Shown here one piece after another: positions 1 to 64,000 of a stretch of 64,000 bases of DNA; the first letter of the stretch is position 1; each line of letters starts with the position of its first letter. Below the pieces are notes generated by a model. That model was not told the DNA's origin. It worked only from the letters and a program-made list of their open reading frames with translations, and did no database searches. The stretch spans positions 1 to 64,000 of IMG/VR virus record IMGVR_UViG_3300044530_000662; one strand, written 5' to 3'. The position numbers and the translations under genes are program-made. This DNA is from a virus.

Positions 1-2
1 AA

Positions 3-482
3 TTAGAATGCAAAAGACTGCAAAAGGATAAATGGCTTACAGAAGACTTGCATTTAACAAGCAAAAGTCTTATCTTTATGGAAGAAATTAACGGGTTCTT
101 TAAAAGAACTAAGAAGAAAACTTCAACAGATTTAATGGGTTCAAGCTTTTTGCAAAAAATACAGGAGTATGTAGAAATATTTCCTAATAGGAAACTCAAC
201 TCTGGTAAATATGCAAGAGTAAATCCCAAAAATCTTGAAGCTGGCTTCAGATGGTTCTTTGAAAATTATGATTATGATTGGGATCTGATTATAAAAGCAA
301 CAGAAAAGTATGTAGATGAATACAGTGTGAGAAACTATGAATATATGAGAAATTCTCAATATTTTGTCAGAAGACAAAACATAGATAAATCATTTGAATC
401 TGACTTAGCTACATACTGTGAGATTATTAACACAAATCCTGATGATGGAGGAGATTCTTATTTTAAAGAAAGAATAGTATGA
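3..482 (+). CDS. Hypothetical phage protein upstream of the helicase; 5'-truncated by the window edge
   Basis: Frame of ORF 48..482 stays open to base 3 (LECKRLQKDKWLTEDLHL...); stop overlaps the next ATG. Confidence 0.75.
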   Translation, partial: LECKRLQKDKWLTEDLHLTSKSLIFMEEINGFFKRTKKKTSTDLMGSSFLQKIQEYVEIFPNRKLNSGKYARVNPKNLEAGFRWFFENYDYDWDLIIKATEKYVDEYSVRNYEYMRNSQYFVRRQNIDKSFESDLATYCEIINTNPDDGGDSYFKERIV

Positions 483-655
483 GAAAAGGAATTTTATTAG
501 TAGTTGCAATATTAGGAACCCTAATAGCATATTCTATAACTGATTTGTTCATTATAGATATATCATTTTGGAAGTTCTTTTTTATTGAACTTACTATAAC
601 ATTAATGCATGAGTTATATAACCAAGCAAAACAACAAGTAATTATAAATCCCTAA
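479..655 (+). CDS. Small membrane protein, 58 aa (not in ORF track)
   Basis: ATGA overlap with upstream stop; MRKGILLVVAILGTLIAYSITDLFIIDISFWKFFFIELTITLMHELY... with two hydrophobic stretches; fills the gap to the helicase. Confidence 0.65.
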   Translation: MRKGILLVVAILGTLIAYSITDLFIIDISFWKFFFIELTITLMHELYNQAKQQVIINP

Positions 656-659
656 TACA

Positions 660-1661
660 ATGGCTGAATTATTTAATGGTGCCAGGCCCTTATTGCCTGT
701 AAGTGAAAGAGAAGCTCTGAGAAAAGCAATTCTGAAAATAAAAGCAAGAAGACAAGGTGAAATTAAATCACTAGTTAGTGCATGGCCCAAATTTAATGAT
801 GCATTTTGTGATGGGTTAGAGTGGAGAACTATCACCGTAGTTGGTGCTAGACCGGGAACCGGTAAAACTTTATTTATGGAACAGTTGATTAGTGACATTA
901 TAGTGCACAATCCTGACCAAGAATTTAGAGTTTTGAAGTTCCAGATGGAAATGGTTGATGAAACCAATGGAGTAAGAAAATTAAGTCTGAATACAGGTTC
1001 TGATTACAATACATTAATGAGCAAGGGTGGAAATCTTGTAGACAAAAAAGTCTATGATAAGTGTGTAGAGTACTATGAAAAATCTGGGGAAAATGATTTT
1101 ATTAATGTAGTTTATGATGCATGTACTGTTGATGAAATGTGTGCTACCATTCATTATGAAATGGAAAGATACAAGAAAGAAGATGGTACATACACTAATA
1201 TGCTCATTACTATGGATCACTCAGCATTATTTAGAGTTGGGAAGATGCAAAAAGACAAATTTGAAATGCTAGGAAGCTTGGGTGAAGCTCTCACCATGAT
1301 GAAAAAGAAATATCCTGTAGCATTTGTTGTGTTAAGTCAGCTCAATAGAAACATAGATGCTCCTGACAGACAAAGAGATGGTGAGTATGGAAATTATGTA
1401 TTAGATTCTGATATATATGGGTCTGATGCTTTATTACAGCATGCTGATGTAGTTATGGGTATTAACAAACCTTCACTAAGAAAAATAAGACAGTATGGAC
1501 CAGAAAGATTCTTAATTAATGATGAAGACATGTTAGTCTTTCATTTCTTAAAATCTAGAAATGGTACTACAAGAATAAGTTTCTTTAAGTTAGACAGAAC
1601 AACCATGAGGATTGTTGAAATAGACACACCAGGCCAAGCAACAAAGAAAATATCAATTTAA
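660..1661 (+). CDS. dnaB: DnaB-like replicative helicase (C-terminal ATPase domain)
   Basis: Walker A GARPGTGKT, MDH, VLSQLNR and YGSDALLQHADVV motifs of the DnaB family. Confidence 0.9.
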   Translation: MAELFNGARPLLPVSEREALRKAILKIKARRQGEIKSLVSAWPKFNDAFCDGLEWRTITVVGARPGTGKTLFMEQLISDIIVHNPDQEFRVLKFQMEMVDETNGVRKLSLNTGSDYNTLMSKGGNLVDKKVYDKCVEYYEKSGENDFINVVYDACTVDEMCATIHYEMERYKKEDGTYTNMLITMDHSALFRVGKMQKDKFEMLGSLGEALTMMKKKYPVAFVVLSQLNRNIDAPDRQRDGEYGNYVLDSDIYGSDALLQHADVVMGINKPSLRKIRQYGPERFLINDEDMLVFHFLKSRNGTTRISFFKLDRTTMRIVEIDTPGQATKKISI

Positions 1662-1670
1662 AACAACAAG

Positions 1671-2285
1671 ATGAATATTAGAAAAGAAAAAGAAAAAGAG
1701 TTTTATTTAAAACACATGGATACTTTTAGAGTTCTAGGTAATGCTGATCCATTCTTTCTTATCAAAACTGCCTTTTTTCAAAAAGGTAAATTTGGTAGAC
1801 AGGTTCAATTATTTGAATCTGAAATAGGAAAAGGTGAAGACATTTATATAGAATTCTATGATAATGTCAATGATGAGAAAGGTAATGTTACAAACATTGT
1901 TCCTTTCTTTGAAGATAGACAATTATTTAAGTATAAGTATAATCCATTCTATGCAGAAGAGTATGAAACAAAAGAAGGTACAAGCTTTAAAGGAGAACCC
2001 TTTATTCTTTATACTGTTCCTGTTTCTGAATTAGTTGCAGTTCTAAAGGATGGTACAGAAATTACTTATGCTTTATATGAAAAAAGAAAAGCAGAAGGAG
2101 AAACTAAAGTTGAAGATGTAGAACTTCCAAGATTACAGAAGTCTTTATTTCCAAACTTTGAACAAGAATTTCCTGCAAAAACTGAAAAAGTTCTTGAATT
2201 AGAATTAGACAACACAGAAACTGTTTCTGATATTTTATTAAGAATTGCAACAGAATTTCAAAAATTAGCACAAAAACTAAAGTAA
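1671..2285 (+). CDS. Hypothetical protein in replication cluster
   Basis: 204-aa ORF, co-oriented and tightly packed; no recognised motif. Confidence 0.75.
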   Translation: MNIRKEKEKEFYLKHMDTFRVLGNADPFFLIKTAFFQKGKFGRQVQLFESEIGKGEDIYIEFYDNVNDEKGNVTNIVPFFEDRQLFKYKYNPFYAEEYETKEGTSFKGEPFILYTVPVSELVAVLKDGTEITYALYEKRKAEGETKVEDVELPRLQKSLFPNFEQEFPAKTEKVLELELDNTETVSDILLRIATEFQKLAQKLK

Positions 2286-2286
2286 G

Positions 2287-3012
2287 ATGAGTATAATACT
2301 TCCAACAAGTAAAGTAAAGGCTAGTCAAGTGAATCCTAAGAGATTACTGATTTATTCAAAGCCTAAAACTGGTAAAACTACTGCATATGCAGGACTAGAA
2401 AACAATCTAATTATAGATTTAGAGAATGGTTCTGATTATGTTGATGCTCTTAAGATTAAAGTTAATAGTCTACAAGAGCTTTTAGATGCTGGTAAATCAA
2501 TTAAAGAAGCAGGTAAGCCTTATAAGTATGTTACTATAGATACTGTAACTGCATTAGAAACTATGATTATGCCACTTGCAATTAAGTTATATAAAAATAC
2601 CCCAATGGGAAAAGGATTTACAGGTGATACTGTTACTACTTTACCTAATGGTGCAGGTTATTTATATATCCGTGAAGCATTTTTTCAAGTTTTAGATTTT
2701 ATTGATACCTTAGCACCCCATATTATTTTATCAGGTCATATCAAAGACAAAGTGGTAGATGATAAAGGTGATATGGTTATGTCTGCAAATATAGATTTGA
2801 CAGGTAAAATTAAATCTCTTATATGTGCAAATGCAGATGCAATTGGCTACATGTATAGAAAAGGTAACAAAACTATTTTAAGTTTTAAGACTAGTGAAGA
2901 GGTAACTTGTGGTGCAAGACCTGAACATTTGAGAAATGAAGAGATAGTTATAACAGAGTTGATAGAAGGTGTTTTAAAAACATCTTGGGACAAAGTATTT
3001 GTAAACAATTAA
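2287..3012 (+). CDS. AAA_24/Sak4-like P-loop ATPase (probable recombination/annealing protein)
   Basis: LLIYSKPKTGKTT Walker A, IIDLENGS, VTIDTVT, ILSGH, CANADAIGY; sits beside a putative SSB as is usual for Sak4. Confidence 0.8.
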   Translation: MSIILPTSKVKASQVNPKRLLIYSKPKTGKTTAYAGLENNLIIDLENGSDYVDALKIKVNSLQELLDAGKSIKEAGKPYKYVTIDTVTALETMIMPLAIKLYKNTPMGKGFTGDTVTTLPNGAGYLYIREAFFQVLDFIDTLAPHIILSGHIKDKVVDDKGDMVMSANIDLTGKIKSLICANADAIGYMYRKGNKTILSFKTSEEVTCGARPEHLRNEEIVITELIEGVLKTSWDKVFVNN

Positions 3013-3024
3013 AAATAAAATAAA

Positions 3025-3702
3025 ATGGCTTTAAGCACAAAAGATTTGAACGGAGGGGGACTTCCTAAAACAATTTCTCCAGGAAATCATAGATTAAGAA
3101 TTAACAGTTTAGAATTAGAAGATTTTTCTTTCATTCCAGGTGCAATGCACTTACTGTTACATACTGAAACAGAACCAATTGAAGGTTTTGACGGGTTTAT
3201 GATTGATAAAGATGATGCAAGCAAAGGTCACTATGCTGGTCAAATTGGTAAAGTAAAAGCAAGCCAGTATGCTTATGCAGATGGTGAAACTAAAAGTGGT
3301 ATTAAGATTGAAAGAGATAAATCCTTGATGATCTTCTTAAAAACTTTATGTAATGGTTTAAATATATCTAAATGGTTTGATGAGCAAGATGATTTGCATG
3401 AGACTATTGAAGATTTTGTTATTGCTTTTAACAAGACAGCTCCATTTAAAAATGTTTATTTAGATTTCTGTATTGCTGGCAAAGAATATGTTGGTAAAAC
3501 TGGTTATACAAACTATGATTTGTATTTACCAAAAGCAGAGAAAGGTAATTATGCATTTGGAGATTTCAAACAAGGAAAAGTAATGCTTTATAATGAAGCA
3601 GTGCATTTGAAAAAGACAGAAGTAAAAGAAGTTAAAAATTTTGGAGATGATGATGATTTATCAATTCCATCTAAAACTTCAACTGATTTCAGCTTAGACT
3701 AA
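3025..3702 (+). CDS. Putative single-stranded DNA-binding protein
   Basis: Position after Sak4-like ATPase; beta-rich core; acidic C-terminal tail ending in an aromatic motif (FGDDDDLSIPSKTSTDFSLD). Confidence 0.55.
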   Translation: MALSTKDLNGGGLPKTISPGNHRLRINSLELEDFSFIPGAMHLLLHTETEPIEGFDGFMIDKDDASKGHYAGQIGKVKASQYAYADGETKSGIKIERDKSLMIFLKTLCNGLNISKWFDEQDDLHETIEDFVIAFNKTAPFKNVYLDFCIAGKEYVGKTGYTNYDLYLPKAEKGNYAFGDFKQGKVMLYNEAVHLKKTEVKEVKNFGDDDDLSIPSKTSTDFSLD

Positions 3703-3713
3703 TTAAATTAGTC

Positions 3714-3750
3714 AAAGGGAGTCAGATATTACTTTTGGCTCCCTTTTATA
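3714..3750 (+). terminator. Intrinsic terminator
   Basis: AAAGGGAGTCA / TGGCTCCCTTT stem followed by T-rich tract. Confidence 0.75.
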
Positions 3751-3765
3751 TTTTAATTAAGTTTT

Positions 3766-4746
3766 ATGATTTCAACAAAAGGAATAATATCTGATATAAA
3801 AGATGTACCTGAAGAATGGGTATATGAGTATTATTTAAACTTGAAAGAAAAACTTACAGGTCAAGATATTAAAATGCTTTCTGCATTTAATTCAAAAGAC
3901 AAAGTTCCTTCAATGTTTGTTTACTTTGATACTACATCCAGTACATATAAGTTTAAAGATTTTTCATCAGGCAACCAAGGTAACTGTTGGAACTTAGTTC
4001 AGCATTTATATAATTTATCTTTTGGTGAAGCTGCTGCAAAAATCATAAATGATTATCAAGTATATATAAAAAATAATACTGTATCTGAAAAAAGAGAACT
4101 AGTAATTCATGATAAGTTTAAAGTTGTAGACTATGAAATGAGACACTGGAATACTTTAGATCAGAAGTATTGGATGATGTTTAAGATAGGCTCAGGATTA
4201 CTGGATAGATATAATGTAGTTCCTTTAGAATTTTTTACAATGGAAAAAGAAGAGATAGACAGTACTATGACTTCATTTACTTTTAAAAGACCTTATATGT
4301 ATGGTTATTTTAGAAATGATGGTAGTTTATATAAAATCTATATGCCTAAGAATACAGATAAAAAATTCATAAAGGTTGAAAATTATATTCAGGGTACTGA
4401 ACAGCTTAAATATGATTGCAAGTATCTGATTATTACATCTTCTCTTAAAGATTTAATGTGTTTTAATAAGCTTGGTATTAATAATGTTGAAGCTATTGCT
4501 CCGGACAGTGAGAATACTATGATTGGAGAAAAAGCTATTGGAGAATTTCAGCAATATTATCAAAAAATAATTGTTTTATTTGACAATGATGAGCCGGGGA
4601 TTAAAGCAGCAGAAAGATATAAAGTAAAATATGGTTTGAATTATATAATTCTACCTATGGAAAAAGATCTTTCTGATTCAGTTAAAATGCATGGTATAGA
4701 TAAAGTTAGAGAAGTATTATTTCCGTTATTAAAACAAACATTATGA
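3766..4746 (+). CDS. dnaG: DNA primase (TOPRIM)
   Basis: IITSSLKDLMC and IVLFDNDEPGIKAA TOPRIM motifs, C-terminal KDLSD; follows helicase and SSB. Confidence 0.85.
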   Translation: MISTKGIISDIKDVPEEWVYEYYLNLKEKLTGQDIKMLSAFNSKDKVPSMFVYFDTTSSTYKFKDFSSGNQGNCWNLVQHLYNLSFGEAAAKIINDYQVYIKNNTVSEKRELVIHDKFKVVDYEMRHWNTLDQKYWMMFKIGSGLLDRYNVVPLEFFTMEKEEIDSTMTSFTFKRPYMYGYFRNDGSLYKIYMPKNTDKKFIKVENYIQGTEQLKYDCKYLIITSSLKDLMCFNKLGINNVEAIAPDSENTMIGEKAIGEFQQYYQKIIVLFDNDEPGIKAAERYKVKYGLNYIILPMEKDLSDSVKMHGIDKVREVLFPLLKQTL

Positions 4747-4898
4747 AAAATCCTATGTATGATTATGTTTTTAAACATAGAATAACAAAAGCAAGATTAA
4801 GTTTTGAAAGTAGATCTATAGAAGAAGCAACAATAATACTTGCAAGAATGGTAAATAGTGTTGCAGATTGGGACATGAAAAGATATAGACACAAATGA
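4743..4898 (+). CDS. Small hypothetical protein, 51 aa (not in ORF track)
   Basis: ATGA overlaps at both ends; MKNPMYDYVFKHRITKARLSFESRSIEEATIILARMVNSVADWDMKRYRHK. Confidence 0.6.
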   Translation: MKNPMYDYVFKHRITKARLSFESRSIEEATIILARMVNSVADWDMKRYRHK

Positions 4899-5320
4899 GT
4901 TGGATATATCAAGGTAAAGAGTTTAATGAAGATAATATACCTGAAGACGCAGTAGGGTTTATTTATCATATGTCTGTAATATTAAATGGAAATACTTATG
5001 CATACATTGGTAAGAAAAACTTCTTTGCCAATATAAAAAAAAAGCTTGGTAAAAAAGCTTTAGCATTAGTTACTGATAAAAGATTAAAGACATATACTAG
5101 AGAACAGAAACCTAACTTTATGAATTACTATAGTAGCAATCAGCAACTAAAAGAAGCTCACAAAGCAGGATGTAAAATTAAAAGGGAAATTCTAGTAATA
5201 TGCTATTCAGCAACTGAATTGACTTATCAAGAAGTAAAGCATCAATTTAAGTATGAAGTGCTTGAAAAAAAAGGATATCTAAATGCCAATATTCTTGGCA
5301 GATTTTACAAAACAAAATAA
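4895..5320 (+). CDS. GIY-YIG (Seg-like) endonuclease-family protein
   Basis: GFIY...YIGKK motif, YYSS, REIL, conserved E and YLNANI. Confidence 0.75.
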   Translation: MSWIYQGKEFNEDNIPEDAVGFIYHMSVILNGNTYAYIGKKNFFANIKKKLGKKALALVTDKRLKTYTREQKPNFMNYYSSNQQLKEAHKAGCKIKREILVICYSATELTYQEVKHQFKYEVLEKKGYLNANILGRFYKTK

Positions 5321-5322
5321 CT

Positions 5323-5784
5323 ATGAAAACAATTAAATTTATCTGCCTTAGCTTAGGATTAGCTTTGGTAATGACTTCATGTACAGAAAACTATTCTAAT
5401 GGTGAACGCATTGGAATGATAACTAAGTTCTCACAGAAAGGACTTGTGTTTGATTCATGGGAAGGAACATTGAATACTACTCAAACAGGTATGAACTCTG
5501 CTCAACCATTTGAGTTCTCAGTAGATAATGATGTAAATGATCCAAAGACAATTGCAGCATTAGATTCTGCAGCTACTTATGGATGGAAAGTTAAAATCAA
5601 ATATCATCAGACATTTGGTAAAAACTGGTTTAGTAATAGAGGTGAAACTAATTTCTTTGTAAATGAAGTTCAAGTATTAGATAAAGATCCTATTGGAAAC
5701 ATGTTTGGTGATAAAGCTACTGGATCCACTGGAGGAAGAGTAGTTGATACTATTTATGTTGTGATAGATAAATCTAGAGACTAA
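5323..5784 (+). CDS. Phage lipoprotein
   Basis: Basic N-terminus, hydrophobic core and lipobox-like VMTS-C, then a beta-rich domain. Confidence 0.7.
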   Translation: MKTIKFICLSLGLALVMTSCTENYSNGERIGMITKFSQKGLVFDSWEGTLNTTQTGMNSAQPFEFSVDNDVNDPKTIAALDSAATYGWKVKIKYHQTFGKNWFSNRGETNFFVNEVQVLDKDPIGNMFGDKATGSTGGRVVDTIYVVIDKSRD

Positions 5785-6191
5785 TGACAGAAAATGAAAT
5801 GACAGGCCTTCTTCTTAAGTTGGCTGATCTTGGTATTACAGGAATTAAAGTACATTATGATGGTGGAGGAGACTCCGGTTCCATAGAAAGAATTGGATAT
5901 ACTAGAGTACCTTGTGCTACTCCAGAAGATGTAGATGATGAAGTAGATACTTGGAATGTAGAATCAAATTTAGCTGATTTAGATTCAAGTGCATATTCTT
6001 TAATTGAAGACTTTGCACAAGAAACTATTCTTAATGATATAGAAGACTGGTGGAATAATGAAGGTGGTTTTGGAGATTTATCTATATGTGTTCCTTCAGG
6101 AAAATACATTATTAATAATCATATAAATATTACTCACACTGAAGATTATACTCATGAAGGTAGTTTATTAAATAAAACAGAAAATGACTGA
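5784..6191 (+). CDS. DUF6878-like acidic protein
   Basis: LGITGIKVHYDGGGDSGSIE and WWNNEGGFG motifs recalled for this family. Confidence 0.6.
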   Translation: MTENEMTGLLLKLADLGITGIKVHYDGGGDSGSIERIGYTRVPCATPEDVDDEVDTWNVESNLADLDSSAYSLIEDFAQETILNDIEDWWNNEGGFGDLSICVPSGKYIINNHINITHTEDYTHEGSLLNKTEND

Positions 6192-6369
6192 AGAAAGAAA
6201 AGCAGATGAACTGTATAATTATGCACGTGTTCTACATGGAACTGAAAAAGCTAAAGAAGAAGCTTTAAATACAGCTAAAGCAACATATGCTTTAGCACCA
6301 TTTAGAGATGGAAGAATGAAAGCTAGAAGTTACTGGGAAAGAGTTATTGAATATTTAAAAAAGAAATAA
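6184..6369 (+). CDS. Small hypothetical protein
   Basis: 61-aa ORF overlapping or abutting neighbours. Confidence 0.65.
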   Translation: MTEERKADELYNYARVLHGTEKAKEEALNTAKATYALAPFRDGRMKARSYWERVIEYLKKK

Positions 6370-6551
6370 TGGAAGATTTTGAAGATTGGTTAATAGATGA
6401 GTTAGAGACTCAAACATTAACAGATGAGTTAAAAGATGTGATACTTGAAAGAGTTAGAGAATTACGTGAAGATGCTCAAAGTGAAGGATATAGTGAAGGT
6501 TATTCTGAAGCAAAATATGAGATTATTGATCATATAACATACAAAATGTAA
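6369..6551 (+). CDS. Small acidic hypothetical protein with SEGY repeats
   Basis: TAATG coupling; SEGYSEGYSEA from an imperfect 12-bp tandem repeat. Confidence 0.65.
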   Translation: MEDFEDWLIDELETQTLTDELKDVILERVRELREDAQSEGYSEGYSEAKYEIIDHITYKM

Positions 6552-6814
6552 TGGAAGAGAAAAAATTTAATGAAGCTAAGTATACAAAAGAAATGATTGA
6601 CAAGCTTCATACTAGATCTCTTAAACTTCTAGAAGCAATATCTGGAACCATGAATAAAATTACTGTAGAGTATGTTACTGGTGAAGGAAAATTTCTAAGA
6701 CCTGGAGAAATTTATTTAAATAATACTGCAGCACTTAGAGATTTTATGCAAAAAGAATATACAGAGATACAGCTTGAGTTAGGTGAATTAAGAGAAAAAT
6801 TTAAAAGTCTGTAG
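6551..6814 (+). CDS. Small hypothetical protein
   Basis: 87-aa ORF, TAATG coupling. Confidence 0.65.
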   Translation: MEEKKFNEAKYTKEMIDKLHTRSLKLLEAISGTMNKITVEYVTGEGKFLRPGEIYLNNTAALRDFMQKEYTEIQLELGELREKFKSL

Positions 6815-6815
6815 T

Positions 6816-7163
6816 ATGGCACATCCTTATCAACATTCAAAATCATCAGCTAAAAAGTTTGGAGGAATACCTGAAAATTATCATCATATTCATGAGTGGT
6901 TTGATGCTACAAAATCATGGATAGGTCATAGCATGCATAGAATGTTCCGTCACCATAGTGAAGGTATCTTTGAATGTGAAAAAGTTTTTGGTGTATCTTT
7001 TCTTAACTCTGCTGGTAAAACTGTATATACAAGATATGTTGCAGAACAACATGTTAAAGAGGATTGCAACAATTACATTCCAACAGCAAAGGAATGGGTA
7101 GATATGATTGCAAGTGGTAAACCTGAGAAATGGGCTATAAAAACTTTAAAAATTGAAGACTGA
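6816..7163 (+). CDS. DUF6915-like His-rich protein
   Basis: MAHPYQHSKSSAKKFGG...IHEWFDATK...HRMFRHHSEG...AEQHVKED signature. Confidence 0.7.
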   Translation: MAHPYQHSKSSAKKFGGIPENYHHIHEWFDATKSWIGHSMHRMFRHHSEGIFECEKVFGVSFLNSAGKTVYTRYVAEQHVKEDCNNYIPTAKEWVDMIASGKPEKWAIKTLKIED

Positions 7164-7597
7164 TGGAAAAAGAATTTGTAACTTATGAGTTAGCTTTAAG
7201 AATGAAAGCACTTGGATTTAATGGACCTTGTTTTGGGTATTTTACTAAATATGAAGAATTTTTTTATTTTGATGTTGATGATTTAGGATCATCATACACA
7301 AAAAATATGGATAATTTGGTGGTATCGAGTGTTGATGAATTAAAATGTTCCGCACCATTATTCTCACAAGCATTTAGATGGTTTAGAGAGAAGTATGATT
7401 TATATCCTTCAATCAACATTTATAATGACAAGTGGTTGTGTGTAATCAAATCAACTGTTTCAAGTGAAACTGAAATTAGTGGTTATATAGTTGCTACTAT
7501 AAACAATGGTCATCCAACATTTGAAACTTATGAAGAAGCAGAACTTAAATGTTTGGAAAAGTTAATTGAGATTGTTGAATCTAAAACAGAAAAGTAA
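7163..7597 (+). CDS. Hypothetical protein of a type common in Bacteroidota phages
   Basis: EFVTYELALRMKALGF...APLFSQAFRWFREKY...TYEEAEL pattern; TGATG coupling. Confidence 0.65.
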   Translation: MEKEFVTYELALRMKALGFNGPCFGYFTKYEEFFYFDVDDLGSSYTKNMDNLVVSSVDELKCSAPLFSQAFRWFREKYDLYPSINIYNDKWLCVIKSTVSSETEISGYIVATINNGHPTFETYEEAELKCLEKLIEIVESKTEK

Positions 7598-7788
7598 TGG
7601 ATAGAGTAGAACAAATTAAAGAAAAAGTAGAAGCTTTAGTTAATGAAGCTATAGAGCTGTTAGAAGCTAATTATGATATAGAAAATGCTAAGTTTAATAA
7701 TCCTGCATACATGACTATGATGGATTTAAACAGTGCCTTAATGGAACTAGATTGTTTAGATGATGAAGACTTAAAAACTGAAGACTGA
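7597..7788 (+). CDS. Small acidic hypothetical protein
   Basis: 63-aa ORF coupled at both ends. Confidence 0.65.
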   Translation: MDRVEQIKEKVEALVNEAIELLEANYDIENAKFNNPAYMTMMDLNSALMELDCLDDEDLKTED

Positions 7789-8189
7789 TGAGTAAACTAA
7801 AATTTGACAAAGAAGAAACAAAGAATTTATTAAATATGCTAAAGTCAAGTGATTCTGAGAATCATACTATAGCATTCCAAGCATTGAATAATGCTGATCT
7901 TAAAAACTATAAAGGTGAGCTACTTGTATTATATAAGTTCTCTAAGTTAGGAAAAGCAACTTGGGAAAAAGAAGCTCCTAAAGCATACAAAACACTTAGT
8001 AAGGATTCTATCTTCAGTGAAGAGGGATTAACTAGTGGTAAGTGTTTATCACTTATGACTTCAAATAACTCTAGTAAAGATTCAATAGAATTGTTTTTAG
8101 AGAATTTTGTAGTTGACATGGTTGGATTCTTAGGACAACTAGGATACCCAGCTGATAAATTTGACATAAATATTAAACTAAAAAACTAA
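7788..8189 (+). CDS. Hypothetical protein; shares a motif with the 429-aa protein at 10922
   Basis: LLNMLKSSDSENHTIAFQAL resembles IHQMFESSDKDNHILAMEIM. Confidence 0.7.
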   Translation: MSKLKFDKEETKNLLNMLKSSDSENHTIAFQALNNADLKNYKGELLVLYKFSKLGKATWEKEAPKAYKTLSKDSIFSEEGLTSGKCLSLMTSNNSSKDSIELFLENFVVDMVGFLGQLGYPADKFDINIKLKN

Positions 8190-9493
8190 TGGACAAAGTT
8201 CAGAGTTTGAGTAAAGCTAGTAAAGACTTAATGTTGAAGGAGCCCTATTATGGGTTCTTTCTCATTATGTTGAATAAGCTTTGGGATAATAAGAGAGTAC
8301 CAACAGCAGGAGTTAGTAAGAATGGTATTAATTACCAGCTTGCTATTAATTCTGATTTTTGGGAAGAACTTAATGATGACCAGAGACTTGGTATATTAAA
8401 ACATGAGTTGCTTCATATTGCATTTGGACATCTTACTACTTTCTTTAAGTTTAGTGATAGAAGATTAGCAAATGTTGCAATGGACATGGAGATTAATCAG
8501 TATATTGAAAGTTCTTGGCTTCCAGGAGGAGAATATTCTGCACAAGAATATAAGACTATTAAAGAAGCTGTAGAAACTGAAATAGCAGAAGCTAGAGAAA
8601 GAGATGCTCCTATAGAAGAATTACTAGAGATTAGTAAAAAGCTTCCGGGTAGAGGTATTTTCATTGAGGACTATGAAGATATGAATCTTGAGCTTAAAGC
8701 TGGTTGTAGATATTACTATGATAAGCTTAAAGAGTTTAAAGATCAGAAAGACCAAAAGGGTACTTGTGGTAATGATGCAATGGATGAATTACTAGATAAT
8801 ATAGATTCTGGTAATGTTCCTGATCATGCTACTTGGGAAGACTTTGAAGATCTTACTGAAGCTGAACAAAAATTAATTGAGAAACAGTTACAGAAAGTAT
8901 TATCTGATGCTAAAGAACAAACTGTTAAAAAACGCGGCACTGTTCCTGGAGAGATTGAAGGAGTAATTGTTATTGAAGAAATAGTACCTCCTAAATTTGA
9001 CTGGAGAGGCTTCATTAGAAGATTTACTGGTGTAAGTACTAAAGTATTTACTAAGAAGATCAGAAGAAAGGAAAACAAGAGATTTGATGCTAATCCTGGT
9101 CTTAAAGTAAAGATGAGACAACATATGTTGTTGGCTATTGATACTTCAGGTTCTGTAAGTGATGATGAGCTTAGAGAATTTATGGGAGAGATGCATCATA
9201 TTTTTAAATGTGGTGTTGATATTACTGTTGTACAATGTGATACAAAGATTAGATCAATTGAACCTTACAAAGGTAAATTTGAGATGGCAGTACAAGGTAG
9301 AGGTGGGACTGAATTTGATCCCGTCCTAGAATATTTTAATGAAAACCTAAAGAAATATACAAGTCTTGTGTATTTTACTGATGGTGAATGTAGTACATCT
9401 GTAAGACCAAAAGGAAATATTCTATGGGTTTTGTCAGAACAATCTTATATGAATAATGATCTTCCTGGAAAGGTTATAAAACTTGAATTATGA
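8189..9493 (+). CDS. vWA-domain protein with N-terminal zincin-like metallopeptidase (DUF2201-type)
   Basis: HELLHIAFGH (HExxH); MIDAS motifs AIDTSGS, GRGGT, YFTDG. Confidence 0.85.
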   Translation: MDKVQSLSKASKDLMLKEPYYGFFLIMLNKLWDNKRVPTAGVSKNGINYQLAINSDFWEELNDDQRLGILKHELLHIAFGHLTTFFKFSDRRLANVAMDMEINQYIESSWLPGGEYSAQEYKTIKEAVETEIAEARERDAPIEELLEISKKLPGRGIFIEDYEDMNLELKAGCRYYYDKLKEFKDQKDQKGTCGNDAMDELLDNIDSGNVPDHATWEDFEDLTEAEQKLIEKQLQKVLSDAKEQTVKKRGTVPGEIEGVIVIEEIVPPKFDWRGFIRRFTGVSTKVFTKKIRRKENKRFDANPGLKVKMRQHMLLAIDTSGSVSDDELREFMGEMHHIFKCGVDITVVQCDTKIRSIEPYKGKFEMAVQGRGGTEFDPVLEYFNENLKKYTSLVYFTDGECSTSVRPKGNILWVLSEQSYMNNDLPGKVIKLEL

Positions 9494-9642
9494 AAAAGTA
9501 TAATGGTAAAATAGAAACTAAGTTTTTATGGCTTATTCCATTTTTAATTGGTGTAAGTAAGAGTGTTATAGATGATAAAGCAAAAGTTTTTGCTTTACAT
9601 ATTACACCTCTGTTTGAGATTGGATTAAATTGGAAATATTAA
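9490..9642 (+). CDS. Small hypothetical protein, 50 aa (not in ORF track)
   Basis: ATGA overlap; MKKYNGKIETKFLWLIPFLIGVSKSVIDDKAKVFALHITPLFEIGLNWKY. Confidence 0.55.
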   Translation: MKKYNGKIETKFLWLIPFLIGVSKSVIDDKAKVFALHITPLFEIGLNWKY

Positions 9643-9659
9643 TTAGTAAAAAGAAAAAG

Positions 9660-10829
9660 ATGAGTCAAGTACAATTAAATGTAGAAGAGTTAAAGAACTT
9701 TATTAAACACATGGTTGGTAATAACCAACACATTCAAAAGGAAGGTAAAGTTCCTGTAGCTGTAAATATTGAAGGTGATGCTGGTTTGGGTAAAACTTCT
9801 GCTATTATGCAGTTAGGTAAAGAAATGAATATGGAAGTTGTAAAGCTGAATTTATCTCAGCTTGAGGAATTAGGTGACTTAGTAGGTTTTCCTGTAAAAG
9901 AATTTCAGATATCAAATGCTGATGGTAAAACTACTTGGATTAATGAAACTCAGATATCTGCAGCAAGTGCTAAAGGTTATAAAGTTATTGGAAAGAGAAT
10001 GTCACATGCTGCTCCTGAATGGATTCAGGGTAAAGGTGAAGGTGGTTTCTTAATCTTAGATGACTATACTAGAGCAGATCAAAGATTTATGCAAGCAACT
10101 ATGGAGATCTTGGATAGACAAGAATATGTATCATGGAAACTACCTAAGAACTGGCATGTTATCTTAACTACTAATCCAGACAATGGTGACTATAATGTTA
10201 CTAGTCTTGACGTAGCTCAGAAGACAAGATTTATCTCTGTTGAGTTGAAATATGATTCTGATGTATGGGCTAAGTGGGCAGAGAAAGCACAGATTGACGG
10301 TAGATGTATCAACTTTATGTTAATGCATCCAGAACTTGTAACTCAAAGAGTAAATCCAAGATCTATTACTACATTCTTTAATGGTATTAGTTCTATTCCT
10401 AAGTTTGAAGAGAGCTTGCCTTTAATTCAAATGATTGGTGAGGGTTCTGTTGGTGTAGACTTTAGTTCTATGTTTACTATGTTCATTAACAACAAGTTAG
10501 ATAAGATTATCTCACCTGAAGATATCTTGACTAAAGATGAGCAGTACGTGATGAACTCTTTGACCAATGCTGTTGGTAAAGATGATGACTTTAGAGCTGA
10601 TATATCTAGTGTAATTGCAACAAGATTAATTAATTATTCATTAGTATTTGCAAACACTAAACCTGTTCCAGCAACTATGACTCAAAGATTAATCAAACTT
10701 ACAACAAACTGTGATGCATTTACAGATGACCTTAGATATTATATTATCAAAGAGATTGTTAATGGAAACAAAGTTAAGTTTGCTCCATTGATGATGAATC
10801 AGGACGTGGTGAAGATGGCTGTTAAGTAA
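9660..10829 (+). CDS. MoxR-like AAA+ ATPase, partner of the vWA protein
   Basis: IEGDAGLGKTS Walker A, LILDDYTRA Walker B, LTTNP sensor, AQKTRF arginine finger; ATG 9660 preferred over the track start 9630. Confidence 0.85.
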   Translation: MSQVQLNVEELKNFIKHMVGNNQHIQKEGKVPVAVNIEGDAGLGKTSAIMQLGKEMNMEVVKLNLSQLEELGDLVGFPVKEFQISNADGKTTWINETQISAASAKGYKVIGKRMSHAAPEWIQGKGEGGFLILDDYTRADQRFMQATMEILDRQEYVSWKLPKNWHVILTTNPDNGDYNVTSLDVAQKTRFISVELKYDSDVWAKWAEKAQIDGRCINFMLMHPELVTQRVNPRSITTFFNGISSIPKFEESLPLIQMIGEGSVGVDFSSMFTMFINNKLDKIISPEDILTKDEQYVMNSLTNAVGKDDDFRADISSVIATRLINYSLVFANTKPVPATMTQRLIKLTTNCDAFTDDLRYYIIKEIVNGNKVKFAPLMMNQDVVKMAVK

Positions 10830-10884
10830 TTGAACATTAATCAGTTCCCACTAAAAGAAAAATAATTTAAGTATAAACAAATAT

Positions 10885-10909
10885 AAGGGGAGATAATACT
10901 CCCCTTTTT
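10885..10909 (+). terminator. Intrinsic terminator
   Basis: AAGGGGAG-ATAATA-CTCCCCTT followed by TTT. Confidence 0.75.
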
Positions 10910-10921
10910 AAATTTTATTCT

Positions 10922-12211
10922 ATGAAAATGTTTTTAAAACTTGAAGTTGAAGCATATTCAACAGAGGTAGTTTTTAAATTAGAACCCATGAACTGTTTAG
11001 ATAATAGAAATGAACTATTATTAGAAAACAGAATTAATGAGTATTTACCAACAAAAGGAGATAAACTTTATTTCTTAGAGGGTGTAAATGTTCCCAGAAT
11101 TAAGCTTAAAGATTTAGCTTTACAATATGGTATAAAAACAGTTAGAGATGTAAATGATGCAACTCATGTATTTGCTAGTAAAAATACACAAGCAAAAATA
11201 TGTGATGGTAATTGGTTTTATTCAATGAAAACAGCAGATTTTAAAGCTATCTGTGATGATACTAGTATCCATATAGATGACAGATATAGAGAAAATATTA
11301 GAGAAGCTTTAGAAAATTATACAGAAGATAGACTTTTATTTAATTATGAGGAGACTAGTGTAATTAGACATGGTGATAATGTTGCATTAAATGAGCATGC
11401 TGATAAAATTATAACATCAAATATGTATTATAGTGTTGATTCAGAGTATGTTAAATTATCTGAAATACTTTCTACACATAATCTATATGATGAGTCTGCA
11501 ATCTTAAAACATATTAATGGTGATGATGCTACTGTTATAGATGAATTTATGTATGAGCAAATACACCAAATGTTTGAAAGTTCTGATAAAGACAATCATA
11601 TCTTAGCAATGGAGATAATGGCTAATTCTAATTATACTGAATCTTTATTATATTTAGAAATGTTATTTAAAGAACATAGTCATGCTATGGGTAACTGTCA
11701 TACTAGAAATCATGTAAACTTTAAATCTTTAGTTAATTATCTAGGTAAAAACAAAACTTATCTTAGTACTAGTTTAGATGCTATTGTAAGATCTCTTATT
11801 GAGAAAAAAGTAATTACAAAAGATATGATGGATGTTTTAATGCGAAGATATGCTGATGAAATTGCTGATGGTGGAGACAGCACATATTTTAAAGTTAAAA
11901 CTATAACTCTTCATGAAGATTTACTTAAGTCTCTGAATGTTAATTACACTTATCAACATGTTGAAGAGTACACTCCAGAAAGTATTATAGAACTAGTTGA
12001 TGTGCAAAATGAATCTGTACAGGTAGAAGAGATAGCTGATGAAGATATAGAAGATGCATTTACAGTAATTGAAAGAAATGAACTCAAGTCAGAGTTAATA
12101 GCATTGGAAGAAGCAAATCCTGTTTCCGAATCTGAGTTAAATAAAGAATTAGAAGAATCACATAACCATAACATAACACAAACAAATGATACAGACTTTG
12201 ATTGGTTCTGA
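10922..12211 (+). CDS. Hypothetical protein with acidic C-terminus
   Basis: 429-aa ORF; SSDKDNH motif shared with 7788..8189. Confidence 0.75.
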   Translation: MKMFLKLEVEAYSTEVVFKLEPMNCLDNRNELLLENRINEYLPTKGDKLYFLEGVNVPRIKLKDLALQYGIKTVRDVNDATHVFASKNTQAKICDGNWFYSMKTADFKAICDDTSIHIDDRYRENIREALENYTEDRLLFNYEETSVIRHGDNVALNEHADKIITSNMYYSVDSEYVKLSEILSTHNLYDESAILKHINGDDATVIDEFMYEQIHQMFESSDKDNHILAMEIMANSNYTESLLYLEMLFKEHSHAMGNCHTRNHVNFKSLVNYLGKNKTYLSTSLDAIVRSLIEKKVITKDMMDVLMRRYADEIADGGDSTYFKVKTITLHEDLLKSLNVNYTYQHVEEYTPESIIELVDVQNESVQVEEIADEDIEDAFTVIERNELKSELIALEEANPVSESELNKELEESHNHNITQTNDTDFDWF

Positions 12212-13190
12212 TGAACTAGAACAATTTTATAAGAAGAAGTTTTACTTCAGTTACAGTGGAATAAATAAACTATTGTTTTCACCTGGAATGTTTTATAACC
12301 ATTATGTCTTGAATCAAAGAGAAGATAGCACAGACGCGCACCTTGTAGGAGGGCGCGTTTTGCACTGTCTTTTATTTGAGCCAGATAAATATGATGAACA
12401 TTTTATATCTATGCCGGGTAAATTTCCAACAGATAGTCAGAGAAAAATTATTGATAATATTTTTAAATACCACTTGGTAGTTGGAAATAATACATTAACT
12501 TTGGAAGACTACTCAACAGATATACTCACACATCTACTTACAGCAAATCTTTATCAATCTCTTAAAACAGATCAACAAAGACTTGACAAGATTCTAACCG
12601 AAGAGAACAAAGAGTATTTTGCTTATCTTAAACTTAGTCTAGACAAAACAACAGTGGATCAACCTACTTTAGACAATTGTAAAGTAGCAGTTGAAATACT
12701 AAAAAACAATAAAGATGTGAGAACTTTATTGCAACTAGACAAAGATGAAGCAGATAAAACTATTCAAGCTTACAATGAGTTGCACATTAAAGCTGAGCTT
12801 GAAGATTTACCTTTTGGTTTTCACGGTGTCCTTGACAATGTAGTTGTTGATTACAACTCAAAAACTCTGTTTATCAATGACTTAAAGACACTTGGTAAAT
12901 CAATACAAGACTTTCCAGACTCTGTTGAATATTATAGATATTGGATTCAAGCTGTTATCTATACAGTTCTTGCAAAAAGAAAGTTTAATATTGCTGATGA
13001 TTGGAGTATACAAATTACTTTTATAGTAATAGATAAGTATAATCAAGTTTATCCTTACCAAGTTTCTTCAGAAACACTAGTTAAATGGGAGAAAGATTTT
13101 GCAGACATAATCCAGAAAGTGAGATGGCATTATGAAAACAAAAGATATGACTTACCATATGAGCTAGCTTTAGGTAATGTAAAATTGTAA
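12186..13190 (+). CDS. PD-(D/E)XK exonuclease (RecE/Cas4-like)
   Basis: FSYSGINKL, GRVLHCLLFEP, GVLDNVVVD...INDLKT and YWIQAVIY (QxxxY) motifs. Confidence 0.8.
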   Translation: MIQTLIGSDELEQFYKKKFYFSYSGINKLLFSPGMFYNHYVLNQREDSTDAHLVGGRVLHCLLFEPDKYDEHFISMPGKFPTDSQRKIIDNIFKYHLVVGNNTLTLEDYSTDILTHLLTANLYQSLKTDQQRLDKILTEENKEYFAYLKLSLDKTTVDQPTLDNCKVAVEILKNNKDVRTLLQLDKDEADKTIQAYNELHIKAELEDLPFGFHGVLDNVVVDYNSKTLFINDLKTLGKSIQDFPDSVEYYRYWIQAVIYTVLAKRKFNIADDWSIQITFIVIDKYNQVYPYQVSSETLVKWEKDFADIIQKVRWHYENKRYDLPYELALGNVKL

Positions 13191-13194
13191 AATT

Positions 13195-13767
13195 ATGGCA
13201 ATCAATGCGCTTTATAGAAAGTATTTTCAAAAGTCTAAGATATTCTTGTATCCGCTCTTAGATATTAAAAAAGGTAGTATAGTTCCTATTGAGACTTATG
13301 TAAGTTGGAATAGTAGTTATGCTCCCGAGGATGCAAAATTAATTTGTGTTTACAAATCTGATAACACAAGTGCTTTTATAGTTTTTGAAGAAAGTGTTCT
13401 TCTTAAACATAATAGGCTTTGTGATTATATAAAGGTTGATTCAACACAAACTATATTTACATTTGACTTTTCTGATTTAAAAGATGATTGGAATTTATTT
13501 ATGAATGGTAAATATAGCCAAATGAGTGATGTGATAAAGCGCAAAATATTAACTTACTTTGAGAAAAATAGTGGAAACTATAATTATATTCAAAGCTATC
13601 TATTTCCTAAAAAGTATATGGTCAAATATGCTGAGCTGTTAGAAGTTCCAGTAGATTTACTCATTTCTGTAGGTGAACTCTGTGACAAACCTGATCTAGA
13701 AAAAGAAAAATTATTAATTGAGGTGGTAGATTTAGAGAATGTTAATGATTCTAGATTATCTTTGTAA
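13195..13767 (+). CDS. Hypothetical protein
   Basis: 190-aa ORF in the operon. Confidence 0.75.
   Translation: MAINALYRKYFQKSKIFLYPLLDIKKGSIVPIETYVSWNSSYAPEDAKLICVYKSDNTSAFIVFEESVLLKHNRLCDYIKVDSTQTIFTFDFSDLKDDWNLFMNGKYSQMSDVIKRKILTYFEKNSGNYNYIQSYLFPKKYMVKYAELLEVPVDLLISVGELCDKPDLEKEKLLIEVVDLENVNDSRLSL
13757..13764 (+). promoter_or_regulatory. Candidate Bacteroidota sigma-A -7 box
   Basis: TATCTTTG matches TAnnTTTG, 23 nt before ATG 13787; no clear -33 TTG. Confidence 0.4.
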
Positions 13768-13786
13768 AAATTTAAAAACCAATAAA

Positions 13787-14179
13787 ATGAGTGAAAACAC
13801 AATGATGCTTGTTCAAGCTACTTGGCAAGAAAAGCAAACTTTTAGAATGATTCCAATTGCGGATTCATGTCCATATGTAGAATGTATCTTTGACCCTGAA
13901 ACTAAGGTCTTTGTTATCATCTCTAAACAAACCAAACAGTCTTTGCACATGTTACCTAAGTTAGATGACAATGGTGATCCAATGCAGATTAAAACTCCAA
14001 GACCTAATGGTAGAACTTTTAGAGAAGAAAGACACAAGATTGAAGTATTTCAAGAATTTTATGTAGAAGATAAATCTGCAGTAGAAGACTTAATTAAACT
14101 TTTTGCAGTTAATGCTAAGAAGTTTGATTACAAACAATTCTTGGGTACACCAAGTAAAGAAACTGCTGTAAATGAGTAG
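13787..14179 (+). CDS. Hypothetical protein
   Basis: In-frame ATG at 13787 behind an A-rich leader preferred to the track start, which overlaps the upstream gene. Confidence 0.7.
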   Translation: MSENTMMLVQATWQEKQTFRMIPIADSCPYVECIFDPETKVFVIISKQTKQSLHMLPKLDDNGDPMQIKTPRPNGRTFREERHKIEVFQEFYVEDKSAVEDLIKLFAVNAKKFDYKQFLGTPSKETAVNE

Positions 14180-14196
14180 TAATTAAGTTAAACGGG

Positions 14197-14229
14197 AAAG
14201 GGTAAGTAGAAATATTTACCCTTTTTTTT
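14197..14229 (+). terminator. Intrinsic terminator
   Basis: AAAGGGTAAGTA-GAAA-TATTTACCC followed by T8; GNRA loop. Confidence 0.85.
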
Positions 14230-14268
14230 ATTAATTAAATGGGGGAACAGCTTAACTGAACATAACAT

Positions 14269-16179
14269 ATGAAGACTATTAACAAAACCCATTGGGTAAT
14301 GGATTACGAGACCTTATCTAATTGCTTTATAGCTGTATTTGAGGATATTAAGTCTGAGCACAGAGAGATTTTTGTTATACATGAATCAAGAAATGATCTT
14401 GTACCTTTTTTAACTTTCTTGATAAGAAACATAAAACATAATGAATGGCATGTTAGCTTTAATGGTTTAGGTTTTGACAGTCAAATAACTGAATACTTTC
14501 TTACAAATGGTCATGACTTACTTGAGATGTCTGGTGATGAAATTGCCAGATTTATTTATTCAAAAGCTCAATATGTAATTCAAAAACAAAGAGATGGTGA
14601 ATTCTTAGATTTTAGCCCTAAAGATCTTCAGATCAGACAGATTGATGTATTTAAACTTAATCATTGGGATAATCCAGCTAAGAGAAGTTCATTAAAGTGG
14701 ATTCAATATACTATGGATTGGACTAATATTATTGATATGCCTATTCATCATAAAAGTTATATTGTAGAAGAACAAATCCCAGAGATTATAAATTATTGTA
14801 TTAATGATGTTAGGTCTACTAAACAAATCATGCATCTTAGTAAAGAACATATTAATCTTAGGAGAGCTTTAACTGAAGAATACAACATTGATTTGTTCTC
14901 AGCCTCTGAGCCACGGATATCTAAAGAATTATTTTTACATTTCTTGAGTAAGCAAACTGGTATAAAAAAATATGAGCTTAGACAAATGCGGACTCATAGA
15001 CCTAAGATAGTTGTTAATGATATTATACTACCTTATGTAGAATTTAAGACAGCTACTTTTCAAAACTTGTTAAAGAAATTTAGAGAAGTTGTTATCTATC
15101 CAGGTGAAACTAAAGGAGGGTTTAAATATTCAGCACAGTATAAAGGTGTTAAGTCTGATTATGGTCTTGGTGGTATTCATGGTGCTAGAACTTCTAGAGT
15201 TTATGAATCTACAGAAGATATGATTATTATGACAAGTGATGTTACTAGTTTTTATCCTAATCTAGCAATTAGAAACGGATGGGCTCCGGGACATTTACCT
15301 AAAGAAGCATTCTGTCAACTGTATGAATGGTTCTTTGAAGAAAGAAAAAAGATACCTAAGAAAGATCCTAAGAATTATGTATACAAGATTATCTTAAACT
15401 CAACCTATGGGTTAAGTAATGATGAGAATAGTTTCTTATATGATCCTGAGTTTACCATGAGAATTACAATTAATGGTCAGCTTAGTTTAAGTATGTTGTA
15501 TGAGATGATTTGTGAAGAGATTCCGGGAGCTATTCCGCTTATGCAGAATACAGATGGTCTTGAGACTATGATTCCAAGAGAGTATGTAGATAAGTATATG
15601 GAAATATGTGCCCGCTGGGAGAAGATAACTAATCTGCAGCTTGAACATGATAAGTATTCTAAACTAGTTCTTGGTGATGTAAATAACTACATAGCAGTTA
15701 CTGAAGATGGTAAGTCTAAATGCAAAGGTAGATTTGAGTATAAAGATTTAGCTCTTCATAAAAACAAGAGTTTCTTAATTATACCTAAAGCTTTGCATGC
15801 ATATTTTGTAGAAGGTATCAAGCCTGAAGATTACTTAGCACAAAACCAAAACATATTTGATTATTGTGGTGGTGTAAAGATTAAAGGTGACTGGAAATTT
15901 GTAGAACATGCAATTATTGATGGAGAATTTCAAAAGAAAGAAGTACAACATACTATTAGATATTTTATATCTAAGTCTGGTTGTAAAGTAATTAAAACCA
16001 ATCTCTTTGATGGTAGAGAAATACAAGTAGAAGCTGGTCCTTGGATGCAGACTATTTATATTGATCACAAGGAACAATCTTTTGATGATTACAATATTAA
16101 TGTAGCTTTCTATTTAGATAAGATAAAGAAAGAGATAGCTGGATTAGAACCTAATAAAAATCAATTAAAATTATTTTAA
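14269..16179 (+). CDS. polB: Family B DNA polymerase with 3'-5' exonuclease
   Basis: Exo motifs MDYET and FNGLGFD; polymerase motifs SDVTSFYPN, KIILNSTYG, NTDG. Confidence 0.93.
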   Translation: MKTINKTHWVMDYETLSNCFIAVFEDIKSEHREIFVIHESRNDLVPFLTFLIRNIKHNEWHVSFNGLGFDSQITEYFLTNGHDLLEMSGDEIARFIYSKAQYVIQKQRDGEFLDFSPKDLQIRQIDVFKLNHWDNPAKRSSLKWIQYTMDWTNIIDMPIHHKSYIVEEQIPEIINYCINDVRSTKQIMHLSKEHINLRRALTEEYNIDLFSASEPRISKELFLHFLSKQTGIKKYELRQMRTHRPKIVVNDIILPYVEFKTATFQNLLKKFREVVIYPGETKGGFKYSAQYKGVKSDYGLGGIHGARTSRVYESTEDMIIMTSDVTSFYPNLAIRNGWAPGHLPKEAFCQLYEWFFEERKKIPKKDPKNYVYKIILNSTYGLSNDENSFLYDPEFTMRITINGQLSLSMLYEMICEEIPGAIPLMQNTDGLETMIPREYVDKYMEICARWEKITNLQLEHDKYSKLVLGDVNNYIAVTEDGKSKCKGRFEYKDLALHKNKSFLIIPKALHAYFVEGIKPEDYLAQNQNIFDYCGGVKIKGDWKFVEHAIIDGEFQKKEVQHTIRYFISKSGCKVIKTNLFDGREIQVEAGPWMQTIYIDHKEQSFDDYNINVAFYLDKIKKEIAGLEPNKNQLKLF

Positions 16180-17463
16180 ATGCCAAAGAAAATACAAAAC
16201 ACAACAAAGGCCACTTTAATTAGTGTGCCTTTACCAAATCATGCTGCTACTTACACAGTAATTAGTCATCAATTTGTTATTGATTATGCATTCCAATCTC
16301 TTGCTGCTGCAGGATTTAGTATTGTAGAAGAGGAGTATAGATGTACTGCTGATGGACAAATAGCTCAAGGAATTTACAGATTAAATTTTAATTCTGATCC
16401 TGAGTTATCAATGATGTTTGCTTGGACAAACAGTTATAATAAACAAGTAAAGTTTAAATGTGTAATTGGTGCTTATATAAATGAAACAGGATCAGTAATG
16501 ATTTCTGGTAATATAGGTAACTGGGTTAGAAAACACACCGGAACTGCAGATACTGAAGTAAAAGATACTATAGATCAATATGTGTCTAATGCACATATGT
16601 ACTACACCCAATTATGTTCTGATAAAGTTTCTATGGAAGCAGTAACTTTGAATAAAAGAAAACAAGCTCAACTTTTAGGAGTATTATTTGCAGAGTATGA
16701 GATTCTTACTACTGAACAAGCTAATATGATTAGAGAACAAATGAAGAAACCGAAACAAGTATTTGTTAATACAGATAGTTTGTGGGCTTTCTATAATTTT
16801 GTAACTAATGCATTACAGTATTCTCATCCTAAAACATGGTTAGAAGATCAAAGAATCTTACATTACTTTATTGGTACTATCTGTAATTTAAGTGCACCAG
16901 TTCAACCCGTTAGTGCACCAGTTCCAGATTTAAGTACACCACCTCAAGATTTAAGTGCAGCAGTAGAAGAAGTAGATCCTTTATATGTTATTCCTAATCA
17001 GACTAATATCTTAGATCAGATTGCAGATTTAGAAGCAGATGAAATAGATGAGGATATTAGATATGCTGAAAATGATGACACCTATGATGACACCTATGAT
17101 CAAAATGATGACACCTCTGAGAATGATGACAATGAAGGTCCTTTTGATACAGGTATAGATTATGAAGAAGATTCAATAGTTGATCCATCTGACATAACTT
17201 TTCCAGAAATTACTGTAGAAGATGATTTACCTTTACCTAATGATGCAGTTGTAAATTTTAAAGATGTGTTTGGTAATACATTTGAAGCTCCTATAGTTAC
17301 TGATGATTTTGCTACTGAAGATAATTTTGAAGAAGCAAACTTTGATACTCTTGAAATAGAAGAAGAAGAAGTAACTGAAACAGATGATGTTGCTGATTTT
17401 GATTTAGATTTTACTAGTAATGAAACTGAAGAAGATAAGGATAATACTCCTGACTTTTTCTAA
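16180..17463 (+). CDS. DUF932-like protein with long acidic tail
   Basis: N-terminal ~250 aa (TYTVISHQFVID, NSYNKQ, RKHTG) resembles DUF932; D/E-rich C-terminus ending TPDFF. Confidence 0.6.
   Translation: MPKKIQNTTKATLISVPLPNHAATYTVISHQFVIDYAFQSLAAAGFSIVEEEYRCTADGQIAQGIYRLNFNSDPELSMMFAWTNSYNKQVKFKCVIGAYINETGSVMISGNIGNWVRKHTGTADTEVKDTIDQYVSNAHMYYTQLCSDKVSMEAVTLNKRKQAQLLGVLFAEYEILTTEQANMIREQMKKPKQVFVNTDSLWAFYNFVTNALQYSHPKTWLEDQRILHYFIGTICNLSAPVQPVSAPVPDLSTPPQDLSAAVEEVDPLYVIPNQTNILDQIADLEADEIDEDIRYAENDDTYDDTYDQNDDTSENDDNEGPFDTGIDYEEDSIVDPSDITFPEITVEDDLPLPNDAVVNFKDVFGNTFEAPIVTDDFATEDNFEEANFDTLEIEEEEVTETDDVADFDLDFTSNETEEDKDNTPDFF
17072..17131 (+). repeat. Short tandem repeats within the acidic tail
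   Basis: ATGATGACACCT at 17072, 17084 and 17105, partial copy at 17123. Confidence 0.8.
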
Positions 17464-17505
17464 AGATCCTTGCCTTAACCGGCTGGGTTAAACAAATAAT
17501 CAATT

Positions 17506-17536
17506 AAGGGATGCAGAAATGTATCCCTTTTTTTTT
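17506..17536 (+). terminator. Intrinsic terminator
   Basis: AAGGGATGCA-GAAA-TGTATCCCTT followed by a T run. Confidence 0.85.
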
Positions 17537-17547
17537 AATTTTACATT

Positions 17548-17955
17548 ATGGAAAAACAACTTAAAGCAGTGGAACAATTCCACAAAGCATTTGGACAAGA
17601 GAATGGTAAATGGCCAAAAAACATTTCAGCTGATGAATTTGAACTTAGACATAGACTTATGTCTGAAGAGAATGATGAATACTTAGATGCATGTGATGAA
17701 AATTCATTGGTGGAAATTGCTGATGCTCTTGGTGATCAACTTTATATTCTTTGTGGTACTATTCTTAAACATGGTATGCAACATATTATTGAGGATGTTT
17801 TTGAAGAAATACAAGCTAGTAATATGAGTAAACTTGGTGAGGATGGTAAGCCATTATTGAGAGAAGACGGTAAGATACTTAAAGGACCTGGATTTTTTAA
17901 ACCAGATTTAACTAAGTTTATTAAAGTTGACACAAATGCATCCAACAACATTTAA
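17548..17955 (+). CDS. MazG-like / PRA-PH-family nucleoside triphosphate pyrophosphohydrolase
   Basis: LMSEENDEY, EIADALGDQLY, SNMSKLGEDGKP..REDGKILKGP. Confidence 0.85.
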   Translation: MEKQLKAVEQFHKAFGQENGKWPKNISADEFELRHRLMSEENDEYLDACDENSLVEIADALGDQLYILCGTILKHGMQHIIEDVFEEIQASNMSKLGEDGKPLLREDGKILKGPGFFKPDLTKFIKVDTNASNNI

Positions 17956-18127
17956 AAAACATATGGTAGCTTCTTATCTAGCAGGAGCGGCAGCTGTCAT
18001 TGATTCTGATATTAGAGAGTATCTTAGTAAAAAGGAAGCTAATGACTGGTACATAAATGAATATGGATTAACAGTAGCAGAAGAAAAATGTGACTGTTGT
18101 GAAGAAAATGAAGATGGAGACACTTAA
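17936..18127 (+). CDS. Small hypothetical protein
   Basis: ATG at 17936 (MHPTTFKKH...) within track ORF 17927..18127. Confidence 0.6.
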   Translation: MHPTTFKKHMVASYLAGAAAVIDSDIREYLSKKEANDWYINEYGLTVAEEKCDCCEENEDGDT

Positions 18128-18365
18128 ATGTTTTACTTGTAAAATAGATAAACCATTAGAAAAATTTGCAGACAACAGAAGAAAGTATCAGACTAAGTCT
18201 TCTAAAGGAAAATGCTTAGTATGTAAGCTTTGTTCTTTCCAAGATGCTCTTAATACTTTAGGAGTAGTAAGATTTGATTATGCTGATGAAACTTTTAAAG
18301 TAATCAAGTTTAATAGTAAACATGAAGTTGTAGACTTTTTTGAAAAAGAAGGAGGTGAATTTTGA
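18108..18365 (+). CDS. Small Zn-finger-like protein
   Basis: CFTC...CLVCKLC cysteine pattern; start uncertain (18108 or 18114). Confidence 0.6.
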   Translation: MKMETLKCFTCKIDKPLEKFADNRRKYQTKSSKGKCLVCKLCSFQDALNTLGVVRFDYADETFKVIKFNSKHEVVDFFEKEGGEF

Positions 18366-18691
18366 AATGGTATGTAATTAAAAATCCTCAATGGAAACAT
18401 GCTAGTGGATTTCCAGTAATAAAAAGTGGTTATGGTAATGGTTATGTAGCTGTTCCACCTACCCATCCTGCTTATAAAATACATTATGATAATATTGATA
18501 TTGATGTACATGGTGGATTAACTTATTCACAGCATGGAAATGGTAAAACTGCACCAAAAGACTGGTGGGTATTTGGATTTGATACTAGTCATTTTCAAGA
18601 TAATCTAGAAAACTGGCCTAAAGAAGCTGTAGAAGCTGAAACAAAAAGATTATACTGTCAATTACTTGACATAGAATTGGGAGAACTGTAA
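18362..18691 (+). CDS. Conserved phage hypothetical protein
   Basis: NGYVAVPPTHP...DVHGGLTYS...WWVFGFDTSH pattern; TTG start overlapping the upstream stop. Confidence 0.7.
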   Translation: MKWYVIKNPQWKHASGFPVIKSGYGNGYVAVPPTHPAYKIHYDNIDIDVHGGLTYSQHGNGKTAPKDWWVFGFDTSHFQDNLENWPKEAVEAETKRLYCQLLDIELGEL

Positions 18692-18710
18692 AAGGTTCTC
18701 CCTTTTTTTT
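18679..18710 (+). terminator. Intrinsic terminator at the convergence of the two transcription blocks
   Basis: GGGAGAAC / GTTCTCCC stem followed by T8. Confidence 0.85.
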
Positions 18711-18740
18711 CTGGGTACCTTGAGCTTTAACTATAAACTA

Positions 18741-21700
18741 TTACTTAACAAATGTAGATTTAAAGCTTTTTACAGCTTCTTCTGGAGCAAATGTATAACC
18801 TGAAAAACCCATTAATTTTAAGAAGTATGCCCAAGATTTATTATCTCCTTTATTCCATACACCAGTATCTTTTTGATATGTTAACTTTTCTTCATCCCAA
18901 GTAAATAAAAATTGATCAAAGAACTTGACAAATCTATCTATAGTACCTGTGATAGCTGAAGGAGATTTAGCTATCCTCCAAAAGTCAGCAGGACTTAAGT
19001 ATGAGAATGTTTCACTTCTCATCCTAATAGCTTGATACATCATAAAGTAATATGCATATGGTAAATCTTCTTTTTCTTCTCCATCATCTCCAGTACCCAT
19101 ATAAGTTAATGCCATAATAAGAGCTCCTAATGCTGCAATGATTGTTAACTCTGCTACTACTTTTCTAATTTGTGCTTTTTCAAATGGTGAGTAAGTACTC
19201 CATTGTTTCATTATATCTGTTTTGTACCTATAAGTATCTTTTATTAAGGTTCTCCAAAATACTCTATACATACCTTCTGTTGCTCCACCAAGTTCTTCAT
19301 CAAAAGATACACCTTTGAATCTTCTTTTAATACCTTGATATAAATGTTTACGGTACATTAATAATAATCTACCTCCAGCATGTCTTTGTAAAACACCTTT
19401 ATCAAAATCATTATATACACCATGCATTTTTTTATTAAGTGCATGAAGTGTATTCATAAAGTCTTGTCTTTGTTTTTCATCAAAGTCTTTTCTTTCTACA
19501 ACTCCTTCAGAATTTGTAACATCTATTTGTACTTTGTATTCTTTTACTTTTTTTCCAGTCTCATCAGTTGTCATTTCATATAATACAGGACCATATTTTT
19601 CATGAGCTTCTAATAGAGTCATTTCAGTACCAGTAGCTCTATCAATAACTTTTGTTGCATCCATTAAAGCAAGCATTGTTTTTACTTGAATCTCATGCTC
19701 TGCAAAGTTTTGGTTAAAAAATAAAGTATTAATTCTGAATAACTTATTTGCTACACTGGCTGATACATTTTTACCATATTCATCCTTAAAGGTTCCTTGA
19801 ATAGGATCATAGTATTCAGTTAACCTACCTAACCAACTTTCAGGTTTTAATTGTCCAAAATCACTAAGAGCACCTCCTACTGTTGACCAATATTTTGCTG
19901 CTCCTTTAGCTAAATTTTTACCATTAAAGTATTCACCTCCTGCAGCTTCTATAGCTACTTGAATATTACCTTGTATATTATTTGCTGCACCTTTAAGTAC
20001 ATCCATTGAGATTGTAGTAACAGCTGAAATACCCATAGCTGTATTTACTATTTTGGATAACTCAAGTCCTAAGATCTTTTCTGCTTTTTGAGATTCTCCT
20101 TGTACTACCATTTCTAAGAATGCTTCTAAATGCATTTTAGAATATGGTGTAGCATTTGATCTAATATAATCATCAAAGCCTAGTTTCTTAGCTGCAATGT
20201 TTAAGATAGACTCTCCTGATGCTGTTGTTACTGCTGTTTCTCTTTCACCAATAATACTTCTAAAGGCTGTTATTTCTGCATGAATTTCATTCATAGCATT
20301 GTATTTTCTTGCCATTGCTCCAAATTGCAATACAGACTTTAGTAAATCTACACTAACATCATCTGCATTCATAGGTTGAGTATAGTATACAGGAAGCATT
20401 GTCATTTTTTCTCCTGACAAACTTGCTCTACCATATGGTCTTGTATCTATGTCATCACCTTCCTTACTAAGATTTGTACCATATAAACTTTGATCATAAC
20501 TTTGAATAGCTACAGCATCCTTTAAATTTGTTTTAACAAAATTACCAACTCCTTTTCTATACATTCTTTCATAATCTTCCATAGGTATAGAAGGTAGAAT
20601 GTAACCCATTCTCTGAGATTCTGGTAAAAGTTCTTGATCTTTTAAATATTTATCAGTTAAGTACTTATGATATTCTCCTTCAGGAGATATAGGATTACCT
20701 TCTTTATCATATAGTTTTAACCATTTTTTACTTAGGTACTTTTCAGCTGGCTCAGATAATATACCATAAAAAGTTTTAGCTCCTGTTTTAGTATCTACAC
20801 TTTCAACTTTAGTAAGCCATTCTTGATATTCTTCAGCTGTTATAATACCTTTATCTAACTCAGCTTTTTTTTCATTCTTAATTTTAAGTATTTCTTCAGT
20901 AGATTTAGGTTGTCTGTTTTGTTTATACCATTGTCTTCTTTTTTTTCCCCAATCTTTAAGTTGTTTATCATATAGACTTACTTCTTCTGGAGAAGCTTCA
21001 GTAGATAAAGTTGGTTTTGGATTATCTTTATAAAATTGTCTTTCAGCTTCACCATATAAATTAAGATCAAACTTTTGTACAAAAGACATTTTTTTATCAA
21101 TGACCACTGCTCCCTTTTCTTTTATAGCTTTTCCTTTAAAATCTCTTCTTACTACAGAAATTTCTTCAAAAAGACCCTCATTAAATTCTGCAACATTGTT
21201 TATACTTCTTCCAGACTTAGCTTTGAATTCTTTAAGTTTATCTACACCTTCATTTCTTTCAGCTATATCATCTATTCTAGATTCTTCAAATTGAGACTTA
21301 ACCATTTTAGCAAACAAAGCAAGAGCACTATCTTCTGAACTAATTAAAGGATTAAGTAAATAGTCAAACACACCCTCATCTTTTAATGACATTTTAAGAA
21401 TGTTTTCCATTCTTTCTTTATCAAGAAGCATGTTTTGCCACTTAGTTAACTCTCTTTGAGCTGCTGCAATATCAATTGCTTTTGCTTTATCAGATAAAGT
21501 AGATGTTTTAATTTTCTGAATTCTATCTTGATAAGTTTTTATCTGTTCAGTTATTGAACCAATGTTTCTAGTGTTTCTTTGAGCAACTAATACTTCTGCT
21601 AATAAAGGAGTTACCTGATTTATATAAGCTGTTCTAATAAAGTTTCTTATCTCTAATGCTGTAGTTAGTTTGTCCTGTGGGGTATATTCAGCTAGACTTT

Positions 21701-22238
21701 TTCTTTCTACGGGTTTCCCAAAATATTCTACAGCATCTGTTTTAGAAATCTCATCTAATATAGAGTAGTTATTAGCAAAGTCATTTATGTTTACTAGACC
21801 TTCTAAAAACTCTTTATTATCAATCTTACCTTCCTGAAAATCAGTCATTAAGCTTTTAAAATATTTCTTAGCAGAAAGAGCTTTCTCAAATGAATCTTCT
21901 ATGAATATATTAATAGAATCAACACCATCTAACTCATTAACCATTTTAGTTAATCTAGCTAGTTGAGCCTCTTGTTCTTTTTGGTTCTTAAGTTTTTTTC
22001 TGCTGAGAGCATATTTCTTTTCTTCCAAAAATATTTTTACTTTTTGTAAGGCTTCACCAAAATTAGTAGGAGCTTCATCAGGAGTAATGTTTAAATCATC
22101 TTGAAGTATATCTTCAAACTCTTCATCTTCTTTTACTAGTCTGTTCCATTCTTCTAGGGCACGTTCTTCATTACCATTTTCTTGAGCAAGAATTCTTCTC
22201 CATTCATCACTACTTTTATTGGGACAACTTCCTAACAT
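18741..22238 (-). CDS. Large virion ejection/cargo protein, 1165 aa
   Basis: Helical protein downstream of the vRNAP; C-terminal hydrophobic helix VVAELTIIAALGALIMALTYMG. Confidence 0.7.
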   Translation of the reverse strand: MLGSCPNKSSDEWRRILAQENGNEERALEEWNRLVKEDEEFEDILQDDLNITPDEAPTNFGEALQKVKIFLEEKKYALSRKKLKNQKEQEAQLARLTKMVNELDGVDSINIFIEDSFEKALSAKKYFKSLMTDFQEGKIDNKEFLEGLVNINDFANNYSILDEISKTDAVEYFGKPVERKSLAEYTPQDKLTTALEIRNFIRTAYINQVTPLLAEVLVAQRNTRNIGSITEQIKTYQDRIQKIKTSTLSDKAKAIDIAAAQRELTKWQNMLLDKERMENILKMSLKDEGVFDYLLNPLISSEDSALALFAKMVKSQFEESRIDDIAERNEGVDKLKEFKAKSGRSINNVAEFNEGLFEEISVVRRDFKGKAIKEKGAVVIDKKMSFVQKFDLNLYGEAERQFYKDNPKPTLSTEASPEEVSLYDKQLKDWGKKRRQWYKQNRQPKSTEEILKIKNEKKAELDKGIITAEEYQEWLTKVESVDTKTGAKTFYGILSEPAEKYLSKKWLKLYDKEGNPISPEGEYHKYLTDKYLKDQELLPESQRMGYILPSIPMEDYERMYRKGVGNFVKTNLKDAVAIQSYDQSLYGTNLSKEGDDIDTRPYGRASLSGEKMTMLPVYYTQPMNADDVSVDLLKSVLQFGAMARKYNAMNEIHAEITAFRSIIGERETAVTTASGESILNIAAKKLGFDDYIRSNATPYSKMHLEAFLEMVVQGESQKAEKILGLELSKIVNTAMGISAVTTISMDVLKGAANNIQGNIQVAIEAAGGEYFNGKNLAKGAAKYWSTVGGALSDFGQLKPESWLGRLTEYYDPIQGTFKDEYGKNVSASVANKLFRINTLFFNQNFAEHEIQVKTMLALMDATKVIDRATGTEMTLLEAHEKYGPVLYEMTTDETGKKVKEYKVQIDVTNSEGVVERKDFDEKQRQDFMNTLHALNKKMHGVYNDFDKGVLQRHAGGRLLLMYRKHLYQGIKRRFKGVSFDEELGGATEGMYRVFWRTLIKDTYRYKTDIMKQWSTYSPFEKAQIRKVVAELTIIAALGALIMALTYMGTGDDGEEKEDLPYAYYFMMYQAIRMRSETFSYLSPADFWRIAKSPSAITGTIDRFVKFFDQFLFTWDEEKLTYQKDTGVWNKGDNKSWAYFLKLMGFSGYTFAPEEAVKSFKSTFVK

Positions 22239-25200
22239 AACTTATCAAGTATTTTTGTTATTTTATTATAATCTTCTTGTGTTTTAGCTTCTGCTAAATT
22301 ATTGATTATATCATTGATATCATAACCTTTAGTAGCTAATTGTTCTTCTATGTTAGTAGTAGCTCTTAAAGTGATAAGTCTATCAAGAGCTTTAGCTATA
22401 ACTTCAGGATCTACAGGTGAATCAAGACCTGGTTCAGTTTCCTGCTTACCTGTCTCCATATTAATATTTCTCACATATATTTCACCCGTTGTTCTATCTA
22501 CAAGATCATAGTTACCAAACTTGTTAAGCTTATACATTCTTATACCCTCTGTACCACTACTAAAATCTTTTGGTTGTACACCGCTCATTTCATGTACTAA
22601 CCAGGCATATACTTTCATGTCATACTCTATACTATCTATTGGAGCTGGACTTACTGGTGCTTTAGTAGGTTGAGTAGATGGTAACAAATCAGAAAGATAT
22701 CTATCTGTAACTATTACTTTGTTACTAGGAATTTTAGATACTGCATCTTCAATTTGTTTTTTCCATGTTACTGTATCATACTTAGCACCTCTTTCAGATA
22801 TTCTTTTTTGGAACTCTTCATTAGTAAGATTGATAACTTTATCAAAAACATCTGCATTATTTTTTAACAGATTAGTATTGGATGTAAATAGAATTTTATT
22901 TTCAGATAGAGCAACTGCCTTAACTTTATCAAAAAGATTTTGCATCATTTTATTATACTCAGTATTCCATTGTTGATCACCTCCATCTTTAACCTGATAT
23001 GTTGTTACATTATATTTATCAGCTATTTCTTTTACTTTAGTGTTTATTTCACTAGCATAATCATCATCTAGAGAAATGAATCTGTTGTCTTGATTTTTCT
23101 TTAAGAAACTTTTACCAATAGTTGGATGTCCCCAGATAATTTTATCTGTAGGTTCTATTTTAACTATAGCAGGTTGAGTAGATGGTTGAGAAGGAGCTTT
23201 AAATGTATTTTCATACACATCTCTAATAGCTTGTTTACCTGCTTCATTAATTTCTCTAGTGCCTATACCTGCAAATTTAGTTGTAAGTGTAGGGACATCA
23301 GATATACGGAATTTACCATCTTCCCAAGCAAACCATTTTTCATATGTTTGGTCAAACACATAAACTGGTTTTCCAAGATTGATAGCCATTTGTACAGCAT
23401 AACCTGTACCACCATCTACTGAATCTGTCTTAGATTTAACAGCATATCCTTTTTTGTTTTTATCCCCTGGAGTAAGAACATTTCCAATTGCAAACACGGC
23501 ATCTGCAGCTTTAGCTTGTAAATAATCTCTCCTTACTAAACCACCATTATAATAAATAGATTTACCATCTACTTTTTTATTTGGGTCATTCCAATCATAA
23601 GGTAAAGGATTTCTACCTAAATCTTTTACAGCTTTTTGATAAGCTGTTTCTACTTCTTGTACTTGATCTTGTGATAATTTTTGTAATGTTTGTGGTGTAT
23701 AATCAACTTGTTTACCTAATCCGTATTCTTTACCTACTTCTGCCCATACTGTATCTCCGCCTGTTGCAGCACCTGAATAATTAGTGTATCCTGATGCAAC
23801 ACCTGTAGGAGCTGGTGTAGGTGTAGTAGTTTCAGTAACAATTGATGGAGCTTGAGGCATACCTGCTGTTAAAGGCATAACTCTTCTCATAGTAATAGTT
23901 ATCCTATAAGAACCTTCAGGATATGTTTTACCATCAATCTTAGTTGTTAACTCTGGTAAAAAACTATCTTGAGGAGTAGGAAATGTTCTATGCCATACTT
24001 CTCTATTAATACCATCTACTCCAAATATATATCCTGAACCTGCTTCAAGATTTAACATAGCATTTTCTGGACCTAATCTTTCTATAGAAAAATTACCTTT
24101 ACCACCAATGTTAATTCCAATAACTGGATACTTAATAGCTGATTTACTTTCATCTACGTCATTATGAGAAGAGATAAATGTATCTTTTTCATAAAGATTT
24201 ATAATAGCACCATCATAGTTAGTCATATCTACTCCTGTAGCTTTCTGCATAAGCTCTCTAAATCTAGGTGTAATTTGTCCAAGAGATTGACCATTAACTG
24301 ATTGATTATAATAACCATACTTAGGATTTCTTTTTATTGGGTCGGGAATATTAACAGATGCTCTTCCAGGATTATTATTTGTATAATCCCATCTTAAACC
24401 AAGACCAATCATTTTACTACCTTCTGAAGATTTAAGACTTTTATTAGCTTGTTCTTCTAAATAAGGTTTAAGATAATTAAATAACTCAAGTTGTTCTTCT
24501 TTAGTAAGAGCTCCTTGATTTACATAAATACCTTCTTTAACTTGTTGACCTTTTGGTTTATTAGACTGACTTACAGGACCTGTAGATTTTTGTTCACCTT
24601 CAACTTTAGGAGCTACGTACATACCTGTTGAAAGGTTAGCATTTTCATAGTATACTTCTCCAGACTCTTGGTCTATCATGTCATAGTTGTCATATTTGTT
24701 TTTAATCCATATAGCTGATTGAGGCATACCAGATCTTTTACCAGTAGATGTATTATAAAATGCAGGGAATAAAGTTTTAGATGTAAAGAATCTTTCTGGT
24801 CTTTTACCTCCTGATTTTTTTACATAAGCATTAAATAAATCTACATCTTCCTGATTTATTAATCTTACTAAAACTTGATCTTCTCCTTCATCATCATCAA
24901 AGGTTTCTAATGTACCATCATTAGCTGGTTTAGATGCTTCTAATGTAGCTAATTCAGTATGTATGTATCCTTTTGGAGAAACAAGATAGTTTTTAAACTT
25001 ATCCATACTTACTACTGTATTGAATATACTATCAAGTGTTTCTTTATTTAGATAATTTGCAGTAAATGCTTTAGAAGCATTTGATATAATATTCTTATAC
25101 TTAATAGGATCCAATGCTTTAACAAAACCTAATCTTGTTTTACCAATACCGTTTTGATAGAACATAGCTAATGAGAATAAATCAAACATCTCTGATATTC

Positions 25201-28200
25201 TTTTATTATCACTTGCATTCTCTTCTGCAGTTTTATTTTTATTCTGAACTTTAGTAATACTTGGGTCAGATAAATTTCTAAGGTTGTTATAATAAACTGA
25301 TGCTAGTTCTCCCTGTGCTTCTTTCTGATTATTTAATGTTAGAACTTTAGCTCCATCTGTATTTGTACCAGGTGTTAATTGAGCTGTGATAGGATAATTA
25401 ATTTTAAGTGTGTCACCAAACTCATTAATTAAATTTAACAAAGAGTCAGAATAACTATACTTGGTTTTACCCATAATATATTTATTGTTATAACTACCTG
25501 CTAATGCTCTTTCTGATATGTAACTTTCATATGCATCACTAGCATTACCCATATTAACAACTCTTTTTAAGAAGTCACTATTATCTTCAAGAGACTCAAT
25601 TGGATTATTTACTCTGATTGATTCTCTAGCAATAACATATCTATAGTAACTTGCTAATGTTTGGAATGGATCATCTTTAAGTTTAAATGTATCCAAGCCT
25701 CTAGCTCCATAGTTATTTTCTGATGTACTTGATTCTAAATATGCTTTGTTTGCATAGTCAGTTTCAATTCTAAGAGTGTTGATTGCAATACCTTCTTCAA
25801 ATACTCCGGCATCTGTATCTAAATCATCTACAATTAACACAGGTCTATTATCTGTGTATGTATCAGGGATGTTTACTAACTCACCTTTCTCATTTGCAAA
25901 GTTAGATGTATAGTTTTGTAAGATAAAGTTTATTACTCCATTGTTAAACAAAGTACTAAATCTTTCTTGTCCATTTATACCTTTACCAAATGTTGGATTA
26001 TTTCTAATCTGAGATGCTTTAGACTGATCAACAAATGCATCACTGATGTATTTAGTAATTTCAGGATTAAGTCTTAAGTTAAACAAAGGCTCTGTTAAAT
26101 CTTTAATTAATTGATCTTGATTAAATGAAGATAAGACAGACTTATTAATTAATTTTTCTAAGAATTCTTGGTCAATTGATTTACTTTTTCTTAAAGCATC
26201 ATAAGCTTCCATTCTTTTAATTACCTGCTGTACTGTGGTAAGCTTACCAGTATCTGGAGAGAATGTTTGTTGTAAATCATTCATACCTTTAAACTGTCTT
26301 TCCAATTCAAGATAGTTCATAAACAATGTAAGAGCTTTCATTGTCTTATCATCCTTTACACCATCTTTTAGAGTTGTTGTAGAAACATCTCCTTTTGGTA
26401 AAAATTCTTTTGATAATACTTCAGTAGTAAATGCAAAGTTCTCTACACTGTTTATTAAAGTACTATAAGAATAGACTGTGGAGTCTTGGTTTAAACTAGG
26501 ATCCCATGATATTCTTTCAATATTTTGAGCAGCTAGTCCACCATTATTTAACTTTTTAATTAAATCTTCTAAGGTTGTTTCTGTAACACCAGAAACTTTT
26601 TTTACTTTATAATAGTACTTAGTATCTTCACCTTTAGCTTTTAAGTCATTAAGAACATATCTTAGTTTAGCAACATTGATTCTGTCATAGATAATATCTA
26701 AACTATCTTTGCTAAAATTTTTAAGTACTTTATTTATAATATTATTTGCTACACCACCTTTTTCTTGTCCACCAACTATTTTAGAATAAGCGCTTTCTTT
26801 TAATTTTTGTTTTTCAAAGTACTCAGCAATAAGAGGTTGATTTAAGAAAAAGAATATTTGTTCTTCATCAACACCAGCCTGAAGCATGTAACTAAATACA
26901 TCCATTGCTTCTGGAACTAGCTTTAATTCAAAAGGGAATGATTCTTTTGCTCTATCTAAAATACCTTGTAAAGCATGAGATGATACATCTGATATACGGG
27001 AACCTCTTTGAGTTCTCTCACCAGATAATGATATAACTTCTTTACCTTTAGCATTCTTAATTTTATTATGAGTAAATCTCATAACTACTGGTAATTCATA
27101 ACCTGTCTCTACAGTTTTATTTAATGCTTCAATGAAAGAAGAAGCTTTATATGTAGCAGGCATCTTAGCTCCTACAGATTTATATATAGGATGACTCTTA
27201 GTTAACTTAGCCATTATACCTAATGAAGCTTCTAGAGATAAGTTAGCATCATGTTTATACAAATTGTATGTAGCCTCTAATACTCTTGTAGGACTAATTA
27301 CAGTTTTTCTTTTACCGTTTTCATCAGCAGCAGAAAGCTTAGGTGCTTGACCATGAGTATTAGTATATCTGTTGTAACCTTTCTTGTTTTCTTCTAACTC
27401 AGGTACATATTTATCTACTAAGTATGTTCCGTTAGGTTTGGTTAAATATGCATAGTTCTCTGGTAACATTAAAATTTCTACAGCAGCATTTTTAAATCTA
27501 TTCTGTAAATATTTTTTCTGTTCAGCAAGCAAAGCTCTTGAAGAAGGTCTTCCTTTTATAGACTTATTAGCTTTTTCAAGTGCTTGAGTTTCTTTAAGAA
27601 GAGATTCAAATTTATCTACTCCTTTAGAAATAACCTTACCATCTCTATCTAAATTAGGAAAAGTCATAAATAACTTATCACCATCAAAGTCAGATCCAGC
27701 TTTAGCAACTATTTCTGTTGGTACAATAATACTATTACCAAATGCTTCAGGTAAGAAATGCCATACTGTTGCTGCTTCAATTGTATTAGTTGCATCATTA
27801 GGAATTCTTGGACCAAACATAGTAACAGCATCCTTATTGTCTTTTAACCATTTAGGATCTTTAATTACCTCATTAAGTCTATCAATAGTAGAGATTTTTT
27901 CTCCATCTGTATGCTTACCATTTAAGAGTTTAACAAACTCACCTTGTAAAGCAACAGCAACTTTCATCTCAGTACTTCTACCATTCTCATTATATCCATA
28001 AAAAGGAAGAGTATTTGTACCTAACCATTCTTTAATTTCTTTTGGATTAGTTAGAGTACTGTATTGAGAATCCCAAATACCATTAGTAAATGTACTTGGT
28101 GTTTGAACTAAAGGTTCCCCATTAGTTTTTTGTTTGATTAACCCATTCTGTAAAAAGCTCATGATAAGCTTTTCAACAGTGTCAGCTTCTGGATGTAATG

Positions 28201-31200
28201 ATAAATCCATTGCTAATTGATTATCATTATCAGTATTAAGAAGTCTGATTAAATGATCCGGAGTATCTCTGTTTTTTAATTCATCTCTGATAACTTCTAT
28301 AAACTGTGTTAAGTTACCTATGTATCTACCATCAACAAGTTCAAAACCAATTTCACTTAATAACTCTTCTTTTAATATTTCTGAGTAATCTTTTACTGCA
28401 GACAAATACTCATCAAGAACTGGCTTATTTTTTTCATTAATAAGACCTCCTTCTGAGTAAAGGTTGTCAAGTAAGATACCTCTAGTTTGTGTAGCTATAG
28501 GAAGAGAACCTTTAAAGTGCTCATTGATAACAGTTACTTCTTTTAAGTTGGCCATGTAAATAGGATTAACTGTAAAAGCAGTATCCTCTTTAATAGCTTT
28601 CTCATCTTTATTAGCAAAAATATTATCTATTTTACCATTAGTTGTTAGGTTAGCTCCTTTAGAACATGAGTCAAATGCTACATACTGAATGTTTTCTCTT
28701 AACATTTTCTTATGTAATGTATCTAACTCGGAACCTTCTTGTGCATTAACCCCTGGTATTAATGGTATAACAGCAAACTTATGCATTGCTCTTACTGGTA
28801 AGAGATTGTTTTCTAGTGCACCAAAGTAATGTAATTTATATACAGGAAAATAATCTTTTACTGTCTTAGGACTTATCTTTTCTCCTTTGATAATTCTTTG
28901 ATAAAGATTTTCTTGAGCAAGTGTCCAACCTCTTCCTGTTTTGTGCAATGTTCTATAGGCATCAAAAGTCATATAAGCCATACCATCACCTTCTTTCATT
29001 CCCATAAATGGCTTAATGTCTTTTTTAATAAGCTCATCTATAGTTTTAGAATCATAGGTTCCGGCATATTCTTTTTTCCATGCTTTAACCATATCATCTA
29101 AGTATAATGAATCTCTTACAGCATCTTTTATGACAGCTGTATTTAAAGTTTCACCATACATGAATTTATTCTCTTCAGATATTTCTGGCATGTTTAAGCT
29201 AGCATAGGTAACGTTATTGTAGTTAGTATTTATGAAATCTGAAATACCTTCATCAAAATTAAACCCAACACCATCTGAAGTTGAACCTGGAATACGCTTA
29301 GTCCAATCTTCTTTATCATGACCCCATTGTGCATGATCACCATACACAAGCATTGATGTCTCATACTTGTGAATAAAGTCATTGTATAAATAAGCTTTTA
29401 GTATCTTTTCAGTTAATGTCTTATCTTTCTTTAAATTATTAAGTGTATTGTTATCTAAACTTTCAGCTTTGTATCCCAGTTTTTCAAAAATAGACTTAGA
29501 CAAGAATGGCATTTTTTGGAAATACAGATTGTCTATTTCACCAGTTTTCTCATTAAAGTAGTCTATGATATCATCAGTTATCATTTTTCTTAATGGCTTA
29601 CCTCTTAAATAGTCTATCAAAGGAACATCTACTTGTTCATCAGCTAATTTATAAAGTTCATCTTTAGTTTCTTGTCTTAATACAGAATCAAAAGCTGAGA
29701 ATATTGAACCAGCAGGTACATCATTACCATTACCATCATTAACTAATTTGTTATATCCAGTAACTTTTAAATACTCTTCTTTGTTTGCTCCTCTGAATTT
29801 TTTAATTCTATCAAATTCACCCTGGATATATGGGAAAAAGTTATTACCAATAGCATAGATTTCACCTTCACTTCTTCCTTTAGAATCAGTTGTCATGAAC
29901 TTATCCATGTCTACATAAAGGTTTTTATCATCACCTTTTTTATAAAAACCTACTGAACTTCCTTCTACACCTCCTATAACTTTAATACCATAGGAGAATT
30001 TTTTCTCTGAGTGTCTTGGGAATTCAGCTACACCACCTAAAAGCATAGTATGTAACTCTTGTAAGAACTTAGACTGTGGGTCTAGTTCAGTAGTAGTATT
30101 ACCTTCTGCTTCTTCTACTTCTACATCTCTTCCATTTTTCTTTATTGTTTTTTTATTAGACATAGATGTACCATCTACAGCCATTAATAAAACACTTTTA
30201 CCTTCTATTTTTTTACCGTCTGCACCAAATAAACTTTTTATTATGTTTAATTGAAGTGTGTGAGGATTAATAGCAGGATTTAGATAAGACATATAACTAA
30301 ATCTTGGGTCTGTCCAAAGCTGATTCATTTCATCAACTTCATTTAATGCATATACATATGATGCTGCAGAACTCCAATTCATCTCTTGGTATCCAGTATT
30401 TCCATTTGCACGGATAACACCAGTAGTTGCAGAATCAAAACCATATTTAGATTGTAATTCAGCAAGTCTCTTTAACTGTGTAAGCTCTTTTACGGAACCT
30501 TTAAGATTAGACAGTACACCAACAGGAACAATATTTTTAAGAACATCAATTGGATTTTTCTTAAACATATCAAGATACTTGACTTTATCAGCTGTTAATG
30601 CTGGGTCACCTTCTTTTAGATTGTTAATTTCATTGAAGCCTTTAACAATATCAAATATATAAGGCAAACCATAATAATCAAAATTAGCTACAAGTTCCTT
30701 TTTAATATTATCATTGTTATCTAAATCAATAGCCATTGCTCTAGCAAAGTCTAATGCATCTTTTTCAGCTAGTTCTCCTTTAGTACTAAAGTCTTTTACT
30801 AGATTAGCTAAGTTTAATGTGGATACATTATCTTTAGACTTATTAATGTATGAGTTAGCTTGGGTGCTTTTAAATAAAGCCATCCACCTATTTAGAGTGT
30901 TGTCAATAGCAATAGAAGATTCTTTAACTCTGAAATCTATAGTTCTACTATCAGCATCATTGAATGCAAATAACTGCATGTACTTAACTCTAAATTTACC
31001 AAAGTCTTGCCAGAATCTTAAACTAACATCTATCTCATGTGTGTTTTTGATATTGCTTGGGTCCGGATATTTCTTTTCATATAATTGTTTAAGTTCAGGA
31101 AACTTCTCAGCTTCTTGTCCTAATTTTTCATATGCTTTGTATCTGTCTCTTTCTCCACCAATAGTTTTAGCTAGAATAGTAAATACTTTAGCAAAGTCTG

Positions 31201-34200
31201 CTCTTTCTTTAATACCAAATCTATCTGTTGGTGTAGTACCATCAGGATTAACTTTAAACAAACTTTTGATAAGATAATTAGTTTCTTTACTCATCATTTG
31301 CTGTAAAGACAATGTTCCTGTCTTAGGTTCAAATGCACCTGTGTCAGATTCAGTTTCATCTACAACATCACCATCCTGGTCAATCTCTTGTTTTGATTGG
31401 TTCTGTACTTCTATGTCAAATTTGTCTTTACCAATTTCATAGTCAGTATTTTCCATATGGTATTTTATAATACCATGTTTTTCATCACCCCAGTTAGCTA
31501 TTGTGTTTTGTAGAATTCTTATGTTATCTCTAACTAATTGTTGTTTCTCATCAACAAGAATATTCTTAGCATCTTTATTTTGTATAAGTTCAGTATATAC
31601 ATCAGCTTTACCTACTTTATAGTTCTCAAACTGTAATGGAGCATCTTCTAATTTAGATATGATAACAATATCAACAGGTCTTTCATCTTTAGTAATTTCT
31701 TTATGCTTGTAGAAATCACCAAGTATTTTAATACTGTCTTTATAGTCTTCTCCTCTTACTCTTTCACCACGTTTTAAAGATGGGTTTAGTTTACTAAAGT
31801 CATCTACCTGAGATGCTAAGAAGAAGTACTTGTCTTCTCCTTTTTTATTCTTCATTACAGCTACTGCATTATCAGAAATTTCTTTTAATGTAGTATATGT
31901 ATTAAAGTCTTTTTGACCTTCAACTTTTTCTAACTTATCTTTTTCTTGTTTAAGTATTTCTTGAAGTCTATTTTTTGTTTCACCATATAACCAAGTTCTT
32001 TTAGCTGGTTCAGTAAGCATTAATACACTTGCTGACTTAAGACCTTTTGTATGTAATTTTTTTTCAATATACTCAGGAGTTACTTTGTCTCCTGCTTTAA
32101 GACCTTCTTCAGCAATTTGTTTTCTTGTTTCAACAACTCTAGTATCATAGATATCATCAATTATTTCAGCCCAGATACCATCTATAGTATTAACCATTTG
32201 ACTACTATCTTGAGGACTTAAGGCATCTTCTTTTGTATTAACTACTTGTCTTGCTCCTCTATCTAATTCATATAACAAAGCATTATCAATACTAGCTTGG
32301 TAGCTGTTAAATCTACCAAGATATAAATTATCAAATAGCTCTTTAGCCATTGGAGAATTCATACTATCTATCTGAATATTTTGTTTCTTAAATTTATTAA
32401 GGTATTTGCCAAATAGTTGTTTTAAGAAGTTTAATATTCTTCTGAATATAGTATTTCTTTTTGGAGCATTTTGTTTTGCTTTACCAGTCTTAACATAATT
32501 TCTAAAGTCTTCAGCTAACATTTCTTCAAGTTGTCTAAAACTTTTATTAGCATGCGGTTGATTACCTTTAGCATCAGTATAATTCTGAAGTTCCGTGTAT
32601 AGCTCAATCTTTTGTTCCTTAGTTAAAAACAACTGAGAGAAAACATGCCACGCTTCATGGTATGCTGTAAGATTTTGGTAAAATGAACCGTTAGCCTTAT
32701 TCACTTTAATAGAACCCATTTTCTCATTTGTATCAGCTAAGACTGCACCGTTAACTATAAATGTGGCAAACACATCTGAGTTAACAATATTAGCTACATG
32801 CTCTAATGATATAAGGTCTCTTAAAGGTTTAAGCTCTTTACTGTTCCACCACTTTTTAGCTTGAAGTATTTTAACAGGATTTATAAAATCTTTACTATAA
32901 CCTTTTCTGTCAAATGAACCTGGTATAGAGTTTAAGTCTATCTTACCATTTGATTTAAATATCTCACTAACTGCAGAATTAGTACTTTCAGGAGCAGGTG
33001 CTTCAGGTTCAGTTAAGATTTGTACTATTTCTTCTTTCTTACTTTTAGGTGAAGGATTATGGTCTTTTGCATATGCTATTCTATCATAATACTCATCCTC
33101 TCTTTTTTGTGCTAGTCTTTCAGCTAAACTTCCCGCTGCATCTAATCTATTGTCATCATTACGGGATAAAGATAATTCTCTTTGTATACTAGCTGCATCA
33201 GATAAATCTATGTCACTTCTTCTTTCAATTGAAGGTGAGTCACCTTTTTTAATTATTTGACCTAGTGTACTTTCTGGCGTGGTGTAACTAACTGAATAGT
33301 TATAAAAACCAGGGTCTGCATTTATTATTTTTACTTCAATAGGAAGAGTACTTAAAAACTCAGTGTATGATTTATCAATAAATCTTGTACCATCTTCAGA
33401 TAATCTTTGATATGTTTTACCAAGCTTATCACTATCATATGACATGAACACAGCATTAGTCTGACCTTCTTTATTGTTTCTGTAACCACCATTCATTAAA
33501 ACATTAACAATTCTTTCTTTAATGCTTTTAATTTGTTCTGCTGATAGTTTTTTTAAATTAGTATCAGTTAATAAGTCTCCTTTTTCATTTACCGGATTCT
33601 TAAATTTAAAGTCTTTGTACTCATTAAAATATAAATACTTAAGGTCTTTATCAAAATTAAACTTATATTTTTTAGTAGTGCCTTCAGTATCTAATGAAGC
33701 TGGTAAGAATTGATCAACAAAAACTTTTTTAGCAGCTAATGGGATATTAGCATTAGTTAAAACTGAAGCTACTTCATCAGCAACATCTTTTGTAATTCTT
33801 GGTCTATCTAATGCAAACTTACTACCATTAATTATTATTGATGCTTCACCCTTTCTTAGTGTAGCTGTAGCTCTTGGAGCTGTCCTAATAGTTCTATATA
33901 CATCAGTAGTAATACCGGGAAATTTAGTAAGCTCATTCAAAAGAATATTTGTTGAACTTAAATTAGAAGGTACACCTGTAGTAATACCTGTAACTGGTAA
34001 TAGTTCTGCTTCATTCTTTAATGCTTTTTGTTGTAAGTCATACAACTCTTTCATTTGCTTTTGTTGCTCTGCTACAACTAAATCAAAGTATTCTCTCTTT
34101 GTTCCATCTATTTCTGGATTGTAAGTCATTTTTGCAAACTCTTCTGGAGAAAGAACTTGGTCTTCTTTATTATAGATATCTTTTACTGTATACTTACTTC

Positions 34201-35137
34201 CGTCTTTTCTTACAGTTCTCATGAACTGGTATACTAACTTTCCTTTTTCACTATCAGTTAACTTACCTTCATTATCTACATAGATATTACTACCAAATTC
34301 ATCAGTAAGAATAAGAATTACTCTTTGATCAACTTGTGCAATGTTTGGATTTACATTTTCTTTTTTGGTCTTTCCTGTTTTTATATTATCTCTTATAGTT
34401 CTAGAAGCAGCTATTTCAGTTCTAGTTTCTTTATCAAGCATGTCTAGGTTTTTACCTCTAGCAAAAAGATCTAAATTTTCAGCACGGAACATTAACTTTT
34501 TACCTTCATAAATAACACCATCAGTAGTATCACTCATGGCTTGTATTTGTTTTATGTTTTCAAAAGTCTTTATGATAGCAGCTTTTTCTGGATTAATTTC
34601 TTCAATTACTATAGAACCATCAGATTTCTTATTAGGATTAATCTTAATGTAGTTTTGAAGGGTGCCTCCCCAAGGACTTAGTGTTTTAAATCTATTTGAT
34701 TCAATAACAGTTACTGGTTCTTCAGGTATTGGAATTTGATTAAGCTGTAACTTATTAGCTTCATTAGCTTCATTTTCAATTTTATTTGGTACAGGATCTG
34801 GTTTTACTGAGTATTTATCAATTACAGCTTTGATACCTTCATCTGATTTAAACTGAGCATTTAATTTTCTAAGAGATTTTTCATCTAGAGCCCCAACAAA
34901 ATCAAGATTTAGTAAAGCTTTTTTGTTAGACAAATTAGAAACAATAGCAGGAATCTGTTGAACAAATTTAGCTGCAGTATCAGTATCTTCTTTACTTGAA
35001 ATTTTATTAAACAAATCTTTCATGAAAGCATCAGCATCAAACTCAGTACCTGAGTCTAGTGCATCTTTCATTCTTTTATAAGTTAGTTTAAATAATTTTG
35101 CAATCTGGTCATCAGACAAGGCACATGTTATACTCAT
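22232..35137 (-). CDS. Giant virion RNA polymerase polyprotein (crAss-like), 4301 aa
   Basis: RIP...AGSDFDGDK catalytic loop (~27675-27698), KRIPGSTSDG, KLHYFG...HKFAVIPL; HEAWH zincin; extra C-terminal enzyme domains. Confidence 0.9.
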   Translation of the reverse strand: MSITCALSDDQIAKLFKLTYKRMKDALDSGTEFDADAFMKDLFNKISSKEDTDTAAKFVQQIPAIVSNLSNKKALLNLDFVGALDEKSLRKLNAQFKSDEGIKAVIDKYSVKPDPVPNKIENEANEANKLQLNQIPIPEEPVTVIESNRFKTLSPWGGTLQNYIKINPNKKSDGSIVIEEINPEKAAIIKTFENIKQIQAMSDTTDGVIYEGKKLMFRAENLDLFARGKNLDMLDKETRTEIAASRTIRDNIKTGKTKKENVNPNIAQVDQRVILILTDEFGSNIYVDNEGKLTDSEKGKLVYQFMRTVRKDGSKYTVKDIYNKEDQVLSPEEFAKMTYNPEIDGTKREYFDLVVAEQQKQMKELYDLQQKALKNEAELLPVTGITTGVPSNLSSTNILLNELTKFPGITTDVYRTIRTAPRATATLRKGEASIIINGSKFALDRPRITKDVADEVASVLTNANIPLAAKKVFVDQFLPASLDTEGTTKKYKFNFDKDLKYLYFNEYKDFKFKNPVNEKGDLLTDTNLKKLSAEQIKSIKERIVNVLMNGGYRNNKEGQTNAVFMSYDSDKLGKTYQRLSEDGTRFIDKSYTEFLSTLPIEVKIINADPGFYNYSVSYTTPESTLGQIIKKGDSPSIERRSDIDLSDAASIQRELSLSRNDDNRLDAAGSLAERLAQKREDEYYDRIAYAKDHNPSPKSKKEEIVQILTEPEAPAPESTNSAVSEIFKSNGKIDLNSIPGSFDRKGYSKDFINPVKILQAKKWWNSKELKPLRDLISLEHVANIVNSDVFATFIVNGAVLADTNEKMGSIKVNKANGSFYQNLTAYHEAWHVFSQLFLTKEQKIELYTELQNYTDAKGNQPHANKSFRQLEEMLAEDFRNYVKTGKAKQNAPKRNTIFRRILNFLKQLFGKYLNKFKKQNIQIDSMNSPMAKELFDNLYLGRFNSYQASIDNALLYELDRGARQVVNTKEDALSPQDSSQMVNTIDGIWAEIIDDIYDTRVVETRKQIAEEGLKAGDKVTPEYIEKKLHTKGLKSASVLMLTEPAKRTWLYGETKNRLQEILKQEKDKLEKVEGQKDFNTYTTLKEISDNAVAVMKNKKGEDKYFFLASQVDDFSKLNPSLKRGERVRGEDYKDSIKILGDFYKHKEITKDERPVDIVIISKLEDAPLQFENYKVGKADVYTELIQNKDAKNILVDEKQQLVRDNIRILQNTIANWGDEKHGIIKYHMENTDYEIGKDKFDIEVQNQSKQEIDQDGDVVDETESDTGAFEPKTGTLSLQQMMSKETNYLIKSLFKVNPDGTTPTDRFGIKERADFAKVFTILAKTIGGERDRYKAYEKLGQEAEKFPELKQLYEKKYPDPSNIKNTHEIDVSLRFWQDFGKFRVKYMQLFAFNDADSRTIDFRVKESSIAIDNTLNRWMALFKSTQANSYINKSKDNVSTLNLANLVKDFSTKGELAEKDALDFARAMAIDLDNNDNIKKELVANFDYYGLPYIFDIVKGFNEINNLKEGDPALTADKVKYLDMFKKNPIDVLKNIVPVGVLSNLKGSVKELTQLKRLAELQSKYGFDSATTGVIRANGNTGYQEMNWSSAASYVYALNEVDEMNQLWTDPRFSYMSYLNPAINPHTLQLNIIKSLFGADGKKIEGKSVLLMAVDGTSMSNKKTIKKNGRDVEVEEAEGNTTTELDPQSKFLQELHTMLLGGVAEFPRHSEKKFSYGIKVIGGVEGSSVGFYKKGDDKNLYVDMDKFMTTDSKGRSEGEIYAIGNNFFPYIQGEFDRIKKFRGANKEEYLKVTGYNKLVNDGNGNDVPAGSIFSAFDSVLRQETKDELYKLADEQVDVPLIDYLRGKPLRKMITDDIIDYFNEKTGEIDNLYFQKMPFLSKSIFEKLGYKAESLDNNTLNNLKKDKTLTEKILKAYLYNDFIHKYETSMLVYGDHAQWGHDKEDWTKRIPGSTSDGVGFNFDEGISDFINTNYNNVTYASLNMPEISEENKFMYGETLNTAVIKDAVRDSLYLDDMVKAWKKEYAGTYDSKTIDELIKKDIKPFMGMKEGDGMAYMTFDAYRTLHKTGRGWTLAQENLYQRIIKGEKISPKTVKDYFPVYKLHYFGALENNLLPVRAMHKFAVIPLIPGVNAQEGSELDTLHKKMLRENIQYVAFDSCSKGANLTTNGKIDNIFANKDEKAIKEDTAFTVNPIYMANLKEVTVINEHFKGSLPIATQTRGILLDNLYSEGGLINEKNKPVLDEYLSAVKDYSEILKEELLSEIGFELVDGRYIGNLTQFIEVIRDELKNRDTPDHLIRLLNTDNDNQLAMDLSLHPEADTVEKLIMSFLQNGLIKQKTNGEPLVQTPSTFTNGIWDSQYSTLTNPKEIKEWLGTNTLPFYGYNENGRSTEMKVAVALQGEFVKLLNGKHTDGEKISTIDRLNEVIKDPKWLKDNKDAVTMFGPRIPNDATNTIEAATVWHFLPEAFGNSIIVPTEIVAKAGSDFDGDKLFMTFPNLDRDGKVISKGVDKFESLLKETQALEKANKSIKGRPSSRALLAEQKKYLQNRFKNAAVEILMLPENYAYLTKPNGTYLVDKYVPELEENKKGYNRYTNTHGQAPKLSAADENGKRKTVISPTRVLEATYNLYKHDANLSLEASLGIMAKLTKSHPIYKSVGAKMPATYKASSFIEALNKTVETGYELPVVMRFTHNKIKNAKGKEVISLSGERTQRGSRISDVSSHALQGILDRAKESFPFELKLVPEAMDVFSYMLQAGVDEEQIFFFLNQPLIAEYFEKQKLKESAYSKIVGGQEKGGVANNIINKVLKNFSKDSLDIIYDRINVAKLRYVLNDLKAKGEDTKYYYKVKKVSGVTETTLEDLIKKLNNGGLAAQNIERISWDPSLNQDSTVYSYSTLINSVENFAFTTEVLSKEFLPKGDVSTTTLKDGVKDDKTMKALTLFMNYLELERQFKGMNDLQQTFSPDTGKLTTVQQVIKRMEAYDALRKSKSIDQEFLEKLINKSVLSSFNQDQLIKDLTEPLFNLRLNPEITKYISDAFVDQSKASQIRNNPTFGKGINGQERFSTLFNNGVINFILQNYTSNFANEKGELVNIPDTYTDNRPVLIVDDLDTDAGVFEEGIAINTLRIETDYANKAYLESSTSENNYGARGLDTFKLKDDPFQTLASYYRYVIARESIRVNNPIESLEDNSDFLKRVVNMGNASDAYESYISERALAGSYNNKYIMGKTKYSYSDSLLNLINEFGDTLKINYPITAQLTPGTNTDGAKVLTLNNQKEAQGELASVYYNNLRNLSDPSITKVQNKNKTAEENASDNKRISEMFDLFSLAMFYQNGIGKTRLGFVKALDPIKYKNIISNASKAFTANYLNKETLDSIFNTVVSMDKFKNYLVSPKGYIHTELATLEASKPANDGTLETFDDDEGEDQVLVRLINQEDVDLFNAYVKKSGGKRPERFFTSKTLFPAFYNTSTGKRSGMPQSAIWIKNKYDNYDMIDQESGEVYYENANLSTGMYVAPKVEGEQKSTGPVSQSNKPKGQQVKEGIYVNQGALTKEEQLELFNYLKPYLEEQANKSLKSSEGSKMIGLGLRWDYTNNNPGRASVNIPDPIKRNPKYGYYNQSVNGQSLGQITPRFRELMQKATGVDMTNYDGAIINLYEKDTFISSHNDVDESKSAIKYPVIGINIGGKGNFSIERLGPENAMLNLEAGSGYIFGVDGINREVWHRTFPTPQDSFLPELTTKIDGKTYPEGSYRITITMRRVMPLTAGMPQAPSIVTETTTPTPAPTGVASGYTNYSGAATGGDTVWAEVGKEYGLGKQVDYTPQTLQKLSQDQVQEVETAYQKAVKDLGRNPLPYDWNDPNKKVDGKSIYYNGGLVRRDYLQAKAADAVFAIGNVLTPGDKNKKGYAVKSKTDSVDGGTGYAVQMAINLGKPVYVFDQTYEKWFAWEDGKFRISDVPTLTTKFAGIGTREINEAGKQAIRDVYENTFKAPSQPSTQPAIVKIEPTDKIIWGHPTIGKSFLKKNQDNRFISLDDDYASEINTKVKEIADKYNVTTYQVKDGGDQQWNTEYNKMMQNLFDKVKAVALSENKILFTSNTNLLKNNADVFDKVINLTNEEFQKRISERGAKYDTVTWKKQIEDAVSKIPSNKVIVTDRYLSDLLPSTQPTKAPVSPAPIDSIEYDMKVYAWLVHEMSGVQPKDFSSGTEGIRMYKLNKFGNYDLVDRTTGEIYVRNINMETGKQETEPGLDSPVDPEVIAKALDRLITLRATTNIEEQLATKGYDINDIINNLAEAKTQEDYNKITKILDKLC
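22667..23186. repeat. Exact 16-bp direct repeat flanking the kinase domain
   Basis: AGGTTGAGTAGATGGT at 22667-22682 and 23171-23186, 504 bp (168 codons) apart; encodes PSTQP on the minus strand. Confidence 0.9.
22685..23160 (-). other. P-loop nucleotide-kinase-like domain within the vRNAP polyprotein
   Basis: IIWGHPTIGKS P-loop, FISLDD, KILFTSN, FQKRISERG lid-like motif. Confidence 0.65.
23200..23796 (-). other. SLOG (YpsA/DprA-like) domain within the vRNAP polyprotein
   Basis: YSGAATGGDTVWA, RRDYLQAKAADAVFAIG, GGTGYAVQMAINLGKPVYVFDQ, KFAGIGTREI. Confidence 0.7.
23870..24550 (-). other. AlkB-like 2OG-Fe(II) dioxygenase domain within the vRNAP polyprotein
   Basis: YDGAIINLY, ISSHND (HxD), VWHRT (distal His), YRITITMRRV (RxxxxxR). 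Confidence 0.85.
27600..29450 (-). other. RNA polymerase catalytic core (two-barrel type)
   Basis: DFDGD metal-binding motif plus upstream conserved blocks; boundaries approximate. Confidence 0.8.
32380..32830 (-). other. Zincin-like metallopeptidase domain within the vRNAP polyprotein
   Basis: TAYHEAWHVF followed by EEMLAEDF and IFRRILNFLKQLFG. Confidence 0.8.
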
Positions 35138-35139
35138 GA

Positions 35140-38100
35140 TTATTTACAGGTTAAGTCTTTTAATAAATCATCCTCAGCAGCTTCTGAAGATTTAATTTTA
35201 TCGGCTTCAGCCATTAGTACATCAGTTTTATCTGCACTTTCTAATAAGGCATCTACACTATCTTCAGTTTGATTTACAAACTCTTGTTCTTCTTTAGTGA
35301 TTGGAGCTGTTTCAGGAGCTATTTCAGACCCTAATAAATCTGATTCAGTCTTGTAGTTTTTATTTAAATCATCCATAGTAACAGTAAGTTCATTTCCTTC
35401 ACTATCTTTAAGAGTAACCGTGTTATTTTTATTAATAGTTTGGACAGTAAATTTATCATTTTTTGAGTAAAGAGTCATACCTTTTTTGACAATAATTTTA
35501 TCTAATTGTTCTTCAGCATCAAATTCTTCAAGCTCTCCTTCAGTTACTTCTTGTTCAGGTATAAATTGTTCTTCTACATAACCTGTTGTGATTACTATAG
35601 CTTCACTTATACTATTAAGATCATTTATTTTATCCTGAATAGTTTTCTTAACATTATCATTTTTAGTTTTTTCTAATGTTCTTTCTAATGCATAAACTTC
35701 ATTCTCAATAATATCCAGTGCACGTTTAATATTACCTGCAGTTATTTCTTCTTGGGCTGTGTTTAAAGCAGTTGTGATAGCAGTATTTGATTGATTAACT
35801 TTTGTGCTAAACATCAAGTTAAAAATATCATTTTGATAATCTTTAAACTTCTTAGCTTCTGCAGTAGTATCACTCATGGCAGATAAATACTGAATTCTTT
35901 TTACAGCTTTATGTATTAATAAAGAGACATCACTTGTGTTATAGTTTTCTTCTACAATAGCTTGATATTCATCATCAGTTATGATACCTGATAGATGTAA
36001 TGTATCTGCTGCTATTAACTGACCCATTGTAGGTTTATATGATTTACCCTCAAACATTTCTTCATGTGTAGCAAATCTTTGAGCAAATGCTTTATCTTTT
36101 TTAAGTTGTTCTTGTATAAAAGCACTATCAGGACTAAGATCTATTTCATCAAAAGATATATCTGATTTAGTTTGAGCAAGTCTAGTTACTAATTTATCTA
36201 CATCATTTTTACTTTTTGTAGCAAGATTAGTATATTTAGTTACTATTTTATCAATTAAATTTTTACCTACAACTTTACCCAATGCTAATTGTTTTTCTTT
36301 CAGTAACTCTTTTAAAGCTTCTGGTACAGCAAGATTATTTACTTCTGCAAACTCATTGATTTTGTTTTCTATTTTTACTAATTCATTTTTGTTTTCATCA
36401 GTATCAGCATCTGTAATAGCTTGTAAATCAGTAGTGTAAGAATCAAATTCTTTTTTAGCTTTGTCTTTAAGACCTGGCATAAACTTAACAGTAGATGGCG
36501 GGAATAATATATCTAGTCTATCCTGTACAGAATTTCTATACAATGGAATAAACCATTCAGATGATTTTTCATTTGTTGGGTTCATTACTAATTCACCAAA
36601 CTCATTTCTTTTATAAGTACCATCTTCATTTTTAACAAACTCAATTTTATTGTAAACTCCTGGAGCAGACATGTTAGGCTGACCTGCAGATACCATTTGG
36701 TTTGTTTCTTTATTAGATGCTCTCTCTATAGGTAGTAAAGCTATACCAGCTACCGGATAATCAATCATTCTCTCAAGCATAGTTGCATATCCACCTTGTT
36801 GTAGTGTATACTCTTCTCTTTTAGTATAATTTAATTTCTTAGGATCCTTACTGTTCTTATTAAAGTTTTGCCATTTTCTTTGTTCACCAGACTTGATATC
36901 CACTATCATGATACCATTCTTAGTAGCAAGAAGTAAATCTATCTCTCCGGCAATTCTATCTTTTTTACCATCAGGTCTTGTAATATTAGAATCATAAACT
37001 ACTAAGTCTCTACCAATAAGATAGAACTCACCTGAATCAACTTTTTGTTTTAATTTAGTTAAGTAACCATTTAAACCAAACATGTCTTCATAAGCTTCTT
37101 GTGATAACTTAGCTGGATCAAACTTAGGTTTAACACCAGACTCTAAATAATCTTTAGCATCATCCACATAGTTACCAGCATCTCTACTGTCTTGATATGT
37201 TTCTTCCATGAAAGTATTCATGATAATATCAAATGTAGTATTGTTACTTAAAGCTTCATTTGTAATCTCTGCAGTAGGTTGTTTTGAAGAAGCTAGTTCT
37301 GCATCATATTCAATAGTAATAAAAGTAGAATCATCTGTTTTATTTTCTTTTTGAAACTTAGCAAAATCTAATTTTTTACCAAAGTCAGAGTTAATAAAAT
37401 CTTGAATAGCTTTATCTGTTTCTATAAAATCCGTTGCTAAAACTAAAGTTTCTCCTTCATTGAGAGTTATTGTAAAGTTATCTGTTTTAGGAGTACTACT
37501 AAAAGGTTTGCCATCTTTAATAGAAAACATATAACCACTTGTTGTAGCAACATCAGATAACCCATGTTGTTTTATTACTTTCCCATTTTTATCTACAACA
37601 AAAAATACTGTATCTCCTACTTTTTCTATTTTATAAGTATTTTTATTAATTTTTTCTGCTTTTAATGCAGTAGCTCCTGACCTAAATCCTTTTTTAATAC
37701 TTAAATCACCCTTTGTTTTAAAAGCAGTTAACATAGGTGTTATAAAAATAGAATTAGGTTCTGAAAAACCTTTAGATATTAAAAATTTAACACCATCTTC
37801 AGATGATATATTTGGATTTTTTAAATACTCTTCATAAACTAAATCAGTTAGTGTTTTTTCTTCTTTCCCCAATAACTTATTAATAACAACTTTAGAAGCT
37901 TGTGCTGGAGATAAGGTAATCATACCTTCCCCTCCCATACCATCAGCTAAAATAAAAATACCATTTTGTGTATCTACATAAACAGCATCCTCATTACCAT
38001 CAGTTTGTCCTTGCTTATTAGCAGTACCAAAAGTTACATTTCCAACTGTTTGAATATTAGGTTCATTTGTTTGTATTATATCAGCTTTAGTATCTGTAGT

Positions 38101-41100
38101 AGTAGTTGTTGTTGAAGGCAAACCTTTGATTTCTTTTTCAATTTGTGCTAACTCATTGAATATACTATTCTTCTGTTCAACTAATTGGTTTACTCTATTT
38201 TCATTACCAGCTTTTTCAGCCTTGATAATATCTTTATCTTTATTAGCTATTTGTGTTAATAACTTATCTTTCTGTTTCTCAAGTTTAATTTGAGCAGGAG
38301 ACATGCCAGAAAGATTTCTTAACTGAGTTTTTAAGTTCTTTAAAAAATCTTTATTAGTTCCAGGTAATTTATCAATGGCTAATAAACCATTTAAGCTGTC
38401 AATAAAGTCATTGATTGAATCTTCATTTAATCCTTTTTTAGCAATAGAATTATTAAATGCAGTTTCTACACCTTGTTTAGCAGCATATTCATATTTTTTA
38501 GGAAGAACCTCTTGTATAGCATTGGTCATCCTTCTATGGATTAAACCATTAACTCTATATGCTATCTCTCCTTTTTTAAGACCTGTTACAGAATCATCTT
38601 CAGTAAGCAAATACTTTTCTTCTACACCTTTCTGAGCAGTTAAAAGCTTTTGTATTTTTTTTACACCTTCTCTTACTTCTTCTGAGAATCCAGAATACTG
38701 TCTTCTTTGAATAATAGTATTAATATTCTTTAAGTCAGTCTCTAAATCTCTTAGTTCTTTTGTATTATCTACAGTCTCCTCATCCTCAAACTCATCATTA
38801 ACTTTAAGATTATTATCTAAAAGCTCAATCTTAGCATTGATAGCATCTCTGTATTTAATTAACTCAGGTAATGATAAATCTTTAGTGTTAATATCCGTGC
38901 CTTCATAAGTGAATGTTATATCACTTTTAGATACAGCAGGTTTATTGGCTTTGTTGTACTTGTCAAAGTATTTTTTATTCTCTGCAAGTCTATACCATTT
39001 TTCAAACTCAGCATCAGCAATGTTATCATCTCCATATATAGAATCCTGAACTTCTTGAGGTAAAGTAACTACGTACTTATCATAGAACTCATTGTATAAC
39101 ATTTGTTTAAATTCTACTAAGTCAGCCGTGTCTAAGTTAGAATCTTGTGTTATTTCTTCATAAGGTACTTCATCATCAATTGCTTTCATGTCTGCATTAT
39201 ATGCTTCCATTACCTCTGCAATTTTAACCTCATACCTATCCTTAATCTTTTTCACTTCAGACTCATCAGGTTTCTCTTCTAGTTTAAACCTTTTTGCCTC
39301 AGTAAATCTGGTTTTAATTTCACTAAGAATTACTGAAGCACCTTCAGCATTATCATATAGTAATTCACCATCTGTATTCTTGTAAAATACCATAGGTGCA
39401 ATAGCATCTTTGTCATTTACTTCTACATACTGATCATTCTCAAGTTGCTCATTGATTTCTTGTATGGTAACTGATTTGTTCCCACCTTTTCTTTTAATAT
39501 CATCAAGTTCAACTCTAGTAGGTGTAGTTGGTAATGCATCAATCTCTTCTTGCATTTTTCTATTTAACTCATCAATTTGTTCCTGATAAGTCTTTTTAAC
39601 TACTCCTGTTTTCTTTGGATTCATTTGAGCTTTTAACTGAGCTCTTTTCTCAAAGTATTCAGCATAGATTTTCTTATACTCTTCACTTCCTGCAGGATAT
39701 ACTTTTTTTGCTTTACCATCATAGATTTCAGATGGTGGAATATTCTTGTCTCCAAGATAATTCTCCATGTCTGTTTTGTTTAGATAAATTTGATTATCAG
39801 CTAGGGTATTCAAGAAAGCATTATCTCTTACCTTACCCATCTCAGAGTGAATAAGATCTTCAAAGTACTTTACTCTCTGAGCATTAAACTTTCTCATCCA
39901 TTCAACATTCTTTTGGACTACATCCATAAATGCTGCGGGATCATTAAACATGTCTATGTACTCAGCAAGAGCTCTTGACTCATGACCTAATTTATAGTAA
40001 TCAATAAGTGCTTCAAATCCTTCATCTGTATGTTCATCAAAGATTCTATCATCATTACTTTGAGCAACACCTTTTAGATAGTTATTATGTGCTTCTTTAA
40101 GTTTTTTAATATTCTCTACTTTAAGGTCTTCATTATCTAATGAACCTAGTATATCATCTAGCTTATCTGAAATTTCTTCAGCAGTAGGTTCTTTACCTGT
40201 TTCTTTTTGAAGCATCTCTTTAACACTCTTAGCATACTCAGCTCTATTAAAAAACTTATCAAAAGCTGTATGAGCTTCAGAATAGTTCTTTAGTAAATTA
40301 ATTTTGTTTTCTAATGCATTTACTTTAACACCTCTGTTCTCACCTTCTTTTTCTGTAGCCAATTCTCTCTCAAGCATTTTAACTTCATCAGAGATTCTTT
40401 CAGGTTGAAACAATAAAAGTTTATCAGTAGTGTTTAAACTTTTAAAGTTTTCATTGTTGTTATACTTGTTTTGAATTGCAGCTCTTCTACTTTTAGTATC
40501 ATCATAGTTTTCATGGAAGAAAGCCATATTTTCAATACCTCTATTCCAAGCTTTGTATAAGGTTAATTTAGCTTCATATTCAGGAGTTCCTTCTTCACCT
40601 AAGTTATTTAGATTTACAGGATTAGGATATTTTCTTTCAGCAGTATTAAAAATATTATTTACTCTTTCTATTCTTGCAATACCAGAATCAATTCTTCCTC
40701 TATATTTATCTACTTGGTCTTCTGAAATTTTTAATGCTTCAGCAAACTCTTTGTCATCCATTTCTTTGAAAGACTTCATTGTATCCATGAATAAACCAGA
40801 TGTTCCGGTTCTTCTCATAGTACCTACATGATTTATATATGCTTCTGTCTCAGCATCTAATCCTTCTTTTTTACTTGCTTTATCTCTAATCTTACTGATC
40901 ATATCCTGAGCACCAAGATTTAAAACTTTGTCAGACATGAAATCTTTCATGCTCACAGAGTTTAATTCATTTTTAAGATTCTCAGCAACAGACATCTGTG
41001 CTTCTTTCCATTTAGTAAAACCTTTTTTATCAAAAGTTCTATTCCAAGTAGAACTTAAAAATGGAATAGCACTATTTATTGGAGATGCCAAGGCACCCAT

Positions 41101-42846
41101 AAAGAAACCAGAAGCAAATGTTTCAGCACCTGTACTATTAAACTGATCTTTTAATGCATCAGAATAATAATCTTTCTTAGGTCTTAAGTTTGCTTTAATT
41201 ACTCCTTTAGAATATAATTGAGTTTGAAGAGTAGGACTTTTATAGCTATCAACATAATATCTTTCATTTGCTTGAGCAATAACTTCCTGTAAGTTTTCTT
41301 GAATACCTTCTGTAAAGTTTGATTTAAAATAACCTACTGTACCTAATACAGACTTGTAGATTGGATCTTTTGTCCAACCTTTAGCCCAAGTTCTTAATCC
41401 TGATTTTTGAAGTTCAAATTGTCTTGCTGCTTTATCATATACAACTTTGCCAAGTTTACCAAAATCTTTGGCTCCTTCTCTTGATGCTATTTCATAAATA
41501 TCATCTGTTGAGGATTTTAAAAAGTTTCTTAAGCCTCCTCTTGGTCCTGTAATGTTATTAAAGGTAATTGCATTTGATGCGTATATCAATGCTGTATTAG
41601 CTAATAAAGTTTCCATTGAAGCTTCCTTAGCTTGTTTCTCTAAATCAGCTTGTTCTTTATTACTAGGAGCCTCTCCTTTGGCCATATAAGCTTCATGATA
41701 TAGTTTATCATAGACACTGTTCTGTACCATCCCAGCTTCAAGTCTAGATTCAGCTAAAGCCATATTTATCTTTCTAACATCTCTATAAAATCCACCAGCT
41801 GTTTTAGATAATGCAGCTAAGTCAGTTATGTTATCTGTATTTTGAATTGTTTTAAAAGCATCTAAAGTATTTTCTAATGGATTTAAACCTTTACCCATTG
41901 CAGATAAAGTTTTATTAGAAGCAGCTGTATTCCAAAATTGTCTTGCAGTTTGTATACTATCAAAACTTTTTAAAGTGCTTTTTACTGCATTGTATCCGTT
42001 AATTGTTTTTTGTACTAAAGATAGCTTAGGAATTTTAGTAGCAATATTAGCAGTAGTTGCTATTAAACTTGCACCACCTGTTGGAGCAGCAAGTAAAGCA
42101 CCACCAATTTCTTCAAGTATTGCTTCACCCATGATACCAGCTGTATAGCCAAAATTCATCATAGCATTATTAGCAAAACCAAATACACCTCCTTTATTAG
42201 ACTGACCAATAGCTGCAGCTTCTTCATAAGCTTTAGCATCTTCTCTGTCTCCACTAGTAAAATCTCCAGTTAACATTTTAGCTAAACTCTTAGGTCCAGA
42301 CACAAAACCTCTTGTAAATAAAGGAACAAATGAATTAGTCATCATTCTAGAGAAGTCATCCCATCTGCTTGTTTGTGCATTAAAATTAGCCTCATTGTTT
42401 CTTAATGGGTGAAATCCAATTTTGTCAAATGTTTCTTGTCCATATGCAGCATATCTTTTATAAAAGTTATTACCATCTGGTCCGGCATTATAACTAAAGA
42501 TTTTTGCATAGTTATTTTTATTCTGATTAGTTTGAAAGAATGCATCAAGGTATTGACTTGTACTAGCTTTCTTTTGTTGAGGAGAAACTTTACTATAAGG
42601 TATGCTGGGATTATTAGCATTAGTTCTTACAACATTTTGTTCAATAGCTCTGTTAGGTCTATTAAGATTACTAACTTTAGGTAAAACAGGAAAGTAATTC
42701 TCTGGTTTAGGATAGTTAATCTTAGGGTCTCTAAGCATTTCACCCTCAAAAGGTGCTAATCCTTTTGAATCAACTATTGGACTATTAATACCACCATACT
42801 CCGGACCTAGCGGATCCAGTGAACTAAAAGGAGTTTCTTCTGCCAT
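35140..42846 (-). CDS. Giant virion ejection/cargo protein, 2568 aa, with PP2C-like phosphatase and PD-(D/E)XK nuclease domains
   Basis: Gly/Ala hydrophobic N-terminal segments, long helical body, phosphatase and nuclease motifs near the C-terminus. Confidence 0.8.
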   Translation of the reverse strand: MAEETPFSSLDPLGPEYGGINSPIVDSKGLAPFEGEMLRDPKINYPKPENYFPVLPKVSNLNRPNRAIEQNVVRTNANNPSIPYSKVSPQQKKASTSQYLDAFFQTNQNKNNYAKIFSYNAGPDGNNFYKRYAAYGQETFDKIGFHPLRNNEANFNAQTSRWDDFSRMMTNSFVPLFTRGFVSGPKSLAKMLTGDFTSGDREDAKAYEEAAAIGQSNKGGVFGFANNAMMNFGYTAGIMGEAILEEIGGALLAAPTGGASLIATTANIATKIPKLSLVQKTINGYNAVKSTLKSFDSIQTARQFWNTAASNKTLSAMGKGLNPLENTLDAFKTIQNTDNITDLAALSKTAGGFYRDVRKINMALAESRLEAGMVQNSVYDKLYHEAYMAKGEAPSNKEQADLEKQAKEASMETLLANTALIYASNAITFNNITGPRGGLRNFLKSSTDDIYEIASREGAKDFGKLGKVVYDKAARQFELQKSGLRTWAKGWTKDPIYKSVLGTVGYFKSNFTEGIQENLQEVIAQANERYYVDSYKSPTLQTQLYSKGVIKANLRPKKDYYSDALKDQFNSTGAETFASGFFMGALASPINSAIPFLSSTWNRTFDKKGFTKWKEAQMSVAENLKNELNSVSMKDFMSDKVLNLGAQDMISKIRDKASKKEGLDAETEAYINHVGTMRRTGTSGLFMDTMKSFKEMDDKEFAEALKISEDQVDKYRGRIDSGIARIERVNNIFNTAERKYPNPVNLNNLGEEGTPEYEAKLTLYKAWNRGIENMAFFHENYDDTKSRRAAIQNKYNNNENFKSLNTTDKLLLFQPERISDEVKMLERELATEKEGENRGVKVNALENKINLLKNYSEAHTAFDKFFNRAEYAKSVKEMLQKETGKEPTAEEISDKLDDILGSLDNEDLKVENIKKLKEAHNNYLKGVAQSNDDRIFDEHTDEGFEALIDYYKLGHESRALAEYIDMFNDPAAFMDVVQKNVEWMRKFNAQRVKYFEDLIHSEMGKVRDNAFLNTLADNQIYLNKTDMENYLGDKNIPPSEIYDGKAKKVYPAGSEEYKKIYAEYFEKRAQLKAQMNPKKTGVVKKTYQEQIDELNRKMQEEIDALPTTPTRVELDDIKRKGGNKSVTIQEINEQLENDQYVEVNDKDAIAPMVFYKNTDGELLYDNAEGASVILSEIKTRFTEAKRFKLEEKPDESEVKKIKDRYEVKIAEVMEAYNADMKAIDDEVPYEEITQDSNLDTADLVEFKQMLYNEFYDKYVVTLPQEVQDSIYGDDNIADAEFEKWYRLAENKKYFDKYNKANKPAVSKSDITFTYEGTDINTKDLSLPELIKYRDAINAKIELLDNNLKVNDEFEDEETVDNTKELRDLETDLKNINTIIQRRQYSGFSEEVREGVKKIQKLLTAQKGVEEKYLLTEDDSVTGLKKGEIAYRVNGLIHRRMTNAIQEVLPKKYEYAAKQGVETAFNNSIAKKGLNEDSINDFIDSLNGLLAIDKLPGTNKDFLKNLKTQLRNLSGMSPAQIKLEKQKDKLLTQIANKDKDIIKAEKAGNENRVNQLVEQKNSIFNELAQIEKEIKGLPSTTTTTTDTKADIIQTNEPNIQTVGNVTFGTANKQGQTDGNEDAVYVDTQNGIFILADGMGGEGMITLSPAQASKVVINKLLGKEEKTLTDLVYEEYLKNPNISSEDGVKFLISKGFSEPNSIFITPMLTAFKTKGDLSIKKGFRSGATALKAEKINKNTYKIEKVGDTVFFVVDKNGKVIKQHGLSDVATTSGYMFSIKDGKPFSSTPKTDNFTITLNEGETLVLATDFIETDKAIQDFINSDFGKKLDFAKFQKENKTDDSTFITIEYDAELASSKQPTAEITNEALSNNTTFDIIMNTFMEETYQDSRDAGNYVDDAKDYLESGVKPKFDPAKLSQEAYEDMFGLNGYLTKLKQKVDSGEFYLIGRDLVVYDSNITRPDGKKDRIAGEIDLLLATKNGIMIVDIKSGEQRKWQNFNKNSKDPKKLNYTKREEYTLQQGGYATMLERMIDYPVAGIALLPIERASNKETNQMVSAGQPNMSAPGVYNKIEFVKNEDGTYKRNEFGELVMNPTNEKSSEWFIPLYRNSVQDRLDILFPPSTVKFMPGLKDKAKKEFDSYTTDLQAITDADTDENKNELVKIENKINEFAEVNNLAVPEALKELLKEKQLALGKVVGKNLIDKIVTKYTNLATKSKNDVDKLVTRLAQTKSDISFDEIDLSPDSAFIQEQLKKDKAFAQRFATHEEMFEGKSYKPTMGQLIAADTLHLSGIITDDEYQAIVEENYNTSDVSLLIHKAVKRIQYLSAMSDTTAEAKKFKDYQNDIFNLMFSTKVNQSNTAITTALNTAQEEITAGNIKRALDIIENEVYALERTLEKTKNDNVKKTIQDKINDLNSISEAIVITTGYVEEQFIPEQEVTEGELEEFDAEEQLDKIIVKKGMTLYSKNDKFTVQTINKNNTVTLKDSEGNELTVTMDDLNKNYKTESDLLGSEIAPETAPITKEEQEFVNQTEDSVDALLESADKTDVLMAEADKIKSSEAAEDDLLKDLTCK
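36690..37200 (-). other. PD-(D/E)XK (RecB/Cas4-like) nuclease domain
   Basis: AGEIDLLLATKNGIMIVDIKSG and YTLQQGGYATML. Confidence 0.8.
37300..38060 (-). other. PP2C/PPM-family phosphatase domain
   Basis: NEDA, ILADGMGG, SGAT, KVGDT, LVLATDF, TDDSTFITI in canonical order. Confidence 0.85.
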
Positions 42847-45800
42847 TATTGATTTACTTTTACAAAGTTATTATATTCAAGAGTATTTTGTACATCTATA
42901 TCATCCATGAAACCATTTACTAAACTGTTTCTTATATCAGTTAGGTTTTCACCAATGTAACCATAGTTTGCTCTGTAAGGTACTTTTTCCATTATACCTT
43001 TGTCTGGATTATATTGAGGATATGTCATAGTAACTATGTAGTCTCCTGTTCCTAATTTATTTTTTTCAACTTTGAAAGATTTCATAGGATCTCCACCAAT
43101 ACTGTTAAGCTCATACTTGTCATGATAATCTACATATGATTCTATTGGTGATTGATATGAAGACTTATACATTGAGCTATTCATTTTTTTACCGTCCATC
43201 ATATATGAAATACCATTTTTAAGTGCAGCTTGTGCTTGACTTGGCATGAGTAATCCTGGTTCTGTTACTACAACATTACCATTTACAGTTTTTGTTTTAG
43301 CAGTATTAGCTTTAATCCATTCAATATTTGGATATATAGTCACAGCAGATAAATCACCTGAACCTCCAGCAATAGGAGTAACTTTCAATTTAAATGTAGA
43401 TAATGAAGATTTAGGTTTATGCATGTCATTAATAAATTTATCCATGAAAGCTTTACCTAAATTATTATTTTTGTCTCCAACTTTATCATAAGCATCTTTG
43501 GATATACCATTAACACTTACTCTATCTGTACTACTTCCCCAATCAAAATTCTTTAAGTCATTTACAACTTCACCAAATTTAGCTTTACCTATTGTTAAAC
43601 CTTTAGGATTAACAGATATTACTGAAGATCCCGTAGTTGATAAACCTGTTCCTGGATCAATTGGACCACTTCCTAATCTAATAGGTGGTGTTTTAATTAC
43701 TTTAGCATTACTGTAAGCTTCACCTGCTTTAGTTACTAAATAATTGTAATCTATTTTTTTACTTGCTGATTCATCAATAGCACTTGCTAACCAATTCCCC
43801 GGTCCAATTTTATCAAGATTAGATATAAATCTTAGAGCCCAACTTGTTGCTGAACCCATTATTGAACTAGGATTTAATTTAGCTGTTGCATCAAGAGCCG
43901 TATCCCATGCTTTTCTTGTAGCTTCATCTTTTATTTTAGAACGGAGCATCTTTAAATCTCCAGGTGATATATTACCACTTTTTAAAAGCTCTTTATAAAA
44001 TTCATTTTTAGTTCTTAAATTACCATTGTCATCATGTAAATACTTAGCATTTGTAAGACCATCTCTAACAAGTTCTGTTGTAACAGACTTACCAGCTTTT
44101 CTATGCCATTCTTCATCTGTTTTTATATACATCATGTAATCTTGCATTTTCATATTAGCATCTCTATATTGTTTATATAGAGGAGTCTTAGAACCATTAT
44201 CAGTGAATAATGAAGTCTCACGAGATTCACTAACCCACTCATTCATGTTTGATCTAATCTTACTAATACCTTTACTACCTACATGTTTTCTTAACCAATT
44301 GTCTCCATATTTGTCATACTTATCAATAAACTGTTGAAGTGTAATACCTTGATTTTTATTATACCCAAGTATCTGACCTACTTTTTCTTTAGTGATTTTA
44401 CCAGAAGTTAAAGCTTTATCTAATACCATAAATGTTGATTTGAAGTAAGGATCTAGATATTCTTGTTTAGTCATATCCGATATCTTTTTACTTGTCTTTC
44501 TCATGTTACCAGTATCTGTAGTATTCCCTTCAGTAGTAAATTCTGTAGTAACTGTATTTTGATCTTCATACTGAACTAAGTTACCGTTCTCATCTCTGTA
44601 TGCTGTACCATTTTCAATAGCCTCTTTTTCAATATCTTGTTGTCTTTTAAGATCACTTTTATATTTAGCTACTCTCATTGAAGATGATTCTCTAGCAGCA
44701 AGTAATTGCATGCTATTTTTTTGTTTCTCATCTAAAATCTTATAAGGGTTAGCTTCAATATCAACTTCCATGTCTTTATAAGCAAGTACATTAGCTATCT
44801 CATCTAAGCGTTTCTGCATTATAAGAGATGCCATACCATTGTCTACTTTGTATCTTAATGATTTAATATCTCCATAAGGATTAACAAAAGTACCACTTCC
44901 AGCAGAAGTAGCTGACTGACCACCATTCAACATTTTTGATTCAGCTTCAGCTCTTGTCAATACTTTATCATTAATATCCTTATTCATTTGATACTGAGCA
45001 AGCATTAGCTTAGCATTAGGAGAAGCTGTACCATTCTTTATTTGTGTCTCAAGATCTTTAATGTTATTCTCATATACAGTACTATTAGCTTGCAACTGTT
45101 TATATCTTAAATCACTTTTCTCTTTAAGAACATTAAAGCTGTTCTCAAGATATTTCATCTCAGCTTTATTCTTATCTCCACCAAATTGTGCAGCATTAGC
45201 AGATGCATAATCTTTTCTATCTACATATGCTTGCATTTTGTACATAGATTCAATTGAAGGATCATCACCTAATGATGCTTCTAATAACTTTTGCATAGGT
45301 TCAGTAAGAGCTTCACCATTTTTAGTTTTAACTATAAACTTACCTCCATCAGTAAACTCTACTTTTTCAACAGATATACCTGCGTCTTTAGCAATCTTTC
45401 TAGCTTTTTCACTAACATCAACACGGGAAACATACTCAGCATTTTGAAAACTCATTGCTTCATCTGATGTAGCAGCTTTAAACTCTTCTGTTAAATAGTT
45501 AACTCCTCTAACACCTTCTTCCCAATACTGACTTTTATCTTTCTCATCAGTAGAGTTTCTGAATATATCAGCTCTATTTAATTGATTGTTTTTGTTTTTA
45601 GTCCAAGCCATGTCTTTCATTAACAGCTTGTCTTCATAAAATGGTTTAAATACTTGTGTTGCTTGATTTACATTTTGCTCCAAAGAAAGATCTAATTGAG
45701 AAACTTTTTTTAATTGAAAATCAATATTTTTTAAATAGCTTTCTTTTTTCTGAGTTGTGTCTTCTCTTGTTAAGTCAGCATAATAATACTGACTATACAT

Positions 45801-45935
45801 TTTATTTAATGCATTCCAATTTGTATCATACTGAGTTTGCTTAGTCTGCATGACATTAGCATAAAAGTTCAGATCTGGTTGAAATGGTTGAACCTGTGGA
45901 ATATAGTCTGTGACCCCTTGTAAATACGTAGCCAT
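42846..45935 (-). CDS. Internal virion/cargo protein, 1029 aa
   Basis: MATYLQGVTDYIPQVQPFQPDLNFY N-terminus; position directly upstream of the giant ejection proteins. Confidence 0.7.
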   Translation of the reverse strand: MATYLQGVTDYIPQVQPFQPDLNFYANVMQTKQTQYDTNWNALNKMYSQYYYADLTREDTTQKKESYLKNIDFQLKKVSQLDLSLEQNVNQATQVFKPFYEDKLLMKDMAWTKNKNNQLNRADIFRNSTDEKDKSQYWEEGVRGVNYLTEEFKAATSDEAMSFQNAEYVSRVDVSEKARKIAKDAGISVEKVEFTDGGKFIVKTKNGEALTEPMQKLLEASLGDDPSIESMYKMQAYVDRKDYASANAAQFGGDKNKAEMKYLENSFNVLKEKSDLRYKQLQANSTVYENNIKDLETQIKNGTASPNAKLMLAQYQMNKDINDKVLTRAEAESKMLNGGQSATSAGSGTFVNPYGDIKSLRYKVDNGMASLIMQKRLDEIANVLAYKDMEVDIEANPYKILDEKQKNSMQLLAARESSSMRVAKYKSDLKRQQDIEKEAIENGTAYRDENGNLVQYEDQNTVTTEFTTEGNTTDTGNMRKTSKKISDMTKQEYLDPYFKSTFMVLDKALTSGKITKEKVGQILGYNKNQGITLQQFIDKYDKYGDNWLRKHVGSKGISKIRSNMNEWVSESRETSLFTDNGSKTPLYKQYRDANMKMQDYMMYIKTDEEWHRKAGKSVTTELVRDGLTNAKYLHDDNGNLRTKNEFYKELLKSGNISPGDLKMLRSKIKDEATRKAWDTALDATAKLNPSSIMGSATSWALRFISNLDKIGPGNWLASAIDESASKKIDYNYLVTKAGEAYSNAKVIKTPPIRLGSGPIDPGTGLSTTGSSVISVNPKGLTIGKAKFGEVVNDLKNFDWGSSTDRVSVNGISKDAYDKVGDKNNNLGKAFMDKFINDMHKPKSSLSTFKLKVTPIAGGSGDLSAVTIYPNIEWIKANTAKTKTVNGNVVVTEPGLLMPSQAQAALKNGISYMMDGKKMNSSMYKSSYQSPIESYVDYHDKYELNSIGGDPMKSFKVEKNKLGTGDYIVTMTYPQYNPDKGIMEKVPYRANYGYIGENLTDIRNSLVNGFMDDIDVQNTLEYNNFVKVNQ

Positions 45936-45983
45936 AATTTATTTTATCTATGATGTAAAAATATCAACATTTTTTAAGTTTAC

Positions 45984-46000
45984 TAAACCTTACAGGTTTA
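45984..46000. promoter_or_regulatory. TAAAC-N7-GTTTA palindrome (copy 1)
   Basis: TAAACCT-TAC-AGGTTTA overlapping the stop codon of the upstream gene. Confidence 0.4.
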
Positions 46001-48190
46001 AAGAAAGATTGGCCAGTCTGTATAGATGTAACCTCTTTGAGTAGCTCCTCCTTTTTTAGACTTAAATTTATTAACTACCATTTTACCAGCAACATCAGGG
46101 TCTATTCCTTGCTTTATTAAATCTGCATAGTATTCACCTTCTTCTTGAGCAGGTTTTTCTGGATTAAACTTTTTGTCTGTTGGAGTATAAACAACTTTAC
46201 CACCTGGGCCAGCAAGAGTCTGATAGTTAGGATATAACTGATTTAATGCATCTGTTTTCCATTTATTAGTAACAGCTGTATTATATTGATTTCTCATATT
46301 AGCTCTACCAGCTTTAATAGAATTATCAAACTGTTGATTAGCAATAGTATTTTTATCATATACTCTGTTAGCCATTGCTTGATTAAGCATGTTCTCTTGG
46401 TTTCTTACACCAACTTGATTAGCTTCAAACTGATTAGCAACATTAACATTCTGATTATTAATATTAGAAAGAGTGTTAGCAGCTTGTGCAGCTCCTTGTC
46501 CTTGTATTGCAGATAGTCTAGCTCCTAATGCTTGAGGTCCTGCAAACTGAGCAGTAGCTTGTGAAGCAATATTAGCTTGTTCTGATTGTGAAGCAAGTTC
46601 TCTTGTAGGATCTAAGAATGTAGGTCTTGGTTCTTCAAGATCAACTCTTGCTTCCCAAGGCATATATTTCTTAGTACTCATAAGATCACCAAATGCACCC
46701 ATAGTATTTACAGTATCTTGCAACCACCATTGAGGTTCTGTTCCTGGAGGAGTTTCAACATCTGCTTCAGCTTCTGCAGTTTCACAGTCTTTACAAGTAC
46801 CATCTTCATTCATACCGGGATCAGATCCATCTTCACATTCACATCTTTTCTTTTCAGTAGTACAAGGAAGACAATTACCATCAGCATCTTTACCTACCAT
46901 GTAAGTTTCTCCAGTTTTTTCATCTTTACATTCACATTCTGTTTGTGAGATTTCTTCTGGTACTGTTTCAATAGCTTCTTCTTTTTCTGCAAATTTTTCT
47001 TGAACGTCTGCTGTATTACATCTATCAAAGATTGCTTTTGATGATGGTCCCGGTGCCATGTGAGTTTTAAACTTATTTTTTTCTGAAGGCACGGTAAGTT
47101 CCTCATAAGTAGCTCCTGCTTTAATCATATCACAAATAGAACCCTCCCATGCTTTTTTATTAAAGGTACCACTACCACTTCCTGATTTAGCTTCTTTAGC
47201 AGCTTGTCTTTGAGCAGCAGCTGTTTTATTGTATTTATATTCCCCTTTAGCATCTTTTCTAGTTTCCCAAGTACTTTTACCATAGTCCTCTCTACCAACC
47301 TGTTTTGTATTAACAGGTCTACCATCAGCAGCTTGAGGCAAGTAACCTCCATAGGCCATCTCAGTAGGATTATATGGGAACATGTAGTCTTGTTCTAACA
47401 TACCTCCCATTTGCATCATAGTATCTTCTTGTGGCATACCCATTTGATCAGGAGACATTCCTGGTTCCATAGTTGCCATTTGCTCTTGTTCTTCAGGTTC
47501 TATGTTAGGTTCTTGACCTTCATCTTCAGGACCTTGTTGTTGCATCTGTTGTTTTTGAATTGCAAGTTCTGGCATTATTTGTTCTGGAGTAATTTTATTA
47601 GCTTCCATATAAGGTTGAGCAACAGCAGGAATTCCTTGAGGGAATCCTTTCTTACCTTCTTGAGCTAATGCTAAAGCACCTAACTTAATAGTATAGTTCT
47701 TAATCATTAACTCAGCTGTTTTTCTTGCTATTGCATCTGACTCAGGATCTTGTAATACTTTTCTATATTTATTAATGTCATACTGTTTTGATAATTCAGC
47801 CGGAGTGTATCCACCTTTCTTAACCGGCTTATTAAACATTTTAAGTATAGCAGGATCACTAATCTTCATAGATTGTGTATCACTATATATAAAACTATCA
47901 TCTGGAAGATTTAATGGTACACCACCACTATGGTGACGGGGTCCTTTAATAGTATAGAATGATGGCATGTCACTACCATCAATATTTCCTATTACAGTTT
48001 CACCACCTTCAGCTTCTAAGTTAGCTTTAGATCTTGGAACTGCAGATATTGTTTTTTTAACCTCAGAAGGTTTCTGACCAATATATGCATTGTAGTCTGC
48101 ACCACCCATTGCTGGAACATCATTTACTAAGCTTCCTTGAACTTGATATCCAGTTCTAGCCTGTGGTAATTTGGTTATTCTTACTTTCAT
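45998..48190 (-). CDS. Cargo-type structural protein, 730 aa
   Basis: ANLEAEGGE...GPRHHSGGVPL N-terminal block, xxxGG motifs, Cys-rich insert, Q/N/A-rich helical C-terminus. Confidence 0.7.
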   Translation of the reverse strand: MKVRITKLPQARTGYQVQGSLVNDVPAMGGADYNAYIGQKPSEVKKTISAVPRSKANLEAEGGETVIGNIDGSDMPSFYTIKGPRHHSGGVPLNLPDDSFIYSDTQSMKISDPAILKMFNKPVKKGGYTPAELSKQYDINKYRKVLQDPESDAIARKTAELMIKNYTIKLGALALAQEGKKGFPQGIPAVAQPYMEANKITPEQIMPELAIQKQQMQQQGPEDEGQEPNIEPEEQEQMATMEPGMSPDQMGMPQEDTMMQMGGMLEQDYMFPYNPTEMAYGGYLPQAADGRPVNTKQVGREDYGKSTWETRKDAKGEYKYNKTAAAQRQAAKEAKSGSGSGTFNKKAWEGSICDMIKAGATYEELTVPSEKNKFKTHMAPGPSSKAIFDRCNTADVQEKFAEKEEAIETVPEEISQTECECKDEKTGETYMVGKDADGNCLPCTTEKKRCECEDGSDPGMNEDGTCKDCETAEAEADVETPPGTEPQWWLQDTVNTMGAFGDLMSTKKYMPWEARVDLEEPRPTFLDPTRELASQSEQANIASQATAQFAGPQALGARLSAIQGQGAAQAANTLSNINNQNVNVANQFEANQVGVRNQENMLNQAMANRVYDKNTIANQQFDNSIKAGRANMRNQYNTAVTNKWKTDALNQLYPNYQTLAGPGGKVVYTPTDKKFNPEKPAQEEGEYYADLIKQGIDPDVAGKMVVNKFKSKKGGATQRGYIYTDWPIFL

Positions 48191-48200
48191 TATATTATAA

Positions 48201-51197
48201 TTATAAGTATTCTACTTGTCCTCCATTTGCAATGAAGTCTGCTAATTCTTCTTCTGTCATATCTACTATAGCACCTTCAGTATAATTTGAAGATCCTCCT
48301 TGTTGAGCAGATCTACTTCCCCAGTTCTGACCTTGTTCATCTGGTCTATATAGTCCTTTATCAGTTCCTGAAATTACATAATCTCCACGGTCTCTACTTG
48401 GATCAGAAGCATAAAGATTATCAGCTGTAAGATTTTCATACATCTTAGCTTGTCTCTTATTATTTTTTGCTCTATCTATAAAACCAGCTAAACCTTCTAT
48501 ACCAGCATTTGCTGAAAGAATGGCTCCTTGATTATCACCTAACCATTGCTTTTTATTTTTGTAATCTACAGAGTATTCATCTGGTTCATAGTTAGCTTCT
48601 TCTTGTAGTTTTTTTCTGCTATCCATCATTAACTCTTGTCCAACTTCTTTACTACTTCTTGTTGGTAAAGTAAGTTTACTATTAGCTGGATTGTTTTCCA
48701 TACTTACAGGAGTTTCATCACCTAGTAAAGCTTGTGGTAAAAATCTATTTAAACCACCATATTGATTTTTACCTAAAAAGGCTTTAGAAGGATCTATAAC
48801 CCTAGCTGGTGTATTATTTACAGGTTCTCTTTTTTCTACCTGATTAGCTTTTAAACCAGGTCCATAATATTGAGCACCTACACCAGGAGTATCTTGATAT
48901 GACCAGTTTCTATTTTTAGCTTGTTGCATATACTCAAGATTACCTAATCTAGGTGTAGTATCAGTAGTTTCTGGAAATTCTTCTTCTCCTCTACCTACTT
49001 CTCTAGCAGTTCTTCTTTCACCTTGTCTTATTTGTCTTTGAGCACTATTAGATAAACCTTCTGTATTTGAGAATTTTCTTTGTTCATCTTTTGTTTTAGG
49101 TGCTTGTTCTTTAGATTTAGCGGCAGCTTTTGATGTACTATCTTGAGTAAATGAATTTGTACCAGCAAGTCTTCTATCTTCAGGTTTACCAGAAGGATTA
49201 TTGTTATAAGTAACTGTGTAGTTTTTAGGTCTTCCAAAAACACCTGTCTTAGTTACATTGATATCTTTAATTAAAGCATTAGGATTGTACCCTGGCATAT
49301 TAGCAAACTGTTGACCAGTAGCTTTGTTATAAGCAGGACGCATCATTTTTGAATAATAACCTCTTTGTGGTAAGTTTGCTGGGAAATAGTTTCTCATCAT
49401 AGCTCCCCAGAATCCACCACCAAACTGTGCTTCTGGCATATAAGGATCTGATGTATCTTTAGAATACATATCATCTATGTCTTCTTGAGATATCTCTTCA
49501 TCACCACCAGACATAAATCTTTGAAGATTTCCAAATTGATCTGGCATAGGATTATCTATAACTCCACCTTGTTGTTTTTTATTTAATGAATTACCAACAA
49601 ACTTTGTTCCATCCCATACATCTGTATTCCTATAATATCCGGGATTACCTGTTACCCTCATTAGATAATCACTATTGGTCTCACCAACTTTAGGTGGATT
49701 TTTTCCAAATAGTTCAGTAACAGCTTCAGGAACATTACTTTTTTCTTGAGTAGTTGTAGAAGCAGGAGAAGTTCCCCAAGTTCCAGCATCTCCAGCAGCT
49801 GTTGCAGCAGCTCTCATTTCTTCTAATGTTGGTACACCAGCTGATTTAGCTGTAGCATCTGTACCTGTTGCTTTTGCAACTTCTTTGGTTGCTTCATTAT
49901 TAATAGTGGTTCTTACCTTTTCAGTAATTAATTTTCCTGGAGTTTTTGTAGTTTTAGCTTTATATCCATAACCATAAGCCTGTGATAATAAAGGATTATT
50001 TGCTAATTGTACTAATGGATTTTCTCCAAACTCTACAGTATATTCTTTTGGACCACCAAAGATACCTGTTTTACGTACATCAAACTTTGTTATAGGGCCC
50101 ATCATACCTGGTGCTCCACCAGGAAGATGTTTAATAGCTCTATTCATTCTTCTCATAGCTCTTCTTTGTTGACCACCAAACTGCATTTCATCCATACCTT
50201 CATAGTCTTCTGGTATAAATTGTTGTAGCTGAGGTTGAGGCATCATCATTTGTTGATGCATAGCTTGCATTTGCTCAAATTGTTTTTCTGCTTCTTCTTT
50301 AGCAATAGCCATATTGCCTTCTTTCTTAATAGAGCCAACAAAAGCATCAAGTCTATTTTTTCTTAAATCATCTCCTCTAGGATCAGCATCAGAAGCTTTT
50401 ACATCTGCTTCAGAATCTTCACCTCCCATTTGTTTTTTGACAAGTTTTAAAACAGAGTTGACATAACCTTTTTTAGTTTTAAAACCACCCATTTTAAATT
50501 CTTCTGGATCAACTGCAGGATCAACATAATCTGCTGAAGACTGTTCATCTATAGCTTCTTCTGATTCTTCAGGACTAGCCCAAGCAATATCAGCAGCAGC
50601 ATTAGATAAATACTGCTCCATTCCGGACGGTAAATATTCTGATACATCAGGGAATACAATTTGTTGTTGAGGACCAGACCAAGTGTTACCATCATTATTC
50701 ATTTCATTGAGGTAATCTTCTTCTCCGCCATCTTGATATCTTGGTGTACCACCATATCTCATCATGTCTTCATCACCAAGATCCATTACATCTATCTCTT
50801 CATCATCCATAGCAAGATCTGTGTTACCTCTAATCTTGCTCATAGGTTTATTCTCATTAAGAACTTCTTCTTCTACTTGTTCTTGAGCTTCTTCCTCTGA
50901 GTTATCTTCTTCTTCTTCTTCGGGTTCATCTTGATCAATTTTATTCTGAAGTATACCATATACTTGTTGGACATACTGATTAGCCATAGCTGGATCCAAG
51001 TTATATGCATTAACAAGTTTAGCAACAATAGCTCCTTCAGGAACTTCATTACTTATGTCTTGGTAAATAATTTGCATTAACTGTTCTTCTCCTGATGCTT
51101 GTTGTTCTTGAGCTTGTGCACCCGGATATCCTAATTGTTCAATAGATGGTTGACCACCTTCTTGAGCTTTATAAAGTCTTACTCTTCTTTTTTCCAT
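48201..51197 (-). CDS. Low-complexity cargo-type protein, 998 aa, with many xQxGG motifs
   Basis: AQEGG, YQDGG, KQMGG, MQFGG, KQQGG, AQFGG, NQYGG, AQQGG; acidic, probably disordered. Confidence 0.7.
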   Translation of the reverse strand: MEKRRVRLYKAQEGGQPSIEQLGYPGAQAQEQQASGEEQLMQIIYQDISNEVPEGAIVAKLVNAYNLDPAMANQYVQQVYGILQNKIDQDEPEEEEEDNSEEEAQEQVEEEVLNENKPMSKIRGNTDLAMDDEEIDVMDLGDEDMMRYGGTPRYQDGGEEDYLNEMNNDGNTWSGPQQQIVFPDVSEYLPSGMEQYLSNAAADIAWASPEESEEAIDEQSSADYVDPAVDPEEFKMGGFKTKKGYVNSVLKLVKKQMGGEDSEADVKASDADPRGDDLRKNRLDAFVGSIKKEGNMAIAKEEAEKQFEQMQAMHQQMMMPQPQLQQFIPEDYEGMDEMQFGGQQRRAMRRMNRAIKHLPGGAPGMMGPITKFDVRKTGIFGGPKEYTVEFGENPLVQLANNPLLSQAYGYGYKAKTTKTPGKLITEKVRTTINNEATKEVAKATGTDATAKSAGVPTLEEMRAAATAAGDAGTWGTSPASTTTQEKSNVPEAVTELFGKNPPKVGETNSDYLMRVTGNPGYYRNTDVWDGTKFVGNSLNKKQQGGVIDNPMPDQFGNLQRFMSGGDEEISQEDIDDMYSKDTSDPYMPEAQFGGGFWGAMMRNYFPANLPQRGYYSKMMRPAYNKATGQQFANMPGYNPNALIKDINVTKTGVFGRPKNYTVTYNNNPSGKPEDRRLAGTNSFTQDSTSKAAAKSKEQAPKTKDEQRKFSNTEGLSNSAQRQIRQGERRTAREVGRGEEEFPETTDTTPRLGNLEYMQQAKNRNWSYQDTPGVGAQYYGPGLKANQVEKREPVNNTPARVIDPSKAFLGKNQYGGLNRFLPQALLGDETPVSMENNPANSKLTLPTRSSKEVGQELMMDSRKKLQEEANYEPDEYSVDYKNKKQWLGDNQGAILSANAGIEGLAGFIDRAKNNKRQAKMYENLTADNLYASDPSRDRGDYVISGTDKGLYRPDEQGQNWGSRSAQQGGSSNYTEGAIVDMTEEELADFIANGGQVEYL

Positions 51198-51241
51198 GTA
51201 ATTACTTATATATTAAATATAATAAATTTTATTTTAACAGG

Positions 51242-51258
51242 TAAACTTAATAAGTTTA
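51242..51258. promoter_or_regulatory. TAAAC-N7-GTTTA palindrome (copy 2)
   Basis: TAAACTTA-A-TAAGTTTA overlapping the stop codon of the upstream gene. Confidence 0.4.
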
Positions 51259-53892
51259 GTCTACATATTCTATTACCCAACCTCCTTTTTTGTATTCATC
51301 TATTTCTTCTGGAGTAAGATCTAATTCTATAAAGTTATTTACATCACCTCCTTTTGCATAACCTGTAGCATCAAGTATAGTTTTTGAATAATAAGGATCG
51401 GGTCTTGATAAAAAATCTGTGGGTGCAGTTATACTATTTAAAAAACCTTCTTTAGTAGCTTGCATTCTTGTTGGTATTGAATAACCTTTTTTTCTAAGAT
51501 CTTCAACAGTTATATTATTTTTCTTTATAAATTGTTTAGCCTCATCATCCATATCACTGTATGGATCATAAGTTAATGCAGCAGTTGCGGCACCTGCACC
51601 ACCTACTACAGGTATTGCTTTACCAAATTTTTCAGCAACATTTTGTAAACCAGCTCCTGTAGTTGACCATTGAAATTCATTGTTTAATAGCTTTTGCTTA
51701 TTAATATCTACATATCTATTTGAAAAAGGTAGTCTTCTATTTAAAGATACACCTTCATCTAATAAAGATACTTCAGTTAATGGATTACCTGTAGTCTTAG
51801 ATTGTAAAGGAGTTAAAGCATTTTTTTTATTAAAAGTTCTTCCCATAAAACCTTGTCTCATAGGATCTCCAAGAACTATATCAGAATTATCTACTGCATC
51901 ATCAAACTTTGCAGCATATATATCAGTATTAGTTCTATTCATTTTAGTAGTTATTGGATCAGCTTGTCCTTTACCTATTACATTTTTTGCTTTTCCTATA
52001 ATACCTTGTTGTTCAACAAGATTACCATTCTTAATATTCTTATTAATTACATTACCTAAAGGCTTAACAGCTCCTTCTAATTTTTTACCATAACCAGGTA
52101 CATAATTTAAAGGACTAATTTTATTTAAAGTTTTATTAAGAACACCCATAGATGGTGAAACATATGCTTGGTCTAATAAATTAGCTCCTACTTTATTTGA
52201 AGGCCCTACTGCATTTTTTAATAACTCTGGAGAAATACCTGCATTTAATGTACCACTGGTATTTTTAGTAGGTATTGTTTTAGCTACATTACTAATATTT
52301 TTAGTTTTATCACCAAGTTTGGATAAACTACTAATTCCTTTAGTACCAATATTTGTTAAACCTTTTAAATCAGTTCCGGCCATAAATGCTTCACCTAAAT
52401 TTAAAGCTGCTTGTCCATAATTGCCTTTATTTGCATTTACTGCAGAAGATGTTGCATAAGAAGCAGGATTAATTATATTAACTAAATCATTAATTGGATT
52501 ATTATCAGCACCTGTTATTTTTTTATAATATTGCTGATTAGTATTTTGATCATCTCTCAAAGCACCAGATTGACCCATTAAAGGTCTATTACCAGACATA
52601 GCATTAGCACCTGTAAGTATAGGATCTGCCATAAATGCACTTACAGCATTTCCTGTTTTTTGTAAAATACCTGCATTGTCATAAGCTTTTTGTTCATTTT
52701 GTTTAAACTCTTCTAGCTTATTCTCATCTATTTTTTTTAAAAAATTAGGATCTGTTGTTAAAGCTTCTCTTGTAAGTTGCTCTAAAGATTTAGTATTATC
52801 TTTTGCAAAATATTTATCTTTTAATAATCTAGCTGCATCACCAGATGTTACTAAAGAATTAACTTTATTATCAAACTCTTTTAAATTATCAGATAAAGAC
52901 AAAGGTTTATCTAAACTGTTTTCTATATGTTGTACTTTTGGAATACTACTATTACTATTTACTTTTTGTATTTCAGTAGTTTTTTTAGCTACTGGAGGAT
53001 TCTTTAATGTTTTTATAGCAGCTGCTTTTTTTGTTGAATCTAAAGGATCAATACTTTTTTTAGTTTCTTGAGGAGCTGTAAAAAAATTACTTACACAAGA
53101 TTTAGAATTACTATCCCAACGGTAACCTTGAGGACAAGTATTTTTTTGTAAACCTGTTTGTGCTTTTATTAACTCTGGTACAGATATATCTTCTACTACA
53201 TAACCACCATCTTTGTATGCTTGTATCTCTTCAGGGGTAAGATCTAACTCAATGAAGTCATTAACATCTCCTCCATTTTGTTTTTTAGTCATAGGATCAA
53301 ATCCATTAACAAAAGCATTATAGTTTACTCTATTATCTCTTAATGGTAAATTAGGTATACCACCTACATTAAAGTTATCTCTATTACCAATAAAGTTCTG
53401 AGATACTCCAGTACCTAAAGGCATACCATATTCTCCACCTGATGCATAATACTTAGCATTAGGATCAAATACTTTTCTTTTTTTATCCTTTGGTTTTTTA
53501 AATAAATTATTCTCAGTAAATAATTTATTAGTAGCATCTAAGCTTCTAGAGTATGCTTTAGATGCTAAACCTTTTTTACTAGGTTTAGGCATAACAACTA
53601 ATTTTTTCATATAACCTCCTCTTTTCATCTGAGGATATTCATCAACATAGTCTGCTTCAGGAAACATATATTCTTGACCTGGATACATCATCTGTGGTTG
53701 ACCTACGTTAGGTTGTGCATATACAGGATATGGTACTCCTTGCATAGTTATATTACCACCAGGTATTCTTGTATTTTGTCCAGGAAATTTCCATTGTCCT
53801 GCAGGATCATAGATTATGTCCTTTGATTTTTTAGGAGCTTTGGCTTTAGTCAACTCCTTAGTTGCTTTTTGTAATATTCTGCTGTTACCCAT
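51256..53892 (-). CDS. Cargo-type protein, 878 aa, with a duplicated GG..ELDLTPEE..GG module
   Basis: Module at ~53190-53275 and ~51259-51350; further xxxGG motifs. Confidence 0.7.
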   Translation of the reverse strand: MGNSRILQKATKELTKAKAPKKSKDIIYDPAGQWKFPGQNTRIPGGNITMQGVPYPVYAQPNVGQPQMMYPGQEYMFPEADYVDEYPQMKRGGYMKKLVVMPKPSKKGLASKAYSRSLDATNKLFTENNLFKKPKDKKRKVFDPNAKYYASGGEYGMPLGTGVSQNFIGNRDNFNVGGIPNLPLRDNRVNYNAFVNGFDPMTKKQNGGDVNDFIELDLTPEEIQAYKDGGYVVEDISVPELIKAQTGLQKNTCPQGYRWDSNSKSCVSNFFTAPQETKKSIDPLDSTKKAAAIKTLKNPPVAKKTTEIQKVNSNSSIPKVQHIENSLDKPLSLSDNLKEFDNKVNSLVTSGDAARLLKDKYFAKDNTKSLEQLTREALTTDPNFLKKIDENKLEEFKQNEQKAYDNAGILQKTGNAVSAFMADPILTGANAMSGNRPLMGQSGALRDDQNTNQQYYKKITGADNNPINDLVNIINPASYATSSAVNANKGNYGQAALNLGEAFMAGTDLKGLTNIGTKGISSLSKLGDKTKNISNVAKTIPTKNTSGTLNAGISPELLKNAVGPSNKVGANLLDQAYVSPSMGVLNKTLNKISPLNYVPGYGKKLEGAVKPLGNVINKNIKNGNLVEQQGIIGKAKNVIGKGQADPITTKMNRTNTDIYAAKFDDAVDNSDIVLGDPMRQGFMGRTFNKKNALTPLQSKTTGNPLTEVSLLDEGVSLNRRLPFSNRYVDINKQKLLNNEFQWSTTGAGLQNVAEKFGKAIPVVGGAGAATAALTYDPYSDMDDEAKQFIKKNNITVEDLRKKGYSIPTRMQATKEGFLNSITAPTDFLSRPDPYYSKTILDATGYAKGGDVNNFIELDLTPEEIDEYKKGGWVIEYVD

Positions 53893-56800
53893 TACCTTGG
53901 AGAGTATTGATTTTTACTATCTACTGTTTTTAATATCATATTGACATTACCAGATATTTCTTTTCTTAAAGATAAGAAATGTGTATAGTGTCTAAACTTC
54001 TTTCTTTGAAGTTGAGCTTTATTATAGTCTATATTTACTAAGTTAAGTTCTCTTGTGTAACCATCAGGTTTACTATTCCAAATTAACTGTTGTACATAGT
54101 TACCTAATAATACAGTTGTGTTAGGTACAAGAGGTCCTTGTGGAGGATAACCGGCACCAACTGGAAACTCACCTCTATTGTTTGTTACATCCCAGAATTG
54201 ATTAAACCTGTATTTGTTTTCTTCTTTAGAAAATAATATATCAAATCCAGGAACACCAGTAACACTAGGTAATCCAGTAACAGGATTAGTAAATATCATT
54301 GGTATTGAAGGATTAAACTTAGGATAGTTTAAACTCAATACTATATTGTTCTTAGGGAATATATTTAAGTTTAAGTATCCGGAAACTTGTTCTGAATTAT
54401 AAATTACAGCATTGTCAAAGTTAAAGTCTAATACATGAAACTGGTCAACACAATTACTAGCTCTTGTATAACATTCTAGTATATACTCAAATGATTTTAC
54501 AACAGTAGGAGTTTGCCCAGTAATAATAGGGAACTCAATTTCAAATGGATAATTAACACCATAGTAGTTACAGTACTGTTGACAATTAAAATTATGTTTC
54601 CATATAGTCTCCATCTTAGTAGTTAAGAATACTGTTTTAGTTGGTATAACTAAATCTGGATGCCAGTCATGATATGATATCCAAAATTCATTTTTTGGAT
54701 CATAACTTATTGTCCATGAAGCACTGTCAAATAGTTTTGGATCTCCAATTAAATAACGTCCAGCACCATCTAATGTAAAGTAATCTCCTGTTCCTTTTTG
54801 TACAGCTGCTCCATTTGAATTAACATAACACTCTTTTACAAAAGGAATATATTCTACTCTATCAGCTAGTTCTGGTTTAACATCATAATCTTTTTTACAG
54901 AAATACAATATAGAGTTTTCATTATCATATACTGCTTGGATGCCAATACCTGCTACTGGATTATCTTGCCATTCATAATTTGGAAAATGTTGTGTTAATT
55001 TATATTTTAAAAATAATGAGAACCACCATTTTAAACCTATCTGAGATATCTCTTTTAAACCTTCACCATAACTAAATATTTTACCTTGGTTTTGTGACAC
55101 ATAAAAAAGTCCAGCAGGTGTAGACACAACAGATAATCTATTTTGAGAAGAACCATACTCATATGGTTTATCTGCATTAGATACAGATTGTCCAGGTTGA
55201 CTAAATAAACCTCCGTCACCTATAGTAATCTTAGTTCCAAGAGCTGTATTAAGTGTATCAACACCTTGAAACATTTGAGGCATATCATTTTTAAACGTGA
55301 TAAATAAACCACTTTTATTAATAGATTTTACACCAGAGATTTGAGACTTAAATTCTCTATAGTTATTTGCTAAATATACAAACCAACTATCTTTAAATGA
55401 TTGATCTTGTTGTGGTAATGAATAGTATATTGTGTCTGGTAAGTATGTGTAACAAAGTTTAGCTACAGCAGGATTATAATAAGGACTCTGTAAGGCACCA
55501 GAAGAAAAGTATTCTGTAAACAGTTTACTTATACTTAATGAGTAATCATATCTGTATGTATTACCTCTAGTAATGTTTTGAGGATCAATATCAAACATTC
55601 TTGTTAACTCTGTATAGTTATATGGGTTATAATGTTTTTCCCATTCATAATCACCAGCAATTCTAAAATCTACAAGTACATCTGATTCTACAAAGAAATC
55701 TCTTACAGAAGAACATGCTAAATAAAAGTTAGCATTTTTTGCTCTAAACAAACCTGGGTAACCACCAATAGGAAAGTCACTTGAATAACTATAATACCTT
55801 GATGAGTTTTTATAATAATCTAAATTATAGAAACTGGTTGGTAAATCTCCTGTTCCTGGAGTTGTATTACCATTTGCAAAATCTGGAGCTAAATCTGATA
55901 CATCATAATCTTTTGAATTCATCCAGAATCTTGGTTGCGGAATCATTTGACGCAATAAGTAATTAAACTCAAATCCATCAGGTTGACCAAATAACCAGTC
56001 ATAGAAAAAGAACATACTATTCTTTTCTGTATATCTATTTACAAAAGTATCACCTCCAAAAAATACAGGTGATTGTCTTATTCTTTTGATTTTTGTATCT
56101 ACATTACAAGCAGCACATTTTGTACTTGCACCTGGTGTATCTTCTAATTGTCCTAAACTAAACTTCTGTTCACATGGAGTAATTACAATTTGTTTAACTC
56201 CTTGCAATTGACCATATTGATTTCCAAGTCTAATTTTCATACCAGCATAATGACTGGCAATAGGTGCTTGAAAAGGTGTATCAGTTTTTGTAAATGTTGG
56301 GATGTCTAAACTTGACCCAGTAATATTAGCTAAGGTGTCAGTTTTAATAATTCCATTTTGATTTAATCTACCTAGTGTTGTTAATGATTGATCTACATAA
56401 CTTACACCAGTTGGTTCAGTAATATAATTAGGACCAATAACATTATTATATAAAGGACCTGCATAGTTAGGACCAGCCTTTGTTCTTATTACAACTGTAT
56501 CAGATCTATTAAGGTTGTTTATACTATAGCTTGTGAGAGCATTATTATATTTATAATATGAAGGAACTTGTTGTATGTTACCTCTAATGTAAAAGCTATC
56601 TTCTATTTTAAATCTAAATAATCCATTAGCTGCATTGTTGCGTCTCATATCATCATAGAAACCATGAGCAATCATTTGTAATGCAAATTGATCTTCAGGT
56701 ATAAAAGCTTTTATTAAAGTTAATGTTGTTCTAGCACCTTCACTAAAATAAAATAATAATTGATTAGTTGCACCAAGTGCTCTACTAAAAGGATCTAAAT

Positions 56801-59417
56801 ATGCCCAATCAGGTAATGTATAACTGTATCTACTTCCTGATGCAGCTACCCCTCCTACTGCAACAGCACCTGCCATATAACCTTCAAGTGTTGTATCAAT
56901 TACACTTAAAACTGGAGTACTGCCTGTATAGGCCATAGAAAAAGAATCAAGTAAAGCACCGCCCGATGTAAAATATCTTGTTAATGCATTATTGTAACCT
57001 AGAGCTGGTATAAGACTTGAAGGTAAAACGTAGGGACTTACAGTATATGCAGCATTTGCAATACTTGCACCAACAATTTGAGCAGCAAAACTGACATCTC
57101 CTCCTAAGCCGGGAGTTGTATACTCAGCAGAAGTAATATCTATTTTACCTCTCATAGATATAATAGCTTCAATAAGACCTCCTATTGAAATTACAGCAAC
57201 AACAAGATCACTTAGTAATTTATTCTGTGGATGTTTGTTTGGTTCAATATATCTTTGATTAGATTGTCCTCTCAAATAACCATAGAGTTTTAATTCTGTA
57301 GATGATAAGAAAGGAGTATTAAACATAGTATCCGGAGAATGGAAACTTACCATATCCATCGGAACTGCTTGATCTAATACATTGTTATTATTACTAGGAC
57401 TTGGTATTCTAATATAAGGATCCATAAAAGGTCTATCATGATTATTTCCAGACCCTGTATTAAAAAATGAGTTAATTGTATTAAATGGATAGTTAGCATA
57501 TAAGCCTGTAGTAGGGTTTGCTTGATTAACCACTTGACCTTGTATATTATATGTTCTAAAGTTATTCAACATACCTTTAGCAATAATAGACTTGTTCCCT
57601 TCTCGGGAACCTCTTAGTATTTCATAACCTACTATACCAGGAATATCATTACCTTCATTATCTTTTGGATAAGAAATGTTTTCAAAGTATACTCCCATTA
57701 ATCTAATCTTTAAAGGATTAGGTGTATAAGGAGGATTTGGTTTAAAATGATTAGTTACAGCATTAGGTGTAGTATCCGTCATGTTGTCTGGAAACTTATG
57801 ATGTCTTATGGCTTGTCCACATAAATCATATTTAGTACTTTTTTTACCAAATACTCCTGTCCAACATTGATCACTAGCATTCCATATGTCAGGTCTATCA
57901 TCAGGATATTTTTCACTAGATTCCCAATAAGCCATACGACCAACAGCAATAACAGTACCTCCATCATCAGTTACTGAACCTACTACAGGATTACCAATAG
58001 GATCAACACTTGCTGTATTATATACTTCAAATATTTTATCATCTGGAGTTAAAGAATTTACACCATTATCATCATCATTCTCATATGTTGGACTAGCTGA
58101 TGTTGGATATCTTTCAGCAGCTCTTCCTGGAATATGATAGGATGAAGATTTATCTCCTGTATCATATACCCATCTAATAAAATAACAGTATACTTCATCT
58201 CTTAAATAGCTTCCTTTATTACCACCTTTTACATAATAGTCTGCTGGATATTCTACGGAAGCCCACTTAGCTTGAATAAGATTAGCAAAAGGTTGATAAT
58301 TAAAATCAAATTTAGAAGTAGGACCTACTCTTAGCAAGTAACTGTTTACTTCAGCTATTTGATCACACTTTTCAAACACTGGAGTTTGTAATGGTAGAAA
58401 TTGTAATGGTACAGATAATAAATCTGTTATAATTTGATCTATTGCAATTCTACTAGTCTTAGTAGAATAGGTACCAATTTGTTTTGCTACTGTTCCTTGG
58501 TTAATATTCTGAACAATGACTAATTGAAATTCATCAAAGTTTTCAAAGTCTGCTTCTACATCTATTACCAAAGATCCTTGTAAATCATTTGGATACCAGA
58601 TTGGTTGTGAATTACTTGGAGAAAAATAATCTGTAACTCTTTGACCTTTAATACTATATGCAATAGTAGCAAAGTAAGTTCCGTTTCTTAATGTTCCTCC
58701 TTGATCTCCTAATCTTACTTTAAGACATGGTGTTGACATAAGTCTTGCAAGTCTTATTTTATCACAATTTAAACTAGAGTCAAAAGTAATATAATCACAT
58801 GAACCTCCAGGTTTTACAAATTCATTCCATGCAACACCAGGCCATAATATTCTATTGGTACCATCAGAATAATAATTTATAGTAGGTTGACCTAACCACA
58901 CATAAGGAGCTTTTGGCCATGTCTGTGGATCTCCTACATTTAAAAATCTATCTGGATTATTTGCATCAGCCCAATATACTTGCCAAGTACAATCTTCTTT
59001 TTCTCTTGCTGAACCAGATATAAGATATCTTTTATCAAATCCTAAACAAGCATCTTGAACAATAGGTCTATATGTACAGGTATCTGTTTCAAGTAAACCA
59101 ATTTCTGACATAACGCTACCACCTTTAATTCCGTGACCAGCTGTAAAGATTATCCATTTATCAGAAAATAATTGTATTGCACCTATGATGTATTTTTTTA
59201 CTACACTAATAGGCATTGTTGATCCTGCTGTAATACATAAAAAGTTTGCACTCTCATTTGATATTGTACCCAAGTCACCTTCTTCTGTATTGTTTACAAC
59301 ATTACGGGCATGAGTCCACATACCTTCTTGTATAAAGGTAGTGTCAGCATCTTTATTTAAACCTTTAGTAAAACTACGGTTGATAATTTGTGTTGTGTTT
59401 TGCATTCCTTTTGCCAT
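53892..59417 (-). CDS. Tail stabilisation/muzzle-type protein, 1841 aa
   Basis: N-terminal SFTKGLNKD...HARNVVN and C-terminal WTISY...WISYHDWHP; beta-rich; directly after ring proteins, as in crAss-like tail modules. Confidence 0.7.
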   Translation of the reverse strand: MAKGMQNTTQIINRSFTKGLNKDADTTFIQEGMWTHARNVVNNTEEGDLGTISNESANFLCITAGSTMPISVVKKYIIGAIQLFSDKWIIFTAGHGIKGGSVMSEIGLLETDTCTYRPIVQDACLGFDKRYLISGSAREKEDCTWQVYWADANNPDRFLNVGDPQTWPKAPYVWLGQPTINYYSDGTNRILWPGVAWNEFVKPGGSCDYITFDSSLNCDKIRLARLMSTPCLKVRLGDQGGTLRNGTYFATIAYSIKGQRVTDYFSPSNSQPIWYPNDLQGSLVIDVEADFENFDEFQLVIVQNINQGTVAKQIGTYSTKTSRIAIDQIITDLLSVPLQFLPLQTPVFEKCDQIAEVNSYLLRVGPTSKFDFNYQPFANLIQAKWASVEYPADYYVKGGNKGSYLRDEVYCYFIRWVYDTGDKSSSYHIPGRAAERYPTSASPTYENDDDNGVNSLTPDDKIFEVYNTASVDPIGNPVVGSVTDDGGTVIAVGRMAYWESSEKYPDDRPDIWNASDQCWTGVFGKKSTKYDLCGQAIRHHKFPDNMTDTTPNAVTNHFKPNPPYTPNPLKIRLMGVYFENISYPKDNEGNDIPGIVGYEILRGSREGNKSIIAKGMLNNFRTYNIQGQVVNQANPTTGLYANYPFNTINSFFNTGSGNNHDRPFMDPYIRIPSPSNNNNVLDQAVPMDMVSFHSPDTMFNTPFLSSTELKLYGYLRGQSNQRYIEPNKHPQNKLLSDLVVAVISIGGLIEAIISMRGKIDITSAEYTTPGLGGDVSFAAQIVGASIANAAYTVSPYVLPSSLIPALGYNNALTRYFTSGGALLDSFSMAYTGSTPVLSVIDTTLEGYMAGAVAVGGVAASGSRYSYTLPDWAYLDPFSRALGATNQLLFYFSEGARTTLTLIKAFIPEDQFALQMIAHGFYDDMRRNNAANGLFRFKIEDSFYIRGNIQQVPSYYKYNNALTSYSINNLNRSDTVVIRTKAGPNYAGPLYNNVIGPNYITEPTGVSYVDQSLTTLGRLNQNGIIKTDTLANITGSSLDIPTFTKTDTPFQAPIASHYAGMKIRLGNQYGQLQGVKQIVITPCEQKFSLGQLEDTPGASTKCAACNVDTKIKRIRQSPVFFGGDTFVNRYTEKNSMFFFYDWLFGQPDGFEFNYLLRQMIPQPRFWMNSKDYDVSDLAPDFANGNTTPGTGDLPTSFYNLDYYKNSSRYYSYSSDFPIGGYPGLFRAKNANFYLACSSVRDFFVESDVLVDFRIAGDYEWEKHYNPYNYTELTRMFDIDPQNITRGNTYRYDYSLSISKLFTEYFSSGALQSPYYNPAVAKLCYTYLPDTIYYSLPQQDQSFKDSWFVYLANNYREFKSQISGVKSINKSGLFITFKNDMPQMFQGVDTLNTALGTKITIGDGGLFSQPGQSVSNADKPYEYGSSQNRLSVVSTPAGLFYVSQNQGKIFSYGEGLKEISQIGLKWWFSLFLKYKLTQHFPNYEWQDNPVAGIGIQAVYDNENSILYFCKKDYDVKPELADRVEYIPFVKECYVNSNGAAVQKGTGDYFTLDGAGRYLIGDPKLFDSASWTISYDPKNEFWISYHDWHPDLVIPTKTVFLTTKMETIWKHNFNCQQYCNYYGVNYPFEIEFPIITGQTPTVVKSFEYILECYTRASNCVDQFHVLDFNFDNAVIYNSEQVSGYLNLNIFPKNNIVLSLNYPKFNPSIPMIFTNPVTGLPSVTGVPGFDILFSKEENKYRFNQFWDVTNNRGEFPVGAGYPPQGPLVPNTTVLLGNYVQQLIWNSKPDGYTRELNLVNIDYNKAQLQRKKFRHYTHFLSLRKEISGNVNMILKTVDSKNQYSPR

Positions 59418-60448
59418 TATCTCAAAGTTGTATTGCGTCCAAAATAACCATTATACCCTTGGTATGATTTAAACATATCATAATACTTAGAGTATTGTGC
59501 TCTTCTGTTTGTCCACCATAGTTTCTCCATCTCTTTAAAGTTTGGAGTATTAACTAGGCTAAGTGCTTGACTTCTAGCTGCTTTTAATCTTTGTTCAAGT
59601 AATGTCATTCTTTGAGCAACATCTTCACCATTTAGAAATAGGTTTTCCATGATTCTCATTTTTAATGCATACTCATAATATTCATTTAATAAATCATGAT
59701 CAGGAACTAAAAGCTGTCCTTGCTCATTCTCCATTAAACCTTGATAGTTAAGATATACTTTACCATCTTGAAATGTAGTAAACAAATATCCATTCTTAAT
59801 CCAACCTTCATTAGGTCCATTGTAATATAAGTTAGGACATTCACATTCTATTTCTTGACTAGCTTTTAATCTTAAAGGAATTAATCCAGTATATGTATAA
59901 TAGTTTGAATTAGTTATTACTTGGATTAGTTCATACTTGTCTCCTTTACAGTTCATAAAAACTCTTGGTGGAATACATGTATCACCATATGGATTATTTG
60001 GATCATATGATGTTGGTATTGGATCTACTATAGGGTGATTAAGATCACAACCTGCTGTATGATTACACGGATTAGCATTACATGTTCTACAGTTAACACT
60101 TATGGGAGCACAAGTATCAACAGTACTTGGAACTTCTACATAGGGTATCTCTTGTATATTAGTACCGCCCTGTGGGTATCCTGTATGTTGTGTATATTGA
60201 CCACACACCATTGCATAGTTAACTGTATAAAAATTATCAGGTAATTTTACTTTACCATGACATACATCAAGTACAGCTTCTTTTGTTTGATTAATTCTAA
60301 GACCTAAATCATAATTAAGTTTTTTTACAAGCTTAATTAATTGTTGAGGCTCAATCATATTTTCAAGAGCAAATGAATTTAGATCAACTGTTACATCTTC
60401 AAGTAACTGATCAAATGTACGGTATTTAAGTGTGTAGTTAAAATCCAT
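59417..60448 (-). CDS. Tail ring/tubular-type structural protein with Cys-rich insertion
   Basis: Position in tail module; GKVKLPDNF and VYLNY...LLVPDH...EYALK pattern. Confidence 0.55.
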   Translation of the reverse strand: MDFNYTLKYRTFDQLLEDVTVDLNSFALENMIEPQQLIKLVKKLNYDLGLRINQTKEAVLDVCHGKVKLPDNFYTVNYAMVCGQYTQHTGYPQGGTNIQEIPYVEVPSTVDTCAPISVNCRTCNANPCNHTAGCDLNHPIVDPIPTSYDPNNPYGDTCIPPRVFMNCKGDKYELIQVITNSNYYTYTGLIPLRLKASQEIECECPNLYYNGPNEGWIKNGYLFTTFQDGKVYLNYQGLMENEQGQLLVPDHDLLNEYYEYALKMRIMENLFLNGEDVAQRMTLLEQRLKAARSQALSLVNTPNFKEMEKLWWTNRRAQYSKYYDMFKSYQGYNGYFGRNTTLR

Positions 60449-61110
60449 TATCTAAGAGCATTTTGGCTGTCATCAGGACCATCACTTGGAACTGACATTG
60501 ACATTGTTAATTCTTTTACTACATATTGTTCTACTTCTGCAAACAAGTATTCAGGAATATTTAATATTTCATCTTGTTGAATCAAGCATGGTTCTGTATC
60601 ACATTTTACTGTATTGTTTTCAAAGATTGCTTCCATTCTTATTGCATCCCAATCAATATTAGGACAGTATACATATCCGTTAAGATACCAGAAGTAAGGT
60701 CTTGTGTTATACTTAAATGTTGTTGTTCTAGTCATGGATACCCAAGTGCCTGGATCAGTTCTAAACATTTCAATACTACCATCAATAGATGAAGTAGTTC
60801 TTATTATAGGACCAAACATACCATTAAGTATACTAGGTAATTTATCTTTAGATCTTTTGAAGTAACATTCTGAATAAACACCAACACATCCAGCTTCAAC
60901 TTTATCAACATCAATTAATTCTATGTAGGGAAGTACTTGAAATATCTGACTCATCTTCATTAACCTAAATTGATTATCCTCTCTCTTAATAAGAGTCTGA
61001 GAATATTTCATTAAAGAAAAGTAAATAGTCCTGTCAGTTAAAAAGGGATCCTCTTTAACAGCTTTTAAAGTATTTCTTACTCTTGATATTGCTTCACCTA
61101 TTGTTGTCAT
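60448..61110 (-). CDS. Structural (ring-type) protein
   Basis: MTTIGEAISRVRN..., YFKRSKDKLP, YFWYLNGY; coupled to neighbours. Confidence 0.55.
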   Translation of the reverse strand: MTTIGEAISRVRNTLKAVKEDPFLTDRTIYFSLMKYSQTLIKREDNQFRLMKMSQIFQVLPYIELIDVDKVEAGCVGVYSECYFKRSKDKLPSILNGMFGPIIRTTSSIDGSIEMFRTDPGTWVSMTRTTTFKYNTRPYFWYLNGYVYCPNIDWDAIRMEAIFENNTVKCDTEPCLIQQDEILNIPEYLFAEVEQYVVKELTMSMSVPSDGPDDSQNALR

Positions 61111-61688
61111 AAGTTAAATTCATTATATGTTGTCAAGGCTTCTGCCTGTTTTTTAAGGGCATAATGCTTCTTAAAGAAGTTTTGATATGTTATTCTTATT
61201 TTAGCATTAGGTTCAACTACCACATACATATTCCAATTTTCAGGATATGTTTTTGCTACAGCTCTTTTAAATTCTCTGCATGCTACAAATTTCCAATACT
61301 CCTTATTTTTCATTTTTATTTTAGGAGCATAATTTGTATAAAATATTTTAGCTAGTTTTCCATCAGTAGCCCAGTTATTATTTGATACAGCCATTCCGTA
61401 TGTATGAGATTTGGCAAAGTCTATATTCTTTTTCTTGCTTTGCTGACAAGTCCCTATAAATAACCAACCAATTGATTCTGGTAATTGCACACCATCTCTT
61501 GTATTAATAACTGTTTGATATACAGTTTGATTAAATAGTTTAGCTATTTGTTTCAATGTTGCATTATCAAAGTGTTTATACTTTGGATACCTATTTCTAA
61601 AATTTTCAAAGAACTCATTATTTAGAACATTATATACATCTGGTCTAAATCTTGGAGCTTTAACATCTGGTTTTTTAATTTCCTTCAT
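61107..61688 (-). CDS. IHF/HU-like DNA-binding protein
   Basis: Basic protein; helical N-terminus then DGVQLPESIGWLFIG, resembling the HU/IHF V.L.GFG.F strand; crAss-like tail modules carry such a gene. Confidence 0.55.
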   Translation of the reverse strand: MKEIKKPDVKAPRFRPDVYNVLNNEFFENFRNRYPKYKHFDNATLKQIAKLFNQTVYQTVINTRDGVQLPESIGWLFIGTCQQSKKKNIDFAKSHTYGMAVSNNNWATDGKLAKIFYTNYAPKIKMKNKEYWKFVACREFKRAVAKTYPENWNMYVVVEPNAKIRITYQNFFKKHYALKKQAEALTTYNEFNL

Positions 61689-61725
61689 GCTACTATATTA
61701 ATATACTAAAAATAAATGACTTTAA

Positions 61726-61756
61726 CAAATGTACATAAAAAACAAAACCCCCACAA
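61726..61756 (-). promoter_or_regulatory. Candidate Bacteroidota sigma-A promoter for the IHF-like gene
   Basis: Minus strand TTG-N20-TACATTTG, ending 38 nt before ATG 61688. Confidence 0.5.
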
Positions 61757-61770
61757 GTGTGAGGGCTTTG
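61737..61770 (-). terminator. Intrinsic terminator (minus strand)
   Basis: CAAAGCCCTCAC-ACTT-GTGGGGGTTTTG 12-bp stem with G-U pairs, then T6. Confidence 0.9.
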
Positions 61771-61778
61771 CCGTTGTT

Positions 61779-61930
61779 GTTACAGAAACCAACAAACCGT
61801 AACTTCTTTTAATACAGAATAATGTTATGGGCACGCCTATAATCAGGTATACACCTAGGTGCGTACTTATAATCAGGCAATCTCCTTGGAGATCAATTAT
61901 CATCAAGCACTACCCATAACATTATTGTGC
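61779..61930 (-). ncRNA. Candidate structured non-coding RNA with a 30-nt-period internal array
   Basis: 14-bp inverted repeat 61818-61831 / 61913-61926; three phased 10-nt motifs; two hairpins with CWAG loops; extra hairpin 61779-61803. Confidence 0.6.
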
Positions 61931-61937
61931 ATATTAG

Positions 61938-62888
61938 TTAATGATTAAAATGTTTAATATTAGTAGGATCATGATTTATTGCATATGAAACATAAGAAGG
62001 ACCACCAATAGTCAATCTAAACTTCACTATTTTACATTGAATACTTGCTGTTAATGGACCAAATATAATTGGATATTTTGAATTTGGATCTGGATTTTCA
62101 ATACCAATTGCAAATCTAAAATACACTGATCTGTTTGGACTATCTCTTTTTCTTCCTCTTACATAATATTTTGCTAACTGATCCCATAAAACTGTATTAT
62201 TAAATGGTGCTGGTAATGAGTCAGAAATGAGTGAACAAATATAAAATTCTCCTGGATTAAAATCAGTTAGTAATTGTCTTTCATAAGGTTCAGTTATTGT
62301 TAAAGGAAACTCTGAATGTGTAGGACATAATGTAGTTCCACTATAAAAATTACCGTTTGGAAAATTTATACCTTGCATGTGAGTAGTATGTTTCCATCCA
62401 CCATGGTAATACTTTTTTTGTGAATCATCATTAATATCACGCACTTTTCTATTCTTTCCATTTTTCTTTACAAAAAGATAAATCTTAGGATTATAGTCTA
62501 AGTATGCATTAGATTCAGTACCAGGTAATATTGAAGCATGCAATAACTTACCTGCTTGTGATTGTATAGTTAATTGTGGTATTTGAATACCAGAGCCTCC
62601 TGAATTATTACAAAAATAATCAACTATACTTTCTAAAGCTTCAGCTACTGTATCATTAGTATTTACAATAGGTCCTGCAGGTGCAGGATTAGGTTCAGGT
62701 GCAGCATTAAATGTTTGAGCTACTGTACATGATAAAGGTAATCCTGTATATCTTACACATTGTGCATCAAATATTTCAGAGCATGGTTGTGGAGTAGGAC
62801 ATCCTATTGGTGTAGGACATGGAGCAGGACTAACCATAAAGCTATCCTGACATCCGCATTTCTTACATGTATTATTTGTTGTTGTCAT
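61938..62888 (-). CDS. Cys/Pro-rich tail-associated structural protein
   Basis: CKKCGC...PCPTPIGCPTPQPCSEIFDAQCVRYTG N-terminus; beta-rich C-terminal domain. Confidence 0.6.
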   Translation of the reverse strand: MTTTNNTCKKCGCQDSFMVSPAPCPTPIGCPTPQPCSEIFDAQCVRYTGLPLSCTVAQTFNAAPEPNPAPAGPIVNTNDTVAEALESIVDYFCNNSGGSGIQIPQLTIQSQAGKLLHASILPGTESNAYLDYNPKIYLFVKKNGKNRKVRDINDDSQKKYYHGGWKHTTHMQGINFPNGNFYSGTTLCPTHSEFPLTITEPYERQLLTDFNPGEFYICSLISDSLPAPFNNTVLWDQLAKYYVRGRKRDSPNRSVYFRFAIGIENPDPNSKYPIIFGPLTASIQCKIVKFRLTIGGPSYVSYAINHDPTNIKHFNH

Positions 62889-62905
62889 AGTTTAATTTTT
62901 TAAAA

Positions 62906-64000
62906 TTATGGACAAACTGTAGTAGTTAAACCATCTTTTAATTTTACAATAGAAAAAGAAATACCATCGGCACCAGCATAACCTGTACCATCATAATTTC
63001 TATTTGTTGTATTTAATACCTTTACTCTAAAAGTTGCACCTGCATTAGCTACTAAAACTTGTGAAACAGATATTTCTACATTTCTATCTATACTTGGTAT
63101 TAAAGCTTGACCTTGAGCAACATAAACATCTGTATTATTATTAGGATGTATACCTAATAAAAAAGAACCTATATCTGTTGAAACAGTTCCTGACCAAAAT
63201 ACTGTACTACCATTATCAGGTTTTAAATGGACTCTAGCATTAATTAAGTAAGTACCTGGATCGTTTATTGTAAATAAACCATTATCATTATCAAAGGTAC
63301 CAAATGATATAGTTGGTATACAACTATTAGTTACATAGTTACCACTTCCAAGAGCAGCTGTAACAAAGTTTTTATTTACCCCAATACTTGTATATTTAGA
63401 AATAACTTGTCCTTTTGTTACACCATCAACACTTGAAGGTACTACTTTAGGAATAACACCTGAATCTGGAGCGTATGTATTTTTAATAGTAAGATTTGCT
63501 ACAAATGTTTCTAAATAATCATTAGTAACTGTATAAGTTGTTTCATTACCAACAGTAACTGGTGTAACAAGTATGCCTTCTCCTGCTGCTACAACACTTG
63601 TTGGAAGATCCGTTACATATTCTCTAATATCACATATAGCAATCCAAATGTTATTTATTGCATTTGATACTGATGGAGATGATCCAAGAGTAGCTGCATT
63701 AATCCAGCTTCCAGAATAGTATGCACTAAAACTATTTAGAGCAGGTAAAGCTGCTAATGCTTGATCACTATCAGCAATACATTGAGATAATACTGCATCA
63801 TTTATTTCTGCAGGAGTTCCTGTAGAACTAAGCAATGCACAATAACCCAATGTATTATCATTCATAAGAGCTTCAACTATTGCATCTAAGGGTTGATCAC
63901 CTGTTAATATACAGTCTACACTAAATGAAGGTAATGTATATGTAGCAATGTTATCTATTTGAAACTGAAGATCATTTAAAGTATTATTGATTACACCTAT
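62906..64000 (-). CDS. Tail fibre/spike-like protein, 5'-truncated by the window edge
   Basis: Frame of ORF 62906..63865 stays open to base 64000; C-terminal FTINDPGTYLINARVH...FRVKVL beta-sandwich-like segment. Confidence 0.6.
   Translation of the reverse strand: MGVINNTLNDLQFQIDNIATYTLPSFSVDCILTGDQPLDAIVEALMNDNTLGYCALLSSTGTPAEINDAVLSQCIADSDQALAALPALNSFSAYYSGSWINAATLGSSPSVSNAINNIWIAICDIREYVTDLPTSVVAAGEGILVTPVTVGNETTYTVTNDYLETFVANLTIKNTYAPDSGVIPKVVPSSVDGVTKGQVISKYTSIGVNKNFVTAALGSGNYVTNSCIPTISFGTFDNDNGLFTINDPGTYLINARVHLKPDNGSTVFWSGTVSTDIGSFLLGIHPNNNTDVYVAQGQALIPSIDRNVEISVSQVLVANAGATFRVKVLNTTNRNYDGTGYAGADGISFSIVKLKDGLTTTVCP

Follow-up and report, generated by a model that had tools for sequence, protein, structure and literature searches.

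The two giant proteins encoded by the cargo block of this crAss-like phage are probably injected carriers, each of which combines a vertically inherited core with an exchangeable slot whose modules would act early in infection. The phage derives from a lake, and the window analysed here, a stretch of 64,000 nucleotides, comprises bases 1-64000 of a 117,285-bp IMG/VR virus record. As an earlier note on this DNA had claimed, the window contains two giant open reading frames of 4301 (P0001) and 2568 residues (P0002), and both lie within the cargo block of the 117-kb phage (Table 1). The genes for a Crassvirus muzzle protein (PF25731; 53892-59417) and a tail ring protein are located just upstream of P0002 and P0001 in the same operon. 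Six large ORFs, the two giants among them, come after the muzzle gene, an order that is the same in 80 loci, and P0002 is directly upstream of the polymerase gene in 80/80 loci compared. The third cysteine-poor member of the chain, the downstream cargo protein, is likewise conserved in position and N-terminal Cys across the loci.

Table 1. Features of the cargo block in window coordinates, with residue numbers of the encoded protein in brackets
Feature	Position	Strand	Basis
P0001, virion-type RNA polymerase polyprotein, 4301 aa	22232-35137	(-)	ORF, 168 giant homologs, tblastn to crAss 'RNAP catalytic subunit' genes
P0002, upstream cargo protein, 2568 aa	35140-42846	(-)	ORF, 328 homologs
Downstream cargo protein, 1165 aa	18741-22238	(-)	single Cys, at position 5
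P0001 zincin-like region (aa 745-1000; HEAWH aa 827-831 = 32645-32659)	32138-32905	(-)	conserved core
P0001 putative RNAP core (aa 1001-3400)	24938-32137	(-)	DFDGD, homology to crAss RNAP subunits
P0001 bracket domain R1 copy 1 (aa 3410-3510)	24608-24910	(-)	jackhmmer, twice per protein in 60 relatives
P0001 AlkB-type 2OG-Fe(II) dioxygenase cassette (aa 3537-3751)	23885-24529	(-)	PF13532, Fe triad
P0001 SLOG-like cassette (aa 3786-3975)	23213-23782	(-)	motifs, fold match
Direct repeat copy, linker 3, left of kinase cassette	23164-23186	.	encodes PSTQP
P0001 P-loop NMP-kinase-fold cassette (aa 3998-4148)	22694-23146	(-)	Walker A, fold
Direct repeat copy, linker 4, right of kinase cassette	22660-22682	.	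partner of linker 3 copy
P0001 bracket domain R1 copy 2 and helical C-terminal end with terminal Cys (aa 4170-4301)	22235-22630	(-)	
P0002 variable slot (aa 1571-1871)	37234-38136	(-)	filled by PP2C-like phosphatase
P0002 PP2C-like phosphatase (aa 1595-1852)	37291-38064	(-)	partial profile matches, ESM Atlas
P0002 PD-(D/E)XK nuclease domain (aa 1872-2100)	36547-37233	(-)	conserved core

Domain anatomy of the two carriers

The polymerase core of P0001 displays the motif DFDGD at residues 2483-2487 (27677-27691), in which D2483, D2485 and D2487 are invariant in 25 relatives. In tblastn searches residues ~2050-2580 matched genes of crAss002, Rudgehvirus and IAS virus (E 5e-10 to 2e-9) that are annotated as 'putative RNAP catalytic subunit' or 'RNA polymerase'. 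The link of P0001 to phi14:2 gp66 is only indirect, because phmmer searches of P0001 and P0002 against the PDB, the entry 6VR4 included, returned no match. Similarly, PHROGs held no family for either protein, and INPHARED phages showed no megablast match to the polymerase gene. The core of P0002 (residues 1-1570) had no tblastn match in 50,697 phage records that would equate it with crAss001 gp47/gp50 or phi14:2 gp65/gp67.

The zincin-like region, which precedes the polymerase, is assigned by its motif only: HExxH is followed by an invariant Glu 41-45 residues downstream, and H827, E828, H831, E872 and E876 are invariant in 25-30 relatives. Few parts of the polymerase family are as well conserved as this region (40-75% identity), and matches around HExxH were found within gut crAss genomes. 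A profile built from 30 sequences yielded only chance-level rows in the PDB and Pfam, while the matches in the ESM Atlas were clusters without a name, apart from two weak rows with LPD families. Beyond the polymerase core, two copies of a bracket domain enclose the tail array. Modelled with AF2, the bracket and C-terminal domain reaches a pLDDT of 89, and its fold search gave no convincing match, the best rows being three-helix bundles with Z of 6.6 or less. The last residue of the protein, C4301, is invariant.

Between the brackets lie three cassettes. The identification of the first as an AlkB-type dioxygenase is solid; the Pfam family PF13532 scores 50.8 bits against a cut-off of 31.2, the iron triad (H3658, D3660 and H3716) is kept in 33-35 of 35 modules, and R3745 and R3751 (RxxxxxR) can be read from the sequence. 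The second cassette is identified as SLOG-like with moderate confidence. Its SGxAxGxD and GGT motifs are invariant in 45 modules, and for the SLOG-like part of the model, which is of mixed confidence, the sole non-kinase fold match was 3imk, a YpsA-type SLOG protein (Z 7.2; 109 residues aligned, rmsd 3.6). Genes homologous to this module carry the RefSeq name 'DprA-like', and a module 39.8% identical to that of P0001 occurs inside the N4-like vRNAP of Klebsiella phage Pylas. There is good support for the third cassette being a P-loop kinase, which contains the Walker A sequence GHPTIGKS and is modelled with a pLDDT above 90. The top Foldseek rows were all small-molecule or nucleotide kinases (probability up to 0.99), and the fold resembles dephospho-CoA, shikimate and adenylate kinases with Z 8-9.1 (8dv0, Z 9.1, 152 residues aligned, rmsd 3.8; 3vaa, Z 8.9). 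Pfam searches gave no match for the SLOG module, and standalone homologs of the SLOG and kinase modules have no Pfam family either.

In P0002 the slot houses a putative PP2C-like phosphatase, an identification with good support at the level of sequence. Two partial matches occur in the correct order, both under their cut-offs, with NCBIfam Stp1 (E 3e-5) covering the N-terminal motifs and Pfam PP2C_2 (E 0.08) the C-terminal half; the motifs NED, DGMGG, ATD and DDS are visible, and in the ESM Atlas (0.96) PP2C accounts for 18/30 matches. The adjacent PD-(D/E)XK domain is also a good identification, as Pfam NERD scores 22.8 bits (cut-off 22.1), PDDEXK_1 matches with E 2e-4, and E1968, D1970, D1983 and K1985 do not vary among 118 homologs. 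In the profile search of the PDB a PD-(D/E)XK protein ranked first, but with E 0.22.

The six enzyme domains proposed in the earlier note are all recognized, with unequal support that is firmest for AlkB and confined to a motif for the zincin. The note placed four of them between S/T/P/Q-rich linkers, and AlkB, SLOG, kinase and PP2C are each so flanked. Its description of the six as passengers holds in part: AlkB, SLOG and the kinase in the polymerase tail, and PP2C in P0002, occupy variable slots, whereas the zincin-like and PD-(D/E)XK domains belong to the conserved core.

Variation of the slots and exchange at the linkers

The proposal that the slots are swappable is strongly supported, as the slot contents of relatives vary far more than the cores and the architecture is clearly not invariant. 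Module families were set by greedy jackhmmer masking, single-linkage clustering of linker-cut segments having fused all into one cluster. The clade contains about 30 module families, mostly unnamed, together with 32 singleton segments. Among 107 polymerase tails there are 83 module orders, and the slots of P0002 have 59 different contents among the 86 that are filled, with 31 empty. The commonest tail modules are SLOG (45/107) and AlkB (35/107), while the kinase is found in only 4/107; single-protein scans of IMG/VR located the kinase module in 4 loci only and the PP2C module in 1. PP2C occurs in only 4/120 P0002 homologs, and the slot is empty (20-25 residues) in relatives that are 94% identical. 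The PD-(D/E)XK domain, by contrast with these slot contents, is present in 118/120 homologs and follows core identity.

Comparison of orthologs showed that gain and loss of modules is rampant on the core tree. Across its 99 leaves AlkB was gained or lost at least 23 times and SLOG at least 22 times, compared with only 8 events for the bracket domain. Similarly, the identity of modules is hardly correlated with that of the cores (AlkB, r=0.20; M01, r=0.13), whereas the bracket domain is inherited vertically (r=0.90). In 78 AlkB pairs the modules are at least 80% identical and the cores at most 50% identical. In its best HSP the kinase module is 87% identical to the relative P0083 (96% if only the module proper is counted), whereas the cores share only ~34%. 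The slots of relatives hold NADAR, ART-PolyVal, Zeta-toxin/AAA_33 kinase, cpYpsA and SF1 helicase modules; in the tail of L042 the ART-PolyVal assignment (PF18760) reaches 40.8 bits against a cut-off of 31.2, and it is listed also for P0033, P0063 and P0081.

Exchange breakpoints fall in the linkers. DNA breakpoints were mapped for one near-identical metagenome contig (L092), which is 98% identical to the window up to residue 3519 and 97% identical from residue 4153, with residues 3520-4152 lacking similarity. The whole AlkB-SLOG-kinase array has therefore been replaced, and the breakpoints lie inside the two outer linkers. HSPs of high identity that cover a single module also begin and end within linkers. 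The joints share a motif, [ST]TQP[TSA], that occurs 48 times in polymerase tails versus once in the cores, and TQP occurs 17 times in the P0002 slot versus once in the rest of the protein. In the window the kinase cassette is bracketed by a direct repeat of 23 nt, 91% identical with a 16-nt exact core, the copies being 504 nt apart. Exact repeats of at least 14 nt common to two linkers were found in only 6/47 distinct tails, and thus recombination at the joints is not always homology-driven.

We also considered a single cassette pool that serves both P0001 and P0002. This was rejected, as HMMs of all 32 polymerase-tail modules gave 0 matches in 120 P0002 homologs.

It could be argued that such variable regions are neutral junk, what is left of captured genes that decay in a disordered tail where they do no harm, and the many modules without a recognisable family and the singleton segments are in keeping with this view. 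Catalytic or ligand-binding residues are, however, invariant in AlkB, SLOG and PD-(D/E)XK, for the two tail modules across 35-45 copies, the AF2 model of the kinase is confident, and frame disruptions were not seen. Furthermore, carriers that are only distantly related share modules at up to 96% identity, which points to recent transfer and retention. We regard decay as a highly improbable account of the arrays.

Cysteine avoidance, proposed delivery and the possible role of the modules

The proteins of the cargo block are almost devoid of cysteine, with a frequency of 0.04-0.09% compared with 0.5-3.8% in the other ORFs of the window. The 65,996 residues of the tails contain 5 internal cysteines, and the AlkB, SLOG, NADAR and helicase modules have none. 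For N4-like phages, suppression of cysteine has been published as a hallmark of the ejected proteins, and proteins of the homologous block were detected in virions of cultured phi14:2 and crAss001 (Drobysheva et al. 2020/2021; Bayfield et al. 2023, PMC10172136). Three observations, namely this homology and shared gene order with proteins proven to be in virions, the almost complete lack of cysteine, modules included, and the published significance of that lack, lead us to infer that both giant proteins are most likely packed into the particle and injected.

The same features bear on the possibility that the giant ORFs are an expression device, polyproteins from which the zincin or a prohead protease cuts the modules at the linkers in the producing cell, such that they act late and are never packaged. 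The recurrent (S/T)TQP(T) motif could mark cleavage sites, a conserved zincin-like domain is part of the same polypeptide, and proteolytic processing has already been proposed in published work for crAss-like phage polyproteins. The modules are, however, cysteine-free like proven ejected-type cores, a state for which a purely cytoplasmic enzyme would have no reason, and the arrays sit between the core and a vertically inherited C-terminal domain ending in the invariant Cys, which suggests that the chain stays whole. Late action of unpackaged modules thus appears improbable.

In the model that we favour, injection of slotted carriers, the capsid would contain P0001 and P0002, and these would be threaded into the host either before the DNA or together with it, although cleavage might remove the modules prior to packaging. 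The vertical core of P0001 would consist of the N-terminal region, the zincin-like domain, a putative two-barrel RNA polymerase and the C-terminal bracket domain, and that of P0002 of the ~1570-residue N-terminal part, the PD-(D/E)XK nuclease and the C-terminal part. Each carrier would possess one in-frame slot for a string of small autonomous modules separated by S/T/P/Q linkers, often with the (S/T)TQP(T) joint, and co-infecting phages would swap single modules or whole arrays through recombination at the joints and conserved flanks. As they ride in on the carrier, the modules could act before phage gene expression on host proteins, nucleotides and nucleic acids; in this phage they would comprise an AlkB demethylase, a SLOG nucleotide-binding or -processing domain, a kinase of the NMP-kinase fold and a PP2C Ser/Thr phosphatase. 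Such modules may serve in counter-defence, which is made more plausible by the presence of NADAR and ART-PolyVal in the same slot of relatives.

An alternative role is housekeeping in early transcription and genome handling, in which AlkB removes alkylation from single-stranded template or nascent RNA, nucleotides or RNA ends are handled by the kinase and SLOG modules, and the helicases of relatives open DNA for a polymerase with a preference for single strands. It has been published that phi14:2 gp66 transcribes single-stranded or denatured DNA far better than duplex, action on nucleic acids or nucleotides is typical of many slot modules (AlkB, SF1 helicase and kinases), and AlkB and SLOG are the two most frequent. 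The template or transcripts of the polymerase itself could just as well be what AlkB, the kinase and SLOG act on. It should be emphasized, however, that housekeeping functions would be expected to be inherited stably, whereas every module has been repeatedly gained or lost and near-identical phages possess wholly different sets. The slots also carry the protein-modifying ART-PolyVal and the ADP-ribose-removing NADAR, and PP2C has no obvious role in transcription. As a general explanation of the modules in place of counter-defence, housekeeping is therefore unlikely.

Relation to known systems and significance

The cassettes of the presumably injected proteins described here are a variant of a known strategy, that of the polyvalent proteins of phages and conjugative elements, among which N4-type virion RNAPs are fused to a zincin-like metallopeptidase, ART, lysozyme or PBECR (Iyer, Burroughs, Anand, de Souza, Aravind 2017, PMC5512222). 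In both cases a huge polypeptide, here presumably virion-associated, joins an early-acting core to a zincin-like domain, here putative, and several unrelated effector domains that are predicted to be injected. Here zincin-like, RNAP, AlkB, SLOG and kinase domains share one ORF of the structural operon, and ART-PolyVal is present in the slots of relatives. In contrast with the polyvalent proteins, the carrier is an unrelated, putative two-barrel RNAP of the crAss type, and PMC5512222 makes no mention of crAss. Furthermore, AlkB, SLOG, the NMP-kinase fold, NADAR and DUF7831, in this phage or its relatives, reside in a defined array bracketed by a duplicated domain, and next to this carrier is a second one, with a slot of its own that draws on a different pool of modules. 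That second slotted carrier with its separate pool, and the shared (S/T)TQP(T) joint, are new here.

Among crAss-like phages, the closest counterparts are gp65 (zincin-like), gp66 (virion RNAP, PDB 6VR4) and gp67 of Cellulophaga phage phi14:2, and the cargo proteins gp47, gp49 and gp50 of crAss001 (Drobysheva et al. 2020/2021; Bayfield et al. 2023, PMC10172136), and linkage or fusion of a zincin to crAss RNAPs has already been described. The present locus resembles these systems in its DxDxD motif, the giant cargo genes that follow the muzzle gene and the putative zincin-like domain linked or fused to the RNAP. The similarity is only remote, with tblastn E values of about 1e-9 to gut crAss RNAP genes and 6VR4 unmatched, and the motif is DFDGD, whereas the fourth residue in crAss RNAPs is reportedly Ile or Val. 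The phi14:2 and crAss001 papers describe neither the ~630-residue AlkB-SLOG-kinase array nor the PP2C insert.

In-frame fusion of an AlkB-type dioxygenase to a polymerase also has a counterpart in plant RNA viruses, in which AlkB domains are embedded in the replicase polyproteins. In those viruses AlkB is carried by an RNA replicase that is synthesized following entry, whereas here the carrier is a putative DNA-dependent RNAP that would be pre-packaged, and AlkB is one of about 30 exchangeable cassettes. A further-reaching interpretation, which we advance tentatively and with more doubt than conviction, is that the cargo block is a protein-level analogue of an integron, with in-frame arrays in at least two injected carriers drawing on separate pools, and the (S/T)TQP(T) joint acting both as the point at which co-infecting phages exchange cassettes and, after injection, as the site of cleavage by which the zincin sets the enzymes free.

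Both in the gut and in the environment, few viruses of Bacteroidota are as abundant as crAss-like phages, yet to our knowledge almost nothing is known of how these phages overcome host immunity. The anatomy described here corrects the annotation of giant crAss genes that have been named after one passenger, such as 'DprA-like', 'DNA helicase' or 'exonuclease V'. If the arrays enter the cell on the polymerase they would constitute a large, self-updating catalogue of candidate early effectors, each cassette of which could be cloned and tested against defence panels, and the clean joints would offer a design rule, taken from nature, by which phage particles could be equipped with foreign enzymes.

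The cargo operon and its polymerase

The window is the first 64 kb of an IMG/VR virus record of 117,285 bp, and one minus-strand operon within it contains the muzzle and ring genes, the cargo protein P0002, the virion-type RNA polymerase polyprotein P0001 and a downstream 1165-aa ORF. This operon constitutes a crAss-like phage's cargo/transcription block. The counterparts of the block in crAss001, gp45-gp50, were detected in virions by mass spectrometry (Bayfield et al. 2023, PMC10172136), and the phi14:2 virion proteins gp65 (zincin-like), gp66 (RNAP) and gp67 are fused in some phages (Drobysheva et al. 2020/2021). The core of P0001 matches gut crAss-like phage genes annotated as the RNAP catalytic subunit (tblastn, E 5e-10 to 2e-9). 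These matches are remote, a sequence search of PDB, which contains 6VR4, gave no hit and no PHROG family was found, so P0001 is predicted to be a very divergent member of the crAss RNAP family. All three aspartates of its DFDGD motif are invariant across relatives. The fourth residue is glycine, as in cellular RNAPs and in most of the aligned clade, whereas the phi14:2 paper reports Ile or Val at this position of crAss-like RNAPs.

Features of the cargo block, its domains and slots, and related loci (window coordinates unless an accession or locus is named)
Feature	Location	Strand	Support or remark
Tail ring and Crassvirus muzzle proteins	first in operon	-	PF25731, PF24228
Four ORFs (878, 998, 730, 1029 aa)	between muzzle and P0002	-	
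P0002, 2568 aa	35140-42846	-	
P0001, 4301 aa	22232-35137	-	
1165-aa ORF	last in operon order, after P0001	-	
Weaker insertion site	32906-33262; P0001 aa 626-744	-	before zincin-like region
Putative zincin	P0001, HEAWH at aa 827-831		invariant HExxH, Glu 41-45 residues downstream; motif only
DFDGD motif	27677-27691; P0001 aa 2483-2487	-	
Predicted AlkB	P0001 aa 3537-3751		Pfam 50.8 bits (cut-off 31.2), iron triad conserved; secure
Predicted SLOG	P0001 aa 3786-3975		glycine-rich motifs, one fold match, RefSeq naming of homologs; moderate
Predicted P-loop kinase	P0001 aa 3998-4148		Walker A, confident AF2 model, fold matches; good
Predicted PP2C	P0002 aa 1595-1852		two partial sub-threshold profile matches in correct order, ESM Atlas; good
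Predicted PD-(D/E)XK	P0002 aa 1872-2100		Pfam NERD cut-off barely passed, catalytic motif; good
T/P-rich left border of P0002 slot	~38050-38136; P0002 aa 1571-1600	-	
Terminal-cysteine pattern	18741-42846; loci L007-L086 of relatives	- (window)	
Separate ~309-aa bracket/C-terminal ORFs	L014 19430-20356; L017 10899-11804; L051 21436-22362; L069 21991-22917; L086 21205-22134		
Klebsiella phage Pylas SLOG module (L094)	NC_049444.1, 9001-9594		between N-terminal region and polymerase domain of Schitoviridae virion RNAP
crAssphage cr113_1 4,328-aa gene (L095)	NC_055896.1, CDS 31391-44377 of record		RefSeq 'DprA-like DNA recombination-mediator protein'

Conserved core and passenger domains

The earlier note had described two giant ORFs carrying at least six passenger enzyme domains. 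Both ORFs and all six named domains were located, with support ranging from secure to motif-only. The top fold matches of the kinase model were all small kinases in both VIA and Foldseek (8dv0, VIA Z 9.1, 152 aligned, rmsd 3.8; 3vaa, Z 8.9; Foldseek probability up to 0.99), and the sole non-kinase match of the SLOG-kinase model was the YpsA-type SLOG 3imk (Z 7.2). No Pfam family was found for the SLOG module, standalone homologs included; its two glycine-rich motifs are invariant in 45 copies, and homologs carry the RefSeq name 'DprA-like'. The ESM Atlas neighbourhood of the PP2C segment is mostly PP2C, and the E-x-D...D-x-K motif of the nuclease is invariant in 118 sequences. The zincin-like region displays local similarity to the same region in gut crAss genomes, and searches of its profiles against Pfam and PDB returned nothing.

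Query segments were mapped on 120 homologs of each protein. The N-terminal region, zincin-like region, core and DFDGD region are kept by nearly all members of the polymerase family, the zincin-like region being among its best conserved parts, and 118 of 120 P0002-family members have the PD-(D/E)XK domain, whose identity declines in step with that of the core. These two domains, being near-universal, are thus not add-ons but conserved core. The passenger claim stands for the other four, which are patchy in relatives: AlkB, SLOG and the kinase occur in 35, 45 and 4 of 107 polymerase tails, respectively, and PP2C in 4 of 120 P0002 homologs.

A search of 1.84 billion representative proteins with the SLOG-plus-kinase segment gave 1,487 homologs, the smallest being standalone proteins of 170 aa and the largest giants of 5,700 aa. 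The virion RNAP of the N4-like phage Pylas, which is T7-type and unrelated to the crAss type, contains a homologous SLOG module (39.8% identity, E 3e-33, aa ~983-1180), indicating that the same passenger rides on two unrelated kinds of virion RNAP. In the gut crAss phage cr113_1 another such module (~180 aa) lies near the C-terminus of its giant gene. Other matched giant crAss genes bear the annotation 'DNA helicase' or 'exonuclease V', and such names are probably annotation artefacts arising from passenger domains.

Module slots and their joints

Greedy jackhmmer decomposition of the 107 polymerase tails yielded ~32 module families in 83 distinct orders. Named modules in relatives' slots include NADAR, ART-PolyVal, DUF7831, AAA_33/Zeta-toxin-type kinase, cpYpsA and SF1 helicases. 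In the nearer clade the array is bracketed by a duplicated ~100-aa domain, R1, whose second copy runs on into the helical C-terminal end. This bracket is vertically inherited (r=0.90 with core identity; 8 changes on the tree). In contrast, AlkB (r=0.20; at least 23 changes), SLOG (r=0.40; at least 22) and the tail module family M01 (r=0.13; at least 14) are not. In one clade the polymerase ORF stops after another tail module, M10, and the bracket and C-terminal domain form a separate ORF directly downstream; the carrier's C-terminal end can thus split off as a gene. The insertion site before the zincin-like region is less variable than the main slots, measuring 119 aa in P0001 and between 42 and 361 aa in relatives, three of which carry an M13 module there; the 98%-identical relative is ~100 residues longer at this point.

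P0002 contains one slot, from aa ~1570 to the nuclease. In 31 relatives, among them ones 94% identical to the query, it is empty (20-25 aa); in 86 others it is filled, with 59 distinct contents. No modules are common to the P0001 and P0002 slots. In many relatives a (T)KADIE(K/R)RR-type motif recurs after the T/P-rich border regardless of the next module, and may mark either the start of a conserved helix or a joint for recombination.

The window was compared at the DNA level with the contig encoding the 98%-identical polymerase (L092). Identity is 98.0% up to aa 3519 and 97.1% from aa 4153 onward and across the next gene, with no similarity over aa 3520-4152, indicating that the whole AlkB-SLOG-kinase array has been replaced in L092, which carries NADAR and other modules in its place. 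Both breakpoints fall inside the outer linkers. The swappable slots proposed in the earlier note are therefore supported by the module orders, the P0002 slot contents and these breakpoints, and domain gain and loss could be mapped in relatives. Further observations point to the joints. Where single modules match distant carriers at high identity, the matches start and stop in linkers. The kinase cassette lies between the copies of a 23-nt direct repeat (exact core, 16 nt) that encodes PSTQP, and the same ACTCAACCT core recurs in linkers of several genomes. The peptide [ST]TQP[TSA] occurs 48 times in tails versus once in cores, and TQP 17 times in P0002-family slots versus once elsewhere in those proteins. 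Of 47 distinct tails, only 6 have exact linker repeats, and recombination between conserved flanks is probably as important as these repeats.

Cysteine content, and possible injection and counter-defence

Cysteine makes up 0-0.23% of cargo ORFs versus 0.5-3.8% of other ORFs. The tails of the 107 relatives contain five internal cysteines in 65,996 residues, and their AlkB, SLOG, NADAR and helicase modules contain none. Ejected proteins of N4-like phages show a published cysteine suppression attributed to passage through the periplasm and, by analogy, cysteine content is the best, if indirect, evidence that the slot modules may be injected. It could be argued that the modules merely share an ORF and are then clipped off in the cytoplasm; this would give no reason for the loss of every cysteine.

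The cargo proteins show a terminal-cysteine pattern. P0002 has a single cysteine (residue 2567 of 2568), P0001 has three (5, 2158 and 4301, the last residue) and the 1165-aa protein one (position 5). At 80 loci the same layout recurs: the upstream protein ends in cysteine, the polymerase carries one at 3-6 and another at its C-terminal end, and the downstream protein carries one at 2-7. This layout suggests that successive cargo proteins are linked head to tail.

The arrangement follows the concept of polyvalent proteins (PMC5512222). The N4-type virion RNAPs described there are fusions with a zincin-like peptidase and with ART, lysozyme or PBECR domains; crAss-type polymerases, to which the P0001 carrier belongs, are not covered. 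The crAss literature mentions zincin fusion and, for the transcription block, 'large multidomain proteins'; in the part of it that was searched, no description of cassette arrays, joints or turnover was found. Judged from the sequences, it is plausible that the slot modules serve, as the earlier note proposed, as a pre-packaged counter-defence kit.

What the first reader, a model, noticed from the sequence alone, without database searches (positions are those of the whole stretch)
61779..61930. Structured non-coding element: 30-nt-period mini-array of covarying hairpins inside a 14-bp closing stem
Minus strand reads CTTGATGATA-attgatctcCAAGgagattg-CCTGATTATA-agtacgcacCTAGgtgtata-CCTGATTATA. 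The three 10-nt motifs are exactly 30 nt apart (plus-strand 61898-61907, 61868-61877, 61838-61847). The two 20-nt spacers differ in sequence but form the same hairpin: a CWAG loop closed by C-G, with compensatory T-A/A-T, T-A/G-T, G-T/A-T and T-G/T-A pairs. The array is enclosed by AATAATGTTATGGG / CCCATAACATTATT, which extends to 16 bp with a G-U pair only on the minus strand. A further hairpin (61779-61803) and a strong terminator follow. Conserved structure with different sequence argues for RNA. Hypotheses, all inference: a processed small RNA acting as a protein sponge; a mimic of type III antitoxin repeats or of CRISPR repeats (RNA anti-CRISPR); a box C/D-like RNA (it contains UGAUGA and CUGA); or phased DNA sites for the adjacent IHF-like protein. 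I do not recognise it as a known family.
Basis: partly seen in the sequence, partly recalled or inferred. Interest (0 to 1): 0.85.

Follow-up and report, generated by a model that had tools for sequence, protein, structure and literature searches.

The report
Threefold-symmetric RNA tied to phage gene
A ~120-nt RNA that folds into a three-armed junction with three near-identical repeat units sits right after the stop codon of one uncharacterised, strongly basic phage protein, and the same design follows that protein's relatives in every phage examined, so the two probably form a new RNA-protein module.

Summary
On the minus strand, window 61812-61932 folds into a long closing stem (P1), two hairpins and three A/U-rich linkers with a 30-nt period.

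It is not part of the crAss-like backbone. 79 of 80 relatives fetched through the downstream gene lack it. It travels with the upstream gene: all 22 or so distinct loci that encode a homologue (23-100% identity) of that protein's C-terminal domain carry such an element 1-25 nt after the stop codon, next to at least five different downstream genes.

Covariation is strong: 90% of cells pair against 32-49% in slid controls, and 23 of 40 pairs change on both sides. There are 52 G-U pairs against 9 A-C mismatches, which points to sense-strand RNA.

Distant members share no sequence, only the design: three units of about 30 nt. P1 is the third, opened arm, so the element is a pseudo-threefold three-way junction. 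Two close relatives differ at 5 of 116 nt: the same junction base in all three strands, plus one compensatory pair.

No Rfam, Pfam or PDB family matches the RNA or the protein. The protein domain is basic (median pI 9.5).

Best reading (about 0.4): the RNA offers three equivalent sites to the protein encoded upstream. The box C/D, CRISPR-mimic and IHF-site ideas are not supported. Transcription was not shown.

The parts
61812..61932 (-). Whole structured element (pseudo-threefold three-way junction), starting 6 nt after the TAA stop at 61938-61940
   Evidence: Covariance model R1 scores 121.8 bits on the minus strand and 45.7 on the plus strand. There is a single copy in the 117-kb genome.
61928..61932 (-). 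P1 outer helix, 5' strand (AUGCA). It pairs with 61812-61816 (UGUAU, including one G-U). C61927 and C61817 form an invariant C.C mismatch.
   Evidence: pairs 4-8/125-129: CG to UA in 3 of 10 sequences, and GU/AU/GC at pair 6/127. The C.C columns are invariant.
61913..61926 (-). P1 core, 5' strand AAUAAUGUUAUGGG. It pairs with 61818-61831 (CCCAUAACAUUAUU).
   Evidence: 10 of the 14 pairs are invariant in the subfamily. Pair 19/114 switches GC to AU. The distant members L099 and L248 show UA and a compensatory AGUGUU/AACACU.
61905..61912 (-). P1 inner extension (P1b), 5' strand UAGUGCUU with a bulged G. It pairs with 61832-61838 (AGGCGUG). U61912.G61832 is the conserved wobble of the third arm.
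   Evidence: pair 24/109 is U-G in 8 of 10, and pairs 25/108, 26/107, 29/105 and 31/103 each change on both sides in 4-5 of 10. RNAalifold predicts it independently.
61896..61904 (-). Junction strand J1 (GAUGAUAAU), first copy of the repeated linker
61878..61895 (-). Hairpin H1 (UGAUCUC-CAAG-GAGAUUG)
   Evidence: helix 2: 6 of 7 pairs change on both sides; 87% of cells pair.
61867..61877 (-). Junction strand J2 (CCUGAUUAUAA)
61847..61866 (-). Hairpin H2 (GUACGCAC-CUAG-GUGUAUAC), with a conserved G.U (G61862.U61851) and one C.A mismatch
   Evidence: helix 3: pair 77/88 is G-U in 9 of 10, pair 78/87 is C-G in 9 of 10, and 6 of 8 pairs change on both sides.
61839..61846 (-). Junction strand J3 (CUGAUUAU)
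61938..62888 (-). Partner gene, 316 aa. It has an N-terminal Cys-rich adaptor (about residues 1-93) and a basic C-terminal domain (95-316) with which the element always co-occurs.
61726..61803 (-). NOT part of the element. This is the backbone hairpin (61779-61803), the intrinsic terminator (about 61735-61766) and a TTTG/TAnnTTTG promoter-like motif (TACATTTG at 61726-61733) in front of the 193-aa gene.
   Evidence: present and nearly invariant in all 80 relatives; leader/terminator-like Rfam sub-threshold hits only.

Best explanation
The element is transcribed as the 3' untranslated end of the 316-aa gene. It folds into a three-way junction built from three ~30-nt units. Each unit is a U-rich junction strand (core AUUAU) followed by an arm that carries a G.U-C-G box (GCNC...GNGU). 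Two arms are capped hairpins. The third arm is opened and extended into the long closing stem P1. The RNA therefore offers three equivalent sites around a pseudo-threefold axis. I propose that these sites are bound by three copies (three monomers or a trimer) of the basic C-terminal domain encoded immediately upstream, probably in cis as the protein leaves the ribosome, which terminates 1-25 nt from the base of P1. The complex would then control how much free protein is available or how it assembles, and it would cap the mRNA 3' end. What is shown: the structure, its strand, the threefold repeat design, and the strict gene-RNA linkage. What is inferred: transcription, binding to this protein, the 3:1 stoichiometry and the physiological role.
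For: 1. Linkage. All homologues of residues 95-316 that have DNA after the stop carry the element: 12 distinct metagenomic loci at 37-100% identity and about 10 more distinct viral loci at 23-36% identity. The downstream neighbours differ. There are no counter-examples. 79 of 80 crAss-like relatives have the same N-terminal adaptor and backbone but another C-terminus, and they lack the element. The genome holds one gene and one element.
2. RNA structure. 90% of cells pair against 32-49% when slid, 23 of 40 pairs change on both sides, and 0/500 shuffles reach the score. RNAalifold agrees. There are 52 G-U against 9 A-C cells, which gives 90% pairing on the sense strand and 79% on the antisense strand. 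The covariance model scores 99-125 bits on the sense strand and 30-57 on the antisense strand.
3. Threefold design. A phased triple of 10-mers with a period of 28-31 nt is found in 12 of 19 elements at 0/60 shuffles, including members with unrelated sequence. In the window's subfamily the three units align in register as UUAU-N6-GC(N)C...G(N)GU, with the inner end of P1 as the third arm. In the L283 clade all three arms are 5 bp, a G.G mismatch and 4-5 bp, each with a junction-proximal G.U of the same polarity, and the junction strand is GAAGG three times.
4. Selection for identical strands. L283 and L286 differ at 5 of 116 nt. Three of these are columns 26, 55 and 84, a G-to-A change at the homologous junction base in all three strands. 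The other two are one compensatory pair.
5. Partner properties. The C-domain has a median net charge of +9 and a median pI of 9.5 over 57 homologues. The 26 other ORFs of the window of 150 aa or more have a median pI of 5.5. His167 and Glu193 are invariant and His170 is nearly so.
6. The junction strands differ between subfamilies, as expected if the partner co-evolves and is encoded nearby. The gene is the only constant neighbour.
Against: No experiment or read data show that the RNA accumulates or that it binds anything. The protein's context (tail-module neighbours, an N-terminal adaptor that is shared with many alternative C-termini) looks like a virion appendage, and no RNA partner is known for such proteins. 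In the closest clade (W, L237, L238; 90-94% protein identity) the three linkers have drifted apart, so strict identity of the strands is not required. Linker identity within an element is only moderately above that between clades (0.55 against 0.42). Identical strands could also arise from base triples within an RNA-only symmetric fold, or from repeat homogenisation. The AF2 model is an FN3/Ig-like sandwich with a large insertion, which is not a recognised RNA-binding fold.
Confidence: 0.4

Rival explanations
1. The element is a protein-independent 3'-UTR element. A very stable, compact three-way junction at the mRNA 3' end would block 3'-to-5' exonucleases or serve as a processing site (RNase III in the 25-28-bp P1, RNase E/G-type cuts in the AU-rich linkers). 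It would set the half-life of this gene's message and uncouple it from downstream genes. The threefold identity of the strands would reflect RNA-RNA contacts around the junction axis.
For: The element always lies at the very end of the ORF. In L285, L288/L292 and L282 the closing stem is directly followed by a U-tract, so there it can double as the terminator hairpin. Hairpin loops are not conserved across subfamilies and are often plain stable UUCG or UACG caps. P1 of the window's subfamily is long enough for RNase III (enzyme requirement from general knowledge). The concerted G-to-A change could equally be a base triple changing from G.G.G to A.A.A.
Against: A stability hairpin needs neither a conserved 30-nt period nor three matched arms with G.U or G.G boxes, and it need not be restricted to one protein domain family. 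Genes at the same locus with other C-termini do without it. In the window, L099/L248, L283 and L293 a separate terminator follows. The P1 sequence is nearly invariant over 14 bp in the subfamily, which is more than pairing alone requires.
Confidence: 0.25
2. The gene and the RNA form a type-III-like toxin-antitoxin or abortive-infection-style pair. The basic His/His/Glu domain would be an endoribonuclease that cuts the three identical linkers and is then held inactive by the ~30-nt hairpin units, as a single-chain, gene-order-swapped analogue of the triangular ToxIN 3:3 complex. Alternatively the RNA would be a decoy against a host type III toxin.
For: There are repeat units of about 30 nt with subfamily-specific sequence next to a small basic protein. 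ToxIN is a heterohexameric triangle of three ToxN and three 36-nt ToxI units, and one swapped-order locus has been reported (PMC3401426). The His, His and Glu residues are invariant or nearly so. In L099 and L248 the pair stands as a separate unit with its own terminator, away from a clear tail module.
Against: The layout criteria of PMC3401426 (repeats, then terminator, then toxin) are not met. ToxN, CptN, TenpN and AbiQ families were not detected by Pfam, PADLOC or NCBIfam. The unit number is fixed at three and the array is closed by a stem, unlike free tandem arrays. The gene carries a virion-adaptor-like N-terminus and sits among tail genes in crAss-like phages. Only a weak partial match was found in 1 of 401 Bacteroidota genomes sampled, so it is not a common bacterial defence gene.
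Confidence: 0.12
3. The element acts at the DNA level. Three phased direct repeats inside an inverted repeat would act as iterons, as a recombination or cassette-exchange site (attC-like, as single-stranded DNA), or as an invertible segment that moves the C-terminal domain cassette between phages.
For: The element marks the 3' boundary of the exchangeable cassette. Homology to the crAss backbone resumes within 10 nt of the end of P1. The 30-bp spacing is close to three helical turns. Folded single-stranded DNA would also tolerate G.T pairs.
Against: Stems vary freely while keeping their pairing, with 52 G-U against 9 A-C cells. That pattern fits a folded single strand, not duplex protein sites. 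The orientation relative to the gene is the same in every locus, so no inversion is seen. No tyrosine recombinase, serine recombinase or reverse transcriptase is encoded in the 99%-complete genome. The GTT...AAC order is the reverse of attC R''/R' (read directly from the sequence; attC consensus from general knowledge).
Confidence: 0.05
4. The element mimics a known guide or repeat RNA: a CRISPR repeat (an RNA anti-CRISPR) or a box C/D k-turn RNA.
For: GUUGUG...CACAAC ends resemble the termini of some Bacteroidota CRISPR repeats (recalled from memory, a lead only). UGAUGA and CUGA are present in the window's linkers.
Against: There is no CRISPR-DR or C/D family hit near threshold. The boxes are absent from other subfamilies. 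No CRISPR array carrying the commonest hairpin at a 56-81-nt period was found in 185,579 genomes; the 24 hits are coding or other tandem repeats. The element is far longer than a single repeat.
Confidence: 0.03

Closest known systems
Type III toxin-antitoxin RNA arrays (ToxI/ToxN, CptIN, TenpIN)
   Same: Short tandem RNA units (about 30-45 nt) are encoded next to a small protein, with family-specific repeat sequence. ToxIN assembles with threefold symmetry, three proteins and three RNA units (PMC3401426).
   Different: Here the RNA lies downstream of the gene, with no terminator between them. The unit number is fixed at three, and the array is closed by a stem into one three-way junction. The protein is an FN3/Ig-like sandwich with no detectable ToxN, CptN or TenpN signature. 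The gene has a virion-adaptor N-terminus and is found in phages.
Phage 3'-end and intergenic processing hairpins (T7 RNase III sites, lambda sib retroregulator)
   Same: They are structured RNAs directly after a phage ORF, with a long irregular duplex containing mismatches, and could set the stability of the upstream message (general knowledge).
   Different: Those are single irregular hairpins. None has three matched arms, a 30-nt period or an obligate link to one protein family.
phi29 pRNA three-way junction
   Same: It is a phage-encoded RNA of about 120 nt whose core is a stable three-way junction and which works bound to a symmetric protein assembly (general knowledge).
   Different: pRNA is a separate gene, its junction is not internally repeated, and it multimerises on the portal. 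No sequence or Rfam relation was found.
Integron attC sites
   Same: They are folded, imperfectly palindromic elements attached to the 3' end of a mobile gene cassette. Structure rather than sequence is conserved, and function is strand-specific (general knowledge).
   Different: attC acts as single-stranded DNA with an IntI integrase. Here no recombinase is encoded, the box order is reversed, and the interior is a threefold repeat.

Membership tests
Any Rfam 15 family | A score at or above the family's gathering threshold | tested here: not met
   There were 0 hits in the whole window and 0 in 15 related loci. The best sub-threshold hits on the element itself are snoRNA models at 11.6-22.6 bits against thresholds of 45-70.
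Type III toxin-antitoxin | A tandem array of direct RNA repeats | tested here: met
   There are three units with a period of 28-31 nt. However, they are closed into a junction by a stem.
Type III toxin-antitoxin | Locus order: repeats, then terminator, then toxin gene (criteria of PMC3401426) | tested here: not met
   The RNA starts 1-25 nt after the stop codon of the gene in all loci, with no terminator in between.
Type III toxin-antitoxin | The protein belongs to the ToxN/AbiQ, CptN or TenpN endoribonuclease families | tested here: inconclusive
   There are no Pfam, PADLOC or NCBIfam hits at the E-value cut-offs used (0.01 for Pfam, 1 for PADLOC and NCBIfam) and no PDB sequence homologue. 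Fold searches list only FN3/Ig-like sandwiches at Z of 5.7 or less, and an unlisted fold is not excluded.
Type III toxin-antitoxin | Toxicity of the protein and its neutralisation by the RNA | not testable with these tools
   This needs expression assays.
Box C/D RNA | A C box (RUGAUGA) and a D box (CUGA) abutting a terminal stem to form a k-turn, conserved among homologues | tested here: not met
   In the window CUGA is separated from the stem by 5 nt. The boxes are absent in L242, L093, L239, L241, L096, L002 and all distant members.
RNA anti-CRISPR / solitary CRISPR repeat | Close similarity to a CRISPR repeat of the host | tested here: inconclusive
   There is no CRISPR-DR hit on the element. 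No CRISPR array containing the commonest hairpin was found in 185,579 species genomes. The host is unknown and only one motif was scanned.
Intrinsic terminator | A G+C-rich stem immediately followed by a U-tract | tested here: not met
   In the window P1 is AU-rich at its base and is followed by UAAAAGAAG. A separate terminator lies 46 nt further on. In L282, L285 and L288 a U-tract does follow P1.
Integron attC | R''(RYYYAAC)...R'(GTTRRRY) box order, and an integron integrase in the element | tested here: not met
   The arms read GTT...AAC, which is the reverse order. The 99%-complete genome has no Phage_integrase or Resolvase match.
DGR target hairpin / retron ncRNA | A reverse transcriptase encoded in the same element | tested here: not met
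   There is no RVT_1 match in the genome.

The most novel reading that the evidence does not exclude
A new class of phage RNA-protein module. A single-chain RNA with internal threefold pseudo-symmetry binds three copies of an uncharacterised basic domain encoded just upstream. It would act either as an RNA scaffold or chaperone that controls assembly of a trimeric virion appendage, or as a closed, single-chain counterpart of the triangular type III toxin-antitoxin complexes.
Probability: 0.35. Interest if true: 0.9.

Novelty: categorically new. Interest (0 to 1): 0.82.

Why it matters
Natural RNAs with internal threefold pseudo-symmetry are, to my knowledge, not described. Neither is a structured RNA that is inherited as a unit with one protein domain across phages whose copies share no RNA sequence. 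If the RNA binds the protein, this is a new way for a phage to regulate, scaffold or neutralise a protein with its own 3' UTR. It would also be a compact natural three-way-junction scaffold with three programmable sites. Even if it is RNA-only, it defines a new RNA family (at least about 22 distinct members here) and a new protein domain family (hundreds of representative clusters matched the profile, though many match only the N-terminal adaptor). The strict linkage makes the function directly testable. It also gives a recognisable marker for one exchangeable C-terminal cassette in appendage-like genes of phages that are probably Bacteroidota-infecting (crAss-like and others).

Tried and rejected
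1. RNA evidence. Four metatranscriptome contig sets (X15, X18, X19, X20) cover only the conserved terminator and the 193-aa gene of relatives (61600-61820) and nothing of the element. They are contigs of other strains, so this says nothing either way.

2. Complex prediction with three copies of the C-domain gave 'no answer'. It is neither support nor evidence against a trimer.

3. My first viral pattern scan used a gap that was too long and found nothing. The corrected palindromic pattern returned mostly chance palindromes in metagenomes. Only L183 was real there, and only L221 (the same contig as L002) among the 17 viral hits.

4. The genome-wide scan for CRISPR-like arrays of GCTCCAAGGAG gave 24 hits, none a CRISPR array.

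5. Fold searches of a first, poor full-length model (pLDDT 65) and of the good domain model (pLDDT 91.6) gave only generic FN3/Ig-like matches (Z of 5.8 or less, Foldseek E of 0.01 or more). Atlas leads (DUF2793, CBM_4_9, PTR) scored 0.82 or less and are not usable.

6. Other readings I considered and dropped:
- Hammerhead or other small ribozyme: the linker lengths and the core do not fit, and Rfam is silent.
- Recoding signal: all three frames close within a few codons after the stop.
- Small ORF 61706-61906: not conserved, and the substitution pattern is one of pairing, not coding.
- Pseudoknots between linkers and loops: not consistent across members.
- IHF consensus in the linkers: does not fit.

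7. Literature searches found no description of such an element.

8. The covariance model found no further copy in the genome. One hit at 93241-93357 had E 0.9 and was not followed up.

Full report
**What is in the window.** The window belongs to a 117,285-bp virus record that is 99% complete by CheckV and has 31% G+C. It carries crAss-like tail ring proteins 1 and 2 at 59417-61110 on the minus strand. The finding lies between the stop codon of a 316-aa ORF (61938-62888, minus strand) and a 193-aa ORF (61107-61688, minus strand).
- The three 10-mers lie at 61898, 61868 and 61838.
- The two hairpins have CAAG and CUAG loops.
- The 14-bp stem continues outward past a C.C mismatch for five more pairs.

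The element alone folds with z = -6.0. The minus strand folds far better than the plus strand (-71.2 against -51.0 kcal/mol). Rfam gives nothing at gathering level, and only chance-level snoRNA or leader hits at relaxed thresholds. No tRNA was found.

**The element is not part of the backbone.** I fetched 80 viral contigs that encode the 193-aa protein at 56-86% identity. In all of them the region in front of that gene holds a nearly invariant hairpin, an intrinsic terminator and a TTTG...TAnnTTTG promoter-like motif. That motif is the Bacteroidota sigma-A consensus, from general knowledge. In the window this backbone lies at 61726-61803. In 79 of the 80 nothing else is there. Only L002 has an insert, and that insert has the same layout but very different sequence, while the flank is essentially identical. 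A covariance model of the element finds no copy in those 79 loci.

**The element travels with the upstream gene.** Homologues of residues 95-316 of the 316-aa protein (17 clusters, 37-100% identity) were traced to their contigs. Every contig with DNA beyond the stop codon carries the element. These are L237, L238, L002/L098, L093/L094/L183, L242-244, L239, L240, L241, L096/L097 and L099. Two contigs that end early (L092, L095) begin it. The genes that follow differ:
- the crAss 193-aa gene
- a protein of 1,893-1,965 aa
- a 163-aa gene
- a 218-aa gene
- small early-type genes

A profile search then showed that the protein is modular. An N-terminal Cys-rich adaptor is combined in other proteins with many other C-termini. 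The C-terminal domain of about 220 aa has invariant His167 and Glu193 and nearly invariant His170. Viral loci that encode distant copies of that domain (23-36% identity to the window's protein; L248-250 and L279-L298) again all carry, 1-25 nt after the stop, a closing stem enclosing two hairpins and three similar linkers. There the sequences are unrelated. The model built only from the window's subfamily still detects L281, L282 and L279 on the sense strand at E 1e-9 to 3e-6. I found no counter-example. The genome has one gene and one element. The domain is essentially absent from 401 sampled Bacteroidota genomes, with one weak partial match.

**It is a folded single strand of the sense polarity.** I aligned ten elements of the window's subfamily, each 126-130 nt with flanks and counted how a hand-written structure fares on that alignment:
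- 90% of cells pair, against 32-49% when the partners are slid.
- 23 of 40 pairs change on both sides.
- The covariation score is 0.477, against 0.133 or less for the slid controls.
- No shuffle of 500 reaches the observed score.

RNAalifold independently recovers P1 with its inner extension, H1 and the apex of H2. There are 52 G-U cells against 9 A-C cells, so the same pairs would be 90% intact on the sense strand and 79% on the antisense strand. Two wobbles are themselves conserved: G-U at pair 77/88 in 9 of 10 sequences and U-G at pair 24/109 in 8 of 10. Model scores are 99-125 bits on the sense strand and 30-57 on the antisense strand. The interior length is held at 80-84 nt in ten elements. 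L240 has an insertion of about 90 nt, and L099 and L248 have one of about 160 nt in place of or beside H1.

**The design is threefold.**
- A phased triple of 10-mers with a period of 28-31 nt recurs across subfamilies. It beats all 60 shuffles in 12 of 19 elements, and in L282 the three copies are identical.
- In the window's subfamily the three units align in register as ...U..UUAU-N6-GC(N)C, pairing with G(N)GU. The third unit is the 3' strand of P1, and its partner is the 5' strand (GCCC...GGGU). P1 is therefore simply the third arm, opened and extended.
- The same GCCC/GGGU or GCNN/NNGU box occurs in the arms of L279-L282.
- In the clade L283/L286/L287/L290 the symmetry is nearly perfect. 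Each arm has 5 bp, a G.G mismatch and 4-5 bp. Each arm starts with a G.U of the same polarity. The junction strands read GAAGG three times. Pairing is 98%, against 32-60% for the slid controls.
- L283 and L286 differ at only five of 116 positions. Three of them are columns 26, 55 and 84, a G-to-A change at the homologous junction base of all three strands, 29 nt apart. The other two are columns 33 and 52, one compensatory pair.

This last pattern is hard to explain without selection that keeps the three strands alike.

**The protein.**
- No Pfam, PHROG, PADLOC or NCBIfam family matches, and there is no PDB sequence relative.
- With a 57-row alignment the domain folds confidently (pLDDT 91.6) as an FN3/Ig-like sandwich with a large conserved insertion.
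- The best structural matches are generic, with Z of 5.7 or less.
- The domain is basic throughout the family, with a median net charge of +9 and a median pI of 9.5. Other ORFs of the window have a median pI of 5.5.

**Interpretation.** Two things are shown: a conserved, sense-strand, pseudo-threefold three-way junction, and its strict inheritance with one basic protein domain. The rest is inferred, as follows. The only constant neighbour is the gene, and the junction strands are specific to each subfamily. The most economical partner is therefore the protein itself, with three copies on three equivalent sites. The stop codon lies so close to P1 that a terminating ribosome must open its base (general knowledge of ribosome footprints). 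This would place the nascent C-domain next to the refolding RNA. I put this reading at about 0.4. The rivals are:
- A protein-independent stability or processing element, 0.25. Three subfamilies use P1 followed by a U-tract as a likely terminator.
- A type-III-TA-like toxin-antidote pair, 0.12.
- A DNA-level site, 0.05. The genome encodes no recombinase or reverse transcriptase, and the orientation is constant.
- A CRISPR or box C/D mimic, 0.03.

**Comparison with known systems.** The nearest analogy is type III toxin-antitoxin RNA, where ToxIN forms a 3:3 triangle (PMC3401426). This locus fails that family's layout criteria and shows no ToxN-like signature. T7 and lambda RNase III hairpins, phi29 pRNA and integron attC each share one feature and lack the others. 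I found no description of this element in the literature I searched. The comparative data here bear that out and extend it.

**Limits.**
- Transcription was not demonstrated. The RNA-library contigs cover only the neighbouring conserved region.
- The trimer prediction gave no verdict.
- The survey covers about 22 distinct loci, not the whole family.
- The host is unknown. Bacteroidota is inferred from the crAss-like genes and the promoter-like motifs.

Noticed in passing
window 61726-61803 (- strand); L003-L081 upstream of the 193-aa gene: The hairpin GTTACGG...CTGTAAC, the terminator and a TTTG/TAnnTTTG promoter-like motif are nearly invariant across 80 crAss-like relatives. They are more conserved than the flanking proteins (56-86% identity). 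RNA-library contigs of relatives cover this stretch.
   Followed up: partly
window 62609-62888 (- strand; residues 1-93 of the 316-aa ORF); L003-L091: A Cys-rich N-terminal module (CxxCGC...CPTPxxCPxPxPC...C..YTG) is shared by proteins of 81-958 aa at this locus, and by hundreds of representative clusters with unrelated C-termini. It looks like an adaptor for exchangeable appendage or receptor-binding domains.
   Followed up: partly
L099:2312-2555 and L248:2160-2390: In the most distant members that keep the P1 sequence, hairpin 1 is replaced by or joined to an insert of about 160 nt with its own G+C-rich helices. No Rfam match was found. It may be an extra structured domain.
   Followed up: partly
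L240:2264-2464: An A-rich insertion of about 90 nt with an extra hairpin lies between P1 and hairpin 1 of an otherwise standard element.
   Followed up: no
window 61107-61688 (- strand): The 193-aa protein downstream is very basic (net +18, pI 9.8), is conserved in all 80 relatives and has no Pfam or PHROG family.
   Followed up: partly
G000:C1:93241-93357 (- strand), outside the window: A weak covariance-model hit to the element (15.2 bits, E 0.9). It is probably chance.
   Followed up: no
L002, L242, L281, L293: Where the two hairpins are near-identical, the minimum-free-energy fold pairs them with each other into a rod instead of a three-way junction. An alternative conformation is therefore possible in some members, but not in the window, whose hairpins differ.
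   Followed up: no
L300 = G195:C11:48466-48813: This was the only match to the C-domain profile in 401 sampled Bacteroidota genomes. It is a weak partial hit (E 7e-7, profile positions 42-143) inside a 721-aa ORF.
   Followed up: no
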